From positions 5,768 through 69,767 of the forward strand of contig JAAXHG010000051.1 of NCBI GenBank assembly GCA_012270995.1: a DNA stretch of 64,000 bases. The letters run 5' to 3'. The notes beneath the pieces were generated by a model, which ran no database searches, had not been told where the DNA came from, and saw nothing but the letters and a program-made list of their open reading frames with translations. Made by a program: the position numbers and the translations under genes. This DNA comes from Vicinamibacteraceae bacterium (GTDB lineage Bacteria; Acidobacteriota; Thermoanaerobaculia; Multivoradales; Multivoraceae). Below, in pieces: positions 1 to 64,000 of this stretch. Every line of letters starts with the position of its first letter. The stretch's first letter is position 1.

Positions 1-114
1 GGCGCGGCGCCGGCTTCGGCGGCCAAGGACGATTCGGGCGAACTCGCCTCGACCCTTCGGGAGATCGCCCGGGAAGTCGCCGCGATCCGGAGCGCGCTGG
101 AGCGCGGGCGATGA
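1..114 (+). CDS. 3' end of an upstream CDS (partial, product unknown)
   Basis: Frame 1 is open from the window edge to TGA at 112-114. The stop overlaps the next start (ATGA at 111-114). The 37 visible residues carry no recognisable motif. Confidence 0.3.
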   Translation, partial: GAAPASAAKDDSGELASTLREIAREVAAIRSALERGR

Positions 115-950
115 GGGCCGCCGGCGCCGACGGTGCGCCCCGCGGCAGGATGCCGACCGGCCTGAAGCGTTTGCTGCTGACGCTGTTTTGCGTCGACGAG
201 CGGCCGGAACCGCCGCCTGGATCGCCGGAGTCGCTGCGCACGTTTCGCGCCTCGCCGCGGTTCTTCCGGTACAACCTGCTCAAGTGGGGCCTGGGGCAGG
301 CGGGCGCGCTCTTTGGCCTTGTGGTGTCTACCATCGGCTTCTTGCCGATCGCGTTCTGGGCGCCGGACGAGGGCTTCGAGTTCCTGGAGTTCGGACCGTG
401 GACCGACTTCACCAGGGCGTTGGGGCCGCTCCTGTTCGTCCTGTTCCTTGTCCAGTTGTTGGGGTCCCTCGCCGTGCTTCGTCTCGGCTACGAGATGCGC
501 TGGTACATGGTCAGCGACCGGGCTCTTCGCATCCGCCACGGCGTCTACAGCGTCAGGGAACAGACGATGACGGTGGTGAACATCCAGAACATGGCGGTGA
601 AACGGGGACCGCTGCAACGCCTGTTCGGCATCGCCGATCTGGAGATCCGGACCGCCAGCGGTGGCGATTCGGACGACGACGAGGACAGCCTGAGCCTGGG
701 GTTGTTGCGGGGCCTCGACAATGCGGAAGAGTTGCGTAACCTGCTGCTGGCGTCGCTGCGGCAGAGCCGGGACGCCGGTCTCGGCGATCCCGACGACCGG
801 CCGGCCGTGCCCGCCATGCCGGCGGCGCCAACGGAGGCCGGAGCTTCGGGCAGGGCGGAGGAGGCTTCGGTTCTCGCGGCCGCCAGCGACCTGCTCGCCG
901 AGTGTCGGGCCCTGCGACGAACGGTGGCCGGGTCCGCGGAAGCGTCGTGA
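111..950 (+). CDS. membrane protein with bacterial PH (YdbT/YdbS-like, DUF304-type) domain
   Basis: 279-aa ORF with hydrophobic helices (GALFGLVVSTIGFLPIAFW, LLFVLFLVQLLGSLAVL). These are followed by RWYMVSDRALRIRHGVYSVREQTMTVVNIQNMAVKRGPLQRLFGIADLEIRT, which matches my recollection of bPH_2 domains. Confidence 0.6.
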   Translation: MRAAGADGAPRGRMPTGLKRLLLTLFCVDERPEPPPGSPESLRTFRASPRFFRYNLLKWGLGQAGALFGLVVSTIGFLPIAFWAPDEGFEFLEFGPWTDFTRALGPLLFVLFLVQLLGSLAVLRLGYEMRWYMVSDRALRIRHGVYSVREQTMTVVNIQNMAVKRGPLQRLFGIADLEIRTASGGDSDDDEDSLSLGLLRGLDNAEELRNLLLASLRQSRDAGLGDPDDRPAVPAMPAAPTEAGASGRAEEASVLAAASDLLAECRALRRTVAGSAEAS

Positions 951-982
951 TCCGCCCGACCCCCGGCGGCTCGTAGCCTCGC

Positions 983-1927
983 ATGCCGGAACTCCCCGAC
1001 GTCGAGGTCTACCGCGAAGCGATCGAGCAGCGGGTCGCGGGCCGCGAACTCGTCCGCGTGCGCCTGCGGAGTCCGTTCCTGCTCCGTTCCGTGCGCCCGC
1101 CGCTGTCCGAGGCCGAGGGGCGGACGGTCGTTGCTGTGCGACGGGTCGGCAAGCGCGTCGTCTTCGCCCTGGAGGGGGAGCTGTTCCTCGCCATCCACCT
1201 GATGATCGCCGGCCGGTTCCGCTGGGCCGGACCGTCGGCGAAGGCGCCGGGCCGCGTGGGGCTGGCCGCGTTCGACTTCGGCTACGGCACCCTGCTGCTC
1301 ACCGAGGCGGGGAGCAAGCGCAGAGCCGCGATGCACCTGGTCGCGGGTGAAGAGGGGCTTGCGAGTCTCGACCGCGGCGGCCTCGAAGTTCTCGAGTGCG
1401 GCCCGGAGGCGTTCCGGGCGCGGCTTGTCGCGGAGAACCACACGCTGAAGCGGGCGTTGATCGACCCGCGGCTGTTCAGCGGCATCGGCAACGCCTACTC
1501 GGACGAGATTCTGCATCGCGCGCGCTTGTCGCCGACGCGCTGGACGACCCGGCTCAAGGACGAGCAGATCGACGGATTGCATCAAGCTGCTGTGGCCGTG
1601 CTGGCTGAGTGGACCGTACGCCTGCGGGAGCAGGCGGGCGGCCGGTTCCCCGCCAAGGTGACCGCCTTCCACCAGGAAATGGCGGTCCATGGCCGCTACC
1701 GCGAACCGTGCCCGCGTTGCGGCGCGCCGGTCCAGCGCATCGTCTACGCCGAGAACGAGTGCAACTACTGCGCGCGCTGCCAGACCGGCGGCCGGTTGCT
1801 CGCCGACCGCGCGCTCTCGCGCCTGCTGAAGAGCGACTGGCCGAGGACGGTCGAAGAACTGGAGGAGCGCTTGGCAGCCGGTGGCGAGGCTCGCCTTCAG
1901 TACATCGTCTCGGGACAATCCTCGTGA
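983..1927 (+). CDS. Fpg/Nei-family DNA glycosylase / AP lyase
   Basis: N-terminal MPELPDVEV (catalytic Pro2/Glu3 motif). H2TH-like segment LIDPRLFSGIGNAYSDEILHRARLSP. C-terminal zinc finger CPRCGAPV...CNYCARCQ. Confidence 0.85.
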   Translation: MPELPDVEVYREAIEQRVAGRELVRVRLRSPFLLRSVRPPLSEAEGRTVVAVRRVGKRVVFALEGELFLAIHLMIAGRFRWAGPSAKAPGRVGLAAFDFGYGTLLLTEAGSKRRAAMHLVAGEEGLASLDRGGLEVLECGPEAFRARLVAENHTLKRALIDPRLFSGIGNAYSDEILHRARLSPTRWTTRLKDEQIDGLHQAAVAVLAEWTVRLREQAGGRFPAKVTAFHQEMAVHGRYREPCPRCGAPVQRIVYAENECNYCARCQTGGRLLADRALSRLLKSDWPRTVEELEERLAAGGEARLQYIVSGQSS

Positions 1928-2678
1928 CCGGACGCCAGGATCCCGTCCTCGTACACGCAGACCTCCTCTTCTGGAGGGGGCGGCGGTGGGCAGCCTTCAG
2001 GCAATGTTGCGCAGGACGGCGGCCCTGATCCCGGGCCTCCGCCTCCTTCACCCGGGGTGCTTCCGCCGCCCGGGTTAGAGCCGCCGCCAGAACCGCCACC
2101 CGGGTTGGGCAACTTCCTGGCGCGTCGCACGTCGTTGCAGGTTTGAGACGTGATGCCTCTGGGGTGTCGCGGATTGCCCACCCACATGATGCTCCCTGGA
2201 TTGCCGTTGCGCGGCCTGCACATCGTCATCTGAGTGTTTCGCAATCCGAGAACGTGTCCCATTTCGTGAGTGTAGAGGTCGCTGTGCGTGCAGGCTGCGT
2301 CGCCATTGATTCTGAAGCCCCCGCGGGTGGCTTCGCCGCAGGCTCCAGGGTTATCCATCTGAGCATCGGTTACCCTGGACACCCTCACACCCCTCACACC
2401 CTCACAATGTGTGCGCCCGCAATGGAACCAGCCGCGCCCCTGAAGTGAAAACTCGGAATGACGGACGAGGCAGTGCATGACGATGTCCATTTGCCGGTGG
2501 CGGCTTGCAGCTTGCTCCAGTCGGATTCGGTCCAAGCGTTGCCTTCGCTGACAAAGTGGATCTTTGGGGCAGTCTTTCCGGGCCGGATGTTGAGCACACA
2601 GCCGATCTGCGCCAAGGCCGCATCGGCCAGAGCCCCGCCAGCAATCAGGGCGACGCCGCAGAGTAGCCGGAACGTCAT
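1897..2678 (-). pseudogene. secreted metzincin-like zinc metalloprotease, reading frame broken at a short tandem repeat
   Basis: ORF 2394..2678 begins with a signal peptide (MTFRLLCGVALIAGGALADAALA) and stops inside the repeat at 2381-2405. A second frame continues to 1897 with HEMGHVLGLRN (HExxHxxGxx zinc site), a Gly/Ser/Pro linker and a Cys-rich tail. Removing one 8-nt unit fuses both into a single 257-aa ORF (258 codons including the stop; 782-8=774 nt). Confidence 0.5.
2381..2405. repeat. tandem 8/9/8-nt repeat ACCCTCAC-ACCCCTCAC-ACCCTCAC
   Basis: Read directly from the plus strand at 2381-2405. It coincides exactly with the frame break of the metalloprotease gene. Confidence 0.85.
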
Positions 2679-3634
2679 TTCTGCTTCGCCTTCTGGCAGA
2701 CGAAATCGCTAGGAACCAGCCCCTCGCCGGGTCTTTCGGCAACGCCTACGATCCGACAGTCACGAGATTCATAGTGCTCCTCGTAGCTCCTCCACGTTTC
2801 GATGAACTCTCGGCGGTCCGGCGATCCGTACGCCTGGAGCACGAGATGTGCAGTCAAATCGAACAGACCTCCCGTCACGGCCTCGTTGGCCCGCTCCTTC
2901 AGGTTTGCCAGGGTTCCGGGAATAGGCCCCATATGAACCGTGCCGTCCCATTGCAGGAGTCCTTGGGCATCCACCCGGGCCAAGGTGCCTCTGTGGGTCG
3001 ACGACCTTTCGAGGCGCACCACGTCGTCACCAGCCCAGTCCCCCATGAGCACGACGCGGTCGCCAACGTTGGGGTGGTTCCTTTCCGACCACAATCTCGT
3101 GTCTGGAAGAACCGAGCAGAAGACACGGCCGCGAACCACCATACGGTCGAATGGAACCAGGACATAGCTGGTCGTTCTGGCTCGCCCATGCAGCGGTGCC
3201 ACGTCGGACAGTGAGAACAGCACTCCAGGGTTGCCAGTCGCGTAGAACCCTGGAGTAGCCTCGGCCAGCGTGGCAGCGAGCGCCACCTCTGACATCAGCA
3301 GTACCGAGCCGAATCGGCCATCCTGCTCAGAGATAGGGGGTTCGCCGCCAGCCACGTCCACAGGCGCGCACCAGTGATCACTTGACGGGATGTCGCCGTC
3401 CTCAAACTCGTGGTCCACGGTGATCGGTTGGACCTGCATTTCGAGTCCTCGGCGGAGACGCTCATGCACTCCAGAGGACTTCACGAAGCCGTCGGCAGTC
3501 AGAGCTCGCCCGGCGGCGACCCACTCGTAGCCCCGATCCAGGTCGCGGTGCTCGAGGGTCTTGGGGTGGCTTCCGGCAGAGGCTGTTTGCACGAACAGGA
3601 ATGCCGAGAGCGCCGAGAGTGCAAGCCTCTTCAT
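2675..3634 (-). CDS. secreted hypothetical protein
   Basis: 319-aa ORF with signal peptide MKRLALSALSAFLFVQTASA. Its stop overlaps the start of the downstream protease gene (ATGA at 2675-2678). No family recognised. Confidence 0.6.
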   Translation of the reverse strand: MKRLALSALSAFLFVQTASAGSHPKTLEHRDLDRGYEWVAAGRALTADGFVKSSGVHERLRRGLEMQVQPITVDHEFEDGDIPSSDHWCAPVDVAGGEPPISEQDGRFGSVLLMSEVALAATLAEATPGFYATGNPGVLFSLSDVAPLHGRARTTSYVLVPFDRMVVRGRVFCSVLPDTRLWSERNHPNVGDRVVLMGDWAGDDVVRLERSSTHRGTLARVDAQGLLQWDGTVHMGPIPGTLANLKERANEAVTGGLFDLTAHLVLQAYGSPDRREFIETWRSYEEHYESRDCRIVGVAERPGEGLVPSDFVCQKAKQK

Positions 3635-3905
3635 CGGCTGACTCCTTCATGGAAGTCGACAGGTTCTGCAGAGTGTGTTCGTGGCCCCTTCGCAGGCAGT
3701 CTGACTTCCCCGCAGCGGAGCCGCTGAAGAAGGCGGCGCGCTCGCGACAGTGCTGCCCATGGGCTGTCGGTGTCTCCATCTCCATCTCCGTCTCCCTTCA
3801 AGTCGAGAGACTACCATTCGCCTGAGAGCATCTGCTGGCCGGAAGTGCGACGCTTGCGGCCTGGGGTCCGCGGTTGCCGAACCCTCGGGTTAGTAGGGTA
3901 GGGTC

Positions 3906-4682
3906 GTGTTGAGCGGGACGACGGCACACTCCAGGCTCACGGATTGTCACGCGCACCTTTGCGCCGGCGCGTTTGCGGGAGATCTCGCCGATGTGCTTGC
4001 GCGGGCCCGCGATGCCGGTGTCGAAGCGGTGGTCGCGGTTGGAGAGACGTTCGAGGATGCCGAGCGGAACCTGGAACTCGGCGAGGCGTACCCGGGCGTT
4101 GTCCGCCCGACGGCCGGGCTGTATCCGACCCACCTCGATCCGGCCGAGGCGGAGAAGGTCGCCGACCTGATCCGGCGCGAGCGATCGCGGCTGGCCGCGA
4201 TCGGCGAAGTCGGGCTCGACCGCTGGAAGGTGCGGGACGAAGGAGACCTGGCCCTGCAGCGGGAGATCTTCGCCCTCTTCGTCGACCTCTCGCTCGAACT
4301 CGACCTGCCGCTGAACGTTCACTCCCGTTCGGCGGGGCGGCACGCGATCGAACTGCTACATGAAAGGGGAGCGAAGCGGGTGCAGCTCCACGCCTTCGAC
4401 GGCCGGGCGGCCCGTGCCGAACCGGCGGTCGAGGCGGGCTACTTCTTTTCCGTGCCGCCGTCCATCGTTCGTTCGCCGCAGAAACAGAAGCTCGTTCGCC
4501 GCCTGCCACTCTCGTGCCTGCTGCTCGAGACGGACAGCCCGGTGCTGGGCCCGTCACGCGACCAGCGCAACGAACCGGCGAATGCGGCTGTGTCGCTCAG
4601 GGCCATCGCGGAGCTCAAGGGTCTGCCGGTGTCGGAGGTAGCCGCGGCCGTCAGGGAGAACACGGCGCGCCTCTATGGTTGA
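3906..4682 (+). CDS. TatD-family metal-dependent hydrolase
   Basis: LTDCHAHL near the N-terminus, AIGEVGLD, NVHSR and LLETDSP motifs, all typical of TatD/YcfH hydrolases. Confidence 0.85.
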   Translation: MLSGTTAHSRLTDCHAHLCAGAFAGDLADVLARARDAGVEAVVAVGETFEDAERNLELGEAYPGVVRPTAGLYPTHLDPAEAEKVADLIRRERSRLAAIGEVGLDRWKVRDEGDLALQREIFALFVDLSLELDLPLNVHSRSAGRHAIELLHERGAKRVQLHAFDGRAARAEPAVEAGYFFSVPPSIVRSPQKQKLVRRLPLSCLLLETDSPVLGPSRDQRNEPANAAVSLRAIAELKGLPVSEVAAAVRENTARLYG

Positions 4683-4735
4683 GACGATTCCCAGCCCCCC
4701 CGAGCTGCCAGGAGCGGAGTCGCCGCAGAAGGTCC

Positions 4736-5572
4736 TCAGCGTACCGTCCGGATCGCCTCCAACCCGTCGAGCCACAGCGCCGGGTCGACCCGTTCACCCT
4801 GCCAGCGGATGCCGAAGTGCAGGTGCGGGCCGGTGGATCGTCCGGTTGAGCCGACGCTGCCGAGCCGGCTTCCGCGCGCCACTTCCTCGCCCTGCTCGAC
4901 GAACACTTCGTGGAGGTGGAAGTACATGCTGATCAGGCCGTTGCCGTGATCGAGAAAGACGGCGTTACCGGAGAAGAAGAACTCCCCCGTCAGGGCGACG
5001 ACGGCGTTGCCTACCGCCAGCACGGGTGTCCCCCGAGGCGCCGCGTAGTCGGCGCCGGTGTGCGGCGAGCGCGGTTCGCCGTTGATGATGCGCTTGGCGC
5101 CGAAGCGGCCGCCGGCGGGCATCTCCTCGAGCGGCGGTCCCAGGGGCAGGGAGAAGCGCGACTTGCCCTGATGTGCCCAGAGCTTGCCGATCAGGGCGTT
5201 CTCGCGCTGCACCCGGGCCAGGTTCTCGGGTGAGAGATCGACGCGGCTCTGGTCCTTGATCTCGAGTCTCTGTACCGAGTAAGGGTACTCGCCGAGACCG
5301 ATTCGTAGCCGCTCGCGTTGGCCGTCCCGATCGCGCTCGGCCACGATGTCGGCGGCTCGGGTGAGGCCGACAGGCACGAGGCAGCCCGGTTCCCCGTCGA
5401 GGTCCGTCGGCGCAAACTCGCGGCCACCGATCAGGCAGCGCTCGATGCCGGCACCCCGCCAGTGAACGAGACTGCCGGGAGGCGCCGTCGTCTGGGCAGC
5501 CGCGGGCAAGGCGACCGCCACGAGCATCATGACGGCGAGGACCAGAGCTGCTTGTGAATGAAGCCGAGTCAC
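4736..5572 (-). CDS. M23-family metallopeptidase (secreted)
   Basis: Signal peptide LVLAVMMLVAVALPAAA. M23 motifs HTGADYAAPRGTPV and GSTGRSTGPHLHFGI. Confidence 0.85.
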   Translation of the reverse strand: MTRLHSQAALVLAVMMLVAVALPAAAQTTAPPGSLVHWRGAGIERCLIGGREFAPTDLDGEPGCLVPVGLTRAADIVAERDRDGQRERLRIGLGEYPYSVQRLEIKDQSRVDLSPENLARVQRENALIGKLWAHQGKSRFSLPLGPPLEEMPAGGRFGAKRIINGEPRSPHTGADYAAPRGTPVLAVGNAVVALTGEFFFSGNAVFLDHGNGLISMYFHLHEVFVEQGEEVARGSRLGSVGSTGRSTGPHLHFGIRWQGERVDPALWLDGLEAIRTVR

Positions 5573-5740
5573 GGATGGACTATAGACGATCGTGCATGGC
5601 TCCGTCCTTTTCTCCTGCCCTGCCGTCGAGCGTTGCCTGGAGCGCCTGGCAGCGGAACAGCGGCGGAACCCGATTGGCGCCTGACGCGGTACGCTTCCGG
5701 TCTGCCGGGTAAATGGCTGCCCGGTTCGGAGGGGATCCCC

Positions 5741-7195
5741 GTGAATCTCAGAGCGACGTACCTGGAGAGTGACGGTCTGGAACTGGCGCGTTTGCTGCGT
5801 TCAGGAGAGCTGGCGCCGACCGAGGCGGTCGAGTGCGCGGCCGCGATCGCCTCCGATCTGAACGGCGATCTGAATGCGATCGTGTACTCGGACTTCGAGC
5901 GCGCCGCGGCGGCGGCGTCCGAGGCCGTGGCGGCCGGTGGACCGTTCGCGGGCGTTCCCTACCTGTTGAAGGACCTCTACGCCGCCGCCGACGGGTTGCC
6001 GATGACGAACGGGAGCCGTCTGTTCGCCGGCAACGTGCCGGACCACGACTCCGAGATGGTCCGCCGCTACCGGCAGGCGGGGCTCCTGATCGCGGGCCGC
6101 AGCGCCTCGCCGGAGTTCGGGCTGACGACCAGCACCGAGTCCGCGATCTTCGGTCAGACCCGGAATCCCTGGAATCTGGAGCACGTCGCGGGCGGCTCGT
6201 CGGGCGGCGCCGCCGCCGCGGTCGCGGCGGGAATCGTGCCGTCCGCGCACGCCAGCGACGGTGGAGGTTCGATCCGGATCCCGGCGTCGTGCTGCGGGCT
6301 GTTCGGCCTCAAGCCGAGCCGCGCCCGGGTGTCGCTGGCCCCGGATGCCGGGGAGGGTTGGGCCGGTCTCTCCGTCCAGCACTGCGTGAGTCGGACGGTG
6401 CGCGACAGCGCCGCCCTCCTCGATGCGGTCGCCGGTCCGGTCCCGGGCGATCCCTACGCGGCGCCGGCGCCGGAGCGCCCGTTTCTGGACGAAGTCGGCA
6501 GAGAGTCTGGACGGCTGCGGATCGCCTTGACCGTGCGGGCCTTCAACGGCGCGGAGGTGCATCTCTCCTGCGTCGCCGCGGCCGAGGAGGCGGCCCGCCT
6601 CTGCCTGGAACTGGGGCACGACGTCGAGGAGGCCGCGCCGGACATCGACGCCGCCGCCTTGGGCAACGCAACCCGGCTGATCGTGGGGGCCAACATCCGC
6701 GCCACGGTGGCGGAGCGGTCCGAGGCGCTCGGCCGGAAGGCGCGGGAAGAGGAACTGGAGCCGTTGACCTGGGCCATGGCCGCCGTCGGTGAGGAGCACG
6801 ATTCCGCCGCCTACGTTCGGGCCACGCGAACCGTACACGCGGTCTGCCGCCAAGTGGCTGCGTTCTTCTCGGGCGGCTACGACGTCCTCCTGTCGCCGAC
6901 GATGGCGGCGCCGCCGGCCAGACTGGGCGTCCTGTCCCTGTCGAATCGAGGCGACGACTACTTGCCCGCGTTGCTCCAGACGATCGGCTTCACCCAACTG
7001 ATGAACGTGGCGGGCAACCCGGCGGCGTCCGTGCCGCTAGGCTGGACCGACTCAGGCGGCGGTTTGCCCATCGGTGTCCAGCTCGCCGCGCCGGTTGGGG
7101 GCGAGGGGTTGCTGTTGCGATTGGCCAGCCAGCTTGAACGGTCCCGTCCCTGGACCTCGCGCAAACCGCCGTGTTCTGCCTGGGGCGAGAGCTGA
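5741..7195 (+). CDS. amidase (amidase-signature family)
   Basis: AS signature GGSSGGAAAAVAAGIVPSAHASDGGGSIRIPASCCGLFGLKPS. The longest ORF starts at 5558 but would overlap the divergent M23 gene start, so the in-frame GTG at 5741 is preferred. The start is uncertain. Confidence 0.8.
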   Translation: MNLRATYLESDGLELARLLRSGELAPTEAVECAAAIASDLNGDLNAIVYSDFERAAAAASEAVAAGGPFAGVPYLLKDLYAAADGLPMTNGSRLFAGNVPDHDSEMVRRYRQAGLLIAGRSASPEFGLTTSTESAIFGQTRNPWNLEHVAGGSSGGAAAAVAAGIVPSAHASDGGGSIRIPASCCGLFGLKPSRARVSLAPDAGEGWAGLSVQHCVSRTVRDSAALLDAVAGPVPGDPYAAPAPERPFLDEVGRESGRLRIALTVRAFNGAEVHLSCVAAAEEAARLCLELGHDVEEAAPDIDAAALGNATRLIVGANIRATVAERSEALGRKAREEELEPLTWAMAAVGEEHDSAAYVRATRTVHAVCRQVAAFFSGGYDVLLSPTMAAPPARLGVLSLSNRGDDYLPALLQTIGFTQLMNVAGNPAASVPLGWTDSGGGLPIGVQLAAPVGGEGLLLRLASQLERSRPWTSRKPPCSAWGES

Positions 7196-8055
7196 GAGCG
7201 GCCCCCCTGTTCGTAGCCGTCCTGGCGGCGGCGTTGCCGGGAGCGGCAACCGGCAGTGAGCCGCCGTGGCAGCGACTCGAGTTTCAGGCCAAGAAGTTCT
7301 TTCTCTCCGCGGACGCCGCGGTCGAGTTCGATTCCATGGTCTCACTGCCGGCGGAAGAGCGCTGTGGGGACGGCCCTTCGTTGCCGGAGGCGGCAGCGCG
7401 GATCCGCATCGAGTCCTCGATGCTCGGTCGTCGGTCGCAGTCCTCCTTGTGGTTCGATGCGGAGAGTCTCAAGGCCCACATCCGCGTGCAAGAGGAACGC
7501 GGTAGCCGCAATCGCTACAAGCGCTATACGTTCTGTCAAGGTGCCGTAGAGGCGGAGCGGGCGACGCCCAACGCCGGGGAGGCTGACCTGCCCGTCGCGT
7601 CATGGACGCACCGCTACCCGCTCGTTCACGAGGTGCCGGCGGAACTCGCGGCGCCCCTGTCGGAACCGTCGGCGCTGCTGCACCTGGTGGGGCGCCTGGC
7701 GGCGCTCGAGGCTGAAGGCGGAGCGGCGAGTCGGACTGTCCCGGTGTTCTCGAACCGCCAGGTCCTGGCGGTTCGGATCGACCGGCATCCGGAGACCACT
7801 CCGGCGATGCCGGGGTTCTCCGTCGCCGGAGGTCCGTCACCGGAGAAAGTGACTCTCGCTCGCTTCACCCTGACCCCCCTGGCCGTCGGTTCGGATGGAC
7901 GTGCCGAGGACTTCGAGTTGCTCGGGCTGGAGGGCGAGATCGAGATCCTCGCGGCGAGAGAACTTCAACTGCCCGTGTCGATAAGCGGTAGGCTCCCGCC
8001 TGCGGGACGGGTCACCGTGTGGTTGCGTCACGTCGAACTCCGCGGGAACCAGTGA
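7171..8055 (+). CDS. secreted hypothetical protein
   Basis: 294-aa ORF with signal-like N-terminus LFVAVLAAALPGAATG. No motif recognised. Confidence 0.5.
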   Translation: MFCLGRELRAAPLFVAVLAAALPGAATGSEPPWQRLEFQAKKFFLSADAAVEFDSMVSLPAEERCGDGPSLPEAAARIRIESSMLGRRSQSSLWFDAESLKAHIRVQEERGSRNRYKRYTFCQGAVEAERATPNAGEADLPVASWTHRYPLVHEVPAELAAPLSEPSALLHLVGRLAALEAEGGAASRTVPVFSNRQVLAVRIDRHPETTPAMPGFSVAGGPSPEKVTLARFTLTPLAVGSDGRAEDFELLGLEGEIEILAARELQLPVSISGRLPPAGRVTVWLRHVELRGNQ

Positions 8056-8083
8056 CAATGCAGAAGAATCCAGGGCGGCGTTC

Positions 8084-8710
8084 GTGACGGACGGCACTTC
8101 CGACAGCGTCGACCGGGTCCGTGAGGAGTTCGTGCAGCTCTGGGGGGCGCTGGGGACCTTCTGGGGCGTTCCGCCGACCACCGCGCGGGTCTTCGGCTGG
8201 CTGATGTCGCGCAGCGAACCCGCCGACGCCCAAGACATCATGACCGGTCTTGAGCTCAGCCGCGGCGCGGTGTCGATGGCATGCCGGGAACTCAGGGAGT
8301 GGAAGCTGATCGCGCCTGAACGCGTCGCCGGGTCGCGCCGGGTCGTGTACCGCCCCGAGACCGACCTCGAGCGCGTGCTGCGCAACGTCGTTCAGATCCG
8401 CAAACGACGAGAGTGGGACCCGATCCGTGAGAACATGCGTGACTGGATTCCGGCGCTCGAGGCCGATGCCACTCCCGACACGGCGGAGTTTCTCGAGCGT
8501 CTGCGCGCCATCGACACACTCATGGCGCGCGCCGATGCAATCGCGGAGTTTCTGTTGAAGGGCGGTACGGTGACGGACTTTGGACTCAAGGCGCTGCTGG
8601 GAGCGGGAGCGGTCGCCGCCAGGCTGGGCAACCTTGCCCTCTCGCGGCTCGACTCGGCCACGCCGCCGGATCGAGTTGGCGACCTCGACGCGGAGGAACA
8701 GAAGAGTTGA
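8084..8710 (+). CDS. GbsR/MarR-type winged-helix transcriptional regulator
   Basis: N-terminal FVQLWGALGTFWGVPPTTARVFGWLMSRSEPADAQDIMTGLELSRGAVSMACRELREWKLI resembles the GbsR-type HTH. Its stop overlaps the next gene start (8707-8710). Confidence 0.65.
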   Translation: MTDGTSDSVDRVREEFVQLWGALGTFWGVPPTTARVFGWLMSRSEPADAQDIMTGLELSRGAVSMACRELREWKLIAPERVAGSRRVVYRPETDLERVLRNVVQIRKRREWDPIRENMRDWIPALEADATPDTAEFLERLRAIDTLMARADAIAEFLLKGGTVTDFGLKALLGAGAVAARLGNLALSRLDSATPPDRVGDLDAEEQKS

Positions 8711-9858
8711 CCGTGCTCCCCGATCACCGAGGCGGCCTTGCGCTCGGCGACGAGGTCCTGGTGCGGCTGCGGGATCTCTGCGTCGACGGCGGTCTGAGCG
8801 ACCTCGCCTCGACGATCGAGGACCTGGTCGGATTCGTTCGCGACGATCTCGCCGCGGTGGAGGAGGACCTGGCGACCCTGTCCACAGCGGACTCTCTGGT
8901 CGGCGAGGCCGGAGCCTCCCTGGTTCACCTCGGCGGCAAACGGTTGCGTCCCCTGTGCGTCGTCCTGGCGTCGCGGATCGGGTTCGCGCGGGCTTCGGCG
9001 GTGTGCGATATCGCGGTTGCGGCCGAGCTCGTTCACAACGCCACGCTGCTGCACGACGATGTCATCGATCACGCGGACCGGCGTCGCGGGCGGCCGACGG
9101 CACGGGTCGAACTCGGTAACGCGGTCTCGATCTTCGCCGGCGACTATCTGTTGATCGAGGCGCTGCACAGGGTGCAGCGAGCCGCGGTGCCGGGCGTCAT
9201 GGAAGGTCTGCTCGAGACGATCGCCGAGATGATCCGGGCCGAGTCCCTTCAGCTCGAGAACCGTGGCTCTCTCGACGCGTCAGAGGATCTCTACTTCCGG
9301 GTTGCCCGGGGCAAGTCGGCGGCGCTGTTCAGCTGGGCGTTGGGCGCCGGCGCCTTGAGTGGCGGAGCCTCGCCCGAGCTCTGCCGCGCGCTGCGGGCGT
9401 ACGGCGACTCGATCGGGGTCGCGTTCCAGTTGATCGACGATCTGCTCGATCTGGTTGGACACCGCAGCAACACCGGCAAGACCCTGTTCAGCGACCTGTC
9501 GGAGGGGAAGATCACCTATCCGCTGATCGTCGTGCTGGATCGCGAACCGGCGCTTGCCGACACGATCCGCGCGATAGCGGCCGAGGCGGTTCCTTCGTGG
9601 GGCGGCGATGGCCTCGCCCGCCCCGCCTCGAACGGGGACGGTTCGGCGAACGGACATCCGGGCAGTGCGAACGGGGCGGGCCGCGAGCGTGAGCGCGTTC
9701 TCGAGGCGATGGTTCGCCACAACGTCGAAGCGACATGCCGCGACCTTGCCGCGAGCTACATCAACGAGGGGATCGAGGCCCTGGCCGAGGTCCCGGACGG
9801 GCCGGCGCGCCGCGCGCTGACCGTTGTCGCTCGGGCGAGCGTGTTGCGGGAACGATGA
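8707..9858 (+). CDS. long-chain polyprenyl diphosphate synthase
   Basis: First Asp-rich motif LLHDDVIDHADRRRG and second motif FQLIDDLLD. Carries an unusual Gly/Ser/Asn-rich insertion (GGDGLARPASNGDGSANGHPGSANGAG) near the C-terminus. Confidence 0.85.
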   Translation: MTVLPDHRGGLALGDEVLVRLRDLCVDGGLSDLASTIEDLVGFVRDDLAAVEEDLATLSTADSLVGEAGASLVHLGGKRLRPLCVVLASRIGFARASAVCDIAVAAELVHNATLLHDDVIDHADRRRGRPTARVELGNAVSIFAGDYLLIEALHRVQRAAVPGVMEGLLETIAEMIRAESLQLENRGSLDASEDLYFRVARGKSAALFSWALGAGALSGGASPELCRALRAYGDSIGVAFQLIDDLLDLVGHRSNTGKTLFSDLSEGKITYPLIVVLDREPALADTIRAIAAEAVPSWGGDGLARPASNGDGSANGHPGSANGAGRERERVLEAMVRHNVEATCRDLAASYINEGIEALAEVPDGPARRALTVVARASVLRER

Positions 9859-10616
9859 TGGCCCTGGCCGAGCCGCTGGCGGCCCGGAGCGACGGTTCGG
9901 GCGCGATGTTCGACCGGATCGCCGCCCGCTACGACCTGCTGAACCGGCTGAACTCCCTGGGCTTCGATCGGACGTGGCGCCGGGTCACGGCGGAGGCCCT
10001 GGCGCCGGCCGCGGCCGCCGACCGGCCCCCGCGCATGCTCGATGTCGCGTCCGGAACCGGAGATCTCGCGATCGCGATCGCGCGGCGGTTTCCGTCGGCG
10101 GTCGTCAGGGGCGTCGACACGTCGACGGCGATGACCGAAATCGGGCGCGGGAAGGTCGAGCGCGCCGGCCTCGCGGACCGCGTCACGCTGGCATCCGGCG
10201 ACGCCCACGACCTTGGCTTCCCCGATCGCTCCTTCGACGCGGCGGCGATCGCGTTCGGCATCCGCAACGTCCCCGACCGCGTCCGGGCCCTGCGCGAGAT
10301 GGCGAGGGTCACCCGGCCGGGGGGGCGTGTCGCGGTTCTCGAGCTGAGCGAGCCGACTTCCGGTCCCCTGGCGGTGCTCGCCCGGTTCCACATCCGCATC
10401 CTCGTGCCGTTGCTCGGCGCCCTTCTGGCCGGAGGCGTCGAGTACAGGTACCTGCGACGGTCGATCCGTGCTTTCCCGCCGCCGGACGAGTTCGCTAGAA
10501 CGATGACCGTGGCCGGCCTCGAGCCGGTCGAAACGCGGCCTCTGACGTTCGGCGTGTGCAACCTGTTCCTGGCCAGGCCGGGCGCGAAACTCGCCGCGGG
10601 GACCGCTGGTCCATGA
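9855..10616 (+). CDS. menG: demethylmenaquinone (UbiE/MenG-type) methyltransferase
   Basis: MFDRIAARYDLLNRLNSLGFDRTWRR plus SAM motif MLDVASGTGDLA. The ATG at 9855 overlaps the upstream stop (ATGA). Confidence 0.85.
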   Translation: MMALAEPLAARSDGSGAMFDRIAARYDLLNRLNSLGFDRTWRRVTAEALAPAAAADRPPRMLDVASGTGDLAIAIARRFPSAVVRGVDTSTAMTEIGRGKVERAGLADRVTLASGDAHDLGFPDRSFDAAAIAFGIRNVPDRVRALREMARVTRPGGRVAVLELSEPTSGPLAVLARFHIRILVPLLGALLAGGVEYRYLRRSIRAFPPPDEFARTMTVAGLEPVETRPLTFGVCNLFLARPGAKLAAGTAGP

Positions 10617-12157
10617 CGTCTCCGGTGATCAGGCCACGTTCGAGCCGGGAGACGCGCGCTCCGCGGCCGGGCCTCCTGACCGTGGCCGCCGAGGCGCCGA
10701 GAGTAGCTCCCGAGGAGTTTCTCCGAAGGGCTTCGCGGAGCTTCCGTGAGATCGGCCCGGTGGGCCACCTGTGGTCGCCGTCAGGCGGAGTGCAGTCCGC
10801 CGGCTGGGGCGTGGCCCGGCGTTTCGAGATCGCCGGAGACGCTCGGTCCGGCGGCTTCCCCGGCGGGAACGGTGATGGCGGCCCCGAGGCGCACTCCGAC
10901 GGCGTCGCGCTCGATCAGGTTGCGGCACGGGCGTCGGGGCTGTTCCGCGAACTGGCCGGCGCGGGCGAGGTGCCGTTGCGGCTCTTCGGCGGGCTCGCGT
11001 TCGATCCTGGGCCGGACGGCGCCAACTTGGCCGCGTCGGACTGGAACGAGTTCGGTGCCGGGAGCTTCGTCCTGCCGCGGCTGGGATACGTCGCCGACGG
11101 CGACGCCGCGCATCTGTACGCGGTCATTGACGCGACGGCGGTGGGGGCGGCGCCGGAGTGGCGGCGACGTCTGCGGCGGCTGGCCGAAGACCTCGACCTC
11201 GCTGGCGGCCTCGGAAGCGGCCCGAACGGCAACGGACACCTGGGAGGGCTGCCCGAAGCGGCGAACACCCTGGAGGCGCTGCCGGGAATCCTGCGGAGCC
11301 TCGATCGCCCGGCAGCTTCGGAGTGGCTTCAGCGCGTGGAGGAGCTTCGCGGGGAAGTGCTCTCCGAACGGCTGCAGAAGGTCGTCGCGGCGCGCGTCGT
11401 CGAGCTCGACCTCGACCGGCCGTTCGGCATCGACGATCTCGCCTGCATCGCCGGGCGCCTGCGGCACGGAATGCCCACCTGCACCCGCTTCGCCTTCCTG
11501 CGCGGCGGCTCGATCTTCTTCGGCGCGACGCCGGAGTTGCTGGTCCGTCGCCGGGGTCGCAGCATCGAGACGCAGGCGCTGGCCGGTTCGATTGCCAGCG
11601 ACCCTTCGCCCGCGCGCCGGCGCGAGTTGGAGCGGCGTCTGCTGGCGAGCCGGAAGGACCGGCTGGAGCACGACGTCGTGGTCCGTTACCTGGTCGAGCG
11701 CCTCGACCGCAGCTGCGGCGGGGTCGCGCCGCCCGCGCCTCCGGAAGTCCGTGTCTTGCCGAACGTGATGCACTTGGAGACGCCGATTCGCGCGGCGCTG
11801 CCGGAGACCGTCGAACCGCCGCACGTGTTGCGGCTGGTGCGGGCGCTCCACCCGACCCCGGCCGTCGCGGGCAGACCGACGCCTCTCGCTCTGGCCGCGA
11901 TCCGGCGCAGCGAAGACCGGGACCGGGGCTGGTACGCGGGCCCGGTCGGTTGGTTCGACGGCAACGGCGACGGCGAGTTCTCGGTCGCTCTCCGTTCCTG
12001 TCTGGCCACCCGGCGTCGAGGCCTTCTCTACTCGGGCAACGGCATCGTCGCCGACTCCGATCCCGCGCGCGAGCTGGCTGAGACGAACCTCAAGCTGGAC
12101 GCGATCCTCGGAGCATGGGGCAGCCAGGAGTCCGCGCGGCTCGAGCGGCACATGTGA
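10613..12157 (+). CDS. menF: isochorismate synthase
   Basis: Chorismate-binding motifs FFGATPELLV, ALAGS, LHPTPAVAGRP and GWYAGPVGW. The ATG at 10613 overlaps the menG stop (ATGA). Confidence 0.8.
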   Translation: MTSPVIRPRSSRETRAPRPGLLTVAAEAPRVAPEEFLRRASRSFREIGPVGHLWSPSGGVQSAGWGVARRFEIAGDARSGGFPGGNGDGGPEAHSDGVALDQVAARASGLFRELAGAGEVPLRLFGGLAFDPGPDGANLAASDWNEFGAGSFVLPRLGYVADGDAAHLYAVIDATAVGAAPEWRRRLRRLAEDLDLAGGLGSGPNGNGHLGGLPEAANTLEALPGILRSLDRPAASEWLQRVEELRGEVLSERLQKVVAARVVELDLDRPFGIDDLACIAGRLRHGMPTCTRFAFLRGGSIFFGATPELLVRRRGRSIETQALAGSIASDPSPARRRELERRLLASRKDRLEHDVVVRYLVERLDRSCGGVAPPAPPEVRVLPNVMHLETPIRAALPETVEPPHVLRLVRALHPTPAVAGRPTPLALAAIRRSEDRDRGWYAGPVGWFDGNGDGEFSVALRSCLATRRRGLLYSGNGIVADSDPARELAETNLKLDAILGAWGSQESARLERHM

Positions 12158-14034
12158 CGCGAGACGCGCGGACTCCTGGCGAGGACGGGATGGGCCGAAA
12201 CACCGAGTCCGCGAGGAGTTTCGGGGCGGGGGCCGGCGCGGGCGAGGCGCAGTTTCAGCGTGCGCGGCTCCTCGTCGGCGCCCTGGTGCAGGCCGGTGTC
12301 CGGCGGGCGGTCACGAGTCCGGGTTCCCGCTCGACGCCGCTCGTGCTGGCGGCGCTCGATGCCGCGGCGGCCGGGCTGGACGTCGCCAGCATCATCGACG
12401 AGCGGGCGGCCGGGTTCTTCGCGCTCGGACAGGCACGTGCCACGGGCCTGCCCACGGTACTGATCTGCACTTCGGGGACGGCGCCGGCGCACTACCTGCC
12501 GGCGATGATGGAAGCCCGCGAAGCCGGTGTTCCCCTGATCGCCCTGACCGCCGACCGGCCGATGGAGTTGATGAGCTGCGCCGCGCCCCAGGCGACGGAC
12601 CAGACGAAGCTCTTCGGTTCGGTCGTCAACCATTTCGCCGAGGTCGATCTCGCGGGTCCGGTCGATCCTCTGAGCCTGCGGGCGATCCGGCGAACCGCCG
12701 CTCAGGCCGTGTTCCGTTCCCGTTGGCCCCGACCGGGCGCGGTCCACCTGAACGTGCGGGCGCGCAAACCCCTCGAGCCGGAGGTGGGCGCCGGAGACGG
12801 TTGGCTCGCGGTGGCGGTTGATGCTCTGCTCCGTGAGCCGATCGAGGCGGCTGTGCCGGCATCGCGACCCGATCCGGCGGCGTTGGACCAGGCGGCGGCG
12901 CTTTGTCGGCAAGCGAAGCGCGGTCTGATCGTCGCCGGGCCGTTGCCCCTGCCGCCGGCGGAGTGCCGGCGGGACGGTGGCGTCTACGATCTGGCGGAGC
13001 TCGCCCGGCGGACCGGCTTTCCGCTACTCGCCGAGGCCACGAGTCAGAGCCGCTTCACCGGAGGAGACGGTGCGGCCGACGCCGCGCGGCTCGGCGCGGC
13101 CTGGGCAGCCGACGGTGGCGAAGCCCTGGCTCTGCCGGACCTGATCCTGCAGGTCGGCGCGCCGCCGGTCGCTGCGGGCGCCCAGCGCCTGATCGAGGCC
13201 GCTGGGGCGCCTCAGATCGTGCTGTCGAACGGTCCGTGGACCGATCCGGACGGACTCGGTTCGGTGTTCCTGTTCGGAGACGTCGGATGCTCGGCATCGG
13301 AGCTCTGTCGACGGCTCGAGGACGCGGCGCCTGGCGCTGAGGCGGCCGGTTGGCGGGAGGACGTTCTCGGGTTGTGCGGGCGGTTTCGGGCCGCGGCGGC
13401 GCGTCCTGATCCCGACGGTCCCGGGTTTCACGACGGGGAAGCGGCCGCAGTAGCGGTCGCAGCCACGCCCGCGGACGCGCTTCTCATGCTGGGCAACAGC
13501 CTCCCCGTGCGCCTGGTCGAAACCTGGGCCGCTAGTCCCGGGCACCGGGTCTGGGTCGCGAGCCAGCGGGGACTGAGCGGGATCGACGGGCTGGTGGCGG
13601 GCTTTCTAGGGTCGCTCAGCGCGGGCGGTTGCCCGGCAGGCGTGCTGCTCGCGGGCGACGTCAGCCTGCTGCACGATCTCGACGGCATGGCGATCGCCCC
13701 CGAGTACGGGGACGGTCCGCCGGCCGTGGTCGTGGCGATCGACAACCGGGGCGGACGCATCTTCGATCGACTCCCGATCGCGAAGGCCGGGATCTTCCAT
13801 GGCCCGGCAGGCAGGCACTGGTCGACGCCTCACGGGGTCGACTTCGGCGGCCTGGCACGGGCGTTCGGTGTGCCTCACGCGCGAGTGGAAGATGCCTCGG
13901 CGCTCGCGCGGGAGATCGGGGCGGCACTCGGCCGGCGAGGAGTTTCCCTGATCGTTGCAACGGTCGCCCCCGGGGCTTTGGCGGCGGCCGATGATTCGCT
14001 GCGGCGGGCCATGGCTGCTGCGTCGTCGCGATGA
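12154..14034 (+). CDS. menD: SEPHCHC synthase (ThDP-dependent)
   Basis: N-terminal LVGALVQAGVRRAVTSPGSRSTPL and C-terminal ThDP region GNSLPVR...GIDG...LLAGDVSLLHD. The proposed GTG at 12154 overlaps the menF stop (GTGA). The alternative ATG at 12190 cannot be excluded. Confidence 0.85.
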   Translation: MTRDARTPGEDGMGRNTESARSFGAGAGAGEAQFQRARLLVGALVQAGVRRAVTSPGSRSTPLVLAALDAAAAGLDVASIIDERAAGFFALGQARATGLPTVLICTSGTAPAHYLPAMMEAREAGVPLIALTADRPMELMSCAAPQATDQTKLFGSVVNHFAEVDLAGPVDPLSLRAIRRTAAQAVFRSRWPRPGAVHLNVRARKPLEPEVGAGDGWLAVAVDALLREPIEAAVPASRPDPAALDQAAALCRQAKRGLIVAGPLPLPPAECRRDGGVYDLAELARRTGFPLLAEATSQSRFTGGDGAADAARLGAAWAADGGEALALPDLILQVGAPPVAAGAQRLIEAAGAPQIVLSNGPWTDPDGLGSVFLFGDVGCSASELCRRLEDAAPGAEAAGWREDVLGLCGRFRAAAARPDPDGPGFHDGEAAAVAVAATPADALLMLGNSLPVRLVETWAASPGHRVWVASQRGLSGIDGLVAGFLGSLSAGGCPAGVLLAGDVSLLHDLDGMAIAPEYGDGPPAVVVAIDNRGGRIFDRLPIAKAGIFHGPAGRHWSTPHGVDFGGLARAFGVPHARVEDASALAREIGAALGRRGVSLIVATVAPGALAAADDSLRRAMAAASSR

Positions 14035-14804
14035 CTACGGCCGTTCTGATCCACGGCTTCTCGGGCAGTCCGGCTAGCTGGCGGCGGGTGGAAGCACTGC
14101 TCGACGCGCCGAGCCACGCGCTTGCCGTTTGCGGTCATGGCGGAGAGAGTCCGCCGGCGATCTCCAGCGGCCCGGCCGCGTTCGAGGCCGAGGTCGATCG
14201 GCTGGCCGCGGTCGTCCGGGCCGAAGTGCCGGCGCCTCGCCTGGTGGTTGGCTATTCCCTGGGCGGCCGGCTCGCTCTCGGCCTGATGGTCCGTCACCCG
14301 GACCTGTTCCTCGGCGCTGTTCTGATCGGCGCGAACCCCGGTATCGACGGGGAAGACGCTCGCGTGGCCCGCCGACGCGATGACGAGCGCTGGGCAGGGC
14401 TGATCGAGGAAGAGGGCCTCGCCGTCTTTGACGACGAGTGGTCGGCCTTGCCTTTGTTCGCCAGTCAGCACGATCTCGATGCCGGACGGCTGGCCAAGCA
14501 GCGGCGCACTCGCCTCCGTCACGATCCCGCGGCTCTCGGGGCGGCCATGAGGGCGCTCGGTCTCGGCGCCATGCCGGACTACCGGCGCGCACTCCGCGAC
14601 GTCGCCTGCCGGGTCGAGTTGATCGTTGGCGGTCTGGACACGAAGTTCGAGTCACTGGCTCGGCAGATGGCGGAAACGCTCCCCAACGCTACGGTCCACG
14701 TCATCGAAGGCGCTGGCCACAACGTGCCTCTGGAAGCGCCGGCCGAGCTGGCCCGCCTCCTCAACGCGACACTTGGCAAGCTCGATCGGGACAGCCGGTA
14801 CTGA
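14031..14804 (+). CDS. menH: alpha/beta hydrolase, probable SHCHC synthase
   Basis: HGFSGS and nucleophile elbow GYSLGGR. Located between menD and menB. ATGA overlap with menD. Confidence 0.7.
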   Translation: MTTAVLIHGFSGSPASWRRVEALLDAPSHALAVCGHGGESPPAISSGPAAFEAEVDRLAAVVRAEVPAPRLVVGYSLGGRLALGLMVRHPDLFLGAVLIGANPGIDGEDARVARRRDDERWAGLIEEEGLAVFDDEWSALPLFASQHDLDAGRLAKQRRTRLRHDPAALGAAMRALGLGAMPDYRRALRDVACRVELIVGGLDTKFESLARQMAETLPNATVHVIEGAGHNVPLEAPAELARLLNATLGKLDRDSRY

Positions 14805-14849
14805 TGGCGCAGCCCGTTGTAGTGTCGCCGATCGAAGGAGGCGTGGGGG

Positions 14850-15698
14850 ATGAGCGGAGAATCGCACCAGGAGTGGCTGACGGCTGGCGAATACACGGAC
14901 ATCCGTTACGAGAAGTCCCATGTCGGCGGTGAGCCGGAGGGGATTGCCAAGATCACGATCAACCGGCCGGAGGTGCGCAACGCGTTCCGGCCGCTGACTG
15001 TCCAGGAGATGAGCGCGGCCGTGGAAGTGGCCCGCGATGACGCCGAAGTCGGCGCGGTGATCCTGACCGGCGAGGGGCGAAGCGCCTTCTGTTCGGGTGG
15101 CGATCAGCGCATCCGGGGCGATGCCGGATACGTCGGCGACGACGGCGTGCCGCGCCTGAACGTCCTCGACCTGCAGCGCCAGATCCGCACTTTGCCCAAA
15201 CCGGTCGTGGCGATGGTCGCCGGCTACGCGATCGGCGGCGGCCACGTGCTGCACATGGTCTGCGACCTGACGATTGCCGCCGACAACGCCCGCTTCGGCC
15301 AGACCGGGCCGCGGGTGGGCAGCTTCGACGGCGGCTACGGCGCTTCGTACATGGCGCGCATCGTGGGCCAGAAGAAGGCGCGGGAGATCTGGTTCCTGTG
15401 CCGCCAGTACAACGCCCAGCAGGCGCTGGACATGGGGCTCGTCAACACGGTCGTGCCGCTTGACCGGCTCGAGCGGGAGACCCTCCAATGGTGCCGAGAG
15501 ATGCTGGCCAACAGCCCGATGGCGCTGCGCTGCCTGAAGGCGGCGATGAACGCGGACTGCGACGGTCAGGCCGGCCTCCAGGAGCTGGCGGGGAACGCGA
15601 CCCTGCTCTTCTACATGACGCAGGAGGGGCAGGAGGGCCGGCAGGCGTTCCTGGAGAAGCGGAAGCCGGACTTCTCGAAGTTCCAGCGCTACCCATGA
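14850..15698 (+). CDS. menB: 1,4-dihydroxy-2-naphthoyl-CoA synthase
   Basis: Crotonase-fold sequence very typical of MenB (YTDIRYEK..., [35 protein letters not shown]). GAAGGAGG lies at 14834-14841, upstream of the ATG. Confidence 0.95.
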
Positions 15699-16627
15699 AC
15701 CCGCGCGTCTCGGGCTCGGCTGGCCCCGCGCCCGGGGACGACCACCCTGGCAAGCTCGCCGCCTGGTTCGAGGCGGTGCGACCGAAGACGCTCTGGGCCG
15801 GCGTTACGCCGGTGCTCGTGGGGACCGCTTGCGCCGTTTCGGTGGGCGGTTCGCGCCCGGGTCCGGCGCTGGCCGCGCTGGGGACGGCGCTCGGTCTTCA
15901 GATCGGCACGAACCTGTCGAACGACGTACTGGACTTCGACCGCGGCGCCGACACGGAGAAGCGCGTCGGTCCACGGCGAGCGGTCCAGTCCGGCCTGCTT
16001 GGCCGGGGCGAGGTCTGGGGCGGCGCTTGGTGCGCGTTCGGAGTGGCGGTGCTCTGCGGCCTCTACCTGGCGTCGGTTGCCGGTTGGCCCGTGCTCGCCG
16101 TGGGCGCCGTCGCGATTGCCTCCGGGCTGCTCTACACCGCCGGCCCCTGGCCGCTCGCCTACGTCGGCCTGGGCGACGTGTTCGTCCTTCTCTTCTTCGG
16201 TTTCGCGGCGGTTGTCGGGACGACGTGGGTACAGGCGCTCTCCGCGCCGCCGTCGGCCTGGTGGGCCGGCCTCTCGGTGGGTTCGCTGTCCGTGGCGATT
16301 CTCGTCACGAACAACCTCCGGGATGAGGAGACGGACGCGGCAGCCGGGAAACGGACCCTGATCGTCCGGTTTGGCCGTCGCTTCGGCGTCATCGAGTACG
16401 CGGCGCTCCTCGGCGTGGCCTTCCTCGCCGTCTTGCCGACGATGGCGGTCCTCGGTTCGTGGCCCATGCTGTCGTGGCTCGCCCTGCCGTTCGCGGTCGC
16501 GGTGCTGCGTTCCGTCTGGCGCGGCGAGGGCGCGGCCCTCAATTTGGCGCTGGCGTCGACCGCCCGCCTGCTGCTCCTGTTCGGCGTGCTGCTGGCGATC
16601 GGAATCGTTCTGGGGGCGCGGAACTGA
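15695..16627 (+). CDS. menA: 1,4-dihydroxy-2-naphthoate polyprenyltransferase (UbiA family)
   Basis: [11 protein letters not shown] (NDxxDxxxD) and a second Asp-rich NNLRDEETD, with multiple TM helices. The ATG at 15695 overlaps the menB stop (ATGA). Confidence 0.85.
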
Positions 16628-18108
16628 GCGGCGAACTCTCGGTTCGAGCAGCGGCGGCCGAAGCGCCCGATGCGACTGCGCTGGTCGATGGCGGCCGCGA
16701 GATCGGCTGGGCGGAGCTTCTGGATCGGGCCGACCGCGTTCGGCTTGGGTTGCGGCGGCGGCTCGACGACCCCGCGACCGCGGTCGTCGCCGTGGTGGGC
16801 GGCATGTGGACGCAGACGATCGCCACGCTGCTCGGGCTGTTCGAGGACCGGGTGTCGTTCGTGCTGATCCATCCCCGGTGGACCCGCGCCGAACGCGAGC
16901 GGGCGATCGCGATGGCCGGCGCCAGCTTGTGTATCGAGAGCGGCGGCGCAATGGTCTCGACGAGGACGACCGCCGCCGTCGGTCATGCTGCTGCCGTCGG
17001 ACGCGGCGCCGCCGTTGTTTTCACTTCCGGAACGGCGGGCTCGCCGCGCGGCGTCGTTCTCGGTCGGAAGGCTCTTCGCGCCTCGGCGATCGCCCATGCG
17101 GAGATCCTCGGATGGCGGCCGGACGATCGCTGGCTGCTGAGCCTTCCGACGGCTCACGTGGGCGGCCTGATGATCGTCGTCCGTTGTCTCCACTCGCGGC
17201 GCACCGTCGTTGTGGGCGGCCGCGGCGCCGCCGGACGCTTCGACGCCCAAAGGACGCTGGAGGTCGTCGAGCGCGACCGGGTTACCCTGTTGTCCGTCGT
17301 GCCGACGATGCTGGAGCGGCTGCTGCGGACGACCGGGCGCCCGCCGTCGAGTCTGCGGGCGGTTCTCGTTGGCGGCGCCGCGGCGCCGCTTGAGCGGATG
17401 GCCGCGGCCCGGGAGCGCGGCTGGCCCGTGCTCGCCACCTACGGCCTGACGGAGGCGTGTTCTCAGGTGGTGACGGAGCGGCCCGGAGAGTCGAGCGGCG
17501 GTCTGGCGGCGCCGATGCCGGGAGTCGAGCTCGCCATCGGCGAGGATGCCGCCCGGCGCGCGGTCTCGGCCGTTTCGTCGACCGGCGGCGCCGGGGAGGC
17601 CGGTTCGATCTGGATTCGCGGACCAGTCCTGTTCGACGGCTATCTCGACGACGAGCCGGGGGCGCCGCTCGAACGTCCCTTCGATGCGGACGGCTGGTTC
17701 GACACCGGCGACCTGGGCGCCGTCGACCGGCGGGGAGGGCTCCGCGTCGTGGGCCGTCGCGAGGACCGTATCGTGACGGGCGGCGAGAACGTCGACCCCG
17801 CGGAGGTCGAGAACGCGGTGCTCGCCTGGCCCGGCGTCGCCGCCGTCTGCGTCGTCGGACTGCCCGACCCGGAATGGGGCGAGAGGGTCGGCGCGGTCCT
17901 GGTTCCGGCCGCAGGCTTCGAGCCGCGCGGGGGTCTCGAAGAACTCAGGCGGCGTGTCGGCGCCCGGCTTGCCGGATTCAAGCAGCCGCGGCGGTGGCTC
18001 GCCGTCGAGGAGATTCCGGTTGCTCCCTCGGGCAAGGTAGACCGGGAGGCCTGCCGGCGGCGCCTGCTGGAGTCGGAGCGTGCCGGAGCGGAAGAGCGCG
18101 GGGAATGA
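16624..18108 (+). CDS. menE: o-succinylbenzoate-CoA ligase (adenylate-forming)
   Basis: AMP-binding motifs VVFTSGTAGSPRGVVL, TYGLTEA, WFDTGDLG and PSGKVDR. The only in-frame ATG/GTG/TTG codons upstream of the conserved region are at 16459 and 16474, inside menA. CTG at 16624 (CTGA overlap) fits the expected N-terminus, so the start is uncertain. Confidence 0.8.
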   Translation: MSGELSVRAAAAEAPDATALVDGGREIGWAELLDRADRVRLGLRRRLDDPATAVVAVVGGMWTQTIATLLGLFEDRVSFVLIHPRWTRAERERAIAMAGASLCIESGGAMVSTRTTAAVGHAAAVGRGAAVVFTSGTAGSPRGVVLGRKALRASAIAHAEILGWRPDDRWLLSLPTAHVGGLMIVVRCLHSRRTVVVGGRGAAGRFDAQRTLEVVERDRVTLLSVVPTMLERLLRTTGRPPSSLRAVLVGGAAAPLERMAAARERGWPVLATYGLTEACSQVVTERPGESSGGLAAPMPGVELAIGEDAARRAVSAVSSTGGAGEAGSIWIRGPVLFDGYLDDEPGAPLERPFDADGWFDTGDLGAVDRRGGLRVVGRREDRIVTGGENVDPAEVENAVLAWPGVAAVCVVGLPDPEWGERVGAVLVPAAGFEPRGGLEELRRRVGARLAGFKQPRRWLAVEEIPVAPSGKVDREACRRRLLESERAGAEERGE

Positions 18109-19496
18109 CCGTCGACGGGGCGGCGCGGGAGTTCGAAGAGCGCTTCGATCTGAAGAGGCGGCTGCGGCCCTTCGAGCACCTGCGCTACCGGGCGAGCGAC
18201 GTGGGGACCAGAGCCGTTCACCTGGACGACTTCGCGGCGATTCCGTTCCTGGACGGCGTGAGCGGCGTCGAGCACTATCAGCATCGGGCCCGGCTGCGAG
18301 CGCGGGGAGGCGACGTCTATGTCGCCTCGACGCCCACTTCTGCCGGCTACGAGCGCTACTGCCGGGAGGTCCTCGGTCTCGGCGCCGTGGATCTCCTGAC
18401 CGTCGACCCCGCCGACGACCGGCTCGCGATCGCCCGCGCCTGCATGGAGAATCGCGCGCTCCTGGACCGGCTGGGAGCGCTTGCCCGCCGCGCCGGCCTC
18501 GTCGTCGAGCCCTTCCTCGGCAGCGAGGCGATCTGGGACCTCGCGGCGGCCGTTGCCGCGGAAAGCGGCGCCCGGGTGCGGGTGCTGGCGCCGCCGCCGC
18601 CGGTGACCTGGATCGCCAACGACAAGGCGAACTTCGAGGACCTCGTCATCGCGGTCCTCGGTCCCGGCTTCCTGCCCGAGAGCCGCCGGTCGGCTTCGGC
18701 GGAAGCGTTGGCCCGGGCGCTGCTCGAACTCTCGGAGGCGGGTCCGTCCGTGGCGCTCAAGCGGCTGCGTTGCGCTTCGGCGATGGGCAACGAGGTGTTC
18801 GAGTCCGCGGCGATCCGTCGCCGCGGGTTTTCGGGCGTCCTGGACGTCGTCCGGGGTTTCCTGGAGAGGACCGGCTGGAAGGGCGACGAGGACGTGCTCG
18901 CGGTGTGCTGGGAACCGGCGACGTCGTCGCCTTCGACGCAGTGGTGGTTGCCGCCGCCGGGTGGCGGCGAGCCGACGCTCGGCGGCGTCTACGAGCAGAT
19001 TCTGGCCGGTGAAGAGGGCGTCTTCGTCGGCAGCCGGCCGAGCGGACTGGCGGAGGAGGTCGAGAAGCGGATCGTGTCCCAGTCGGGCCGGGTAGCGGCC
19101 GCGCTGCAACGCCTGGGCTACGTCGGCCGCTGCTCGTTCGACCACCTGGTGCTGCCGGACGGCCGGGTCGTGTTCACGGAGTGCAACGGGCGCTGGGGCG
19201 GCACCAGCACCCCGATGAACCTGGTCGACCGGCTCTACCCGGGCGGCCGTCCGCCGTACCAGGCGCAGGCCTTCGTTCACCCGGAACTTGTGGGAACCAC
19301 CTTCCGGCAGCTCCTGGCGCGGTTCGGCGACGCCGTGGTTGACCGCGGCTCGAAGGCTGGCCGGTTCCTGCTCTACAACGTGGGACCGCTGAAGGGGTTC
19401 GGCAAGTTCGATGTCGTGGCGCTGGGATCGAGCCGCTCCCACGTCGAGGAGTTGATGACCGTGGAGCTTCCGCGTCGCCTCGGCCTGGGCGCCTGA
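18105..19496 (+). CDS. ATP-grasp-like protein of unknown function, coupled to menE
   Basis: The ATG at 18105 overlaps the menE stop (ATGA). The C-terminal CSFDHLVLPDGRVVFTECNGRWGG resembles the E-x-N Mg/ATP motif of ATP-grasp ligases. It is not enolase-like, so it is not MenC. The functional call is tentative. Confidence 0.55.
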   Translation: MTVDGAAREFEERFDLKRRLRPFEHLRYRASDVGTRAVHLDDFAAIPFLDGVSGVEHYQHRARLRARGGDVYVASTPTSAGYERYCREVLGLGAVDLLTVDPADDRLAIARACMENRALLDRLGALARRAGLVVEPFLGSEAIWDLAAAVAAESGARVRVLAPPPPVTWIANDKANFEDLVIAVLGPGFLPESRRSASAEALARALLELSEAGPSVALKRLRCASAMGNEVFESAAIRRRGFSGVLDVVRGFLERTGWKGDEDVLAVCWEPATSSPSTQWWLPPPGGGEPTLGGVYEQILAGEEGVFVGSRPSGLAEEVEKRIVSQSGRVAAALQRLGYVGRCSFDHLVLPDGRVVFTECNGRWGGTSTPMNLVDRLYPGGRPPYQAQAFVHPELVGTTFRQLLARFGDAVVDRGSKAGRFLLYNVGPLKGFGKFDVVALGSSRSHVEELMTVELPRRLGLGA

Positions 19497-19614
19497 GCCG
19501 CGGACGCAGCGGGACGAGCCCGAGGCTCAGGCGACCAGGCGAGAACGGGATGGTCCGAAACTCCGAGCTTTGGGAGGGCTTTCGGGGCGCTTCCCGACCC
19601 CGTTGCCGGCGGCG

Positions 19615-19938
19615 TCAGGCAGGGGCGCCGTCGCCCCGGAGGCTGCGGTGGAGCTGCTCGCTCATCTGGCGCAGGCGCCCCGCGTCGCCCGGCGAGAGCA
19701 CGCCGCCGTCCCGGCAGGCCTCGATCGTCGAGGTCATCTCGTTCAAGCGGTCGAGCGCCTCGTCGGACGCGCCGCGCCGCTCCGGCGACGCGTGAGCCGC
19801 CGCGAACAGCAGTGTCGACAGCGTCAGGGCAAGCCGGCGCAGACGCTGCCGCGGCGGCGCCGGGGCGGACTCCGGCTCGGCGGTCGCGTCGTAGACGTCC
19901 GCCAGCAGGATGCGCGAGATCGCGTATGCGTCCTTCAT
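19615..19938 (-). CDS. small helical hypothetical protein
   Basis: 107 aa from the internal ATG (MKDAYAISRILL...). The composition is non-repetitive and helix-like, unlike the Arg-rich overlapping frames. No motif recognised. Confidence 0.3.
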   Translation of the reverse strand: MKDAYAISRILLADVYDATAEPESAPAPPRQRLRRLALTLSTLLFAAAHASPERRGASDEALDRLNEMTSTIEACRDGGVLSPGDAGRLRQMSEQLHRSLRGDGAPA

Positions 19939-20072
19939 CTTCCTCGTCGTCTCTCCCCGGTTCGGTGCCCCATACCGTTCGGGAGTCCTCATTGGTTACA
20001 ACGAACGCAAGGCCCGGTTGGTTTCCGGGTTTCGAGGTGGACTCTCGCGGCTGGTCGCTACCAGTGGACTGG

Positions 20073-20849
20073 CTAGCTGTCGGACTGAACCTCCTGTACG
20101 ACCCGGCGGTCCTCGAGGCGCACTGCCGTAAGCCGTTCGCCCCAGACGCAGCCGGTGTCAAGGGTAATGAGACCGGGCTCGAGATGCAGTCCTAGGGCGG
20201 CCCAGTGGCCGCAGACGATCGTGCGTTCCTGACAACCGCGGGGCAGGACGCGGAACCAGGGTCTGAGCCCCGAGGGTGCGTCGTCAGGCGGGCCGGCGTA
20301 GTCGTGGCTGTGGCCCTTTCTGTCGAGCATCCGCATGCGGGTGAACGCCGCCAGTGACTTCTTGTTCCGGCGTTGCAACAGGCGCGTCGCCTTCGGACCC
20401 CGGAGCTTTCGTTCGAGCCGCCTGGCCGCCTTGATGACGTCCTCCGGCGCCCACCCCGGCCGCAGGCCGGCGTGGACCAGCACGTAGTCGCGGCCGGCTA
20501 TCCGCTCGAGGTGGACGAAAGGCAGGCGCCTCAGCCACTCGACGAGATCTGGGCCGTCGGGCGCCTCGAGGACGTCCTCCAACGTGTCGCGGGGTCTTGC
20601 TTCGACGATTCCGAGGCGCCGGCCGATCAGGTGCAGGTCGTGGTTTCCGAGCACGACCCGAAACCGATCGCCCATCTCGGCGTCCAGCGCTCGCGCCCAG
20701 CGCAACGTTTCGAGCGAACTCGGACCCCGATTCACAAGGTCGCCCACCATCCAGAGGCGGTCCCTCCGGACGTCGAGGTCCATTCGGTCGAGCAGCGCCT
20801 GGAGCGTCCGGAAGCAGCCGTGGACGTCGCCGATCGCCCAGGTCGCCAC
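20073..20849 (-). CDS. apaH: symmetrical bis(5'-nucleosyl)-tetraphosphatase
   Basis: Metallophosphoesterase motifs WAIGDVHGC, VGDLVNRGP and LGNHD, with ApaH-like length and layout. Confidence 0.85.
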   Translation of the reverse strand: MATWAIGDVHGCFRTLQALLDRMDLDVRRDRLWMVGDLVNRGPSSLETLRWARALDAEMGDRFRVVLGNHDLHLIGRRLGIVEARPRDTLEDVLEAPDGPDLVEWLRRLPFVHLERIAGRDYVLVHAGLRPGWAPEDVIKAARRLERKLRGPKATRLLQRRNKKSLAAFTRMRMLDRKGHSHDYAGPPDDAPSGLRPWFRVLPRGCQERTIVCGHWAALGLHLEPGLITLDTGCVWGERLTAVRLEDRRVVQEVQSDS

Positions 20850-20925
20850 TGGATTCCCTCAACGCCGGGGGCTCTAGCAGCGCGCGCCGCGGTACGCGGC
20901 AGCGCAAGTCGTGAGATGCACGCAG

Positions 20926-22257
20926 CTAGTCGACAATGGCCTGGTAGGTCAGCGTCTGGAGATCCAGCCGGATGTTCAGGTGGGTGTAGGGGCGGACCTG
21001 GGTCATCAGGATGCCGATCAACTCTTCCACCGGATCGACCCAGAACACGGTGCAGTAGGCGCCGCCCCAGGAGTAGGACCCGACCGACGCCGGCATCGCC
21101 GAGGCGCCCTTGTCGGTCACCACGCTGTAGCCGAGGCCGAAGCCGTAGCCGGGACCGCGCAGCCAGAGGCCGTGGTCGCCGGTGTGGTTCGACGTCATCA
21201 GTTCGACCGTCTTGCGGCCGAGGATGCGCTCGCCGCCCAGCTCGCCGCCGGAGAGCATCATCTGGTGGAAACGGTAGTAATCGGCCGCGGTGGAGACGAG
21301 ACCGCCGGAGCCGCTGAAGTACCTGTGCGGCTCGCGGACGTGCCGGGCGTTCACGTCCGGCGCCTCGGCGAGGACGATCCCGCCGTCCTCGCCCGGCCGG
21401 TAGAGCGCGGCGAAGCGTCCGACCTTCGCCTCGGGCAGGTAGAAGTGCGTGTCGACCATGCCCAGCGGCTCGAAGACGCGCTCCTTCAGGTACTCGTCCA
21501 GGGTCTCGCCGGACAGGACCTCGACCATCCGCCCGACGACATCGACGGAAGGGCCGTACTGCCAGGCGTCGCCGGGGTGGAACTCGAGCGGCAGCTCGGC
21601 GAGAGCGGTGACGAAGTCGCCGACCGTCCACTCGGGATCCCGGTTGTTGCGCAGCTTCGCGTACTCGGCGCCGAGCAGACCGCGGTAGCTGTTCGCGAAG
21701 CCGGCCGTGTGGGTCAGGATGTGCTGGACGGTGATCGGCCGCGCGGCCCGGACGAGCTTGTACGGGGCGCCCAGGTACTCGTCGGCGTCGGGCGCCGTCG
21801 CCACCTGCATCTCGGCGAACTCGGGCAGATACTTGGCGATCGGATCGCGGAGCTGGAACCGGCCCTCCTCGTACAGGGTCATCAGCGCGACGGAGGCGAT
21901 CGGCTTGGTCATCGAGGCGATCCGGAAGATCGTGTCCCGGGTCATCGGGACGCCTTCCTCGGACCAGCGTTCGCCCTGGGCCTCGAAGTGGACGACCTTG
22001 CCGCGGCGCGCGACCAGGGTCACCGTGCCGGCGACCTGCCCGCGGTCGATGTAGGCGCCGACCGCCTCGGAGAGCCGCTCGAGCCGCCCGCTCGACATGC
22101 CGGCGCTCTCCGGTGCGGCGATCGGCAGCGGAGGCGCAGCCGTCTGGTCGGCCGCCGCCGCCGCCGGAGCGGCCACTGCGGTGCCGGCGAACAGGCCGGC
22201 GAGGAGGAACGCGGCGGCGGACAGCACGAGGACACGGCTACGTTGGTCGAGGATCAT
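20926..22257 (-). CDS. serine hydrolase (beta-lactamase/esterase family), secreted
   Basis: Signal peptide followed by the SxxK motif IASMTKP. Overall class C beta-lactamase-like pattern. Confidence 0.85.
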   Translation of the reverse strand: MILDQRSRVLVLSAAAFLLAGLFAGTAVAAPAAAAADQTAAPPLPIAAPESAGMSSGRLERLSEAVGAYIDRGQVAGTVTLVARRGKVVHFEAQGERWSEEGVPMTRDTIFRIASMTKPIASVALMTLYEEGRFQLRDPIAKYLPEFAEMQVATAPDADEYLGAPYKLVRAARPITVQHILTHTAGFANSYRGLLGAEYAKLRNNRDPEWTVGDFVTALAELPLEFHPGDAWQYGPSVDVVGRMVEVLSGETLDEYLKERVFEPLGMVDTHFYLPEAKVGRFAALYRPGEDGGIVLAEAPDVNARHVREPHRYFSGSGGLVSTAADYYRFHQMMLSGGELGGERILGRKTVELMTSNHTGDHGLWLRGPGYGFGLGYSVVTDKGASAMPASVGSYSWGGAYCTVFWVDPVEELIGILMTQVRPYTHLNIRLDLQTLTYQAIVD

Positions 22258-22320
22258 GGGCGACTCCCTGAGATTGCGGCTGTGGTCTTCGGGGCTTGAC
22301 GGTTCAACGCCTCGCGTTGG

Positions 22321-25194
22321 TCACCGTCTCGCTCTGGGCGTCAGCGTCGTCGTGTGACGCTCGCCGTCGCGCACGTAGACGACCTCGATCGGTTCGTCGA
22401 TCTTCACGGCGTCGAGGGCGTAGGTGTAGTCGTAGATGTTGGCGATCGTCTGGCCCGCGAACTCGACGATCACGTCGCCGGCCTGAAGACCGGCCTCAGC
22501 GGCCGGACCGCCCTCCATCACGCCGCCCAGCAACAGGCCTTCCACTTCGCTGGCGTAGTCCGGGATGGTGCCGGTGTAGGCCCGCACGGTGTCGCGGCTG
22601 CCGCCCTGCTGGAGGGTCCGCTCGACCCTGGCGAACTCGAGCGGCTCGGCCTGGTTCGCGGCGCGGCGCGCGAGCAGGGCGGCGAAGCGGGCCACCCGCT
22701 CCAGGTCGTCGTAGTTGATGCGGTCGGCCGTATCGGTCGGCCGGTGATAGTCCTCGTGCGATCCGCTGAACAGGTTGACGGTCGGAACGCCGGCGCCGTT
22801 GAAGCTCGAGGTGTCGGTCGGCAGGTACGGATCGGTCTGCATGCCGAGGTCGAAGCCCACCGGGACGTTGGCGGCTTCGACCAGCCCCGTCCAGTCAGGA
22901 CTCGAGCCGACAGCCTGGACGGTCAGCCGGTTGTCGCGGACCCGGCCGACCATGTCCAGGTTCACGTAGGCGGCGATCCGGTCGGCCGGTATGACGGCGT
23001 CGTCGACGAAGTCCGTCGAGCCCAGGAGCCCCAACTCCTCGCCCGACCAGAAGGCGAGCGCGACGTTCCGGTCGTGACCCAGTTCGCGCAACTGGCGCGC
23101 GGCTTCGAGCACCGCCGCCGTGCCGGATGCGTTGTCATCGGCGCCGAGGTGAATGGCGTCCTTCTCGTCCGGCCGCGCCAGAGAGTTGCCGCCGCGGCCC
23201 CGGCCGAGGTGGTCGTAGTGGGCGCCGACGACGACCCATGGCTTGGCGAGGCTTTCCGCCTTGCCGCCGGGCAGGACGGCGACGACGTTTCGCGCCGTGC
23301 CGCGCTCCCGCTCGATCGCCGTGTTCAGGGTGATCCGGACGCCGGGAAGGTCGAAGCCGGCGTTGTGCGGATTGCCGTCGTCGAAGCTTCTCTGGATCTC
23401 CTCGAGTCCGCGACCGGTGCCGGCGAACAACGCGTTCGCGACCTCACCGCCGATGCTGGCGGCGGCGACGCCGGAGCCGGCTGCGGCAGTGTCGAAGGCC
23501 ATGGGGATCGTCTCGCCGGCGTTGGGCGAGCGCGGACCGGTCAGGACGAGGAGCCCCACGGCGCCCGCCTCGCGCGCCGTCAGCGCCTTGTAACGGAGGC
23601 CCGAGTAGCGGTTGAGGGTCGCCCGCGGCTCGCCCTCGAGGTCCTCGGGGACGTAGCGCAGGACGACGGCGATCTTGCCGCTGACGTTGAGCGTGGCGTA
23701 GCTGTCGTAGCCGAAGTCCTGGGAGTCAGGCACGCGGATACCGTAGCCGGCGAACACCGCCTCGCCTTCGATTTCGGTCGCATCGGAGAAGCCGAGCGCC
23801 TGGACCTGTGTCTGATCGCTGAACGCGGCGGCGCCGCCCTCGGTCTCGATCCGGATCGTCGAGCCCGTGTCGCGGGCGCCGGAGGTGAACTCGAAGTCGA
23901 GTAGCAGGTCGTCCTCGCCGGGCAGCGGCTCGGCGCCGAGCGCGACGAGCTGCTCGGTCAGGTACGCGGCGGCTCGCTGCTCGCCTTCCGTGCCCGTCAG
24001 CCGGCCGCCGAACTCGGGTGACGCGAGAGTGGTCACGTGGCTTTCGAGCGCGGATCGCGGATCGGCCGGCGGGCCGGAGGCTTCGCGGTCCGGCGCGGCT
24101 GCGAGGGCCGCGAGCGCGGCCTCGTGGTTCCAGTCGGCGATGTAGAGCTGGCCGCCGTCGCCGCCGTGGCGGCTGGAAGTCCAGACGAGCTGGCGGCCGT
24201 CCGGTGACGGCACGGGCAGACCGTCGAAACGGTCCGTATAGGTGACTCTGACCGGTTCTTTCGTGCCTTCCGTGTCGATGATGAAGACCTCGAAGTTCTC
24301 GAAGCCGAGCTTGTTCGAGGCGAAGAGGATGTAGTCGCCCGAGGGGTGCTGGTACGGGGCCCAGCTCATCGCTCCGAAGTCCGTCAACTGCCGCTGGTCT
24401 GACCCGTCCGGATTCATCGACCAGACGTCGGCGATCAGGCCGTCCTCGCTGAAGCGCCGCCAGACGATGCGAGACCCGTCGGCGAAGAAGAACGGACCGC
24501 CGTCGTATCCGGGCACGTTGGTCAGCCGGGTCTGCTCGCTGCCGTCGGCGCGCATGACGTAGATCTCGCCGAAGTAGGCGGGGTCGACCTCGAGCAGGTT
24601 CGATTCGCGGTCGGAGAGTTCCCGGTTGAAGGCGTCTCGCGTGGAGGCGAAGACGATCCACTCGCCGTCCGGAGAGTAGGCGCCTTCGGCGTCGTAGCCG
24701 CGCGCGTCGGTCAGGCGACGCGGCTCGCCGCCGGCCATCGGCACGGCGTAGATCTCCATCTCCGGGTCGTAGTCCCAGGCGTAGCGGCGTTCCTGGCCCG
24801 AGGCGCGGAAGTCGAGTTCCTGCTGCTGGAGCTCGGTCGAGCGCGGGTCGTGGTGGGTCGAGCCGTAGAGGATCTCCGAGCCGTCCGGACGAATGAAGGC
24901 GCAGGTCGTCTTGCCGATTCCGGTCGAGACTTCGCGGGTGTCGCCGGTGGCCAGATCGAGCAGGTAGATCTGGTAGAACGGATTCTCGGGCCGCCGCTCG
25001 CTCTGGAACACGACGAGCCGGCCGTCACTGGAAAAGTAGCCTTCGCCCGAGCGCTTGCCCTCGTAGATCAGGCGCCTGGTTCGTTCGAGGAACGTGCTCT
25101 CGTCGAGGTCGCCGTCCTCGGCGAATGCGGGCGTCGCGGCCGCGGCGAGGGCCGCGACCGCGAGGGCGATGGTTCGGGAGCGAGGCTTCGGCAC
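22321..25194 (-). CDS. multidomain secreted protease: TolB-like beta-propeller + M28 aminopeptidase + C-terminal PDZ
   Basis: Signal peptide. Repeated PD40-like segments (SPDG.., WSMNPDGSDQRQLT). M28 motifs HYDHLG and GADDNASGTAAVLE. PDZ-like GLQAGDVIVEFAGQTI at the C-terminus. Confidence 0.8.
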   Translation of the reverse strand: MPKPRSRTIALAVAALAAAATPAFAEDGDLDESTFLERTRRLIYEGKRSGEGYFSSDGRLVVFQSERRPENPFYQIYLLDLATGDTREVSTGIGKTTCAFIRPDGSEILYGSTHHDPRSTELQQQELDFRASGQERRYAWDYDPEMEIYAVPMAGGEPRRLTDARGYDAEGAYSPDGEWIVFASTRDAFNRELSDRESNLLEVDPAYFGEIYVMRADGSEQTRLTNVPGYDGGPFFFADGSRIVWRRFSEDGLIADVWSMNPDGSDQRQLTDFGAMSWAPYQHPSGDYILFASNKLGFENFEVFIIDTEGTKEPVRVTYTDRFDGLPVPSPDGRQLVWTSSRHGGDGGQLYIADWNHEAALAALAAAPDREASGPPADPRSALESHVTTLASPEFGGRLTGTEGEQRAAAYLTEQLVALGAEPLPGEDDLLLDFEFTSGARDTGSTIRIETEGGAAAFSDQTQVQALGFSDATEIEGEAVFAGYGIRVPDSQDFGYDSYATLNVSGKIAVVLRYVPEDLEGEPRATLNRYSGLRYKALTAREAGAVGLLVLTGPRSPNAGETIPMAFDTAAAGSGVAAASIGGEVANALFAGTGRGLEEIQRSFDDGNPHNAGFDLPGVRITLNTAIERERGTARNVVAVLPGGKAESLAKPWVVVGAHYDHLGRGRGGNSLARPDEKDAIHLGADDNASGTAAVLEAARQLRELGHDRNVALAFWSGEELGLLGSTDFVDDAVIPADRIAAYVNLDMVGRVRDNRLTVQAVGSSPDWTGLVEAANVPVGFDLGMQTDPYLPTDTSSFNGAGVPTVNLFSGSHEDYHRPTDTADRINYDDLERVARFAALLARRAANQAEPLEFARVERTLQQGGSRDTVRAYTGTIPDYASEVEGLLLGGVMEGGPAAEAGLQAGDVIVEFAGQTIANIYDYTYALDAVKIDEPIEVVYVRDGERHTTTLTPRARR

Positions 25195-25341
25195 GATGGT
25201 GTCCCTCCAGATTGCCGGACGCTAACAGGCTACGGGCCTCATGGTTCGCGCGGGTTGTTTTCGTCATGGTCCATGAAGGCCCGGGTATACTGGCGCGGCC
25301 GACCTGGTCGATGCTCCCACGGCCCATGGAGACTCGATGAC

Positions 25342-25557
25342 ATGACGAACGTGGAACTGACGAGCGCGGCGCCGCCGCACACCGAGGACTGGATCGCGTG
25401 GCGCGGCCGGGTTGACGAGCGCCTGCGGCACATGGCGACCAAAGCCGACCTGGCCGACCTCAAGGTGTGGATGCTGAAGACCATGGTCACGACGATGATC
25501 ACGACGATGATCGGATTCGGCGCCTTGATCGTCGCTGCGATCAGGTTGCTGCCGTAG
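25342..25557 (+). CDS. small coiled-coil protein with C-terminal TM helix (paralog A; DUF1640-like by recollection)
   Basis: MTNVELTSAAPPHTEDWIAWRGRVDERLRHMATKADLADLK...IGFGALIVAAIRLLP. It shares EDWIAWRxRVDExLRxxATKxDLAxL and the ...RLLP end with the ORFs at 27500 and 45076. Confidence 0.55.
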   Translation: MTNVELTSAAPPHTEDWIAWRGRVDERLRHMATKADLADLKVWMLKTMVTTMITTMIGFGALIVAAIRLLP

Positions 25558-25698
25558 GCGCGGCTGCGAGGCGTGTCGCCGCGTTCCGGCCCTGCCCGGT
25601 ACGCACCGATCCCGTCGCGGCGACTTGCTTCGCCGGATGATCCCCTGCGCGCCAGCGCGGCGCGAAAGGCGCTGTGCCTGCTGCTAGCCTGACGGCCC

Positions 25699-25842
25699 AT
25701 GTGGGGAGGCCTGCCGATCTCGACCTGGGCGTTGCTCGCGGTGTCGGTCGGCGGCGGGCCGGCTCTGGTGCTGCTGCGGTGGTGGTCTGAGCGGCGCGGT
25801 CGCCGGCGCGGTCACGGGTCCGCGCGGAGTGGTGCGGCGTGA
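25699..25842 (+). CDS. possible 47-aa single-TM small protein coupled to the symporter
   Basis: Hand translation gives MWGGLPISTWALLAVSVGGGPALVLLRWWSERRGRRRGHGSARSGAA. Its TGA (25840-25842) overlaps the symporter GTG (25839-25841). It is below the ORF-track size cutoff. Confidence 0.35.
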   Translation: MWGGLPISTWALLAVSVGGGPALVLLRWWSERRGRRRGHGSARSGAA

Positions 25843-27320
25843 CGGCGAGCGCCCTCGTCCTCGTCCCGCTCGGCCTCTACATGCTGGTCCTCATCGGGCT
25901 CGGCCTGTGGGGCCGGCGCGAGGGAGGGAGCCTGGAGGGCTACTACGTCGCCGGCAAGAAGCTGCCCTCCTGGGTCATCGCCTTCAGTTCGAACGCCACC
26001 GGCGAGAGCGGCTGGCTGCTGCTCGGTCTGACCGGAATGGGCTACGCGGTCGGCTTCCACGCGCTCTGGGTCGTGTTCGGCGAAGTGATGGGCGTCGCGA
26101 TCGCCTGGACCCTCGTTTCGCGGCCGTTCAAGGAGTACACCGACCGGTACCGGGCGATCACCGTTCCCGACTACCTGGAGCAGCGGTTCCGCGACCGCCG
26201 GCGCCTCCTGCGGAAGCTGAGCATCGCGATCATCCTGTCGATGGTCGCGGTCTATTGCTGCGCCCAACTGGTGGCGACGGGCAAGGCCTTCTCGTCCTTC
26301 CTGGGCTTCAGCTACGTCACCGGCGTGTTTCTGGGCGCGGGCGTCACGATCGTCTACACGGCGGTCGGCGGCTTCAAGGCGGTGGCCTACTCGGACCTGG
26401 TGCAGGGGCTGCTCATGGTGGGCGGGCTCATCATGCTCCCGATCGTCGGCGTCGCCGCCGCGGGCGGCTGGAACGAAGTGATCGGCGCGCTCGAGACGGC
26501 CGATCCCAGCCTGCTGCGCGCGATGGGCAGCCACGGTGCGACCTGGGCCGGGGTGCTTTCGGCCGCGAGCTTCGCCGGCATCGGGCTCGCCTTCCTGGGC
26601 GTGCCGCAGCTCCTGACCCGGTTCATGTCCGCGGCTTCGGGCCGCGAACTGGTGCGCGGAGGCCGGGTCGCGGTCGTGTGCATGGTCCTGTTCGACATCG
26701 GCGCGGTGTTCACCGGGATCGCCGGCCGGGCCCTGTTCCCGTTGCTGGACGATCCCGAAACCGTGATGCCCACGATGAGCGCGGAGCTGTTCCCGGCCCT
26801 CTTCACCGGCATCTTCCTGGTCATCGTTCTGGGCGCGATCATGTCGACCGTCGATTCCCTGTTGATCCTCGCCTCGTCGGCCGTCGTCAGGGACTTCGGG
26901 CAGAAGATCCTCGGCGCGGCCCGCGGTGACGGTCGCCTGTCGCGTTACGGGCGCTACGTCACCGCGCTCGTGGGCCTGGTGGCCATTCCCTTCGCCCTGT
27001 GGGAACCACCGCAGTTGTTCTGGTTCATGCTGTTCGCCTGGTCGGGGCTGGGGGGCGCCTTCGTTCCGGTCGTCCTCTGTTCTCTCTTCTGGAAGCGCAC
27101 GACGTTGCCGGGCGCGCTGGCCGGGATGGTGGCAGGCTTCTCCGTGACGGTGGTCTGGGTGATTCAGTTCAAGGAGGCCTACTACGACCTGTATGAACTG
27201 ATCCCGGGGCTCATCGTGGGGACCGCGGCGACGGTGATCGTCAGCCTGCGGACAGAGCCGCCGGAAGGGGCCGCGGCGGAGTTCGACGACGTTCACGCGA
27301 CGGTAAGGGGTTCCCGATGA
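25839..27320 (+). CDS. sodium:solute symporter family (PutP/SSS-like) transporter
   Basis: 493 aa, about 13 TM segments, SSS-like motifs (YYVAGKKLPSWVIAFSSNATGESGWLLLGL, AVGGFKAVAYSDLVQG). Confidence 0.85.
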   Translation: MTASALVLVPLGLYMLVLIGLGLWGRREGGSLEGYYVAGKKLPSWVIAFSSNATGESGWLLLGLTGMGYAVGFHALWVVFGEVMGVAIAWTLVSRPFKEYTDRYRAITVPDYLEQRFRDRRRLLRKLSIAIILSMVAVYCCAQLVATGKAFSSFLGFSYVTGVFLGAGVTIVYTAVGGFKAVAYSDLVQGLLMVGGLIMLPIVGVAAAGGWNEVIGALETADPSLLRAMGSHGATWAGVLSAASFAGIGLAFLGVPQLLTRFMSAASGRELVRGGRVAVVCMVLFDIGAVFTGIAGRALFPLLDDPETVMPTMSAELFPALFTGIFLVIVLGAIMSTVDSLLILASSAVVRDFGQKILGAARGDGRLSRYGRYVTALVGLVAIPFALWEPPQLFWFMLFAWSGLGGAFVPVVLCSLFWKRTTLPGALAGMVAGFSVTVVWVIQFKEAYYDLYELIPGLIVGTAATVIVSLRTEPPEGAAAEFDDVHATVRGSR

Positions 27321-27443
27321 GCCGACTTGATCCGGTCCATCTTCAACACCGACGCCTTGCGCGCCATTCGCCCGCTTGATGGGGCGTGGGACCTTCGGTA
27401 GCCGCATCAGGAGGCACTCGGCCCGCGGCGCCCCCGGGAGAGC

Positions 27444-27703
27444 GTGTAGAGTAAGGCCGTCCGATCCGACCGGACCGCCCCGCCAAGAGTACGCGAGAGA
27501 TGGCTGAAACAGGAACAGGGACCGAAGCCCCGCCATTCAATGAGGACTGGATCGCGTGGCGCGCGCGAGTGGACGAGAAGCTCCGAAACGTGGCGACGAA
27601 GGAGGATCTCGCCAACCTCCGCGAGGCGCTCACGTGGCGCATCCTGCTCGCCATGGGCGGTTTCGCGACGATCGTGACGGTACTGGACCGGCTGCTTCCG
27701 TAG
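27444..27703 (+). repeat. left copy of direct repeat flanking the defence island (leader + small gene B)
   Basis: Starts GTGTAGAGT...CCGGACCGCCCCGCC and runs through the small ORF. It aligns by eye with 45008-45312 (about 80-85% in the coding part) apart from a 33-nt indel. Confidence 0.7.
27500..27703 (+). CDS. small coiled-coil/TM protein (paralog B)
   Basis: MAETGTGTEAPPFNEDWIAWRARVDEKLRNVATKEDLANLREALTWRILLAMGGFATIVTVLDRLLP. Near-identical to paralog C. Confidence 0.6.
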   Translation: MAETGTGTEAPPFNEDWIAWRARVDEKLRNVATKEDLANLREALTWRILLAMGGFATIVTVLDRLLP

Positions 27704-27734
27704 CTGCCGATCACCCGCGGCTGGAGGTCGCGGA

Positions 27735-30629
27735 CTACTCCTCGGCGACCTCGACCCGCACGCGATCGACCAGGTTCAGATCTTCCAGGGCCTGCCTCAG
27801 TTCGCGGGCCAGGGCTTCCGCGTCGATTCCGTCGGTCGTGGCGTCCAGCGCAACGTTCGCCCTGAGGTCTCGAACCGACCCGGTCCGCAGCTTCGGCAGC
27901 AACCGCGTCCCGACGCGGTTCCATGCCTCGGGGGGAATCTCGCCGCGCACGCTCAGGCGCGCCGCGCGGGGCCGAGCCTCGGGGCCCGGCCGCCGCGGCG
28001 CCGCTTCGTCCTCGGACGACGTCTCGTCGGTGGGCGATTCGGCGGTTCCGCCGAACGTGTCTTCGAGCTCCTGGTCCATCGCCGCGTCATCGTTCGCCTT
28101 CAAACGCTCCGCGGCGTCCTTCCGAAGCAGGCAGAGGTCCGGCTCGAACATGACCTCCTCGGCGGGCAGCCGTTCCCGATGCCAGACCCGCCGCGGCGAT
28201 CCGTCCGCGTTCGCTCCGACTCCCGAGGCCAGCCCGAACTCGCCGGCTTCGACCCACTCGACGACCTTGCCGCGCAGCACCTCGTCCGGGTCGACGAGTC
28301 GCGTCAGCGAGCCGTCGAGGAAGCACTTCCGCAGCATCGCGAGCGGCCAGACGCCGCTCGCGGCGTGAGCCGGAGGCCAGTTTCGCTCCAGATAGCCGGC
28401 GCCGACCGAGTCGTTCAGCAGGGCGTTCGACTTGAGCGCCGCCACGACTCGGCCTGACAGGCTGGAGGCGCTGCTCGAATGGCCGGCGCCCAGGTCGATC
28501 ACGGCGAGACCGTCGGGCGTGCCGCCGTCGGCGTAGACGACGAAGCGGAAGTCGCCCCAGACTTCCTCTCTTGCCGCGTCTTCGGCCTGGCGCACGCGGC
28601 TGGCGACGTCCGCTCGCTCCGACGCCTCGATCTCGGCGCCCAGGGCGCCGGCCTCGATCTCGGCCGCCACGCGCTTCCAGGCGAGCCATTCCTCGACCTT
28701 GTCGCGCAGACCGCGGCCCGGCTTCTTTACCGCCCAGACCAGGGCGCCGGGATAGAGACGGGCGGAGTCGCCGCGCGAGCGGGTCCAGCGGGCGATCCGC
28801 TCCCGCACCTTGCCGTCCCGGTCGCCGGACCACTCCTCCTCCGGCGACGCGACGACCAGCGTGAGCCGCGGCGAGTCCGGCACGGCCGCGCCGTCCGTCG
28901 GGAAGTACACCCGGGGGATTCCCGCGCCGCGGTCGAACCCCGCCTTCACGAGTTGGCGGATCGCGGGGCGGATCTCGTCCTCTTCGTCGAGCGCCGCCCG
29001 CCGGTCGCTCACGACCTTGCGGATCGTCGGCTGGTAGTGAAGCCGGAAGCCGTCGCCGCCGATCTTGCGCACGAAGTACGCCCGCCGCTCGAGCTCCAGG
29101 GCGGCGCTGTCGATGGACGTCGTGTCGACGTTCGGCTCGCCGAGGGCGAACCGGAGCTCCGGCAGGCGCGCCACCTTGTCCACCTGGCCGCCGGAGGACT
29201 CGAACAGCAGGGCCGTGCCGACGCGCCGGTGAATCGAGCGCAGCGGTCCCTTCGTGTCCCGGTCCAGGCCTCGGGCGTGCGCCTGCGGACCCGCGATGTC
29301 CGCGTCGATCGCCGTAGCGAGTTTCTGCTCGCCGAGCTGGCCGAGCACGACGCCGACGAAGTCCCGGTCGTGGAGCGGAGCGGACCCGAGCGTGATCAGG
29401 GGTTCGGTGCGAGCCTGCCGGAAGCCGTTCCGCTGCGCCCAGGAGATCCACTGCGCGAGCATGGCGAGCGTTCCGCGCGTTTGCTGAAACTGCGCCAGCG
29501 CGTTCCACTTGCGCTGGAAGACGGAGAGCGTGGCCGGGTGGAACGGGTAGCACGCTTCGAATCGCGCTCGCAGGTGCTCGCGGGCCTTCTTCTCCGTGGC
29601 GGCGCTGTCCACCAGCGTCCATTCCGGCGGCAGGCGGTCGCGGCGCTCGAAGCACCAGTCCGCGTAGGCCTTCGAGACTCGCTTCCGGATTCTCTCCGGC
29701 CCCTCCGAGTCGAACAGGCGCCGCCGAACCACTTCGCTGACTTCCGCCTCGTCGTTCGCGATCAGGTCCTTCGCGACGCGGCGGACCACCTTGCCGAGCT
29801 TCTCTTGCCACCGCAGATCGAAATCCGTCATCTCCACCTGGCTTCGGGGCAGGCTGATCACGGCGGCGCCGCGGGTCGAGCCGGTCATCGCCACGGTCAG
29901 GTTCTGGATGAAGGCGTGGAACGAGTCCGCCATTCCGCGGTGGCGGTTCACGAAGTTCAGCACTTCGTCGAACAGCACGAGCACGGGCGCCCCGGCGGCC
30001 TCGAACACGCGGCCGAGCGCTTCGGTCCCGGGGGGCGTGGTGGCCGCGGCGGGTCCGAGCCGCGCCGCGCCCTCGGCGCCGGCAAGCTGGCGGGCGACGT
30101 CGATCCACGGCGTCTCCCGCCCATGGCCCGGGTCCCAGGCGTTGCCGACGAAGACCGCGATCCGCGCGGCCGGCGCTTCGCGCAGCCCGGCCTCCCGCAG
30201 CAGGTCCCGCACCTCCGGGAGGCTCGCGACCTTCTTCGAGGACTGGACGAGGTAATAGAGCGCGGTCAGGGTGTGCGTCTTGCCGCCGCCGAACTGGGTG
30301 ACCAGGGTCATCACCGGGGCGGCGTTCGCCGTCTCGCCGGAGAGCCTCCGCAGCACCATCCCCGCGTGATCCTTGAGCGCCCGCGTGAAGCAGGTGCGGG
30401 CGAAGAAGGCCTCCGGATCGCTGTAGTCCTCCGGCGCCGTGCCGGCGACCACCTGCTCGAGCGCGATGGCGAACTCGTCGGGATGGAACGACCGTCCCTG
30501 CCGGACTTCCCGTCGCGGCTGGGCGACCTTGTACCAGGGTTCGAGGGTCATGAAACTCAGCGTCTCCTTGCCGGGCGTTTCATCGGTTTCCTCGGGCGCA
30601 GAGGCTGCGGTTCCCGAGGAGTCGATCAT
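27735..30629 (-). CDS. DUF499-type P-loop ATPase (defence-island core component)
   Basis: N-terminal LEPWYKVAQPRREV...FHPDEFAIALEQV, Walker A TQFGGGKTH and Walker B VLVLFDEVLNF, as I recall for DUF499 proteins. The alternative start at ATG 30551 (MTLEPWYKV) would remove the 50-nt overlap with the upstream PIN-like gene. Confidence 0.8.
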   Translation of the reverse strand: MIDSSGTAASAPEETDETPGKETLSFMTLEPWYKVAQPRREVRQGRSFHPDEFAIALEQVVAGTAPEDYSDPEAFFARTCFTRALKDHAGMVLRRLSGETANAAPVMTLVTQFGGGKTHTLTALYYLVQSSKKVASLPEVRDLLREAGLREAPAARIAVFVGNAWDPGHGRETPWIDVARQLAGAEGAARLGPAAATTPPGTEALGRVFEAAGAPVLVLFDEVLNFVNRHRGMADSFHAFIQNLTVAMTGSTRGAAVISLPRSQVEMTDFDLRWQEKLGKVVRRVAKDLIANDEAEVSEVVRRRLFDSEGPERIRKRVSKAYADWCFERRDRLPPEWTLVDSAATEKKAREHLRARFEACYPFHPATLSVFQRKWNALAQFQQTRGTLAMLAQWISWAQRNGFRQARTEPLITLGSAPLHDRDFVGVVLGQLGEQKLATAIDADIAGPQAHARGLDRDTKGPLRSIHRRVGTALLFESSGGQVDKVARLPELRFALGEPNVDTTSIDSAALELERRAYFVRKIGGDGFRLHYQPTIRKVVSDRRAALDEEDEIRPAIRQLVKAGFDRGAGIPRVYFPTDGAAVPDSPRLTLVVASPEEEWSGDRDGKVRERIARWTRSRGDSARLYPGALVWAVKKPGRGLRDKVEEWLAWKRVAAEIEAGALGAEIEASERADVASRVRQAEDAAREEVWGDFRFVVYADGGTPDGLAVIDLGAGHSSSASSLSGRVVAALKSNALLNDSVGAGYLERNWPPAHAASGVWPLAMLRKCFLDGSLTRLVDPDEVLRGKVVEWVEAGEFGLASGVGANADGSPRRVWHRERLPAEEVMFEPDLCLLRKDAAERLKANDDAAMDQELEDTFGGTAESPTDETSSEDEAAPRRPGPEARPRAARLSVRGEIPPEAWNRVGTRLLPKLRTGSVRDLRANVALDATTDGIDAEALARELRQALEDLNLVDRVRVEVAEE

Positions 30630-31053
30630 GGCTTTTCGTGTACTCGCTGCCGTGCAAGGTCGTGTAGACCTTGCCGCGGGGTTGGTCGATCAGATCCTTG
30701 TTCTTGAAGTCGCGCTGGAGGGCCCGGTCGTTCGAGTAGAGCAGCCGGGCGCCGCCTACCTGCGCCGCGGCAATCAGATGTTCGTCGTCGGACCGACAGA
30801 TCCGGGCTTTGCGGAGTTCGATCGCCCTGGCCTCGACTTCGTCATCGTTTACCCGGAGAATCCGACCTTGTTGAATAGCCTCCCGATACCAGACGTCGAA
30901 CCTTGAGTGTGTCCTGAGTTCATCGTGAATCTGCCTTGCTACGATCAACTTGCCGCGTCCTCGGGTGATCCAGTTGAAGAACGCGTGGGCGGCCGCGGAT
31001 CGGTCGGCGGCGAGAACGTCGCCAACGGCGTTGGCGTCGAGCAGCGCGCACAT
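30580..31053 (-). CDS. PIN-like nuclease domain protein
   Basis: 157 aa. The acidic pattern D6 (LLDANAV), D44/E45 (IHDEL), D89/D90 (SDDEHLIAAAQ) and N108/D109 (LLYSNDRALQRDF) is spaced as in PIN domains. It starts 5 nt after the upstream ATPase stop. Confidence 0.5.
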   Translation of the reverse strand: MCALLDANAVGDVLAADRSAAAHAFFNWITRGRGKLIVARQIHDELRTHSRFDVWYREAIQQGRILRVNDDEVEARAIELRKARICRSDDEHLIAAAQVGGARLLYSNDRALQRDFKNKDLIDQPRGKVYTTLHGSEYTKSHDRLLGNRSLCARGNR

Positions 31054-31058
31054 TGCCG

Positions 31059-32396
31059 TTACAGGCCCAGTGACCGGTTGACTTCCTCCATGAAGAAGCG
31101 CCTGTAGCTCTGCGGCGCGTCGAGCACGTTTCCCTGGTCGTCCAACCGCAGTGAGTAGATCCGGAAGCCGAGGTTCTGTCGTTCGAAGTAGAGGATGGAC
31201 ACATCCTCCGGCGATAAACGACCATGGCCGTCGCGAACGTCCATGCGGACTCGATCCAGCAAGTGGTCGCTGTGGGTCTCGACGACGATTTGCCGCTTCC
31301 AGGACGCCAGGCGGCAGAACAGACTTCCGAATGCGGCCTGGGCTTGTGGGTGCAGGTGAACTTCGGGCTGCTGCAGAAGGAACATGGAAGTCCGTCGATC
31401 CCGGAAGAGCTCGGTCAATACGGGCAGCACCTGGCTGACGCCGTAGCCGACGTCGATCAGGTTCCGCGATGGGCCCTTCGCTCGCTTGCCGTACTTTCGG
31501 ATCTGCACCTGGAACGGCTCCGTACCCTTCTTCCCGAGCAACCGGACGTCGAGCTCGTCGAAGAGGCCCGCCTGCCGGCCGAACGCCTCCAGTGCGCCTT
31601 TCAGCTTCGTCCAGGCTCGCCGGTCCTCGACGAAGAGGGACGACAGGTAGGTGGGGATCGTCTCGCCCTCCGGGGCCGCCGTGGGCCGCGCGGGGTCGTA
31701 GGTCCGGCGGGGCTTCGAGCGAACAGGGGCGCTTGCGAAGAGCCTCTGCCCACTCGGAAAGAACGGGGCGATGGTCTCCCGCAGGTGGTTCCAGTCCCGT
31801 TCATTGGGGAGCGGCGAGCCGGCCGTTGGCTGGGCGCTGTCGCGCTCCGGCAGGAAGCTCAGGATCAACGGGAAGGAGAGTTGGGGATTGCCGGGGAATT
31901 GCTCTCCGAGCCAGCGCCTTGGCCAGGACCACTGCCCCCGGACGGTACGAAAATAGACCCTCGCTTCGTCCTGTTCCGGCGCGCCGACCTCGACAGCCGC
32001 ATCTCCGGTCGAGATCGCCCACCTGTGCGGAACAGGCGCCGTGCCCTCTTTGCGGAACGACAAGGCGAACGTCCGGTCTAGCGGCCGGGCAGGGCGGCCT
32101 CTCTTGGGTCGATTGTCCAGGTCGTCTCGACGACGGAACTCCGCGTGGAACTCCGTTGCGCGGCCGCCCCGTCCGCCGCGAAAGTGCGCAATCTCGTCGA
32201 AGCTGCCGAGATCGTAGGGCGGGGCCTTGAAGTCTGGAACTCGCTGCTCATACGCGGCTTCCCACAACGCTCGGATCAGGGCCAGGAACGACGTCTTGCC
32301 TGCGCTGTTCTCCCCGACCAGCAGGGTCAGCGGCGCCATGCGGGTCTCCTGCCTCTCGCGGAAACAGCGGAAGTTCTCCAGGGCGATGTGATTCAT
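31059..32396 (-). CDS. ABC/SMC-like AAA ATPase (AAA_15/21-type, DUF3696-like C-terminus)
   Basis: Walker A LVGENSAGKTS, signature-like DVGYGVSQVLP, Walker B MFLLQQPEVHLHP, H-loop ETHSDH. The C-terminal tail ...PQSYRRFFMEE is reminiscent of DUF3696. Confidence 0.75.
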   Translation of the reverse strand: MNHIALENFRCFRERQETRMAPLTLLVGENSAGKTSFLALIRALWEAAYEQRVPDFKAPPYDLGSFDEIAHFRGGRGGRATEFHAEFRRRDDLDNRPKRGRPARPLDRTFALSFRKEGTAPVPHRWAISTGDAAVEVGAPEQDEARVYFRTVRGQWSWPRRWLGEQFPGNPQLSFPLILSFLPERDSAQPTAGSPLPNERDWNHLRETIAPFFPSGQRLFASAPVRSKPRRTYDPARPTAAPEGETIPTYLSSLFVEDRRAWTKLKGALEAFGRQAGLFDELDVRLLGKKGTEPFQVQIRKYGKRAKGPSRNLIDVGYGVSQVLPVLTELFRDRRTSMFLLQQPEVHLHPQAQAAFGSLFCRLASWKRQIVVETHSDHLLDRVRMDVRDGHGRLSPEDVSILYFERQNLGFRIYSLRLDDQGNVLDAPQSYRRFFMEEVNRSLGL

Positions 32397-32522
32397 CAGA
32401 TGAACTCGGGCAGTGCTGGCTCCGGGAGGCCGGGGAGGGGCGGTGCGTACTGTACAACCAGCCCGCGTACGGGGTCGGAACAGCGAACCGTTGAGCGTCC
32501 GGGCCTCTTCATTGGCTGCTGC

Positions 32523-32795
32523 TCAAGCCTCTGCTGAGGCGTCACTGGCCGGCAAGCCGAGCGCGTCGGCGATCAGGTCCAGCTTCTCCGTGACCTCCGG
32601 ATGGATCTCCTCGGGCCGCATCTCCGCGGCAAGCAGGTAGAGGTCCTTCTTCAGGGTCGACTGGCCAAGACGCTCGAAGAGCGGCACCAGGAACTCGTTG
32701 CTCGCCTTGACGCGAACCAGGGAGACGTGATCGCCGAAGAGGTCCGTGCCGGTTGGCACCTGCTTCCAGAACTCGTTATCGACTTCGGCGCCCAT
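32523..32795 (-). CDS. 90-aa ORF, either an independent small gene or the frame-shifted C-terminus of the upstream ATPase-Toprim protein
   Basis: The frame carrying ...SPPLFEESMGAEVDNEFWKQVPTGTDLFGDHVSLVRVKASNEFLVPLFERLGQ... has protein-like composition. It overlaps the last 20 nt of ORF 32776..34227. Confidence 0.35.
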   Translation of the reverse strand: MGAEVDNEFWKQVPTGTDLFGDHVSLVRVKASNEFLVPLFERLGQSTLKKDLYLLAAEMRPEEIHPEVTEKLDLIADALGLPASDASAEA

Positions 32796-34227
32796 GCTCT
32801 CCTCGAACAGCGGCGGCGAGGAAACGGGTGATGGCGCCCGGCTGGAGCAGGTAGTTCTCGACCTCGTAGCGTCGCCAGCGAAGCACGCGCAGGCCGGAGG
32901 CGGTCGTGGAGTCGTCTGGTTGGCCGCGGTCGTCCCCATCCAGGAGACACACGGCCCGCAGGTCGGGAACGACCGCCTGCATGGCGAAGTAGTGGCTCCT
33001 CGCGTCGTGCAAGTTGCTTCCGCGGAGCCAGTGGACGAACGGTCGGTCGAAGAACGCCCGCGCCGGGTGTTCCAGGATTCGCGCCCACTCGCGGAGGATC
33101 TTCTCGTCCGTCTCGCCCTCGACGTAGATGACGGCACGCACTTCGCGCGCCTGAAGGAGTTCCGTCGTCGTGATTCGTTTCAGCGCCTCGCGTACGGCGT
33201 CCCGTTCGACGGGGCTCGTCAGGGCGCGGGGCGTCTCGCCAAGGAAGCCGATGACCCGCTCGGGCGCCGTCGCGTCGAGCACGACTTCCGAATGGGTGGC
33301 GAGGATCACCTGACCGCCACGCTCTCTGGCGACCTTGCGGATCAGGTCGTAGACCTCGCGTTGCAGGATGACGTGTTGGTGCGCGTCGGGCTCGTCGAGC
33401 AGGATGACGGAGGCGGGACGAGCGTAGAGGAAAGCGAGGATCAGGAGGACCTGAAGCGTGCCGCTGCCGACGTTCGCCAGGTCGAGCGGGCGCCCGCGTC
33501 CCCGTTCTCGATACTCGCTGACGATGAAGGGCTGCAAGGCGGAGTACACGGGTCTTTGCAGCTCGATGCGGAAGATGTCGTCCATGGACCGCGAGAGACT
33601 GCGCCAATCGTCACCATCCGTCCTTGCCGAGACCTCGTAGAGAAGATTGCGCAATATCTCGCCAGGCCTTCCCTGGCCGATGAGCAGGTCCTGCAAGCCG
33701 ACGTCGCGTCGGGGCTCTTCCCGCTCGATTCCCGAGAAGGGCGGCACGAAAACGATGTCGAGATTCCTGGCCGCCGCCGGAGGAAACTGCTCGATGTCCG
33801 CCGGCGACATGTCCTTTGCGCCCCGCGGACGCACGTAGAGCATCTCGCGGTTCGCGTACTGGAACTCCATCCCGCAGGTCCAGGCGCCGTTCCCGTCCTG
33901 GCCTTCGACCACGATCTCGATCAGGCGGCGCGCGCCGGCCATGCCCGCGGGCCCGGCGACCCGGCGGTCTTCCCACAGCAGATTCACTTCGCGCAGCGGC
34001 ACGGCCGTGAAGTCGTTGCGGGTGATCGCGACGCCGGACCGCTTGATTCCCCGGCCCGTCTCGCGTTCGGCGACCCAGCGATCGAGGGCGAGCTTCCAGG
34101 CCGAGATCGCCTGCAGCAGGGTGGACTTGCCGGAGTTGTTCGGCCCCGCCAGAACGACGGCGTCGCCCAGATCGAAGGACTGCTCGCGGAAGCTCTTGAA
34201 GTTGCGGACTGTCAGTTTCCTGATCAT
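32776..34227 (-). CDS. fused ABC-type ATPase + Toprim/DUF4435-like nuclease (PARIS AriA-AriB-fusion-like or class 1 OLD-like)
   Basis: Walker A LAGPNNSGKST, signature NVGSGTLQVL, Walker B VILLDEPDAHQH, ATHS. Then Toprim-type VIYVEGETDEKIL, LLDGDDRG and YEVENYLL. Confidence 0.75.
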   Translation of the reverse strand: MIRKLTVRNFKSFREQSFDLGDAVVLAGPNNSGKSTLLQAISAWKLALDRWVAERETGRGIKRSGVAITRNDFTAVPLREVNLLWEDRRVAGPAGMAGARRLIEIVVEGQDGNGAWTCGMEFQYANREMLYVRPRGAKDMSPADIEQFPPAAARNLDIVFVPPFSGIEREEPRRDVGLQDLLIGQGRPGEILRNLLYEVSARTDGDDWRSLSRSMDDIFRIELQRPVYSALQPFIVSEYRERGRGRPLDLANVGSGTLQVLLILAFLYARPASVILLDEPDAHQHVILQREVYDLIRKVARERGGQVILATHSEVVLDATAPERVIGFLGETPRALTSPVERDAVREALKRITTTELLQAREVRAVIYVEGETDEKILREWARILEHPARAFFDRPFVHWLRGSNLHDARSHYFAMQAVVPDLRAVCLLDGDDRGQPDDSTTASGLRVLRWRRYEVENYLLQPGAITRFLAAAVRGEHGRRSR

Positions 34228-34338
34228 TCTGACAACAAGGATGTGCGGCTGAGAAAAGTGTGCAACAAGACGTCAATGTTGCAATGTCGTTGAAATGTTG
34301 GCGCGGCGTATTGCAATGTTGGCGCAGCGATGTTGCTT
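34228..34338 (-). promoter_or_regulatory. AT-richer intergenic region with TGTTGC repeat array and palindrome (candidate internal promoter/operator)
   Basis: TGCAACA (34261-67) N10 TGTTGCA (34278-84) with a central GACGTC. ATGTTG at 34276, 34295, 34316 and 34330. Exact 11-mer AATGTTGGCGC at 34294 and 34315, 21 nt apart. It lies immediately upstream of the ATPase-Toprim gene. Confidence 0.35.
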
Positions 34339-37300
34339 CTATCCGGGGAGTGCCAGCAACATGGCGTCGAGCAGCCGCTTCTCTTCGCTGCCGCGCGGGT
34401 AGAGCGCGGAGAGGGCGTTGGCCAGGCGCTCGAAGTCGGGGCCGCGCTCGCGCTCGGCGGCGACCAGGTTGCGGAGGGCTTGGGTGCGGCCGCCCCTCTG
34501 CAGCAGCATGGCGACGTGGACGCGGTCGAGCGTGGTGGCGTCGGCGTCCGCCTCGACGCGGTCGGCGGCCGTTCCCCGTGACCGTCGGCCGCCGCGCGCG
34601 GCCGCGAGTTCCCGGTCGCCGAGGTGTGCAGCCTGCAGCAGGTCGAGCTGGGGCGAAGCCCCCGGCTGTTCCATGCGGTCGGCGAAGTCCTCCGCGCCCG
34701 AGCCGCCGAACAACCGCTTCGCCCGCTCGGCGATCGGCAGCAGGCGGACGACCCCCTTCTTCGTCTCGACGATGCGCTTCTCCCACTTGGGCAGATCGAT
34801 GCCCAGCGGCTGGGCGAAGCGGCGGACGACGTCGAAGGCGAGGGAGTAGCCGAATCGCCCCGGAGGCGCCGACGCCCTGTTTTCGTCCGTCTCCGCCTCG
34901 GCGCGCTTCTTCTTGCCGGCGCCGTCGTCCGCGGGCGCGGTTGCCTGAAGCGTCCACAGGAAGAGCGCGGTCAGCCGGGAGTCTTCCTCCAGGGCGCCGG
35001 CGAGCCCGTTCCGGGCCTTCGCTTCCTCCGAGCCCAGGACGTTCTCGAGCGCCGTGCGGCCAACCACCTCCCAGACCTTCTCCAGGTACTCCGGCAGCGC
35101 GACCTCGGCGCCGTCCGCCGTCTCGACGCGGGAGTAGCGGCTGAAGATCTCGAGCGCCGGCCCGATGCAGGCGAAGACCAGGTCCGCGCCGCGGACGCCC
35201 TCGCCCTGCAGCCGCTCCATCCAGTCGCCGACGCGGACCGGGAGCTCGCGGAGCACGTCGGCCCAGTCGCCGACGGGCGCGTCTTCGGGTCGGGGGCGGC
35301 AGACGAGGTGGATGCTGGTCGCGAGGGCGGCGGAGTCGCGGGCGCGCAGACGGGAACCCATCTCGGTCGCGAGCGGCCACGACGCGGTGACGGTCCAGCC
35401 GCCCCGGATCATGCCGGAGAGCAACGCCTCCCAGCCCTCCGTCGTCTTGTGGGCGAAGACGACGGCGCCGACGCCGTCGTGGCGCAGCACCCGCCTTCCC
35501 TCCGCGAACGCGCGGCCCATCGTCTCTTCGAACCACGTCCGGTCCTTCGGGCGTCCGTCGACCTCCTTGGTCTCGTCCTGAACCGCCTCGGCCGCCTTCG
35601 GCGACAGCGGGTTGGCCGGGTCGAACGGGTCGCGCAGTAACGTGTGGCCCGGGAGAGTGCGCTTCAGCCAGACCAGAAAGAAGTCGGAGAGGTCCGAGTA
35701 GGGGATGGCGTCGTAGTAGGGCGGGTCGGTGAACCAGACGCCGACGGTTTCGTCGGGGAGCGGGTGGTGCGTGGCGTCGGCGGGTTGGACTTGGCCAGCG
35801 CTCCGGCTACAGGAGGCGTCCACAACGTCGCTCGGCAGGCGGTACGCGCTCTCCCAGTTTCCGGGTCCCGGGGCCGTCACGACTACTTCGGCGAAGTCCC
35901 AGACGATAGGCAGCGCTTGTCGCCCGAACGTGTGCTGCATCTTCTCCGCGACTGCGTTCCATCGGGTGCAGGACATGTCGCTCATCGCAACACGACTGAG
36001 GCAGCAGGCCAATAGTCGTTCTTGATCGGAGCACTTCGTTCTCAGCATCAAGTCGACGAGCCCGTTCAACGCCGCCTTCTGCCGCGCGGTGAACAGGTGG
36101 CCCCACTCGAGCATCCCGTAGCGCTGAACGCGAAATCCCAGCGTCCCAATGCGGGGTAACGGTTCGTCCGGCGCCGGGCAGAGCCCCTGCCTGCCCCCGC
36201 GCTCCCAGTCGTCCAGCAGCGCCGCCACCCGCTCTTGCGCCCGCCGCACCGCCGCGTAGTCCTCTTCGGTCGGCAGGCGGTAGCGCCGCCCCTTCTCGTC
36301 CGGCCGCACCGTGACCACCGCCGTCATCCGCGCGCCGCCTGTACGGTTTCCGGCCTCGTCGAACACGGCGTCGGCGCCGCCGCGCTGGGCCGATAGTTGC
36401 GCCCGGACGCGCTCCGGCGGCAACACCGAGCCGCAGCAGAGGCAGACGGCGCGGGCGCGGGAGACCGTTCCGGCGGCTACGTCTTCGTCGGCATCCGGCT
36501 GGAAGACCTCGAACTCGACGCGGGGCGTCCCATCCGATGCGGGCAGGGGCGCCCCCGTTCCCGGCGCGGCGTTCGGAGCGTCCTGAGCACCTTCCGACCG
36601 GCATGGAACAGACGCTCGATCCGGTTGCTCCGCTGGCCAAGGCGCAGCGGGAAACGCGTCGTGTCTATTGCCGGCGCTCGCGGATTCGAAGCCGCGAGTC
36701 GAGCGCGCGGCCGCCCCGGTCGGGCGCTCGACCGTCGGCCGCAAAGCCCACTTGCGCTTCGGCTTCCTGCACAGCCAGAAGGAGCGCATCAGCGGGATCT
36801 CCGCGCCGCAGTCGGGCGCCTCGCAGCGCGCCGTGCGCGCCCACAGGTAGGCGATCGGCGTCGCGCCGTCCGGGTCCGGCGGGTAGAGGTCGGCCAGTTT
36901 CTCCTGGGCCGCCGCCTTGATGTCGGCTCCGACGCGGCGCAGTTCGTCCGCCAGGCCCGGGCCGTGGCGCGGGATGTCCTCCAGCATCACTTTGAGGATC
37001 AGGCAGGCGACGGGGTTCAGGTCGGAGGCGAAGGCTTCGCAGCCGAGCCTCAGCGCCTCCAGGGGGATCGATCCGCCGCCGGCGAAGGGATCGACCACCA
37101 GGGGCGGGTCGTCGCCGCCGTGGGCCGCCCGCACCAGGTTCCGCCCGACCCGCAGGTAGGTCGGGTGCGCGGCCATGTCCCAGTTGGCGAACGAGCCGAT
37201 GAACCAGAGCAGCGCCCTCCGTAGCTCGGCGTCGCTCTTCGGCGGCTGCCGGACCGGGCTCAGGAACTCGCGCGCCCGCCGCTTGAACTCCTCCGGGCAG

Positions 37301-37506
37301 CGCGGGTCGCACGGGTCGGGCAGCAGCAGGGCCAGCAGCACCGCCCGGCTCGACGCCAGCGGTCGCCGCGCCCACCACAGATGGAGGGTCGAGGGATGCC
37401 CGTGCCGGATCGATTTCTCGCGCGCCGCGTGCTTCGACACCTCGGCGATGGGGAAGTCCACCTCCGCCAGCCGCCTGCACTCGCGGGGGATTCCGGCGGC
37501 CGTCAC
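34339..37506 (-). CDS. DUF1156-type DNA methyltransferase (N6-A or N4-C class)
   Basis: N-terminal EVDFPIAEVSKHAAREKSIRHGHPSTLHLWWARRPLASSRAV (DUF1156-like), SAM motif VVDPFAGGGSIP, catalytic WFTDPPYYD, and two Cys pairs (APDCGAE, CLCCGS). Confidence 0.85.
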   Translation of the reverse strand: MTAAGIPRECRRLAEVDFPIAEVSKHAAREKSIRHGHPSTLHLWWARRPLASSRAVLLALLLPDPCDPRCPEEFKRRAREFLSPVRQPPKSDAELRRALLWFIGSFANWDMAAHPTYLRVGRNLVRAAHGGDDPPLVVDPFAGGGSIPLEALRLGCEAFASDLNPVACLILKVMLEDIPRHGPGLADELRRVGADIKAAAQEKLADLYPPDPDGATPIAYLWARTARCEAPDCGAEIPLMRSFWLCRKPKRKWALRPTVERPTGAAARSTRGFESASAGNRHDAFPAAPWPAEQPDRASVPCRSEGAQDAPNAAPGTGAPLPASDGTPRVEFEVFQPDADEDVAAGTVSRARAVCLCCGSVLPPERVRAQLSAQRGGADAVFDEAGNRTGGARMTAVVTVRPDEKGRRYRLPTEEDYAAVRRAQERVAALLDDWERGGRQGLCPAPDEPLPRIGTLGFRVQRYGMLEWGHLFTARQKAALNGLVDLMLRTKCSDQERLLACCLSRVAMSDMSCTRWNAVAEKMQHTFGRQALPIVWDFAEVVVTAPGPGNWESAYRLPSDVVDASCSRSAGQVQPADATHHPLPDETVGVWFTDPPYYDAIPYSDLSDFFLVWLKRTLPGHTLLRDPFDPANPLSPKAAEAVQDETKEVDGRPKDRTWFEETMGRAFAEGRRVLRHDGVGAVVFAHKTTEGWEALLSGMIRGGWTVTASWPLATEMGSRLRARDSAALATSIHLVCRPRPEDAPVGDWADVLRELPVRVGDWMERLQGEGVRGADLVFACIGPALEIFSRYSRVETADGAEVALPEYLEKVWEVVGRTALENVLGSEEAKARNGLAGALEEDSRLTALFLWTLQATAPADDGAGKKKRAEAETDENRASAPPGRFGYSLAFDVVRRFAQPLGIDLPKWEKRIVETKKGVVRLLPIAERAKRLFGGSGAEDFADRMEQPGASPQLDLLQAAHLGDRELAAARGGRRSRGTAADRVEADADATTLDRVHVAMLLQRGGRTQALRNLVAAERERGPDFERLANALSALYPRGSEEKRLLDAMLLALPG

Positions 37507-37570
37507 GGCCTGTTCTCCGCCCGCCGGACGACCGCCTCGATCCCCGGAACCGCTTCGGCCTGCGACCGCA

Positions 37571-38221
37571 TCACTGACCCCATCGTCTGGAGTCGTCGAT
37601 GGTCACGATCTCGTCTCCCCGGTTGACGAACACGACTTCAAGCGCCTCGTCCGGTTCGAGATTCTCCGCGACGCGTTGCCGAATCTCAGCGAGTACGTCG
37701 TCGGACCTCGGAACGGCGGACAGATCGCCGCGCACCCTGGCAAGGGGCATGGCGCCCAGACCCCGACCGCGTATCTGACCGTCAGGCGTGGAGACGTAGC
37801 AGCGGGCGCGAAAGGTAGGAGAGCGACCCGATTCGCCGCCGGCCGCGGCGGCGTCGGGAAGCTCCCGTCCGGGTGGCGGCGCCTCTTTCGCGGCCGCTCG
37901 CGCCACCGAGCGCTTCGACCCGAGCAGCAGGCTCTCCGCCCTTTCCTGCGCTTCAAGGGAGACTTCCCACGCCAGCGACGAGTGGTAGTCGAGCGGAAGA
38001 ACCGTGAGAACATCCCCGTTCTCCTGGTCCTGAACCGCGACGAAGCACTGTTCTTCGGCGGGGCTGAAGAACAGCCGGTGGAGGTGACCGGACTTCGCGC
38101 CCACGAGAACCGCGAGGTCGTGATCCAGGATCGCGGTCACTTCGTCGGGCGCCATCGACAGCCGGTCGCCGATTCGTTCCTGCGCGTGGCGGGTGAGGCG
38201 GGCTGGTGGAGAACCCGTCAC
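37571..38221 (-). CDS. 216-aa protein of unknown function immediately upstream of the methyltransferase (position where DUF3780-type proteins occur in such loci)
   Basis: The GTG at 38221 overlaps the HEPN-1 stop (GTGA). The N-terminal LTRHAQERIGDRLSMAPDEVTAILDHD... has a HAxER-like motif. The family assignment is not secure. Confidence 0.5.
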   Translation of the reverse strand: MTGSPPARLTRHAQERIGDRLSMAPDEVTAILDHDLAVLVGAKSGHLHRLFFSPAEEQCFVAVQDQENGDVLTVLPLDYHSSLAWEVSLEAQERAESLLLGSKRSVARAAAKEAPPPGRELPDAAAAGGESGRSPTFRARCYVSTPDGQIRGRGLGAMPLARVRGDLSAVPRSDDVLAEIRQRVAENLEPDEALEVVFVNRGDEIVTIDDSRRWGQ

Positions 38222-38607
38222 AGGCTGTCTTCCGCCCAACGCACGACGGTTTCGGCGATTTCGAGTGCGTCGGCGTACTGGAGATCCGAGACCCGGTCGT
38301 CGAGCCCCGGGTAGCGGGTTACCGATGCGTAGCGAGTCAGTTCCCTGGCCGACTTGACCGGCTCGGGCACTGCTTGCCCCGCGTCGCCAAGCAGCGACAG
38401 CAGGAACACAAGGTCGTGAACGTACGGAAACTCGACGCCCCGGGCTACCAGCAGGGCCTTGATCGCCTTCTCCGCAGCCTGTTGCGCATGAAAGCAGAGA
38501 TCGGCGAGATGGACGCCATCGGGTCGGCTCCGCGCCAGCGTCAGATCGCTCCGGGCGCGGTCCATCCACCTGTCTGGATCGCTCTCTGGCAGCGGGTCAG
38601 ACGGCAT
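38218..38607 (-). CDS. HEPN domain protein (copy 1)
   Basis: WMDRARSDLTLAR, DLCFHAQQAAEKAIKALL, ELTRYASVTRYPG. This matches the HEPN type that pairs with minimal nucleotidyltransferases. Confidence 0.75.
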   Translation of the reverse strand: MPSDPLPESDPDRWMDRARSDLTLARSRPDGVHLADLCFHAQQAAEKAIKALLVARGVEFPYVHDLVFLLSLLGDAGQAVPEPVKSARELTRYASVTRYPGLDDRVSDLQYADALEIAETVVRWAEDSL

Positions 38608-38926
38608 CGTAGACGACTCTCCCTTCCCGCAGCGCCGGCTTGAACACGAGCGAGTGGGTGTCGCGATGCCGCTCGACCTGCTCCGGCGAGGCGACGATGA
38701 CCTCGACCGGCGCGCCAACCCCGAACAGGTTGCCGTAGATGTCCGCCGTCAGCCGGTGCGCGTCGTCCGTCTCGGCAACGACCAACAGGTCGACGTCGCT
38801 GTGCGGGCCCATCTCGCCCCGCGCGGCGGAGCCGAACAGGATGATGCGCTCCGGCGCCGCGATCTCCACCACCCGCCGAACGATGTCGTGGAGTACGCGC
38901 GGGTCGAGAGCGCCGGTGGCCGTCAC
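38597..38926 (-). CDS. minimal nucleotidyltransferase (MNT-type antitoxin-like)
   Basis: RIILFGSAARGEMGPHSDVDLLVV (GSxxRG...DxD). The GTG at 38926 overlaps the HEPN-2 stop (GTGA). Confidence 0.8.
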   Translation of the reverse strand: MTATGALDPRVLHDIVRRVVEIAAPERIILFGSAARGEMGPHSDVDLLVVAETDDAHRLTADIYGNLFGVGAPVEVIVASPEQVERHRDTHSLVFKPALREGRVVYDAV

Positions 38927-39354
38927 AGGCTGGCCTCCGCCCACTGAACCACGGCCTCGGCGAGTTCGACCGCTTCCTGATACTCCGAATCGGTCACCGG
39001 CTCGTCGAGCCCGGGATACCTGATCGAAGTCCCGTACCGCGTCAGCCCGGCGGCGCGGCGAACCGCTTGGGGGATCTCCAATCCGTCCGCCTGAAGGCGC
39101 GCGGTCAGTTCCGCCAGGTCGTGGACGGAGTGGAAGTCAATGGTGCGTTGAGTCGACACCGCCTTGATCGCCTTTACGGCTGCCTGCTGGGCGTCGTAGC
39201 ACAGGTCTTCGAGGTAGACGTCCGGCATCCGTGCACGAGCCCTGAGGAGGTTGCTCCTGGCGCGATTCAGCCACTCGCGGGGATCGTCCGGCGGATAGCG
39301 CTTGAGCGCTTCCTTGCAGTACGCGCCGGGCTGCTTGTCGGCTGGCCGGCTCAC
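38923..39354 (-). CDS. HEPN domain protein (copy 2)
   Basis: WLNRARSNLLRAR, DLCYDAQQAAVKAIKAV, GLTRYGTSIRYPG. Paralog of copy 1. The GTG at 39354 overlaps the stop of the DUF262 gene (GTGA). Confidence 0.75.
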   Translation of the reverse strand: MSRPADKQPGAYCKEALKRYPPDDPREWLNRARSNLLRARARMPDVYLEDLCYDAQQAAVKAIKAVSTQRTIDFHSVHDLAELTARLQADGLEIPQAVRRAAGLTRYGTSIRYPGLDEPVTDSEYQEAVELAEAVVQWAEASL

Positions 39355-41471
39355 CTGCCGCTCCAACGTGTCTGGATGTAGCGCACGGCCTCGGGGATCG
39401 GGAGGGAACGCGTGGCGTTGCCCACGCGCAGCCAGAACAGGGACTGACCCTTCCGCTCCACGTAGACGGGGTGGTCGCTGGGCTCGACGGTGACCTGGCA
39501 GATGTCGGCGCCGTCGATCTGGTGGAAGTTCACCACGATGGAGTTCGAGGCCGTCGCCTCGCCGAACGCGTTGACGAAGAGCTGCTGCAGATGGTTCTCG
39601 AAGCCGTCCCTGTCGGGCTTGCGCAAGCTGCCGTAGTCGCGCTCGAGGCCGGTGGGCTGGCCGTCGTCGGCCACGCCGATCAGCAGGGTCCCCCCCGAGG
39701 CGTTCAGGAACCCCGCCACCGTCTTCAGAGCGACCCCTTCCAAGCCCTTGTTGGTGCATTCCCGGTGGAGGTCCCAGCGCAGGCTGGACTTGAACTCCAG
39801 GTCGTCGCTCTCTCCGCCTCGAATCAGCCCGCGAACGTACTCCTCACCGTTCGGGTCCGGCCGACTTGGCAGCCACGACGCGATGAACTCGTTCGCGGCT
39901 TCGGCCAGCAGGCGGCGGCGCGCGGCGAGGAAGTCCAGGAAGTTCTCCGGGCGCCAGAGCTCCGGGTCCATCGGCACGGACTGGGCCGCCAGCGCCCCGG
40001 GCTGGTTGTCGTTCACTTCGAGCAGGTAATCGGCCGGCGAGACGTTGCGGAGCTCCTTGGGAGCTTTCTGGCCCAGGACGACACGGTTCGCCACCGCGTT
40101 GATTCGGCGGCCGTCTTCCATGCCGGCACTCAGGAGGACCTTCCTCGGAAAGACGTAGTGGCGCTCGCCGCCCGTACTCTTCCCGAGCGCCGCGTCGTAG
40201 ACGCGAACGCCGGTGAACCAGTCGCGGGCCCCGCGGTGCCTTGCCAGTACCCGCACCAGGTAGGCGACGGCGGAGCGGACGGTCGCCCGGTCGAGATCGC
40301 CCTGCTCCAGGACCAAACGGCCTCGTTCGCGGAGGATCGCGGCTTCCAGCTCGTGCGTCGGGTCGGGGTCGCCGGTAGCGACCAAGGCCACGTCCTGTTG
40401 CAGCTTGGTCTCGGTGGCGCCGCTGTAGCGTCCCCAAAGGCCGGCGAGGAACATCCAGCGGATGAAGCGGCGCCGGATGTCGTCGCCGGGGAACTGCCCG
40501 CCGTGGCGCGAGAGGTACACCGTCATCAGGATGACGACGTTGTTCGTCGGCAGGTCGTCCAGACTGTCGACGAGCGCTTCGTGGCGGAGCACCCCCACCA
40601 GGTGTTCGAGCGCCGGCTTCAGCTTTTCCCAAGCCTGCTGGTGGACTTCCGCCGGCGTCTGGAAGAAGGACCCCTCGAGCGCGACCGATCCGGCGCCGAC
40701 GCCGGCGAGGCAGCGAGTCAGCAGGTCGAGGCCGAAGGCGAACCCCCGTTCCTCCATCCTGTCGCTGAAGGCGCGGAACTCGCCCCGGGCCTCGGGCCAC
40801 AAGCTGCATACGTGGGCGATCGCCAGGTCCGCCTTGGTCAGCGGGGTGCCGGCGCTGTTCACCCGGTTGAAGATGCCGACGACGTCGTCCACGTCGTAGT
40901 CGTCGCCGGAGACGTGATCGACGGCGTAGGTGTAGTTCCGGATGGCGTCCAGGTCGGTCAGCGCGGCCAGGTTGTTCTGCAGGGTGGCGCGCTGTTCCTC
41001 CTCAAGGCTCGGAAACTCGCGGAGGAAGTCGCCCAGACCCCGCCGAAGGAACTCGTGGACGCTGATCCAGGCAGGGTTGTTCTGCATCAACGACTTCTGG
41101 AAGAAGCGGAATCCGCCTGTCTGGACATTGAAGTGGAGGTCGAAGAAGAGGGACTCGCCCTCGTAGAACGGCGGCGGCTTGCCCTTGAACAGGGTGTAGA
41201 GCGAGGTCAGCCGCTGTTGGCCGTCGAGCAGCAGGAGCGAGTGGCCGTCGCGGCTCTCGGCGCTTCCCCGCACCCGGAGCGGCTTGTAGGTCTTCCAGAT
41301 CAGCAGGTGCCCGGTCGGATGACCCTTGTAGAGCGAGTGCATCAGCCCGCGCACCTGGTCTCTCCGCCAGACGTAGCCGCGCTGGAACTCGGGCAGGAGG
41401 ATCTCGCCCCGGTCGATCTGGGTGAGCAACTCGTGGATCTGTCGCGTGTCAGGCATTCGGATCTCCAGCAA
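39351..41471 (-). CDS. DUF262 (ParB/Srx-like, GmrSD-type) + HNH-like + C-terminal AlbA_2/Schlafen-like domain fusion
   Basis: LLPEFQRGYVW and LLDGQQRLTS (DUF262). ERHYVFPRKVL...NAVANRVVLGQKAPKEL (H..FP/N..N, His-Me-like). C-terminal ESDDLEFKSSLRWDL...VAGFLNASGGTLLIGVADDG (AlbA_2-like), approximately 39402-39818. Confidence 0.8.
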   Translation of the reverse strand: MLEIRMPDTRQIHELLTQIDRGEILLPEFQRGYVWRRDQVRGLMHSLYKGHPTGHLLIWKTYKPLRVRGSAESRDGHSLLLLDGQQRLTSLYTLFKGKPPPFYEGESLFFDLHFNVQTGGFRFFQKSLMQNNPAWISVHEFLRRGLGDFLREFPSLEEEQRATLQNNLAALTDLDAIRNYTYAVDHVSGDDYDVDDVVGIFNRVNSAGTPLTKADLAIAHVCSLWPEARGEFRAFSDRMEERGFAFGLDLLTRCLAGVGAGSVALEGSFFQTPAEVHQQAWEKLKPALEHLVGVLRHEALVDSLDDLPTNNVVILMTVYLSRHGGQFPGDDIRRRFIRWMFLAGLWGRYSGATETKLQQDVALVATGDPDPTHELEAAILRERGRLVLEQGDLDRATVRSAVAYLVRVLARHRGARDWFTGVRVYDAALGKSTGGERHYVFPRKVLLSAGMEDGRRINAVANRVVLGQKAPKELRNVSPADYLLEVNDNQPGALAAQSVPMDPELWRPENFLDFLAARRRLLAEAANEFIASWLPSRPDPNGEEYVRGLIRGGESDDLEFKSSLRWDLHRECTNKGLEGVALKTVAGFLNASGGTLLIGVADDGQPTGLERDYGSLRKPDRDGFENHLQQLFVNAFGEATASNSIVVNFHQIDGADICQVTVEPSDHPVYVERKGQSLFWLRVGNATRSLPIPEAVRYIQTRWSGR

Positions 41472-41519
41472 CCAGCGGCACGCGCATGGCCGTGACGAAC
41501 AGCGTCCTCGCGGGCCGGC

Positions 41520-44500
41520 TCAACGGTCGCTCCGGCTGTCGGACGCTGCGCTCAGCTTCTCCACGTCGAGATAGTAATGCTGCACCTTCTTCACCTCGAT
41601 CCAGGGCCTTTGCGCCGGGTTCGGGACGGGGTCCCGGAGAACCGGATCGCCGGCGCAGTCCGTGACCACGTACAGCCAGTAGCAGTCCCGGCGATCCTCG
41701 GCCACGCGGCGTTCGTTCGGGGTGAGCACGATGGTCCCCGAGCGGGCGGCCAGGCCCTTGACCTCGATCAGTCGGAGATCGCCGGTCACGGGATCGAGGC
41801 TGGTCACGTCGTAGCCGAGGTTCTTCGCGCTCACGTCTTTCGTGCGCCGGCCTTCGGCCTGTTCGTGCTCCATCGCCACGCGCATCGCCGTCGCTTCGGT
41901 TTCGGGGTGGGGCTGGTGTCGCTTGACCTCCGCCGCGTCATGGCCCGGATGGGGCAGGACGAGGGCGCTCGCGATCCGCTCGACGTTCTGCAAGGAGAGC
42001 GAGCGCTGACGCCCCATCTCCTCCAGTCGCCGGTCGCGACGGGCGGAGAGCTCGTCATGCCGGAGTTCAGCCATTCGGAGCCGGCCTTCCGCGCCCTGGC
42101 GGCCGTTCTCGACGTCGAGAGCCGCGCGGCCGACCTCACCGTCGGCCTGGTTCAGGAGCTCGGTGAGGGACCTCTCGACGTGCTCGGCCACGCGCTCCAC
42201 CTCCGCCGCGCGGTTCGCCCGCGTCTCTTCGAGCAGCGGGAGGAGAGCGTGCTCGTGCAGCCAGGCTTCGGGCGCCGGCGCGTGGGCGATCCCCGGAAGC
42301 GGGTCGGCGGGGGCCACCGGCGTCAGATCGCGGAGGACGCCGGGCTCGCGGAGTCGCGGATCGCCGTCGTCTCCCGGCAGTTCCACCGCCAGGAGCTTCT
42401 CCCGGACGACGGCGCCGAGGCCGTCGACGACCTGGGCTCGGTAGAAGTCGATCCGGGCGGGCAGATCGTGGGCCAGCGAGTGGAAGGTCGCGCCGGACGA
42501 GAGCGGGGCAGCCGCCCGGTCGCGGATGGACCGGCGGACCGCCTCGAACAGCGGGTGGCCGGGCGTGACCCACTCCAGCGCGTGGTCCCGGGCGGTTTCA
42601 CGGTCCGTCGTGCAGCGCGGGTAGCGGTTCGCGAGCTCGGGCAGGCGCCAGTCGCCCTCCCGCTCGTGCCGGCGGAGGCCGGGCGGCGTCCGGCCGGGGT
42701 CGAACGCGTGCCGCAAGCGTCGGCCGCCGACGAAGCGGAGCTCGAGAGCCGCGTGGGGCGCCGCCTCTCGAAGAAAGCGGGCGATCGTCTCCGGCACGAC
42801 CCGTCGCTCGCGGGCCCGGGCTCGGCGTTCGACCAGCATCTCCAGGTTCAGTTTCTTCGAGGCGAGGCCCTCCAGCGCGTTCCGACAGATGTTGCGGAAG
42901 CGGGTCTCGTCCACGTCCCGCAGCATGCGTTCCTGCAGATCCTCCTGGCCGAGCCGGCCCGCGTAGTAGTCGCGCAGCAGCCGCTCGATCCGGGAAGCGG
43001 ACAACACCTCGCCGACGACGTTGAAGACGGCGTCGTCGTCCAGCGCGTCGCGAATCTCCTTCAGCTTGTCGAGCAGGCGTTCGAGGACGCGGCCTTCCAC
43101 GGTATTCGTGGCGGCGAAGTTGAAGATCAGGCAGTCCTTCTCCTGTCCGTAGCGGTGGATGCGGCCCATCCGCTGCTCGAGGCGATTCGGGTTCCACGGG
43201 ATGTCGTAGTTGAAGAGGATGTTGCAGACCTGCAGGTTGATCCCCTCGCCCGCCGCTTCGGTCGCGGCGAGCACCTGCACGGCGCCTTCCCGGAACTGCT
43301 GCTCCGCGTGCAGCCTGGTCCCCGGCTCGTCGCGGCCGCCCGGCTTCATGCCGCCGTGGATCGTGGCGACCCGAAAGCCCCAGCCTTCGAGTCTTTCGAC
43401 CAGGTAGTCCAGCGTGTCCTTGAACTCCGTGAAGAGCACGAGCCGCTGCTCGGGTCGGTCGAAGAAGCCCTCGTTGCGCAGGAGACTCTCCAGTTTCGCC
43501 AGCTTCGCCTCGACGCCCAGGCGTTCGACGGCTCGCGCGCGGTCGGCGAGTTGGCGCAGTTCGACGATCTCCATCCGGACCTCGGCCGCGTTGTTCGTCA
43601 GGCTGACGGCCTCCAGCAGGGCGAGGATCCGTTCCCTCTCGCCCTCCTCCATCTCGTCCATCTCGTCCATGGAAGGCAGCGTCGGGGGCGCGGCGGCCGC
43701 GAGATCCCGCGCCTCGGCCAGAGCTCGTTCCAGGCGGTCCGCGCGGTTGGCCAGGCTCCGTCTCAGGGCGCGGGTGCTGGACGCGAGCCGCCGCTGGTAG
43801 AGCGCCATGAGGAAGCCGAGGGCGCGTCCGCGGGGGTCGTCGCGGGCCGCGGCCAGGGCGCTCTGCCGCTTCACGAAGTCGGTCACGGCGCGGTACAGCT
43901 CGTACTCCGCGCCGTCGATGTCGAACCCGACGGTCGTGGGGATGCGCTTGGTGAAGATCGGCCGGGCGGCCCACTCGCCGTTCTCATCCCGATGGGGGAA
44001 GTGGACCATCGCCTCCTTCGTCCGCCGCAGGTAGAACGGCGCGCGCCCCCGGTGCAGGGCGTGGCGGATGGAGGTGACGCTGGCGTAGGCGTCGCGGTCG
44101 AGAAGCTGGAGGAAGAGGGAGAAGTTCTCCTGGTCGCCCTTGTGCGGCGTCGCGGTCAGCAGCAGCAGGTGGTCGGAGGTGTCGCGAAGCAGCTCGCCCA
44201 GCTTGTAGCGCTGGCTCTTGTGGGACTCGTCCCGCGCCGACATCCGGTGCGCCTCGTCGACGACGACCAGGTCCCAGCGGGCCTGCCGCAGGCCCGGGAG
44301 GATCTCGTCGCGCTTCGCCAGGTCGAGCGAGGTGACGATCCGGTCGCGGTCCATCCACTGGTTGACGCCGTACTGGGCGCGCAGTTCGGCGCCCTTCAGC
44401 ACGACGAAGCTCTGGTCGAACTTCTCGCGCAGCTCGCGTTGCCACTGGAAGGTGAGGTTCGACGGGGCGACGATCAGGATGCGTTCGGCCAGACCCCGCA

Positions 44501-44939
44501 ACTGGAGCTCGCGCATCAGCAGGCCGGCCATGATCGTCTTGCCGGCGCCGGCGTCGTCGGCGAGCAGGAAGCGCACGCGCGCCGGCTTGAGCAGGTGGTC
44601 GTACACGGCTTCGAGCTGGTGGGGCAGCGGGTCGACTCGAGAAACCGAGAGCCCGAAGTATGGGTCGAACCGCCATGCGATGCCGAGCGCGTGGGCGTCG
44701 AGGCCGAGCCGGAGCAGTTCGCCGTCGCCGTAGAAGCCGAAAGCCGTTGCGCTGGTCTTGAGGGCGGCGAGTTGCCGGGCTTCGAGGGAGACCCGCGTGA
44801 AGCGCTGCGTCCTCGTGCCGACGAGACCGACGTTCCAGCCGCCGGAACCGTTCGGCGCCACGGTCTCGACCCGCATCGGTTCGCTGAACAGCGGTCCCGT
44901 CAGGACCTGGCCTTCCTCGGGCGGCGCGGGCTGGTTCAT
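41520..44939 (-). CDS. SNF2-family helicase with C-terminal DUF3883-like PD-(D/E)xK nuclease domain
   Basis: Motif I LLADDAGAGKT, II VVVDEAHRM, III LLLTATPHKG. Helicase-C GEGINLQ...YDIPWNPNRLEQRMGRIHRYGQ. C-terminal GYDVTSLD...LRLIEVKG...YWLYVV. The longest ORF reaches 45116 but would overlap the divergent small gene, so ATG 44939 (MNQPAPPEEG) is preferred. Confidence 0.85.
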   Translation of the reverse strand: MNQPAPPEEGQVLTGPLFSEPMRVETVAPNGSGGWNVGLVGTRTQRFTRVSLEARQLAALKTSATAFGFYGDGELLRLGLDAHALGIAWRFDPYFGLSVSRVDPLPHQLEAVYDHLLKPARVRFLLADDAGAGKTIMAGLLMRELQLRGLAERILIVAPSNLTFQWQRELREKFDQSFVVLKGAELRAQYGVNQWMDRDRIVTSLDLAKRDEILPGLRQARWDLVVVDEAHRMSARDESHKSQRYKLGELLRDTSDHLLLLTATPHKGDQENFSLFLQLLDRDAYASVTSIRHALHRGRAPFYLRRTKEAMVHFPHRDENGEWAARPIFTKRIPTTVGFDIDGAEYELYRAVTDFVKRQSALAAARDDPRGRALGFLMALYQRRLASSTRALRRSLANRADRLERALAEARDLAAAAPPTLPSMDEMDEMEEGERERILALLEAVSLTNNAAEVRMEIVELRQLADRARAVERLGVEAKLAKLESLLRNEGFFDRPEQRLVLFTEFKDTLDYLVERLEGWGFRVATIHGGMKPGGRDEPGTRLHAEQQFREGAVQVLAATEAAGEGINLQVCNILFNYDIPWNPNRLEQRMGRIHRYGQEKDCLIFNFAATNTVEGRVLERLLDKLKEIRDALDDDAVFNVVGEVLSASRIERLLRDYYAGRLGQEDLQERMLRDVDETRFRNICRNALEGLASKKLNLEMLVERRARARERRVVPETIARFLREAAPHAALELRFVGGRRLRHAFDPGRTPPGLRRHEREGDWRLPELANRYPRCTTDRETARDHALEWVTPGHPLFEAVRRSIRDRAAAPLSSGATFHSLAHDLPARIDFYRAQVVDGLGAVVREKLLAVELPGDDGDPRLREPGVLRDLTPVAPADPLPGIAHAPAPEAWLHEHALLPLLEETRANRAAEVERVAEHVERSLTELLNQADGEVGRAALDVENGRQGAEGRLRMAELRHDELSARRDRRLEEMGRQRSLSLQNVERIASALVLPHPGHDAAEVKRHQPHPETEATAMRVAMEHEQAEGRRTKDVSAKNLGYDVTSLDPVTGDLRLIEVKGLAARSGTIVLTPNERRVAEDRRDCYWLYVVTDCAGDPVLRDPVPNPAQRPWIEVKKVQHYYLDVEKLSAASDSRSDR

Positions 44940-45007
44940 CGGAAGCGGCACATTGTACGCCCGCGGCGGCGTGAGCGTAGAGGCGTCGCCATGCTGATCG
45001 ATCGGCG

Positions 45008-45312
45008 GTGTAGAGTCGAGGGCGTCCGGTTTGGCCGGACCGCCCCGCCCCAGCCAGAACAGGAGAATCCAAGGCATGGCTGCAACAGGAACGGGGGCCG
45101 AAACCCCGGCGCTCAACGAGGATTGGATCGCGTGGCGCGCGCGCGTCGACGAGAAGCTGCGTCACGTGGCGACGAAGGAGGACCTCGCCAACCTCAAGGC
45201 CAATCTCAAGGAGGACATCGCGAGTCTCAGGGAGGCGTTGACCTGGCGGATCCTGCTGGCGATGGGCGGGTTCGCGACGATCGTGACGGTGCTCGACCGG
45301 CTTCTCCCGTGA
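45008..45312 (+). repeat. right copy of direct repeat flanking the defence island (leader + small gene C)
   Basis: Same GTGTAGAGT...CCGGACCGCCCCGCC leader and coding sequence as 27444-27703, plus 33 extra nt (KANLKEDIASL). Confidence 0.7.
45076..45312 (+). CDS. small coiled-coil/TM protein (paralog C)
   Basis: MAATGTGAETPALNEDWIAWRARVDEKLRHVATKEDLANLKANLKEDIASLREALTWRILLAMGGFATIVTVLDRLLP. AGGAGA lies at 45061-45066, upstream of the ATG. Confidence 0.6.
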   Translation: MAATGTGAETPALNEDWIAWRARVDEKLRHVATKEDLANLKANLKEDIASLREALTWRILLAMGGFATIVTVLDRLLP

Positions 45313-45463
45313 GCCGTCGGCCTTTAGTGACCCGTCGGAGCTGCAGGCTGTAGCCGATCCTCGGACCTGTTGCATAGCTCCGAGATTCGCGCTCCGAAGC
45401 CCGAATCGCCAGACCGCGCGGTCGACGGTCCTCCAGCTTGGGCTCGACGGTTAAACTCGCGCG

Positions 45464-48136
45464 ATGTCTGATCGACGCGCGCGCATCGCTTCTCTCGCCG
45501 TTCTCGCCGCACTGCTCGCCGCGTCGGCTTCGGCCGAAGACGTCACGTACTACCTGCCGGCCGCCGTGAGTCCTGCCGCCTACGACCCGGACGTGCCCCG
45601 GCCGTCCGCGGTGCTGGGCTACGAAGTCGGAGAATGGCACGTTCGCCCCGATCAGTTGAACGCCTACATGCGGGCCGTGGCCGCCTCCTCGCCGCGGGCG
45701 ACCGTCTCGGTGCAGGGGAGAACCCACGAGCGGCGTCCCCAGCTCCTGCTCACGATCACGTCGCCCGAGAACCACGCCCGGCTCGACGAGATCCGCGAGC
45801 GGAGGCGCGGCCTGATCGATCCGCGGCTGCCGGCGCCGGAACTCGAGGACCTGCCGGTCGTCGTCTGGCTCGGCTACAGCATCCACGGCAACGAGCCGAG
45901 CGGCGCGAACGCCTCGATGCTGGTTGCCTACCACCTGGCCGCGTCGCTCTCCGACGTGGTCGCCGAGCAGTTGGAGCAGGCGGTCATCCTGGTCGACCCG
46001 AGCCTGAATCCGGACGGGATCGGCCGCTTCGCGCACTGGGCCAACACGAACCGCGGCATGGTGCTGAACGCCGACCCGGCTCACCGGGAACACCGGGAGC
46101 CGTGGCCCGGCGGCCGCACGAACCACTACTGGTTCGACCTGAACCGGGACTGGCTCCTGCTGCAGCACCCCGAGTCGCGGAACCGCATGGCGACCTGGAA
46201 GGCCTGGCAGCCGAACCTCGTCGGCGACTTCCACGAGATGGGCTCGAACAGTACGTTCTTCTTTCAGCCGGGCGTCCCGAGCCGGCGCAATCCCCTGATT
46301 CCCGAGCGCAACGTGGAACTGACCGAAGCGATCGCTGCCCACCACGCCGCCGTGTTCGACGGCGTGGGCCGGCTCTACTACACGCAGGAGGGCTTCGACG
46401 ACTTCTACCTCGGCAAGGGCTCGACCTATCCGGACGCCCACGGCGCGGTGGGTTTCCTGTTCGAGCAGGCGAGCGCGGAGGGGCGCCGGATCGAGACGGC
46501 GAACGGCGAACTGGCGTTCGGCTTCGGCATCAAGAACCAGCTTCTGGCGTCCCTCTCGATGGTCGAAGGCGGGGTCGCCAAGCGGCTGGAACTCCTCGAG
46601 CATCAGCGAGACTTCTTCCGCGGCGCGCTGGCCGCGGCCGAGGCGGAACCCGCTGCCTACGTGTTCCACCTGGACGGCGATCGCGGCCGCGCCCACCGGA
46701 TGCTGGATCTGCTGCTGAGGCACGAGATCGAGGTCTACGGGACGGCGGAGGAGATCGCGGTCTCCGGCCGCGTCTACACCCCGGGCGCGTCGTGGCTGGT
46801 GCCGCTGGCGCAACCCCAGTCGACGCTCGTGCGCTCCTTCTTCGAGATCGTGACCGAGTTCAACGACCCGGTGTTCTACGACGTCTCGGCGTGGACCCTG
46901 CCGCTCGCCTTCGGGGCCGAGTACGATCTGCTCGAGGGCGCTGCCTACCGGCCCGAGCTGCTTGGGGCGGCGGTTGCCGCGGCCGCGATCGAGCCGGGCG
47001 CGTTCGGGGCCGCTCCCGGAAACACTCCGACCTACGCATACGCGTTCTCCTGGGACGGCTACTTCTCGGCGCGCACCCTGAACCGTCTGCAGCGGGCGGG
47101 CGCGCGGGCACGGGCGTCGACGCGTTCGTTCGTCGCGGAGACGCAGGACGGCCCGCGGGCTTTCGAACCGGGAGCGATCGTCGTGCCGGTGGGGCGCGAG
47201 GGCGAACCGGGCTCGAACGCGGAAATCGACATGGAGACGATCCTGGCGGAAGCGGCGGCCGCCGACGGCGTCGACGTGCACCGGTTGGTCAGCGGCCGGG
47301 CCGCGGCCGGAATCGACTTGGGCAGCCCGAGCCTGCGGCCGCTGGTGGCGCCGCGGACGTTGCTCGTGAGCGGTTCCGGGACCCCGGCGTACCGCGTCGG
47401 CGAGGTATGGCACCTGCTCGACGAGCGCTTCGGCGTGGAGGTCTCGCTGGTTGATCTCGACGGCTTGGGCGGCGCGGACCTGGACCGCTATAGCCACGTC
47501 GTGCTGGCCCTGGGCGGCTTCCGCGGCGCGTTACCCCGTGAAGAGGTCCGGGATCGCCTTCGGACTTGGGTGCGGGGCGGCGGCGCGGTCGTGGCGATCG
47601 GCGCGGCGAGCCGCTGGGCGAGCGCCGAGCTCCTCGAGCGCGAAGCGGAGGCCGACGAGGCGGCCGCCGACGGCGAGGACGCGGACGCTTCCGGAGACGC
47701 GGATGCCCTCGAAACGCCGGAGCGGCGCCGGTACGCCGACTACCGTGACCAGCGCGCCGAGCAGCTCATGGCCGGCACGATCGTCGGCGCGGAACTGGAT
47801 CTGACGCATCCCTTGGCCTACGGCTACGGACGGCCGGAGCTGGCCGTCATTCGAACCGGCGAGTGGGTCCTGCCGCCCAGCCCCGATCCCTTCGAGAACG
47901 TCGCGCTGTACCAGGACCCGCCGCGGCTTTCCGGCTGGATATCGCCGGAGAACCAGCGTCGCCTGGCCGGCAAGCCGGCCGTCATCGCCAGCCGCTTGGG
48001 CCGCGGCGTCGTGATCCAGCTTCTCGACAATCCGAACTTCCGCGCCTACTTCCACGGCTCGAATCGTCTGTTCCTGAACTCGATCTTCCTCTCCGGCCTG
48101 ATCGACGCGACCTCGGCGCCGGACGCATGGCGGTGA
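45464..48136 (+). CDS. M14-family zinc carboxypeptidase-like protein (secreted, large)
   Basis: Signal peptide IASLAVLAALLAASASA. Zinc motif SIHGNEPSG (HxxE), followed by NPDG and GDFHE. Confidence 0.8.
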   Translation: MSDRRARIASLAVLAALLAASASAEDVTYYLPAAVSPAAYDPDVPRPSAVLGYEVGEWHVRPDQLNAYMRAVAASSPRATVSVQGRTHERRPQLLLTITSPENHARLDEIRERRRGLIDPRLPAPELEDLPVVVWLGYSIHGNEPSGANASMLVAYHLAASLSDVVAEQLEQAVILVDPSLNPDGIGRFAHWANTNRGMVLNADPAHREHREPWPGGRTNHYWFDLNRDWLLLQHPESRNRMATWKAWQPNLVGDFHEMGSNSTFFFQPGVPSRRNPLIPERNVELTEAIAAHHAAVFDGVGRLYYTQEGFDDFYLGKGSTYPDAHGAVGFLFEQASAEGRRIETANGELAFGFGIKNQLLASLSMVEGGVAKRLELLEHQRDFFRGALAAAEAEPAAYVFHLDGDRGRAHRMLDLLLRHEIEVYGTAEEIAVSGRVYTPGASWLVPLAQPQSTLVRSFFEIVTEFNDPVFYDVSAWTLPLAFGAEYDLLEGAAYRPELLGAAVAAAAIEPGAFGAAPGNTPTYAYAFSWDGYFSARTLNRLQRAGARARASTRSFVAETQDGPRAFEPGAIVVPVGREGEPGSNAEIDMETILAEAAAADGVDVHRLVSGRAAAGIDLGSPSLRPLVAPRTLLVSGSGTPAYRVGEVWHLLDERFGVEVSLVDLDGLGGADLDRYSHVVLALGGFRGALPREEVRDRLRTWVRGGGAVVAIGAASRWASAELLEREAEADEAAADGEDADASGDADALETPERRRYADYRDQRAEQLMAGTIVGAELDLTHPLAYGYGRPELAVIRTGEWVLPPSPDPFENVALYQDPPRLSGWISPENQRRLAGKPAVIASRLGRGVVIQLLDNPNFRAYFHGSNRLFLNSIFLSGLIDATSAPDAWR

Positions 48137-48319
48137 GGCCCCGGCAGGTCGCTTTGGCGGGGATCTTGCGTTCGCTTGTGCCGCTGTGCTGAGATCCCGC
48201 GAACCGGCCCCGGTCCGGCGCGCGGAATCGTCGCGCAGCGGCCGGGTTCGGGCCACTTTGGCGCACGTTCCACGCGCGGGCGTGCGGGAATCGTCAACTG
48301 TTCACGGAGAAAGTCGAGA

Positions 48320-49330
48320 GTGACCGAAACCGACCACCCCGACTCTGTCCCCCCCGCGCCGGCGGCGGCGGCCGGGACCGCTCCGCCCGAGGCCGACGCG
48401 CCGGGCGAGGTCCTGATCTCCGTCGCCGACCTGACCAAGCACTACGGACCCATTCGCGCCGTCGACGGCATCAGCTTCGAGGTGCGCCGCGGCGACGTGC
48501 TCGGCTTTCTCGGGCCCAACGGCGCCGGCAAGACGACGGCGATGAAGATGATCACCGGCTTCCTGGAGCCGGACCGCGGTTCCGTCACGGTTGCCGGCAT
48601 CGACGTCGCCGCGGATCGCCTCGCCGTGAGCCGGAGGATCGGCTACCTGCCCGAGGACGCCCCGGCCTACGGCGAAATGACCGTCGAGGCGTTCCTGCGC
48701 TTTATCGCCGAGGCGCGCGAACTCGAGGCTGCGGAAGAGGCGATCGAGGCGGTGCTGGAGACGGCCCATCTGCGCAGCGTGCGCGGCCAGACGGTCGAGA
48801 CCCTGTCCAAGGGCTACAAGCGCCGCGTCGGCCTGGCCCAGGCGCTGATCCACGACCCGGAGGTGCTGATCCTCGACGAGCCGACGGACGGTCTCGATCC
48901 GAACCAGAAGGCGGTGGTTCAGGACCTGATCTCCAGCCTTTCCGCCAATCGTTGCATCGTTCTCTCGACCCACATCCTCGACGAGGCGGAGCGCGTGTGC
49001 AACCGGGCGGTCATCCTCTCCGAGGGACGCATCTTGGTCGACTCGACGCCCGAGGACCTCGTGAGCCAGGCGCCCGGCCACAACGCGGTCCGCTTCCGGG
49101 TCACGGAAGGAGACGCCGAGGAGGTGGCGGAGAGATTGGCCGAGGCGGAGTGGTGCGCGTCGGCCCGCGTGCTGCCCGGCGGCGAGGTCGAGGCTCAGCC
49201 CGCCGCCGGTGAGAACCGGCTGAACGAGGTGCTGGCCGCGGTCGGCGAGCACCGCGTCGCCGACGTCAGGGTGAGGGAGGGCCGGCTCGACGAGCTCTTC
49301 CGGGACGTGACGAGAGGAGTGGCGGCATGA
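48320..49330 (+). CDS. ABC transporter ATP-binding protein (GldA-like)
   Basis: Walker A GPNGAGKTT, signature LSKGYKRR, Walker B LILDEPTDGLD. The GTG at 48320 is preceded by GGAGA (48306-48310). Confidence 0.85.
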   Translation: MTETDHPDSVPPAPAAAAGTAPPEADAPGEVLISVADLTKHYGPIRAVDGISFEVRRGDVLGFLGPNGAGKTTAMKMITGFLEPDRGSVTVAGIDVAADRLAVSRRIGYLPEDAPAYGEMTVEAFLRFIAEARELEAAEEAIEAVLETAHLRSVRGQTVETLSKGYKRRVGLAQALIHDPEVLILDEPTDGLDPNQKAVVQDLISSLSANRCIVLSTHILDEAERVCNRAVILSEGRILVDSTPEDLVSQAPGHNAVRFRVTEGDAEEVAERLAEAEWCASARVLPGGEVEAQPAAGENRLNEVLAAVGEHRVADVRVREGRLDELFRDVTRGVAA

Positions 49331-50088
49331 GTGCGCTGGCGCGCCGGTTCACCGGGATGAGGGCGGTGCTGCGCCGGGAGTTCCACGGCTACTTCGCTTC
49401 GCCGCTCGGCTACATCTTCATGGTCATCTTCCTGATGGCCAGCGGTTATCTCATGGTGTCGCGCGACTTCGGCCGCTTCCTGGAGCTCCGCGAGGCGAGC
49501 CTCGACGCGCTGTTCAGCTACCTCCCGTGGATCTTCGTCGTCCTGGTGCCGGCGGTGGCGATGCGGCTGTGGGCGGAAGAGCGCCGTTCCGGCACGGTCG
49601 AGCTGCTGCTTACCCTGCCGATCACGCTCGAAGGTTCCTATCTAGGGAAGTTCCTGGCCGGCTGGGCGTTCCTTGCCGTGTCCGTGTCGCTGACGTGGCC
49701 GGCGGTGTTCCAGGTGGCCCGGCTCGGCGACCCGGACTGGGGCGCCATCTTCGCGAGCTACGTGGCGACCTTGCTGGCGGCCGCCGTGCTGCTGGCGATC
49801 GGCCTCCTGTTCTCGGCGCTGTCGAAGAACCAGGTCGTCGCGTTCATCCTGGCGGTGGCGGCCTCGGTCGGCTTCCTGCTGATCGGCTTGCCGCAGACTC
49901 AGGAGTTCGTGGGCAAGTGGTTCGGCGGCTACGTCGAGCGCGTGGTGTCGTCGCTCAGCCTGCTCGATCACTTCGAGACGCTGACCCGCGGCCTGTTGCA
50001 GTTGAACTCGTTGCTGTTCTTCGTGTTGTTCACCGTCGGCTGGCTGGTCTGCGGCATGCTGGTGCTGGGCCAGACGAAGACGAACTGA
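49327..50088 (+). CDS. ABC-2 type permease (GldF-like)
   Basis: Six-TM ORF. ATGA overlap with the ATPase gene. Confidence 0.8.
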   Translation: MSALARRFTGMRAVLRREFHGYFASPLGYIFMVIFLMASGYLMVSRDFGRFLELREASLDALFSYLPWIFVVLVPAVAMRLWAEERRSGTVELLLTLPITLEGSYLGKFLAGWAFLAVSVSLTWPAVFQVARLGDPDWGAIFASYVATLLAAAVLLAIGLLFSALSKNQVVAFILAVAASVGFLLIGLPQTQEFVGKWFGGYVERVVSSLSLLDHFETLTRGLLQLNSLLFFVLFTVGWLVCGMLVLGQTKTN

Positions 50089-50098
50089 GGATTGGCGG

Positions 50099-52273
50099 AT
50101 GACTGACGAACCGAACGTACGTCCGGATGCCGGCGGGGACGCCGGCGCACCCAGTGGCGCCGAGGCCGACGCCGACGGCGGCGCGAAGGGGATGACGGTG
50201 GTCCAGAGCCGCCTCCTGACCCTGGCCCTGATCGGGCTCGTGACCGTGCTCTCGATCCACCTCGCCAACGAGTGGCTGGAGGGCTGGCGCGTCGACCTCT
50301 CCGGCGGCGATCTCTACTCGCTGACCGACGGCACCCACGCGATCCTCGATCGCATGCGGGAAGAGGGCGTCAATCCGCTCGACGTCCGCCTCTACTTCTC
50401 CGAGACGGCGGGCAAGACGTTGCCCAAGTTCGTCAAGGACTTCATCGGCTACGAGCGCTATCTGCGCAGCCTTCTGGGCGAGTACGAGCGGGCCGCGGCC
50501 GGCAAGATCCGCGTCGAGACAATCGATCCGCTTCCCGACAGCGACGACGCGGACCGCGCCGCCGAGGACGGTCTGGACGGCAAGCTGATCAACCAGAACG
50601 GCGATCTCTTCTTCTTCGGTCTGGCGTTCGAGACCCAGACCGGCAGCAGGGAGACGATCGAGTTCCTGTGGCCGCAGGAGCAGGAGAACATCGAGTACGA
50701 GATCTCGAAGAAGATCCACGGTCTGCTATGGCCGGCTCGGCAGAGGGTGGGCGTGCTCTCGAGCCTGGAGGTCTTCGGCGGCGCCCAGGACCCGTTCATG
50801 GCGCAGATGCTGGCGGCTCAGGGCCGGACGCCGTCGCAGAAGTGGATCATCGTCCAGGTCCTGGAGGACCTCTACGACGTCTCCCAGGTCGCGCCGGACG
50901 TGGACGAGATCTCGCGCGACGAGTACGACCTGCTCGTCGTGATCCATCCCAAGGACCTGCCCGACAAGACGGCGTTCGCGATCGACCAGTGGGTTGCCGC
51001 GGGCGGCAACACGCTGATCTTCCTCGATCCGTATGCGCTCGGCGACACACCGCCGCAGAACCCGCAGCAGCCCTGGATGGCGCTCCAGTACCAGCCGGCC
51101 TCGAACCTGGCGCCGCTGCTCGCGGCCTGGGGTCTGGAGCTTCCAGCCAATCGGTTCGCGGCCGACTTCGAGCTGGCGGCACGGCGGCCGATGAGCCAGT
51201 TCGGCGCCTCCGAGTCGGTGATCATCGATCTCCAGGTCGATTCCACGCTCCACGAAGGCCTGCTGGACGAGGAGAATCCGATGCTGCGCGGCCTCTCGAA
51301 CACGCGCTTCTTCCTTGCCGGCGTGCTGCGGGAGTTGGGCGACGACGGGTCTCAGGCCGAAGCCGCCGGAGACGACGCGGAGGAAGAGCCTGGCGAAGGC
51401 GACACCGACGAAACGGGATCGGCGGCGGGCGTCGAACTGCGGCCGCTGATCTCGACGACTCCGGCGGGCGCCACGCTCGAAGTGCTGCCGGGATTCGGCG
51501 GCGGCGAGGGTCTGGCCTACACCGACCTGAACGACGGCGCCGCGCTCCGTGACGCGTTCGCGCCGGGCGAGGAGCCCCTGGCGCTCGCGTACTTCGTGCG
51601 CGGCAGGTTGCCGACCGCCTTCCCGGATGGCGTGGACTACCCGGACAGGGAGGCGGAGCGGCCGCCCAACCTGCCGCCCGAGATCGAGGTGCCGCCGCCG
51701 GACGACGCCGAGATCATCCACCGCGATCCCCTTCCCGAGGAGGAACGCGGAGAGGCGGCGGTTGTCGTGTTCGCCGACGTGGATTTCATCCACGACCAGA
51801 TCGCCTTCCTGCAGAACCCGTTCGGGATCGTCCAGGCCGCCAACGACAACCACAAGGTCGTTCTCAACAGCATCGACTACCTGCTCGGGTCTCAGGACCT
51901 GATGTCGGTGCGGGCGAAGAGCGGCATCAGCCGGCCCTTCCTCCGTTTCGACGAGATCGAGGCCCGGGCGGAACTCGACACCCTCGACCGCGAGCGGCAG
52001 ATCCGGGAGGAGATCGAGAGCTTCCAGGAGGAGCTGCGGGAGAAGCAGGGCGAGATCACCCAGCGCAACGCGGCTCTCTTCGAGCGCAAGCTGCAGGAGG
52101 AAGTCGACGAGTTGAACGAGCGGATCCTGGAAGGCAACCGTGAACTGCGGGACATCCGCAAGGGCCGGCGCGAAGCGCTCGAGCGTGAGGAGTCCATGGT
52201 GCGCTTCGCCGTCATCGGGTGGATGCCCATCGTCGTCCTGCTGATCGGTCTCTACCGCGCCCGCCGGCGCTAG
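50099..52273 (+). CDS. GldG-like ABC-transporter accessory protein
   Basis: N- and C-terminal TM anchors with a large periplasmic domain. Follows the GldA/GldF-like genes. Confidence 0.65.
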   Translation: MTDEPNVRPDAGGDAGAPSGAEADADGGAKGMTVVQSRLLTLALIGLVTVLSIHLANEWLEGWRVDLSGGDLYSLTDGTHAILDRMREEGVNPLDVRLYFSETAGKTLPKFVKDFIGYERYLRSLLGEYERAAAGKIRVETIDPLPDSDDADRAAEDGLDGKLINQNGDLFFFGLAFETQTGSRETIEFLWPQEQENIEYEISKKIHGLLWPARQRVGVLSSLEVFGGAQDPFMAQMLAAQGRTPSQKWIIVQVLEDLYDVSQVAPDVDEISRDEYDLLVVIHPKDLPDKTAFAIDQWVAAGGNTLIFLDPYALGDTPPQNPQQPWMALQYQPASNLAPLLAAWGLELPANRFAADFELAARRPMSQFGASESVIIDLQVDSTLHEGLLDEENPMLRGLSNTRFFLAGVLRELGDDGSQAEAAGDDAEEEPGEGDTDETGSAAGVELRPLISTTPAGATLEVLPGFGGGEGLAYTDLNDGAALRDAFAPGEEPLALAYFVRGRLPTAFPDGVDYPDREAERPPNLPPEIEVPPPDDAEIIHRDPLPEEERGEAAVVVFADVDFIHDQIAFLQNPFGIVQAANDNHKVVLNSIDYLLGSQDLMSVRAKSGISRPFLRFDEIEARAELDTLDRERQIREEIESFQEELREKQGEITQRNAALFERKLQEEVDELNERILEGNRELRDIRKGRREALEREESMVRFAVIGWMPIVVLLIGLYRARRR

Positions 52274-52294
52274 GGCTTGCAAGGAGTTATCGGC

Positions 52295-53359
52295 ATGAGC
52301 CAGTTGAATCAGAGGCTTGTAGCCGCGGCCGCGGCGCTGCTGGCCCTTTCGGCTTTCAGCTACTGGAACAGCGTGTCGCGCGCCGAGCGTTTCGAGAGCG
52401 GCCGGAAGTTCCTGCCCAACCTGAACCCGGACGAGATCGTCGCGGTCGAGATTCTCCAGGGAGACGAGCAGGTCACGCTGAGTCGGCAGGGCGATGTCTA
52501 CGTGGTGGAGGAAGCCCGCGACTACCGCGCCCGGAACGAGGGCGTGAACCGCCTGGTGCGCAACCTGCTCGACATCGAGCTGGCGAAGGAAGTCGGATCG
52601 GGCGACGGTCTGGCCGCGGAGCTCGGCATCGAGCCGCCCGGCGAGGACACGGTCGAGGTGGCGCTCAGGAACGCCGCCGGCACCGACATGGTTCGGCTGC
52701 GGGTCGGCGCCCGGTTCGAGGGGGGCGCGGGCAACTACGTCCGCCGCCTGGACGGCGAGGAGAACCCGATCTTCCTGACCGAGGCCACCGTACTGATCGA
52801 CAGCACGGCGGATCAGTTCCTGCAGAAGGAGATCGTCGACGTCGCCTCAGGCGACGTGACGAGAATCGAGGGTCCTGACTTCACGTTCAGCAAGGATGGC
52901 GAAGAGGGAGCGGAACTCGCTCTCGAGCGGGTGCCGTCCGGGCGTCGGGAGAGGACGAGCGAGGTCGGCCGGGTGAAGAACTTCCTGTCCCGGCTGCGGT
53001 TCTCCGAGGTCCACCTCGCCGACGCCGAGGAAGTGGTCGATCTCTCCTTCGACAACGAGTTCCGGTACGAGCTGGCGGATGGTTCCGGCTACGTCGTCTC
53101 CGTTGCCGGGCGCGATGACGACCGCTACATCCGCATCGGCGGCTACCACACGGTGCAGCAGGTGGAGATCGAGCGCGACACGCCCGAGGAGGAACTCCAG
53201 GAGAAGGCGGACATTCTGAACCGGGCGGAGGAGATGCGGGAGTTCAACGACTACCACGGCCCGTGGGTCTACAAGCTGGACAGCTTCACCGGCGAGAAGC
53301 TCGACCTCCGGCGCGCCGACCTGATCGAAGACGAAGAACAAGACGACGACGAGAGCTGA
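52295..53359 (+). CDS. DUF4340-like protein
   Basis: ATG at 52295 with AAGGAG at 52281-52286. N-terminal anchor. Located after the GldG-like gene, as is usual for DUF4340 proteins (by recollection). Confidence 0.55.
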   Translation: MSQLNQRLVAAAAALLALSAFSYWNSVSRAERFESGRKFLPNLNPDEIVAVEILQGDEQVTLSRQGDVYVVEEARDYRARNEGVNRLVRNLLDIELAKEVGSGDGLAAELGIEPPGEDTVEVALRNAAGTDMVRLRVGARFEGGAGNYVRRLDGEENPIFLTEATVLIDSTADQFLQKEIVDVASGDVTRIEGPDFTFSKDGEEGAELALERVPSGRRERTSEVGRVKNFLSRLRFSEVHLADAEEVVDLSFDNEFRYELADGSGYVVSVAGRDDDRYIRIGGYHTVQQVEIERDTPEEELQEKADILNRAEEMREFNDYHGPWVYKLDSFTGEKLDLRRADLIEDEEQDDDES

Positions 53360-53474
53360 GTCCGCGGCTCGTAGCGGCCGCGCGGGGCGCGCCCGGCCGC
53401 GCGTCAGGCTGTTATCTTGCGGCTCCGCGCGTCGCGGCTGGTCGCGGCGGCAGGATCTCAAGGGAGCACACTCG

Positions 53475-53849
53475 ATGATCGGTTACTGCACGATCGGCGT
53501 GAACGATATGGACCGGGCGACGGCCTTCTACGATGCGCTGCTCGGCGAGCTGGGCGCGAAGACCCTGTTCGACATGGGGCGGATCAAGGGCTATGGCGTC
53601 GGGCCGGGACAGCCGATGCTCGCCATCTGCATCCCGTATAACGAGGAGCCGCAGGCGCCGGGGAACGGGAACATGGTGGCGATCCCGGCGGCCTCGGAGG
53701 AGCAGGTCGGCCAGCTTCACGCCAGGGCGCTCGAACTGGGCGGCGCCGACGAGGGCGCGCCCGGGACGCGGGTGCCCACGTTCTACGGCGCCTACGTCCG
53801 GGATCTGGACGGCAACAAGCTCTGCTTCTTCAAGATGTCGGCCGGCTGA
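53475..53849 (+). CDS. VOC/glyoxalase-family protein
   Basis: 124 aa. MIGYCTIGVNDMDRATAFYDALL... and C-terminal YVRDLDGNKL are typical of glyoxalase/bleomycin-resistance folds. Confidence 0.8.
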   Translation: MIGYCTIGVNDMDRATAFYDALLGELGAKTLFDMGRIKGYGVGPGQPMLAICIPYNEEPQAPGNGNMVAIPAASEEQVGQLHARALELGGADEGAPGTRVPTFYGAYVRDLDGNKLCFFKMSAG

Positions 53850-53920
53850 GGCGGCGCCGGTTCAAGCGGGCCGGCCGCGTCGAGTAGCGAGCCGAGGACG
53901 GCTGGCCGGGGCCGCCTCGC

Positions 53921-53952
53921 GGAGAGCGCACCGCGCTGCGCGGTCTCCTTTT
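53921..53952 (+). terminator. possible intrinsic terminator
   Basis: GC-rich imperfect hairpin GGAGAGCGCACCGC/GCTGCGCGGTCTCC followed by TTTT (53949-53952), downstream of the VOC gene. Confidence 0.4.
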
Positions 53953-53987
53953 CGGGTAGACGAAAAACAAGATCCGTCGCCATGGCG

Positions 53988-54398
53988 CTACGGAGGGTCG
54001 AACGGATTCAACACGGGCACGCCCGTCGGCTCGAAGTGCCGCGCGTTTCGGGTGACGACCGTCAGGCCGCGTTCAAGCGCCGTGGCGGCGAGGAGCAGAT
54101 CGGCGTCCTGATGGCCGAGCGACTGCGAGAGGAAACCCCAGCGCCGTGCCGCTCCGAGGTCGATCGGGAGGACGCGGCCGGCGTAAAGGTTGATCGTGTC
54201 GTCCAGCCATTGGGCGAGCAGGGCGGCGAACCTGGGGTCACGGCGCCTGGCTCGGGCGATGCCTCGCTCGATCTCGCCGAGTGAGATGACGCTCACATGG
54301 AGATCGCTGCTTCTCTGTGTCGACACCCACCGCATGACGTGGGCGTGGCGCTGCCTTCGGCGCAAGGCCGACAGCACGTTGGTGTCGAGGAGGTACAT
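53988..54398 (-). CDS. vapC: VapC-type PIN toxin
   Basis: MYLLDTNVLSAL..., ...DLLLAATALERGLTVVTRNARHF. The start overlaps the antitoxin stop (TGATG). Confidence 0.85.
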   Translation of the reverse strand: MYLLDTNVLSALRRRQRHAHVMRWVSTQRSSDLHVSVISLGEIERGIARARRRDPRFAALLAQWLDDTINLYAGRVLPIDLGAARRWGFLSQSLGHQDADLLLAATALERGLTVVTRNARHFEPTGVPVLNPFDPP

Positions 54399-54652
54399 CA
54401 GAACTCGACATCGCGCGGCTTCACCTGGAGTCGTTCGAACTCTCCGTCGTCCTGGGGCATCGCGAGGAGATGTTCGGCGAACGTAGGCGCCTTCGCTTTC
54501 TCCAAGTGGCGGAGGCGTTCGTACTCCTCGTCGGCGAGCACGACGACCGCCGGCTTGCCTCGTCGCGTTACGCGTTGGGGTTCCCCCGCCAGAGCGGCTT
54601 CGACGACGGCGCTGAACTGGTTCTTCGCTTCCTGCAGTTGCCATGCCGTCAT
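54398..54652 (-). CDS. Phd/YefM-type antitoxin
   Basis: MTAWQLQEAKNQFSAVVEAALAGEPQRVTRRGKPAVVVLADEEYERL. Confidence 0.8.
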   Translation of the reverse strand: MTAWQLQEAKNQFSAVVEAALAGEPQRVTRRGKPAVVVLADEEYERLRHLEKAKAPTFAEHLLAMPQDDGEFERLQVKPRDVEF

Positions 54653-54857
54653 GAGTTCCTCCGGTGTCTGGCTAGTGGAGCTGGCCAGATTGTCGCCTTC
54701 AGTCGTGTTCGAGGTCAAGGGCGGTTTCCGTTGTTCGCCCGGCGTCGAGGAGGGCGTCGCGCGAGACCAGTTGTGGGAAGGCTCAGCGGGCTGCGGTGGC
54801 GCCGCGTCCCGACCGAACGTCCTTCTGGCGATGGAGCGACTGCTACGCTGAACGGCC

Positions 54858-56204
54858 GTGTCCGGCGCCGCCGTCCTCCTCTCGATCGTCACTTCGGCGA
54901 TCGCCTTTGGCCAGATCGTTGGAGATCAGGTTGACCCGGCGCCGGGCGATTCGGTCGCGGTCTTGGCGAAGGCGCGCGCGGCTGTCGGGCGGGCGCCCTC
55001 CGAGTTCGCGCCTGCGTTGGCTCTGGCGCGGGCGCTCACGGCTCTCGGACGCGCCGATGATGCCCTCGCGGCGTTCGCCCACGCGCGCGAACTCGCGCCG
55101 GCCGGAGCGGGCGGCGATGCCGTCGCCTCGGCCTCGCTCGCGCCTGCGTTGCTGCTGCGCGATCTTGACCGCACCGGCGATGCGATCCGGTTGCTTGAGG
55201 AGGCGGTGGATCGTCGGCTCGGGAGCGCCGACGTGTATGAGCAGTTGGCCTTGCTCCGACTGGCGGAAGGTCAGGCGGACGAGGCCCTGGCGGCCGTCTC
55301 GGCGGCCGAGGCCGAGAACCTTGCAAGTCCTGGCCTCGACCTCGCCCGCGGACTGGCGCTGGCGCGCCATGCGAACCGTCGCGGCGAGGCTCTGGGCTAC
55401 CTGCAGCGCGCGCTCGACGCCGGCGCGGGGGATCCGGTCGTCGTGCATCTGGAAGCGGCGGACGTCCTCGCGGCCGAAGGGCGCTTTCCTGAAGCGCTCG
55501 GCCACCTTCGCGCCGCCGCGGAATCGGCGCCGGAAGAACCGGAAGTGGTCTACCGCCTCGGGCGCACCCTCGCCGCCGCCGGCGACCGCGAAGCCGCCCG
55601 CGCGGCGCTCGAGCGCCACCGGTCTTTGGAGGAGGCCCGAGAACGCGCGGCGGAGGCCGAGCATCTTGCGTCCACGGAGACGGCGTCGGCCTTGTCTGAC
55701 GCGCGGCGGTTGGCGGGGGAGGGCGATCTCGAAGCCGCGCTCGAACGCCTGGCCGGGCTGCCGGAACGGCGGGACGCTTCCCGGGCCGCGGACGTGTACT
55801 CCCTGCGGGCCAAGGTCCTGTACTCGATGGGTCGGGTCGACGAGGCCGCAGCCAGCATCGCCGAGGCACGGCGGCTTGAGCCGAATCGGGTTGAACACCA
55901 CTACCTGGAGGGGATGTTCCTGCACACGGCCGGGCATGCCGAGGACGCCGCCGCTGCGCTCGAACGCGCCCTGGCGCTCGATCCCGGCCTCGGCGAGGCC
56001 CACGCCCTTCTCGGCATGATCGCCGCGGAGGCCGGCCGCTCCGCCGAGGCCGCCGAGCGGATGGAGCGGGCGCTCCGACTCGGGCTCGACAACAACGCGC
56101 CGCTCCGTTTCAACTACGCCCGGGTGCTCGAGAACCTGGGGCGTAGTGAAGAGGCCAAGGCCCAGATGGAGGCGTTCGAGCGTCTGAGACCGCTGCCGCC
56201 GTAG
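54858..56204 (+). CDS. TPR-repeat protein (secreted)
   Basis: Signal-like N-terminus followed by repeated Ala/Leu-rich 34-residue TPR-like units. Confidence 0.7.
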   Translation: MSGAAVLLSIVTSAIAFGQIVGDQVDPAPGDSVAVLAKARAAVGRAPSEFAPALALARALTALGRADDALAAFAHARELAPAGAGGDAVASASLAPALLLRDLDRTGDAIRLLEEAVDRRLGSADVYEQLALLRLAEGQADEALAAVSAAEAENLASPGLDLARGLALARHANRRGEALGYLQRALDAGAGDPVVVHLEAADVLAAEGRFPEALGHLRAAAESAPEEPEVVYRLGRTLAAAGDREAARAALERHRSLEEARERAAEAEHLASTETASALSDARRLAGEGDLEAALERLAGLPERRDASRAADVYSLRAKVLYSMGRVDEAAASIAEARRLEPNRVEHHYLEGMFLHTAGHAEDAAAALERALALDPGLGEAHALLGMIAAEAGRSAEAAERMERALRLGLDNNAPLRFNYARVLENLGRSEEAKAQMEAFERLRPLPP

Positions 56205-56356
56205 TAGGCTCGTCACCCGACGAGCGTCTACAACGAGGGCAAAGTCGTCGCCGAAGACATAGGCCAGCACGTTCGTGTCGATCGACGAAGCACGGCTCTC
56301 ACGGAGGTATCCTCATCCATTGCTCGAATCCTGACTCCGGTGGGCAGCTCTCCGTC

Positions 56357-57628
56357 GTGACGAGCGTCTGGGTCAGCGGCGTCCTGGCGGCGGCAAGTGC
56401 GATCGTACTTGCCGCGCCGCCCGATGGCCCTGCGTTGGACGGGTTGGCGCCGTTGGAGCTTCCGGAGGAAGTCGCCACCGCCAGCGACCTTCGGTGGAGA
56501 GAAGACGGGGTCCTGCTGCTGGGCGTCGACGATCATGGGGTCTACTCTTGGCGGCTAGGCGCGGACCATGCGGAACTCTTCGTCACGCTGGCGGGGTCGC
56601 CGCTCAATGCCATGGGCAGGAACCGGAACTACTCTCGCCTGGGCGGGTTTTCCTCCGGGGCGCTCGCGTTCTCGAGTTTCGCCGATGGAGTGCTGCGCCA
56701 TGAGGAAGGCGAGTTCAGCTACTCCAAGGCCGTTTCGCTCGTAGGCGATGTCGACCGACGTCACGGCAGGACGGCCGTCGTCGGAGTCAACCGCGGCGAG
56801 GACGGCGACTGGGAAGACCGCCTCGCCTGGTTGATTCCCGATGACGGAAGGGTTCGCGGCCTTCTGCCGAGGCGGACCGAGAGCAGCTACTGGAGCCTCG
56901 CCAAGTATCTGGGAGTGGTGCGCGTTCTGTCCGAAGATCGAGTGTTGGTCGTTCCCGGCCTGGAGCCGGGAGTCTTTCTCCATGACGGCAGCGGCCGCCT
57001 CCGGGACACGCTGGGAACCGAGGCGTTCTTCGCCGAGAGCCCGTGGAGGATCACCCCCGAACAGGACCGGCTGCTGATCGAAAAGGCATGGCGCGCGGCG
57101 TGGCTGAGTCAGCACCGCGTGATCGACGAAGTGGTGGCCGACGACCGCGGCAACGTCTTCTTCTTCGTGCGGCACGCGCCGAAGGGACTGCCCTACCCGG
57201 AGGAGATCTTCCTGGATTCTCGGGGGGAGGTGAGCGGAAGCGTGGCGGCCCAGCACCGGAACCTGCTCGAAAGACTTGAGAAAGCCGGCATCGAACCTGC
57301 CGAACCGACTGCTGAAGGCGGGCACAAGACGTTCGAGATCACGGATCCGGATCTGGTGGAGGCGTTTCTTCGCATCAGGGAACCCCTGCGAGCGGAGCAG
57401 TTCGCCAATGTCTGCTGGGACCTGGTCCACGCCCGCATCGACGCGCTTCGTGCCGCGACGAAGACGGACTGCGTTGTTGAGACGGAGTTCGCGGACAGGC
57501 GGTTGCGGGCGGACGCGCACGGCGCCAGAGTGGCGATCCTGCTTCAAGGCAACACCTACCGTCCCGCCGGGCCCGTGCGGCCGGCCGAGGCGTTCGAGGC
57601 GCGGCTGGTTCCTCCGGGGCGGCCATAG
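56357..57628 (+). CDS. secreted hypothetical protein
   Basis: GTG start, signal peptide VWVSGVLAAASAIVLAAP. No motif recognised. Confidence 0.5.
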   Translation: MTSVWVSGVLAAASAIVLAAPPDGPALDGLAPLELPEEVATASDLRWREDGVLLLGVDDHGVYSWRLGADHAELFVTLAGSPLNAMGRNRNYSRLGGFSSGALAFSSFADGVLRHEEGEFSYSKAVSLVGDVDRRHGRTAVVGVNRGEDGDWEDRLAWLIPDDGRVRGLLPRRTESSYWSLAKYLGVVRVLSEDRVLVVPGLEPGVFLHDGSGRLRDTLGTEAFFAESPWRITPEQDRLLIEKAWRAAWLSQHRVIDEVVADDRGNVFFFVRHAPKGLPYPEEIFLDSRGEVSGSVAAQHRNLLERLEKAGIEPAEPTAEGGHKTFEITDPDLVEAFLRIREPLRAEQFANVCWDLVHARIDALRAATKTDCVVETEFADRRLRADAHGARVAILLQGNTYRPAGPVRPAEAFEARLVPPGRP

Positions 57629-57630
57629 GG

Positions 57631-60600
57631 GTGGCGGGGCGAAGTGGTGCGCGCCTGCCCGGTCTTCTGCTGGCCGCCGGCCTTGCCGCGACGCCGCTGA
57701 CGAGCCAGCCGGCCGACGGCGGTCCCACGCGGCTGGTCTGCCTCGATGTGGATGGTCGCGCGTTTGCGGTCGATCCGCTGCCGGGCGGCGCCTCCGTTGG
57801 GAGTCTGAGCGATCTCGCGCCGGATCGGGAAGTCCTTCTCTGCTGGTACTGGAACGACGCTTGCCCGCCGCGGCGGCACTTGGCGGAGGACGGGCCGGTA
57901 CCTGACGGCGGGTGCGATGAAACGCGGCGGCTTGAGGTTCGGATCCTGCCGCCGCGGCATGCAGGGGACGAAGGGCTCGGCTCGGCCGAGGTTCAAGTCA
58001 CGGCGGCGCCCGACCGGATGTGGGTGGAAATCCCCCGACGTTTGCTGCCGACGGTCGTGTCGGGCTCGCCCGGCCTGTCCGTCCCGCGCGGCGACGGCGG
58101 TTGGCGTGTGCAAGCCCAGGCCGGCGACCATGCGTCGTCCTGGCACTGGGTCGCTTCGGATCGGGACTCAGTGGAACTGGCGCTCGAACCGGCAACCGAC
58201 TTCCGGTTCGAGGTGACCGCGGCCGACGCCCCCCTGGCCGAGGCCCGCTTCTATCTGGTCGAGGAGGCGACGGCTCATCGGCCGCAGGCGGCCTACCTGG
58301 GCTTCGAGGCCTCGGACGAGGAAGGCGTCGTCGCCATCACGTTGCCGAGCGCGGAGCGCTCCGCCGTCGTCGTGACGCACGACCTGCGGTCCGCGGCGCC
58401 TTTCTCGAGCCCTGGGAACGTGCCGCCGAGGATTGAACTGGCGCCTGGTCTTGTCGTCAGCGGCCAGGCCACGAACGAGGCGGGAGATCCGGTCGGCGGC
58501 GTGCGGCTCCAGGGGCTGTCGTTCATTCCGAACGGATTCGGCCTGTTGCAGCGGCAGCTTGGCCGAACGGAGCTCGACGGGCGCTTCCAGGTCGGCGGGT
58601 TTGCGCCGGGCCAGGTCTCGTTGCAGGCGAAGGCGGAGGGGCTCGAGTTTGGGCGGACGTTCAGCCTGGAGGAGTCGGTCGATCTCGGCACGATCGTCTT
58701 GCGCTCGTCCGAGGCGGCCTGGCTCCGGGTGCTCGATGCGAGAGATGGCGCGGCGGTGCCGGGCGCGAGGATTCGGGACTCGAGCGGCTACTGGACGACC
58801 GCGTCCGAGGAGGGACCGACGCGGCTGTCGCTCACGTTCGGCCGCGAGATCACGATTCTGGCCACGAGATACCTTTCGACTCGCTTCGAGTTGCCGAACC
58901 GCGTTGGGATGACGGCGGAGGAGCCCTTCGTTGTCCAACTGGTGCCGGCCTTCTTCGTGGAGGGGGTCTTCGTTGCCGCGGACGGTACGACGCCCGCGGC
59001 GGGGGGACGGGCGAGCGCGACCCGACGCGGGGAAGAAAGGAGCGAGATCAGACAGAGCTTCATACGGCCCGACGGCTCGTTCTCGATCGAGTTGCCCGCC
59101 GGCGCCTGGCGCCTGGAACTGTCGGCCGGGAATGCGGGAGTCCTGCGTCTCGACGTTCAGGGCGCCGAAGGGGAGTCGCGCGACCTCGGCGTGGTTTCGG
59201 CGGAACCCTCCGTGTGGGTTGCCGGGCAGGTGCTTGACGAAGACGACTACGCGCCCGTGGCGGAAGCCTCGGTCTCCTACACGCGACCGTCGGAGTTTGG
59301 GCCGCTGATGGCGCCGGTGCTGGGCGAGGTGCTGTCGGTGGCGACGGATGCGGAAGGCCGCTTCGAGTTGTTCGGCCTCGAGTCCGGGAAGTCGACGCTC
59401 CGGGTACGGGCTGACGGCTACGCCGTCCGGAAGCTGGAGGTAGAGGCGCCGGCGAATCAGGGGTTCGACTTCGGCGTCGTCGAATTGTCCCGCGGGCGTC
59501 GCGTCACGGTGCGTTCCGATGTGGACCAGGGCACGGTGCTGCTGGATATCGGAGGCATGGGCCTGCCGGAGGATCGGCTCGTCGCGACGCTGGCCGAGAG
59601 GGAAGCCACGTTCACGAACGTGCCGGAGGGGTCGTTCGACGTGCAGGTCCACGAGGACGGCCAGCCAGTGTGCATGAAGCGTGTGCGTAAGAGCGCGGGA
59701 GACGAGGTCGTCGTCTGCAATCACGGCGCGGTGAGAGTGACGGGTATCGTGACCAGGGGAAGCGAGCCGGCGGGGGGCATGCTCTCCTGGCGGCGACGGG
59801 CCGAGGCAAACTTCGCGGAGGGTGTCGCCCGGCGTGCCGTTGGCCCCTTCACGGAATCCAGGGGCGTCACGTCTACTCAGAAGCTGGAACTCAAGGCGTC
59901 GCTTGGCGGTGACGGACGTTACAGCCTGCCGGCGGTTCTTCCCGGGAAGTGGGAGGTCATCTGGGCGCCGCTATCGGGCGGCATCCAGGATGCCCGGTCG
60001 GTCACGGTGCCGAACGCTCGGGAAGCGGTCCTCGACTTCCGGTACGACGACGTCTCGATCGAGGGATTGGTCATTGGCCCGGATGGAGAAGCCGTGCCCT
60101 TCGCCGGCGTGACCGTCTTCCCGAGCCGACAAAGGGCCGCCGCGGGCCGGGACGGTCGCTTCAAGGTGCTGGGCCTGGCGCCTGGAACGCATCGTCTGCG
60201 CGCGCGCCGGCAGCATCTGCGGTCCGCCCTGGTCGAGGTCGAACTGCGTGACGCGACCGACCGGGAACTCGTGCAACTGCAGCTTGAGGAAGGGACCGCG
60301 GACGAGGAACTCGTCATCTCGATTCGCGGCGGCGGCGGAGGCTTCTGCTTCGTCGACCTGGACCTGTCGTTGCAGCAGATCGTTCGGGTGGAGAACGGCG
60401 TGGCCAGGGTGGTTCCAGCCGAGCCTCTCCCCGAGAAGGTGCGGATCGCCTGCCACGTCGAGGGTCGGTGGATCCTCGACGACTGGCGAGAACTCCGCCG
60501 GGCCCTGGACCGAGGCGTGGAGTTCGACCCCAGGGAGTCGAACGCGACGCTGGAGCTGATCGCCGAGGATTCGGCTGGCCCGGTGGAGATCATCGGACCC

Positions 60601-60774
60601 GGCGGCTGGGACCTGGGAAAGCTCCGTCCCTGGTTCGGCGGCGCCTCGACCTTTGCCGGCGGCGAAACGGTCGCCAACCTGCCGGTCGGTGAGTACGTTC
60701 TGCGCTGGGGCGGCCAGACGAGGGCCGTGTACACGCAGAGACGGCGCGCGACGGAGGTCGATCTGGACTTCTGA
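57631..60774 (+). CDS. large secreted protein with repeated carboxypeptidase-regulatory-like (Ig-like) domains
   Basis: Signal peptide. Repeated segments of the type GxVxDxxGxPVxGAxV....TDxxGRFxLxGLxPGxxxLxVxAxGY. Confidence 0.6.
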   Translation: MAGRSGARLPGLLLAAGLAATPLTSQPADGGPTRLVCLDVDGRAFAVDPLPGGASVGSLSDLAPDREVLLCWYWNDACPPRRHLAEDGPVPDGGCDETRRLEVRILPPRHAGDEGLGSAEVQVTAAPDRMWVEIPRRLLPTVVSGSPGLSVPRGDGGWRVQAQAGDHASSWHWVASDRDSVELALEPATDFRFEVTAADAPLAEARFYLVEEATAHRPQAAYLGFEASDEEGVVAITLPSAERSAVVVTHDLRSAAPFSSPGNVPPRIELAPGLVVSGQATNEAGDPVGGVRLQGLSFIPNGFGLLQRQLGRTELDGRFQVGGFAPGQVSLQAKAEGLEFGRTFSLEESVDLGTIVLRSSEAAWLRVLDARDGAAVPGARIRDSSGYWTTASEEGPTRLSLTFGREITILATRYLSTRFELPNRVGMTAEEPFVVQLVPAFFVEGVFVAADGTTPAAGGRASATRRGEERSEIRQSFIRPDGSFSIELPAGAWRLELSAGNAGVLRLDVQGAEGESRDLGVVSAEPSVWVAGQVLDEDDYAPVAEASVSYTRPSEFGPLMAPVLGEVLSVATDAEGRFELFGLESGKSTLRVRADGYAVRKLEVEAPANQGFDFGVVELSRGRRVTVRSDVDQGTVLLDIGGMGLPEDRLVATLAEREATFTNVPEGSFDVQVHEDGQPVCMKRVRKSAGDEVVVCNHGAVRVTGIVTRGSEPAGGMLSWRRRAEANFAEGVARRAVGPFTESRGVTSTQKLELKASLGGDGRYSLPAVLPGKWEVIWAPLSGGIQDARSVTVPNAREAVLDFRYDDVSIEGLVIGPDGEAVPFAGVTVFPSRQRAAAGRDGRFKVLGLAPGTHRLRARRQHLRSALVEVELRDATDRELVQLQLEEGTADEELVISIRGGGGGFCFVDLDLSLQQIVRVENGVARVVPAEPLPEKVRIACHVEGRWILDDWRELRRALDRGVEFDPRESNATLELIAEDSAGPVEIIGPGGWDLGKLRPWFGGASTFAGGETVANLPVGEYVLRWGGQTRAVYTQRRRATEVDLDF

Positions 60775-60791
60775 CAAGCCGCGGCTGGCGC

Positions 60792-63383
60792 TCAGCGGTT
60801 CCCGCGGCCGGACGATCCGGCCTGCGCCGCGGCTGCGGAGTCGCAGGCGAACGCCTGGTTGTCGGCCACCGGCTGGAACGCCTCCCCGAGGGGACTCGTG
60901 ATGACGCGTCGCCGCTGGGTGACCGGGTCGGCGACTTCCAGTTCGACCTCGACATCGGTCAGGCCGGTGGCGTAGAGCCAGTACCGGTCGTTCAGCGCGC
61001 AGGCGTTCAGTACCTTCAGCACGATCTCGACGTTCGCCGGATCGAAGAACGTGAAGTAGCCGGTGTCCCCGGTCAGGTGGGTGCCGGTCGCCAGGGCGCC
61101 CTCCTCCCCGGCGGCGGTGGCGAAGCGGGCCCGGACCCGGAAGCGGCCATCGTTGAGACAGAGGGTCGTCGTGTCCGGGACGCAGACCTCGATCGGCTCT
61201 GTCGGAGCATCCGGCTCGTCCTCGACCGCGACCACCATGCGGCGCTCGCCAAGAGCCGCGCCGCCCAGCGGGTCATGGAGTTCCAGTTCGATCGTCTCCG
61301 TGCCCTCGCCGGAGCCGTCCTCGTGCAGCCGGAGCGCGAACCTCCGGCCCGCCGAATCGCCGTGAGCCCAGGCGAGCGTGCGTGCGATCGGCTCGTAGTC
61401 GGTCCCCGCCGTGGCGGAGCCTCCGGCGGACCGCACGGAAACGGCGACCGCGCCGTCACTGCCGCCGGCCCGGCCGACGCTCAACGTGATCTCACCGTCC
61501 GCTTCCTCGGCGGTCACGGACGGCAGGGAGAAGCCCAGGGTGCCTGGATACTGCTCGGGCAGGTCGCCCGCCAGGGAGAGGGCGACGAGTTCGGCGTCGG
61601 AGGATCCGGCGCCGACCGCGACGGCGACGTACTGGCGGCCGTCCACGGTGTAGCGCATCGGGGCTCCCGAGGCTGGCGCCGGCAGCGGGATCATGCGGAG
61701 CACGTCGCCGTTCGCGGGATCGAGGACGGTCAGCGAGGGCCGGGACCGGTTGGCGTAGAAGAGCAGGTCCTGGGTGGCGAGCAGGGACGGGGTGCCGGCG
61801 TAGCCGTTCACGCCGTCGTTTGCCCGCTGCCAGAGGAGCTCGCCGCGGTCGAGGTCGTAGGCGGCTACGTGTCCCCAGGGCGGCTTCAGCAGATAGCGGT
61901 TGCCGGAGGCCCACAGGATGCCCGAGTCGTACAGGTAGTAGCCGGAGATGGCGGTTCGATAGAGGCGGATCCAGAAGGGAACGACCCCCTGGACCGGGAC
62001 GTACAACCTCGATCGAACGGGATCAAAGGCGGCGCCGCCCCAGTTCGCGCCGCCGCCGAGACCCGGATAGATGACGGCGCCGCGGGTGGACAGCGGCGTG
62101 TAGATCGGCCCCCAGTCGAGGTCGGCGAGAACTTCCTCGGCGCCGTCGCCCAGATCCTCCTGCGCGATGCCCAGCCGGTCGAAGGGCGGCGGTTTCGTTG
62201 GCTGCGGCTGGGTCAGCGCGGTGCGCTCGCCGGGCACGCTCGACTGGGGGACCGGAACCTCGTGGATCGGCCACACCGGCCTGCCGTTTCGCCGGTCGAA
62301 CACGAACACCCAACCCTGCTTCGTGACCTGCGCGACCGCGGGGATCTCGCGCCCGCCAACCGTGATGTCGACCAGGTTGGGCGGCGAAGGCAAGTCGAAG
62401 TCCCAGATGTCGTGATGGACGATCTGGTAGTGCCAGACGCGGCGGCCGGTCCTCGCGTCGAGGCAGACGATGCTGTTCGCGAACAGGTTGTCGCCCCGGC
62501 GGTGGCCGCCGTAGAAGTGGTTCGACGGAGCGCTGACCGGCAGGTAGACGGTCCCGAGCTCCAGGTCGGCAGTCATCGGCGGCCAGACGTTGGCGCCGCC
62601 GACCCGTTCGGCGGAGCCGTTCTCCCAGGTCGAGTAGCCGAACTGCCCGCGGCGCGGCACGGTATGGAAGGTCCACAGCAGCCGGCCGGTGCGCGCGTGG
62701 TAGCCGCGGACGTCGCCCGGCGGCCACTCCGGTTGCGGCGCCCAGTCCATGACCGAGGAGCCGACGACGACCACGTCGCCGACCACCGTCGGCGGCGAGG
62801 TGTGGCCGTACTGGTCGGAGCGGTTGTTGAGCGAACGGATGCCGGCCTTGAGGTCCACGGTGCCGCGGTTGCCGAACTCGCGCCGGGGCGTTCCGGTCGC
62901 CGGATCGAGCGCGATCAGGCGCGCGTCGCCGGTCGCCAGGTACAGGCTCTCCGTCTCGCCGTCCGTCCACCAGGCGAGCCCGCGGTGGAGGAAGCCGTTG
63001 TTCGGAGGGCGTCCCGACTCGTAGCTCCTCGGATCGTGGACCCAGAGCTGCCGGCCGGTCGCGGCGTCGACGGCGGCCGCCTGGCTGAACGACGTGCTCG
63101 TGTAGAGGACGCCGCCCTTCATCAGCGGTGTCGCCTCGAAGGCGACGATCTCGAGACCGGCGTCGGGGTCCGCGATCGCGTTGTCCGGCGAATCCCAGCG
63201 CCAGCGGATCGCCAGATCCCCCACGTTGCCGCGGTGGATCTGGCCGAGCGGCGCGTACTTCGTGCCGCCGGCGTCGCCGCCGTACTCGCGCCACTCGCCT
63301 CCGATCGCGCCGTGCTGTCCGGCCGCCGGCGCTGCGGTCGCCGCAAGGGCGAGCAGGATCGCGGCCGGGGGCTTGCGGGTCAC
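60792..63383 (-). CDS. PQQ-dependent dehydrogenase with C-terminal Calx-beta and an uncharacterised Cys-bracketed domain
   Basis: Signal peptide. EWREYGGDAGGTKYAPLGQI and FEATPLMKGGVLYTST (quinoprotein propeller). GSATAGTDYEP...TETIELEL (Calx-beta). Terminal approximately 130 aa carry CVPDTTTLCLNDGRFRV...DTGYFTFFDPANVEIVLKVLNAC...AFAC. Confidence 0.8.
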   Translation of the reverse strand: MTRKPPAAILLALAATAAPAAGQHGAIGGEWREYGGDAGGTKYAPLGQIHRGNVGDLAIRWRWDSPDNAIADPDAGLEIVAFEATPLMKGGVLYTSTSFSQAAAVDAATGRQLWVHDPRSYESGRPPNNGFLHRGLAWWTDGETESLYLATGDARLIALDPATGTPRREFGNRGTVDLKAGIRSLNNRSDQYGHTSPPTVVGDVVVVGSSVMDWAPQPEWPPGDVRGYHARTGRLLWTFHTVPRRGQFGYSTWENGSAERVGGANVWPPMTADLELGTVYLPVSAPSNHFYGGHRRGDNLFANSIVCLDARTGRRVWHYQIVHHDIWDFDLPSPPNLVDITVGGREIPAVAQVTKQGWVFVFDRRNGRPVWPIHEVPVPQSSVPGERTALTQPQPTKPPPFDRLGIAQEDLGDGAEEVLADLDWGPIYTPLSTRGAVIYPGLGGGANWGGAAFDPVRSRLYVPVQGVVPFWIRLYRTAISGYYLYDSGILWASGNRYLLKPPWGHVAAYDLDRGELLWQRANDGVNGYAGTPSLLATQDLLFYANRSRPSLTVLDPANGDVLRMIPLPAPASGAPMRYTVDGRQYVAVAVGAGSSDAELVALSLAGDLPEQYPGTLGFSLPSVTAEEADGEITLSVGRAGGSDGAVAVSVRSAGGSATAGTDYEPIARTLAWAHGDSAGRRFALRLHEDGSGEGTETIELELHDPLGGAALGERRMVVAVEDEPDAPTEPIEVCVPDTTTLCLNDGRFRVRARFATAAGEEGALATGTHLTGDTGYFTFFDPANVEIVLKVLNACALNDRYWLYATGLTDVEVELEVADPVTQRRRVITSPLGEAFQPVADNQAFACDSAAAAQAGSSGRGNR

Positions 63384-64000
63384 GGCGGGTGCAGCACGTA
63401 GCGGATCAGATCCTGGACCTCGGACGGCCGGAGGGTGCTGAGCAGGCCGCTCGGCATGGGCGAGAGAGAGGACTCGTCGAGACTCTCGATCTCCTCGCGC
63501 GGAATCGTCTCGACGTGGTTCGGGTCGAGCGGGTTGGAGCGGATACGCACGGCTTCGTCGTTCGATTCGACGAGCAGACCGGAGTAGAAGCGTCCGTCGA
63601 GGGTCTCGACCAGGGTCGTGAGGTAGTCCTCGGCTACCTCGTCCGAAGGCTCCAGGATGTGGCGCAGGGTGTCCAGCGCTCCCATGCGCTCGCGCACGTC
63701 GTCGAGGGCCGGGCCGATCTCGCCGCCGGCGCCGCCGAGCTGGTGGCAGGTGGCGCAGCCGGCCTCGAGGAAGAGCCGCCTGCCGCGCACGAGTTCCTCG
63801 TCGCTTGCGGGCGGGGCGGCGTCCAGCGGAGAGACGTCGGTCTCCAGCATCTCGTAGCTCCAGTCGGCGACGAAGGCGCGCTGGGGAACGTCCGGGGCCA
63901 GCCGGGGAGCGGCGTAGCGGGTGACCGCCGTGCCGTCGAGCCGCTCGACCACCCGCATCGTGCCCTTCATCAGGATCCAGTGTCCCGGGAAGGTGCAGAC
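63380..64000 (-). CDS. cupredoxin (azurin-like) + c-type cytochrome fusion, 5' end outside the window
   Basis: The open frame continues to the window edge with VCTFPGHWILMKGT (a Cys-x2-Pro-Gly-His-x3-Met copper site). Haem motif CATCH. Its stop overlaps the GTG of the PQQ dehydrogenase (GTGA). Confidence 0.7.
   Translation of the reverse strand, partial: VCTFPGHWILMKGTMRVVERLDGTAVTRYAAPRLAPDVPQRAFVADWSYEMLETDVSPLDAAPPASDEELVRGRRLFLEAGCATCHQLGGAGGEIGPALDDVRERMGALDTLRHILEPSDEVAEDYLTTLVETLDGRFYSGLLVESNDEAVRIRSNPLDPNHVETIPREEIESLDESSLSPMPSGLLSTLRPSEVQDLIRYVLHPP

Follow-up and report, generated by a model that had tools for sequence, protein, structure and literature searches.

The two direct repeats on either side of a defence island in the window (the whole stretch of 64,000 nucleotides analysed here) are probably two old paralogues residing inside an integrase-free defence hotspot, neither marking the edges of the variable DNA nor driving the turnover of its cargo. 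To judge from the sequences compared, the hotspot corresponds to the gap between a sodium:solute symporter gene and an M14 carboxypeptidase gene in this lineage of Thermoanaerobaculia (Acidobacteriota), with conserved flanks, content that is variable or missing, more than one defence system, and no integrase, transposase or tRNA in the window. The features of the locus are listed in Table 1.

Table 1. Predicted features between paralogue A and the M14 gene, in window coordinates.
Feature	Position	Strand	Basis and remarks
Small-gene paralogue A, 71 aa	25342-25557	+	Upstream of symporter; repeat family D1; tblastn match to B
Sodium:solute symporter (SSF), conserved left flank	25839-27320	+	Pfam SSF, E 8e-81
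Decayed higA antitoxin remnant	27317-27390 (approximate)	+	Internal deletions; overlaps symporter stop codon; left of B
Repeat B	27444-27703	+	Leader 27444-27499, then 67-aa ORF 27500-27703
HmaC, DUF499 ATPase	27735-30629 (start codon approximate)	-	PADLOC HmaC, E 2e-94; Pfam DUF499; NCBIfam DUF499_antiphage
Embedded cassette, HEC-03-like	30580-32396	-	PIN gene 30580-31053, ABC-type ATPase 31059-32396; Pfam PIN (weak), AAA_15/AAA_21; PADLOC NsnB and HEC-03B
Embedded ABC-type ATPase (AAA_21)	32776-34227	-	Pfam AAA_21, E 1.5e-26; PADLOC NsnB/AriA-like
HmaB, DUF1156 DNA methyltransferase	34339-37506	-	PADLOC HmaB, E 6e-104; Pfam DUF1156
Embedded genes	37571-39354	-	194-aa protein without assigned function 37571-38155, HEPN 38218-38607, nucleotidyltransferase 38597-38926, HEPN 38923-39354; gene calls of identical contig L009; Pfam HEPN, NTP_transf_2
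Embedded GmrSD_N + Schlafen/AlbA_2 protein, HEC-05/BrxU-like	39351-41456	-	Pfam; PADLOC HEC-05, E 3e-39
HmaA, SNF2 helicase with NOV_C/DUF3883 domain	41520-44939	-	PADLOC HmaA, E 5e-174
Degenerate duplicate of M14 promoter, ATG and first codons	44964-45007	+	Immediately left of repeat C
Repeat C	45008-45312	+	Leader 45008-45075, then 78-aa ORF 45076-45312
Spacer of 136 nt	45313-45448	+	Right of C; no match in any relative
M14 carboxypeptidase, conserved right flank	45449-48136	+	Pfam Peptidase_M14; synteny in all relatives

Repeats B and C are in direct orientation and align with 86% column identity over 305 columns (MAFFT), and a repeat search of the window recovers the pair independently (families D1 and D3). 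Both units open with GTGTAGAGT and close with a stop codon, and the sequences outside them are mutually unrelated. The leaders are 73% identical, and the coding sequences 87% in their 5' part and 83% in their 3' part; at the overall divergence of 14% no identical run exceeds 20 nt. A 33-nt in-frame indel corresponds to one 11-residue coiled-coil unit (KANLKEDIASL), and the leaders differ by an additional 11-nt indel. The exact alignment bears out the initial annotation, which had described direct repeats each with a small ORF, about 80-85% coding identity by eye with one 33-nt indel, and a left repeat that stops exactly at its stop codon, a property that both units turn out to share.

The product of B and C is predicted to be a small tail-anchored coiled-coil membrane protein, encoded by a lineage-specific gene with its own leader. 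It resembles the coiled-coil proteins with ATKEDLA-type repeats, which are likewise small (60-140 aa) and tail-anchored, with an N-terminal coiled coil, a variable number of short repeats and one C-terminal transmembrane helix, and whose distant members touch the Pfam families CCDC90-like/DUF1640, DUF2730 and XhlA. Unlike these, the window's small proteins fall below every Pfam threshold, the best match being XhlA (E 0.048, 14.3 bits against a cut-off of 34.7); CCDC90-like is reached only by distant relatives of their profile, and a search of 1.84 billion proteins yields only four representatives of the close family at E<=1e-10. The third paralogue, A, is more divergent (47% amino acid identity to B, E 2e-14, tblastn) than B and C are from each other, and has orthologues with 76-87% identity at the same position in L003-L007, L029-L039 and L056. 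This gene and the decayed higA are two features that had previously been missed.

Between B and C the dS is 0.56 +/- 0.15 and dN/dS is 0.10, the standard errors of all dS values being large because only about 50 synonymous sites enter them; the two genes appear to be old paralogues under purifying selection, and we read them as functional copies. L057, the closest relative of the window, carries an orthologue of B at the same position (92.5% amino acid identity), and between window and L057 B has a dS of 0.26 +/- 0.08, against 0.25 in the symporter and 0.22 in HmaC. Since the dS of B equals that of its flanking genes, B is evidently old and vertically inherited; it is probably the older resident copy, adjoining HmaC, common to L057 and diverged in step with its neighbours. 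Copy C is an outgroup to the pair formed by B and its L057 orthologue in the leader and 5' coding sequence. The alleles are also mosaic: the last ~70 nt of B (from about 27633) switch to the haplotype of L021 and L023 (max-chi2 37.6, p<0.0005), and the L057 allele resembles B over its 5' part but C over the final ~65 nt (p=0.005), so that homologous exchange does happen within the small gene.

The variable segment begins at the symporter stop codon and ends at the M14 promoter, with B and C both inside it. Minimal empty sites (L032, L035 and L038) read SSF-TAG-GGCTACACT..ATG without a small gene. The 3' end of the symporter in the window belongs to this type, with divergence beginning exactly at the stop codon; the symporter is 85-96% identical in amino acid sequence to those of relatives, and a promoter-like box (TAAACT/TACACT) is conserved 7 nt before the M14 ATG. 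Outside B lies the higA remnant, which matches intact higA genes in L031, L033 and L039 (blastn); the L031 HigA matches TIGR02607 at 107.8 bits, and the translation of the window's remnant is broken. C is flanked in turn by the M14-start duplicate and the 136-nt spacer. The repeats do not, as had been proposed, frame the island, and in our reading they are neither att sites, nor target-site duplications, nor edges of variable DNA. There is no GC discontinuity at the island edges.

The 17.3 kb separating B from C is predicted to encode an anti-phage Hma (helicase-methylase-ATPase) defence system. HmaA, HmaB and HmaC each occur once, all on the minus strand, which agrees with the PADLOC definition of an SNF2/DEAD helicase, a DUF1156 methylase and a DUF499 ATPase, and the Pfam and NCBIfam assignments concur. 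Unrelated defence genes are nested between the hma genes, as in known Hma systems with embedded cassettes: a PIN and ABC ATPase pair and a second ABC ATPase between HmaC and HmaB, and the 194-aa gene, the HEPN/NTase/HEPN genes and the GmrSD-like gene between HmaB and HmaA. The combination of an ABC ATPase and a PIN protein defines HEC-03 (10.1101/2024.01.29.577857), and the corresponding cassette has a lower GC content (65-66%); the second ABC ATPase has a homologue with 83% amino acid identity embedded in L055. HmaA homologues with at least 70% identity are spread over many phyla. Pfam and PADLOC domain searches found no integrase or transposase domain in any island ORF, and no tRNA or tmRNA was found in the window; the initial annotation was thus right both in regarding the DNA between the repeats as defence cargo and in seeing no integrase, transposase or tRNA.

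Among about 25 loci of related Thermoanaerobaculia, all of them MAGs or metagenome contigs, the symporter and M14 genes enclose at least six different states. The empty site that had been predicted, with a single small gene between symporter and M14, is present in L002, L004-L008, L019, L021 and L022, and neither small gene nor island is present in L030, L032, L034, L035 and L038. Complete Hma islands are found with the left small-gene copy only (L068) or with no copy (L056, and likewise at the right junctions of L054 and L055 and the left junction of L031), and decayed islands in L039 and L059, the former without a copy; the bracket seen in the window is therefore not repeated at the occupied sites L068, L056 and L039. 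A search for other cargo at the site revealed a Type ISP restriction-modification system in L029, where it immediately follows the symporter, and in L020 an IS-like gene (weak HTH+rve), the sole exception among the relatives to the absence of mobile-element genes. Hma itself is at this site in the window, L068, L031 and L054-L056, and at least seven other lineages have it at the same site without any duplication. In the close pair L021 (empty) and L068 (occupied), the difference is a clean indel to the right of the single small gene, unpolarised as to gain or loss like the other presence/absence differences.

Copy C appears to have been inserted secondarily into the 5' end of the M14 gene, and is flanked by an M14-start duplication of ~30 nt. 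The segment to its left is collinear with the region around the M14 start in L068, L054, L021, L039 and the window itself; the duplicate is short (~30-40 nt), and in shuffle tests the observed score was reached by 1-28 of 1000 shuffles (p about 0.001-0.03, in five non-independent comparisons). A blastn search of 44940-45463 against all loci gave no match past the stop codon of C, and the spacer probably arrived together with C. The comparison with L057 covers the left junction only, so C may predate or postdate the split. Products of insertion-duplication, or homology-facilitated illegitimate recombination, have reportedly been described, and the arrangement here is similar in that a short anchor duplicate (M14 promoter and start) flanks the inserted DNA (C and spacer) and that the inserted copy has diverged from the resident B; it differs in that the event is read from sequence alone, the anchor is only ~30 nt and the donor lies outside the sampled loci.

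The initial annotation had seen the island as cargo between duplicated copies of a host gene, which homologous recombination between B and C would delete cleanly, with a hybrid small gene left behind. Taken further, a RecA-mediated crossover would remove the island or, run backwards, install it. The direct orientation, the empty sites with one small gene and the exchange detected within B and the L057 allele are all as such a model would have it. We nevertheless think it quite unlikely as the cause of island gain or loss, given that both copies lie within the variable segment and minimal empty sites have neither, that complete islands carry one copy or none, and that L021 and L068 differ in the island beside one single copy. 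The identical runs of up to 20 nt do not exceed the minimal efficient processing segment for RecA recombination, which is said to be about 23-27 bp in E. coli. No sampled empty site joins the upstream flank of B to the downstream spacer of C, and no B-to-C deletion joint is present in the Logan contigs of three samples, a source in which rare variants are dropped, the organism being absent from the single raw-read run; moreover, B has been next to HmaC ever since the window and L057 split, and the L057 mosaic adjoins HmaC and so points to gene conversion and not to a deletion product. What survives of the proposed recombination-based gain/loss hotspot lacking the marks of classical mobile elements is the variable hotspot and the idea of recombinational turnover, whereas a crossover of B with C is not required, nor is there evidence of one. 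Also doubtful is a Campbell-type insertion-duplication, in which a circular DNA fragment of a relative, with one small gene and Hma, would have integrated by a single crossover in a resident small gene, giving two reciprocally chimeric, diverged copies. This would account for repeats that span exactly one homologous unit between unrelated flanks, for the reciprocal mosaic near alignment columns 274-280, where L057 is B-like upstream and C-like downstream, and for the M14-start remnant abutting the C leader, which could be the junction of the circle. However, L057 shares the junction of symporter, higA remnant, B and HmaC with a dS equal to that of the flanks, so that B and HmaC were joined before the split, and the many lineages with Hma but no duplication speak against it as well; the mosaic tracts extend over only about 70 nt, and the 5' part of C is not of the haplotype of the B 3' end (type I, L021/L023-like), contrary to prediction.

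It is very improbable that the island is a classical integrative element or composite transposon with the repeats as att sites or terminal repeats. Direct repeats do lie on both sides of the cargo, and the spread of HmaA across phyla points to a core system that moves horizontally over long periods, but recombinase domains are as absent from the island ORFs as integrases and transposases, there is no tRNA or tmRNA, the repeats are diverged whole genes under purifying selection, relatives carry the same island without them, and the GC content is continuous at the edges. An integrase-mediated or prophage-like island was considered and rejected: there is no site-specific recombinase or tRNA, and whereas att repeats would be short, (near-)identical and placed at the exact edges, often in a tRNA, those seen here are 260-305 nt long, 14% diverged and internal to the variable segment. 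The sequence comes from a metagenome assembly, in which repeats are typical mis-join points, and a chimeric contig or a mis-join at the repeated small gene could in principle have made the bracket; such an artefact is extremely improbable, as both junctions are present in independent assemblies and Logan contigs (8 runs of 3 samples) with even depth over the island, single contigs from separate runs cross symporter-B-HmaC (e.g. 26800-28280) and HmaA-C-M14, the exact C protein is on 8 contigs including a 137.8-kb scaffold, and copies that differ at 14% of positions would not be confused by assemblers.

With the repeats understood as resident paralogues, we infer the following order of events. 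Of what the site in the window holds (the decayed higA, the minus-strand Hma system with its embedded cassettes, and the two small-gene copies), C and the spacer would have been inserted later into the extreme 5' end of the M14 gene, leaving the start duplicate of ~30 nt on the left. The most likely route for C would be recombination with DNA of a relative having the small gene beside M14, by homology at the M14 end and illegitimately at the opposite end. Cargo would turn over by allelic exchange in the conserved flanks, and also inside the mosaic small gene, and by illegitimate deletion, and not by way of B and C recombining. There is a small chance that the unit itself (leader to stop codon, ~260-305 nt) serves, jointly with the flanking genes, as a portable homology handle that would guide the RecA-dependent exchange of defence cargo between diverged relatives, its capture (one-sided or Campbell-type) and its loss, an idea suggested by its being the one highly conserved stretch amid unrelated DNA and by its mosaic alleles. 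The unit recurs where modules meet (symporter|unit|M14, unit|HmaC, HmaA|unit, also beside the IS-like gene). Such a handle would constitute a recombination-based substitute for an integrase/att system.

The locus belongs to the already known class of integrase-free core defence hotspots. Hotspots of this kind without mobile-element marks include cDHS1 and cDHS2 in Pseudomonas aeruginosa (Johnson et al. 2023, PMC10250203) and those of E. coli (Hochhauser et al. 2023, PMC10121019); as in these, conserved genes flank varied defence systems or nothing, there is no integrase, and turnover has been proposed to occur via homologous recombination in the conserved flanks. In contrast to these, the present hotspot is found in uncultured, largely sponge- and coral-reef-associated Thermoanaerobaculia, is small (0-18 kb), houses a resident small-gene family and toxin-antitoxin remnants, and is dominated by Hma, which appears old and decaying in several lineages.

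The island likewise resembles described Hma systems with embedded cassettes (Payne et al. 2021; bioRxiv 10.1101/2024.01.29.577857) in its one-strand HmaA/B/C genes and nested unrelated defence genes, in the kinds of cassettes (the HEC-03-like ABC ATPase and PIN pair, the GmrSD/BrxU-like HEC-05 gene and the HEPN genes), and in a cassette set that varies between related loci. There is no essential difference from these, except that here one chromosomal site can be traced across about 20 relatives, and comparison at this site reveals that one Hma lineage has undergone turnover of its cassettes, pseudogenisation and partial deletion.

In all the Thermoanaerobaculia MAGs we compared, many of them from sponge or coral-reef samples, the symporter gene and the M14 carboxypeptidase gene, behind which comes an ABC transporter operon, keep their synteny, while the DNA between the two genes varies. 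The locus matches a known class, the integrase-free core defence hotspots, described without mobile-element marks by Johnson et al. 2023 (PMC10250203), and here it holds an Hma (helicase-methylase-ATPase anti-phage) system with embedded cassettes.

Features of the hotspot and its flanks in the window
Feature	Coordinates	Strand	Remarks
Small-gene paralogue A	25342-25557		71 aa; 47% identical to B; upstream of symporter
Sodium:solute symporter	25839-27320	+	
Decayed higA	~27317-27390		broken remnant, overlapping symporter stop codon
Repeat B	27444-27703		
ORF of B	27500-27703		67 aa
HmaC/DUF499	27735-30629	-	
PIN gene and ABC-type ATPase	30580-32396	-	
Second ABC-type ATPase	32776-34227	-	
HmaB/DUF1156 methylase	34339-37506	-	
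194-aa unknown gene, then HEPN, nucleotidyltransferase, HEPN	37571-39354	-	
GmrSD_N + Schlafen/AlbA_2 protein	39351-41456	-	
HmaA	41520-44939	-	SNF2 helicase with NOV_C domain
Degenerate duplicate of M14 start	44964-45007		directly left of C
Repeat C	45008-45312		
ORF of C	45076-45312		78 aa
M14 carboxypeptidase	45449-48136	+	

The repeats on either side of the cargo, B on the symporter side and C on the M14 side, align at 86% column identity with one 33-nt in-frame indel and one 11-nt leader indel, which confirms the direct repeats with a small ORF each that the initial annotation had drawn by eye; an independent repeat search also found the pair. The 33-nt indel is a single 11-residue coiled-coil unit (KANLKEDIASL), the longest identical runs are 20, 20, 13 and 12 nt, and the DNA flanking B is unrelated to that flanking C. 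Both units start with GTGTAGAGT and end at their own stop codon, as had been reported for the left one. B and C are both functional, paralogous copies of a small gene resident at the site, and B is old. A third paralogue (A) and the decayed higA in the symporter-B gap had been overlooked. Paralogue A is kept at its position in many relatives, including ones without a B/C-type gene, and these genomes carry further scattered paralogues (OY762911.1, for example, has three loci: L020, L028 and L043).

The small proteins have an N-terminal coiled coil (EDWIAWRxRVDE.LRH.ATKEDLA) and a single C-terminal hydrophobic helix. The 67-, 74- and 78-aa forms differ only in their count of 7- to 11-residue coil units, indicating that repeat expansion and contraction are common in the family; coil-length variation is seen at window positions 45196-45228 and in orthologues L002, L004, L058 and L059. 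The family is tiny and lineage-restricted, with 12 clusters in a search of 5.8 billion proteins, and a profile run against 1.84 billion representatives gave 41 matches at E<=1e-3 and only 4 at E<=1e-10. The distant profile matches are likewise small and tail-anchored and repeat the ATKEDLA unit, and some of them touch CCDC90-like/DUF1640, DUF2730 or XhlA. Pfam searches at E<=10 gave nothing significant and reached no family, and metagenome contigs scanned with the profile yielded only distant paralogues in unrelated contexts.

Single-sequence folds predict a 5'-terminal leader hairpin with differing arms in most clades (window 27459-27476 and 45024-45041), and no consensus structure emerged when RNAalifold was run on the MAFFT-aligned leaders. 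The leaders have no Rfam match, and the region 25000-46000 searched at E<=1 gave just two chance-level matches elsewhere. The predicted arms vary by clade yet remain complementary (GUCCG/CGGAC, ACCGGA/UCCGGU, GCCGG/CUGGC, CGGG/CCCG), a conserved CCGCCCCG follows them, and the hairpin is missing from the L021/L023 clade. Scanning for the sigma-70 consensus revealed no promoter at B or C; TAGAGT is a candidate -10 box, judged by its conservation.

The DNA between B and C is defence cargo as initially described, in the form of an Hma system that carries embedded cassettes of the kind described by Payne et al. (10.1101/2024.01.29.577857), with every gene on the minus strand. In that study 62.7% of Hma loci hold embedded genes, and the Hma-embedded cassettes include HEC-03 (ABC ATPase and PIN) and HEC-05 (GmrSD/BrxU-like). 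HmaA homologues at >=70% identity occur across many phyla. Domain and tRNA searches bear out the absence of mobility genes, with no integrase or transposase domain in the cargo and no tRNA in the window. There is no GC break at the island edges, and 31-34 kb is slightly lower; the PIN/ABC-ATPase cassettes there (31000-34300) have 65-66% GC versus 68-72% in the hma genes and flanks, and they differ or are missing in relatives (none in L068, one ATPase in L055), which is consistent with more recent acquisition.

States of the hotspot in the window and in comparison loci from relatives
Arrangement	Loci
Symporter - one small gene - M14	L002, L004-L008, L019, L021, L022, L058
Symporter - M14, without B/C-type gene	L030, L032, L034, L035/36, L038
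Hma island, two small-gene copies	window
Complete island: M14 - 56 bp - HmaA...HmaC - decayed higA - one small gene - symporter	L068 (GCA_026707325.1)
Complete Hma island, without small gene	L056
Right junctions: HmaA 73-129 bp from M14, without small gene	L054, L055
Symporter - higB - higA - HmaC, without small gene	L031
Symporter - decayed higB - small gene - HmaC	L057
Decayed island: symporter - higA - 194-aa gene - HEPN - HmaA stub - M14	L039
Decayed island: symporter - small gene - HmaC stub - NTase	L059
Other cargo: Type ISP restriction-modification enzyme directly after symporter	L029
Other cargo: weakly HTH+rve (IS-like) gene	L020

Relatives thus supply both the empty site and the alternative cargo that the initial annotation had proposed looking for. 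In L032, L035 and L038 the symporter stop adjoins the M14 promoter-like box (...ACGGTAAGGGGTTCC TAG GGCTACACT...ATG). The Type ISP content of L029 (12049-18546) comprises an enzyme of 1828 aa and a separate Type_ISP_C fragment, and similar content may follow higA in L033 (3840-4182). HmaB and the GmrSD-like gene are broken into two or three ORFs in L068 (13496-19404) and L056 (15373-18548); these are likely pseudogenes, with MAG frameshift errors also possible, and together with the L039 and L059 stubs they suggest that several hosts are losing this Hma lineage to decay. In L058 (71-781, one Logan contig) a Bac_transf-like ORF takes the symporter's place left of the small gene, although some 40 nt from the 3' end of the symporter are still there, another rearrangement with its breakpoint there.

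At its 3' end the window symporter is identical to the L035 type as far as the final sense codon, and divergence sets in precisely with the stop, so that the variable segment extends from the symporter stop to the M14 promoter, with both repeats inside it. A 44-bp match at 27345-27388 was considered as an island end and rejected, as it is the 3' end of higA. A higBA toxin-antitoxin module lies between symporter and HmaC in relatives and is intact in L031 (11858-12450), whose HigA matches TIGR02607 at 107.8 bits; the window holds only the broken higA and L057 only the higB start, indicating that the module was deleted independently in two lineages. A higA-upstream scar in the minimal empty sites L032 and L035 was likewise rejected, 'VRGS*' being the native symporter C-terminus across the L030-L038 group.

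On the other side, the segment directly left of C is collinear with the start of M14, from the promoter-like box through the ATG into the first codons, when compared with the M14 starts of L068, L054, L021 and L039 and with the window's own (45449-45481). It reads TAGAGGCGTCGCCATG-CTGATCGATCG-GCG, against TACACTCGCGCGATGCCTGATCGA-CGCGCG at the M14 starts, and the observed alignment scores were reached by just 1-28 of 1000 shuffles. The segment sits exactly at the M14 start position of genomes where HmaA abuts M14, and the 136-nt spacer right of C has no match among relatives, so that C plus spacer (45008-45448) looks like an insertion in the M14 5' end with a target duplication of about 30 nt. 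Before this the locus would have resembled L068, with a single copy on the left, and C would most likely be a later arrival, in DNA from a relative with a small gene next to M14, through a one-sided homologous join on M14 and an illegitimate join. The insert of L056 (Ca. Multivorans OZ242040.1, 9131-9973), an NTase gene and a second higA piece between HmaA and M14, is analogous, with the same kind of flank duplication in the form of an M14 N-terminus fragment (aa 32-82).

Both B and C are under purifying selection (dN/dS 0.10), and their dS of 0.56, from about 50 synonymous sites and with large errors, exceeds the symporter dS of the window against every relative sampled (0.17-0.30). In leader and 5' coding sequence B is closest to the L057 gene (93-94%), with C outside (73-88%) and other lineages farther. 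Window-L057 dS values are alike for B (0.26), symporter (0.25) and HmaC (0.22), indicating that the symporter-B-HmaC junction has been vertically inherited since these lineages split. Informative sites group B with L057 up to about column 274 (window ~27633); beyond it, 10 of 13 sites ally B with the L021/L023 haplotype (max-chi2 37.6, permutation p<0.0005). When B, L057 and C are taken as a triplet, the sites from column 280 onward unite L057 with C (p=0.005). This significant mosaicism shows that the small gene does undergo homologous exchange, whether among lineages or among paralogues. For the 3' switch in B, an import of island DNA of the L023 type was rejected, as neither the post-TAGCTG sequence nor the HmaC end is L023-like.

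Crossover between B and C had been proposed as a route by which the island would be deleted. The mosaic L057 gene adjoins HmaC and is therefore a product of conversion, not of deletion. Both junctions are present in eight runs from three samples, single Logan contigs span symporter-B-HmaC and HmaA-C-M14, and island depth in these contigs is similar to that of the flanks; no B-to-C joint occurs in the Logan contigs of the three samples, in which rare variants could be missed. Other contig joints have sides of only 21-42 nt, none of them links B to C, and they were not counted as evidence; the one that runs backward, from 45199 to 26800, most probably reflects a contig with a gene like paralogue A ahead of the symporter. 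No RNA run contains the locus; three host RNA-seq runs and a raw-read DNA run (X9) gave 0 reads of the organism.

As an account of turnover, allelic exchange in the conserved flanks together with illegitimate deletion, as would have occurred at L039, L059 and in the L021-versus-L068 indel, is better than B-C crossover. The initial view of a recombination-based hotspot, as opposed to a mobile element, is supported; the repeats' role as its gain/loss device is not, as the variable segment includes both copies, and we consider it improbable that cargo exchange uses the small-gene unit as a homology handle. A defence island can be flanked by long direct repeats that are not the mechanism of its mobility, and annotation pipelines should allow for paralogous small genes that mimic att-like brackets. 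The locus provides a natural series (empty, occupied, decayed, otherwise occupied) at one integrase-free hotspot in uncultured host-associated Acidobacteriota, where an Hma system and its cassettes can be followed through retention, remodelling, pseudogenisation and deletion at a single position in the chromosome. The mosaic alleles and duplicated M14 start are footprints of its editing by homologous exchange and illegitimate joins, a principle that hotspots of Pseudomonas, E. coli and Acinetobacter have already shown.

We note two further features of the flanking genes. In all genomes a TACACT/TAAACT box is conserved 7 nt ahead of the M14 start codon ATG (window 45449-45466; L021, L039, L054, L068 etc.), with no space for a Shine-Dalgarno sequence, so the M14 mRNA may be leaderless. 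Upstream of the symporter, a 47-codon ORF (25699-25842) encodes a hydrophobic peptide (MWGGLPISTWALLAVSVGGG...) and ends in a stop codon that overlaps the GTG with which the symporter begins (GTGA); its product may be a small symporter-associated subunit.

Follow-up and report, generated by a model that had tools for sequence, protein, structure and literature searches.

The window, a stretch of 64,000 nucleotides from a Vicinamibacteraceae bacterium (assembly GCA_012270995.1, contig JAAXHG010000051.1), holds in one locus the helicase, the methylase, and the ATPase of an Hma system. HmaA (41520..45116, minus strand; PADLOC 4.6e-174) is an SNF2 helicase with NOV_C/DUF3883, for which Pfam reports the domains SNF2-rel_dom, Helicase_C, and NOV_C. 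HmaB (34339..37506, minus strand; PADLOC 5.8e-104) is a DNA methylase with a Pfam DUF1156 domain, and HmaC (27735..30629, minus strand; PADLOC 2.2e-94) is a DUF499 ATPase. A DUF262 protein resembling BrxU and HEC-05 (39351..41471) is also encoded there, matching the PADLOC models PDC-M55C (3.9e-30) and NsnA (5.3e-8).

Between hmaB and hmaC, and on the same strand, lies the pair of genes that is the subject of this work: an ABC-type ATPase of 445 aa from the NsnB/HEC-03 clade (31059..32396, minus strand), followed by a predicted PIN-fold nuclease of 157 aa (30580..31053, minus strand). The TAA stop codon of the ATPase gene is separated from the ATG of the PIN gene by a spacer of 5 nt (cggca; 31054..31058, minus strand), an arrangement that agrees with an earlier note on this DNA and makes translational coupling of the two genes likely. 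Both reading frames are genuine genes and not chance ORFs, since their homologues are numerous: more than 7,900 matches were found for the ATPase, and for the small protein 370 in a word-index search and 1,867 clusters at 50% identity in an exhaustive HMMER search.

The same note had the pair abutting or overlapping the DUF499 gene, and which of the two applies depends on the start codon of hmaC. The longest ORF, starting at 30629, overlaps the PIN gene by 50 nt, whereas a start at M27 (30551) leaves a gap of 28 nt. The HmaC profile match begins at residue 27 of the window ORF, and of the seven Hma-linked loci in which HmaC is matched, six align from residues 25-29 onward, mostly from M27; because the profile and the homologous loci agree in this way, M27 is the probable true start. 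Co-transcription of the pair with hmaC seems plausible, given the shared strand, the gap of at most 28 nt, and a search that found no terminator above chance. Three RNA runs were examined and contained no reads.

The ATPase and its PIN partner

The 445-aa protein is an ABC ATPase of the Rad50/SMC/PtuA/GajA type. Its Pfam matches are AAA_15 (5.5e-21) and AAA_21 (2.1e-19), its PADLOC matches are NsnB (4.8e-44), PDC-M55A (5.2e-31), and the HEC-03 ATPase model PDLC04148 (1.7e-29), and its AF2 model (pLDDT 81, pTM 0.84) finds its best Foldseek matches in Rad50/SMC heads, PtuA, and GajA. The Walker A motif GENSAGKTS (residues 28-36; 32289..32315, minus strand) and the H-loop ETHSDH (residues 373-378; 31263..31280, minus strand), both pointed out previously, are invariant in the family alignment, with G28, N30, S31, G33, K34, T35, and S36 unchanged across 54 homologues. 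The Walker B motif named alongside them is likewise present and invariant, but the usual acidic pair is replaced by Gln-Gln. It lies in the segment MFLLQQPEVHLHP (residues 338-350, invariant in the 54 homologues), of which LLQQPEVHLHP (residues 340-350; 31347..31379, minus strand) is kept in 54/54 ATPase sequences and QQPE in 71/71 loci. In the alignment with viiEEPEMYLHP of OLD (6p74) and LIEEPEISLH of GajA, the two glutamines stand opposite the EE of both relatives. The invariant Gln-Gln at the acidic Walker B positions suggests, from sequence comparison, that ATP may be bound by this protein and poorly hydrolyzed.

Two further regions of the ATPase stand out. Residues 86-215 (31752..32141, minus strand) form a variable insert, with a mean top-residue frequency of 0.43 against 0.83-0.86 elsewhere in the protein and with low pLDDT in parts of the AF2 model; this insert is a candidate sensor surface. 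The C-terminal tail (residues 394-445; 31062..31217, minus strand) is strongly conserved (0.86). Its description as DUF3696-like corresponds to a weak match to Pfam PF12476 over residues 394-429 (E=0.024; score 15.3 bits, cut-off 22), and the NsnB profile match falls mainly on residues 278-430. This tail is where the PIN protein may dock, because AF3 models place the partner of NsnB, NsnC, on the equivalent region (PMC12065111), and such docking would be a prediction by analogy with those models.

The small protein can confidently be predicted to have a PIN/VapC fold with its catalytic residues kept. Its match to Pfam PIN (PF01850; E=6.8e-4) covers the whole domain (profile positions 2-116 of 120), although its score of 20.7 bits stays below the gathering threshold of 23.6 bits; a precomputed PF01850 match is present in several members of the family. 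The structural check that had been called for sustains the PIN assignment: the AF2 model (pLDDT 85.9, pTM 0.83) has FitB and VapC as top Foldseek matches (probability 0.98-1.0), PIN/VapC entries make up nearly all of the top 19 matches, and the ten best PDB matches are FitB/VapC toxins or uncharacterized archaeal proteins. Of these archaeal matches, the entries 1w8i and 1y82_B name no fold. The acidic residues that had suggested a PIN domain are all found at the positions given for them, and the predicted catalytic set consists of D6 (31036-31038), E45 (30919-30921), D90 (30784-30786), and D109 (30727-30729), all on the minus strand. The family alignment shows no change at D6, E45, S88, D90, or N108 and keeps D109 in at least 90% of sequences, while D44 and D89, which had been listed with them, vary. 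The family also conserves C2, C86, H92, and C152, which may constitute a family-specific Cys3-His metal site.

Linkage, distribution, and place in the Hma locus

The ATPase and the PIN protein constitute a conserved, autonomous, and tightly linked two-gene module. Of 80 related loci, which span more than 12 phylum-level groups, 79 have the PIN gene immediately preceded, on the same strand, by the ATPase gene, and the remaining locus ends at a contig edge, so that the linkage across genomes on which the earlier proposal of a two-gene module depended is borne out. The distance between the two genes is -1 to +4 nt in 65/77 loci, and the pairwise identities of the one protein are correlated with those of the other (r=0.55, Mantel p=0.001). 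No conserved third gene was found beside the pair in the 80 loci.

Adjacency to the DUF499 gene hmaC, on the other hand, is not a conserved feature. Only 8/80 pairs are Hma-linked, the other 72 having no Hma genes within 10 kb, and across Hma loci the distance from the PIN gene to hmaC can be as short as about 300 nt or as long as 7.7 kb, and other inserts lie in between. The pair is therefore a passenger in Hma, outside the core system. Outside Hma, the pairs are often found amid housekeeping genes and not in defense islands, as is also the case for most HEC candidates (Payne et al., 10.1101/2024.01.29.577857); transposase or integrase genes are among their neighbors as well. Their distribution is patchy, and some of them adjoin IS/integrase genes and other toxin-antitoxin loci such as HicAB. 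The hosts belong mostly to uncultured marine and sponge-associated phyla, and no homologues were found in phage and plasmid collections.

Proposed role and competing explanations

A pair of this type is not unnamed, as had been supposed: an Hma-embedded ABC ATPase with a VapC-like PIN protein is described as HEC-03 by Payne, Hughes, Fineran, and Jackson (bioRxiv 10.1101/2024.01.29.577857). The system tested there, from Pseudomonas cichorii ATCC 10857 (WP_025259138.1 and WP_025259137.1), protects Escherichia coli from phages, and both genes are needed. According to the same study, known defense systems account for 22.8% of Hma-embedded genes. The window pair is probably an anti-phage module of the HEC-03 type, complete in itself and horizontally mobile, which lies between hmaB and hmaC as a passenger. 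The defense role of the window family would thus be transferred by analogy from HEC-03, whose PIN protein has no detectable sequence kinship to that of the window.

In the mechanism proposed for such a module, the ATPase would act as sensor and regulator, and the VapC-like PIN endonuclease as effector. The two tightly coupled genes would be co-translated from what is presumably a single transcript. The ATPase would then assemble into nucleotide-bound head dimers or higher oligomers, whose conserved DUF3696-like tails may grip the PIN protein and hold it in an inactive state, a step modeled on the predicted NsnB-NsnC complex and on the structures of Septu and PARIS. With Gln-Gln at the Walker B position, ATP would remain bound and its hydrolysis would be slow or nil, making the protein a nucleotide-loaded switch rather than a motor. 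A phage cue could be sensed by the variable insert or through nucleotide loss, upon which the PIN protein would be released or activated and, using D6, E45, D90, and D109 with Mg2+, could cut RNA (tRNA, rRNA, or mRNA). Translation, and with it phage growth, would stop.

A different and rather unlikely explanation sees the pair as a toxin-antitoxin or addiction module, in which the ATPase serves as an unconventional protein antitoxin to a VapC-like toxin and whose main role is to stabilize a genomic island or mobile element, with defense as a side effect at most. The structural likeness of the PIN protein to the VapC and FitB toxins, the tight coupling with the putative neutralizer encoded first as in vapBC, the patchy and mobile distribution described above, and the Pfam label of AAA_21 ("putative AbiEii toxin, Type IV TA system") all fit this idea. 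However, an ABC ATPase of 445 aa stands upstream where a small DNA-binding VapB would be expected, its variable insert resembles a recognition surface, and HEC-03 depends on both of its genes for phage protection. Toxin-antitoxin and abortive-infection roles can coexist, and this explanation overlaps with that of an anti-phage module.

It is very improbable that the pair is instead an accessory of Hma, for example a nuclease effector with its loader, co-transcribed with hmaC. The short same-strand gap to hmaC with no terminator above chance, and the presence of the pair at the same place in eight related Hma loci, would be expected of such an accessory. Against it stand the 72 pairs outside Hma, the variable and interrupted spacing to hmaC, one Hma locus (L078) with two diverged copies of the pair, and the report that embedded genes are absent from 37% of Hma systems and that the embedded cassettes are highly diverse (10.1101/2024.01.29.577857).

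Comparison with HEC-03, Menshen, and other systems

The anti-phage reading rests on the likeness to HEC-03, which shares with the window pair the order of genes (ABC ATPase, then small PIN protein, same strand), a VapC-like PIN protein of 157 aa, and an occurrence both inside and outside Hma. The two ATPases are homologous and collinear: residues 219-438 of the window protein match positions 216-440 of 458 in PDLC04148 ("HEC-03B", PADLOC-DB v2; 1.7e-29, with the P. cichorii ATPase as control at 5.4e-231), and BLASTP aligns 179 aa of it with the P. cichorii protein at 31% identity and, in addition, the region of the P-loop. The HEC-03 ATPase carries a DUF3696 annotation, and the weak DUF3696 match of the window ATPase points the same way. 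The window ATPase is nevertheless closer to NsnB than to the HEC-03 model, and its Walker B position reads QQ where that of P. cichorii reads EQ. The PIN proteins have no detectable sequence kinship. Not one of 52 window-family PINs matches PDLC04147 ("HEC-03A", PADLOC-DB v2) with E<=10, against 9.4e-86 for the P. cichorii control; the two families align by hhalign with a probability of 3.6% (E 0.012); and the Cys/His residues of the HEC-03 PIN are C23, C27, C150, and H153, unlike those of the window family. The hosts also differ, those of the window family belonging mostly to the uncultured marine and sponge-associated phyla mentioned above and not to Pseudomonadota. PADLOC defines HEC-03 by two genes, and the window pair matches the ATPase model and fails the PIN model. 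Because its ATPase shares the NsnB/HEC-03 clade while the HEC-03 model does not recognize its PIN, the window pair is a distinct variant, with the design of HEC-03 but belonging to a separate, widespread sequence family that is passed over by current detection models.

Menshen (NsnABC) reportedly goes back to Millman et al. (2022). Among the PADLOC models, NsnB of Menshen matches the window ATPase best (4.8e-44). In both proteins the DE dyad of Walker B is replaced (EN in NsnB, QQ in the window), GxG is found instead of the SGG signature, and the partner has a PIN-like fold; the DUF3696 tail of NsnB has a putative counterpart in the window protein, where the match is weak (E=0.024). A domain analysis of Menshen (NAR 2025, PMC12065111) predicts the NsnB tails to bind the PIN-like domain of NsnC in 23/24 AF3 models, and describes inPIN domains in NsnC without the canonical PIN acidic residues. 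NsnC combines an inactive PIN with a C-terminal nuclease, whereas the window PIN is a stand-alone protein of 157 aa with its D/E/D/D residues kept, and the NsnC model does not match the window PIN family. Menshen also has a sensor gene, NsnA (ParB-DUF262 plus ParBDB), and the window pair has no linked NsnA; no GmrSD_N gene was found near the pair in the non-Hma contexts examined. The idea that the small protein is a catalytically inert adaptor comparable to the NsnC inPIN, in a remnant or partial Menshen that would depend on a separate effector or on a DUF262 sensor, is likewise very improbable: the NsnB match, the PIN-like NsnC domains that bind NsnB tails in models, and the DUF262 protein in the same Hma locus speak for it, but the window family keeps the acidic residues absent from inPINs (PMC12065111), the 157-aa protein has no C-terminal effector domain, neither DUF262 nor any other third gene is conserved beside the pair, and the BrxU/HEC-05-like DUF262 gene of the window lies 7 kb away across hmaB.

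More tentatively, the window pair could be a fourth, uncatalogued branch of the NsnB/HEC-03 clade, in which a hydrolysis-dead ATPase latches an active PIN RNase; this is possible, if on the doubtful side. The family occurs very widely among uncultured marine bacteria and sponge symbionts. Were the idea true, the invariant Gln-Gln would mean that hydrolysis has been permanently lost in favor of an ATP-loaded sensor or latch, and the pair would provide an evolutionary link from the three-gene Menshen, with its inactive PIN adaptor and separate nuclease, to two-gene ATPase-PIN systems.

The parallel to Septu, PARIS, and Gabija that had been drawn for a sensor ATPase with a nuclease holds, and the same framing is found in the literature on the NsnB/HEC-03 clade. 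PARIS (AriA/AriB), Septu (PtuA/PtuB), and Gabija (GajA/GajB) likewise have an AAA_15/AAA_21-type ABC ATPase that is paired with a nuclease effector, or fused to one, and controls it; by Foldseek the window ATPase is structurally similar to PtuA and GajA. The sequence likeness is confined to the ATPase core, and the effector fold in this comparison is Toprim or HNH, against PIN in the window pair. VapBC and FitAB share with the window PIN its fold and the arrangement of D6, E45, D90, and D109, as well as the tightly coupled bicistronic layout, but where they encode a VapB/FitA-type antitoxin, the window pair has a 445-aa ABC ATPase upstream instead.

The ABC ATPase and PIN genes

The pair lies on the minus strand, where ORF reading places a 445-aa ABC ATPase gene (31059..32396) directly ahead of a gene for a small 157-aa PIN protein (30580..31053), and in the window sequence the TAA stop codon of the former is separated from the ATG of the latter by 5 nt (cggca). 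The two ORFs and all the motifs quoted for them in the earlier note are found on this strand, including GENSAGKTS (residues 28-36), MFLLQQPEVHLHP (338-350), and ETHSDH (373-378) of the ATPase. Both are real genes. A word-index search yields 370 homologues of the PIN protein, each about 157 aa long and about 50% identical to it, and an exhaustive HMMER search returns 1,867 clusters at 50% identity (E<=1e-3), with 1,284 at E<=1e-10; the homologues of the ATPase amount to thousands of matches. A promoter and terminator scan gave none exceeding the shuffled expectation, and in three RNA-seq runs labelled as this organism 0 reads fall on positions 27000-38000 of the window, a result that speaks neither for nor against transcription.

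The Pfam PIN profile (PF01850) matches residues 4-114 of the small protein over profile positions 2-116 of 120, with an E-value of 6.8e-4 and a score of 20.7 bits, slightly below the gathering score. In an alignment of 52 family sequences, M1, C2, D6, E45, S88, D90, H92, N108, a PRGKVY motif, and C152 are invariant, while D109 and C86 are conserved in at least 90%. The best PDB matches of its AlphaFold2 model (pLDDT 85.9, pTM 0.83) are mostly PIN toxins, with TM-scores of 0.5-0.59, and include FitB (2h1c; E 5e-4, probability 1.0), VapC from Mycobacterium tuberculosis (5x3t), and other VapCs, with the uncharacterised archaeal protein AF1683 (1w8i) ranked second. The Pfam match, the residue conservation, the model, and the PDB matches together support a PIN fold with a predicted intact D-E-D-D catalytic set, and the structural comparison agrees with the fold that had been proposed from the spacing of acidic residues. 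All the residues named in that proposal are present (D6, D44/E45, S88-D89-D90-E91-H92, and S107-N108-D109), and D6, E45, D90, and D109 are conserved, but D44 and D89 are not. The four invariant or near-invariant Cys/His residues C2, C86, H92, and C152 suggest a candidate structural metal site, possibly for Zn.

The ATPase is matched by both Pfam AAA_15 and AAA_21, and its AlphaFold2 model (pLDDT 81, pTM 0.84) is structurally similar to the heads of Rad50 and SMC proteins, as well as to PtuA, GajA, and the retron-Eco7 ATPase. The DUF3696 tail suspected in the earlier note is weakly detectable (E=0.024, residues 394-429). The position of the Walker B motif reads LLQQPEVHLHP in 54/54 family sequences and 71/71 genomic loci, and Q342-Q343 (window 31368..31373) align with the EE of OLD (viiEEPEMYLHP) and GajA (LIEEPEISLH), so the family lacks the acidic residues that normally bind metal and take part in catalysis. 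A GYG occupies the position of the ABC SGG. At the Walker B dyad HEC-03 has E-Q and NsnB has E-N, and ATPases throughout the clade may bind ATP but not hydrolyse it normally. Residues 86-215 vary much more than the remaining parts of the ATPase, with a mean top-residue frequency of 0.43 versus 0.83-0.86 in an alignment of 54 sequences.

Linkage, distribution and Hma surroundings

Across 185,579 species, each represented by a single genome, PIN relatives were detected in at least 518 species-level genomes, out of which 80 loci were kept for linkage analysis. These loci are distributed over Acidobacteriota, Latescibacterota, Chloroflexota/Dehalococcoidia, Binatia, Gemmatimonadota, Spirochaetia, Verrucomicrobiota, Alpha- and Gammaproteobacteria, Nitrospirota/Nitrospinota, Bacteroidota/Rhodothermales, Thermodesulfobacteriota, Entotheonella, and Poribacteria-like MAGs; several of these groups, the last two among them, are known chiefly from marine sponges. 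Nearly all the carriers are uncultured MAGs, and the window sequence itself also turns up in metagenome runs of coral-reef and marine origin.

The ABC ATPase-PIN pair is conserved, and the linkage of the two families extends to other genomes: a full-length ATPase homologue is encoded directly upstream of the PIN gene, on the same strand, in 79/80 loci, and the 80th ends at a contig edge. The distance from the ATPase stop to the PIN start is between -1 and +4 nt in 65 of the 77 measurable loci, with a maximum of 23 nt, and the two genes are likely translationally coupled. Pairwise identities of both proteins correlate (r=0.55, Mantel p=0.001). All-against-all clustering of the neighbours in the 80 loci gave no conserved third gene; the largest cluster, a family of short-chain dehydrogenases, occurs in 13/80 loci with varying side and strand, and the remaining ones are Hma genes or housekeeping paralogues.

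The pair is mobile independently of Hma, to which it is linked in only 8/80 loci. Among the annotated loci, the other contexts include a transposase, an integrase with an SSB, HicAB modules, and ordinary genes of metabolism. One Hma locus, from a Rhodothermales MAG, carries two diverged tandem pairs between hmaB and hmaC (positions 6512-10453 of that locus), with ATPases 64% and PINs 55% identical. Another locus, L005, has an additional partial PIN copy at 10586-10972, and some copies look degraded: in L026 the PIN is cut down to 70 aa, while in L060 and L080 two frames share the ATPase. A tblastn search with the PIN protein against a phage collection and a plasmid collection gave zero matches.

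In the window, every gene between 45116 and 27735 lies on the minus strand, and together they form an Hma system, whose core is recognized by PADLOC as HmaA (4.6e-174), HmaB (5.8e-104), and HmaC (2.2e-94). The earlier note described the pair as abutting or overlapping hmaC, the DUF499 gene, which is so for the longest hmaC ORF, as it shares 50 nt with the PIN gene, but a start at about M27 (30551), where the HmaC profile and nearly all homologous loci begin, leaves a 28-nt gap. Besides the pair, the passengers between the hma genes include a protein of 706 aa that combines GmrSD_N (DUF262) with SLFN_AlbA_2 domains (39351..41471, minus strand, between hmaA and hmaB), matched in PADLOC by HEC-05 (BrxU-like; 2.6e-39) and PDC-M55C (3.9e-30), and holding a Schlafen/AlbA_2 C terminus where a DUF1524 nuclease is usual. 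Between this gene and hmaB, an overlapping cluster of an MNT nucleotidyltransferase (109 aa) flanked by two HEPN proteins (129-143 aa; 38218..39354, minus strand) looks like a HEPN/MNT toxin-antitoxin-type passenger, and it is followed, still before hmaB, by an orphan gene (37571..38155, minus strand) whose 194-aa product has zero matches in Pfam, PADLOC, and NCBIfam. A second Hma-embedded ABC ATPase (483 aa, AAA_21/AAA_15; 32776..34227, minus strand) matches NsnB (4e-27), AriA, AriAB (1.4e-23), and mad3 (4.8e-23) in PADLOC, and has homologues of 66-73% identity likewise embedded in Hma at two other loci, L013 and L058. Together with the overlapping 90-aa ORF that comes after it (32523..32795, minus strand, no Pfam match), it may constitute a further two-gene passenger system.

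A proposed mechanism and its alternatives

The sequence analysis shows intact catalytic residues in the PIN protein and, in the ATPase, a degenerate Walker B and a variable insert; the mechanism that follows is a best estimate. An ATPase oligomer would bind ATP and hold the PIN protein through its C-terminal tails. The PIN protein would be freed or activated by a phage-derived cue sensed at the variable insert, or else by an altered nucleotide state. The PIN protein would then cut RNA and abort the infection. That the pair is instead a toxin-antitoxin module seems rather improbable, and such a reading overlaps with the defence mechanism. A role as an Hma accessory is disfavoured by the distribution of the pair, embedded as it is in Hma in the window, and a PIN protein serving as an inactive adaptor is disfavoured by its residue conservation.

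Comparison with HEC-03 and Menshen

The observation in the earlier note was confirmed, and its interpretation is partly supported. What has to be given up is the idea of an unnamed kind of system, as Payne, Hughes, Fineran and Jackson, who defined the 'Hma-embedded candidates', described HEC-03 as an ABC ATPase with a VapC-like PIN protein, and showed that it reduces phage plaquing in E. coli and that both genes are needed (Payne et al., bioRxiv 2024). With HEC-03 published and validated, the design of an ABC ATPase gating a PIN protein within Hma is not new.

The tested HEC-03, from Pseudomonas cichorii, consists of a DUF3696-annotated ATPase and a 157-aa PIN. By sequence, membership of the window pair in HEC-03 is split, since the ATPase matches and the PIN does not. 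The top PADLOC matches of the window ATPase are Menshen NsnB (4.8e-44), PDC-M55A (5.2e-31), and the HEC-03 ATPase model (1.7e-29), and the P. cichorii ATPase is collinear with it both at the P-loop and over a stretch of 179 aa, where the two are 31% identical. Assignment of the PIN protein to HEC-03 by sequence is ruled out by its lack of any match in PADLOC and NCBIfam; the HEC-03 PIN model matches 0/52 members of its family, even at E<=10, whereas the P. cichorii PIN, as a positive control, scores 9.4e-86. The HEC-03 PIN family also has a different set of conserved Cys/His residues (C23, C27, C150, and H153). In hhalign, the window PIN family reaches a probability of 4.7% against the single HEC-03 PIN and 3.6% against a family of 35 HEC-03 PIN sequences, in a collinear alignment with the catalytic residues opposite each other, so the two are related at superfamily level only. 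The pair is therefore a new sequence variant of the HEC-03-type ABC ATPase and PIN, which PADLOC-DB v2 would not call HEC-03, and the new element is a large sister family of HEC-03. As its PIN matches no PADLOC model, PADLOC-DB v2 is blind to this family, and censuses of defence in marine, sponge-symbiont, and soil MAGs probably undercount it. The interest of the pair comes mainly from this invisibility to current models, the breadth of the family, and the QQ Walker B.

In Menshen, the ABC ATPase NsnB ends in a DUF3696 tail; the N-domain of NsnC, which is PIN-like but inactive, is predicted to be gripped by pairs of these tails in a manner resembling PtuA-PtuB and AriA-AriB (PMC12065111). NsnB has changes of the same kind as the window ATPase, with EN replacing DE and GxG replacing SGG (PMC12065111). 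In the window family the Walker B dyad is QQ. The window pair is not Menshen, because it has no NsnA and its PIN protein is stand-alone and appears catalytically competent, unlike the inactive adaptor in NsnC. The DUF262-Schlafen gene of the window was rejected as the NsnA of a split Menshen, as it is unlinked to the pair elsewhere and is HEC-05/BrxU-like. The invariant QQ Walker B, together with the contrast between an apparently active, stand-alone PIN and the inactive adaptor of Menshen, offers a handle on how DUF3696-tailed ATPases control their partners, and bears on whether ATP binding, rather than hydrolysis, is the regulatory step in them.
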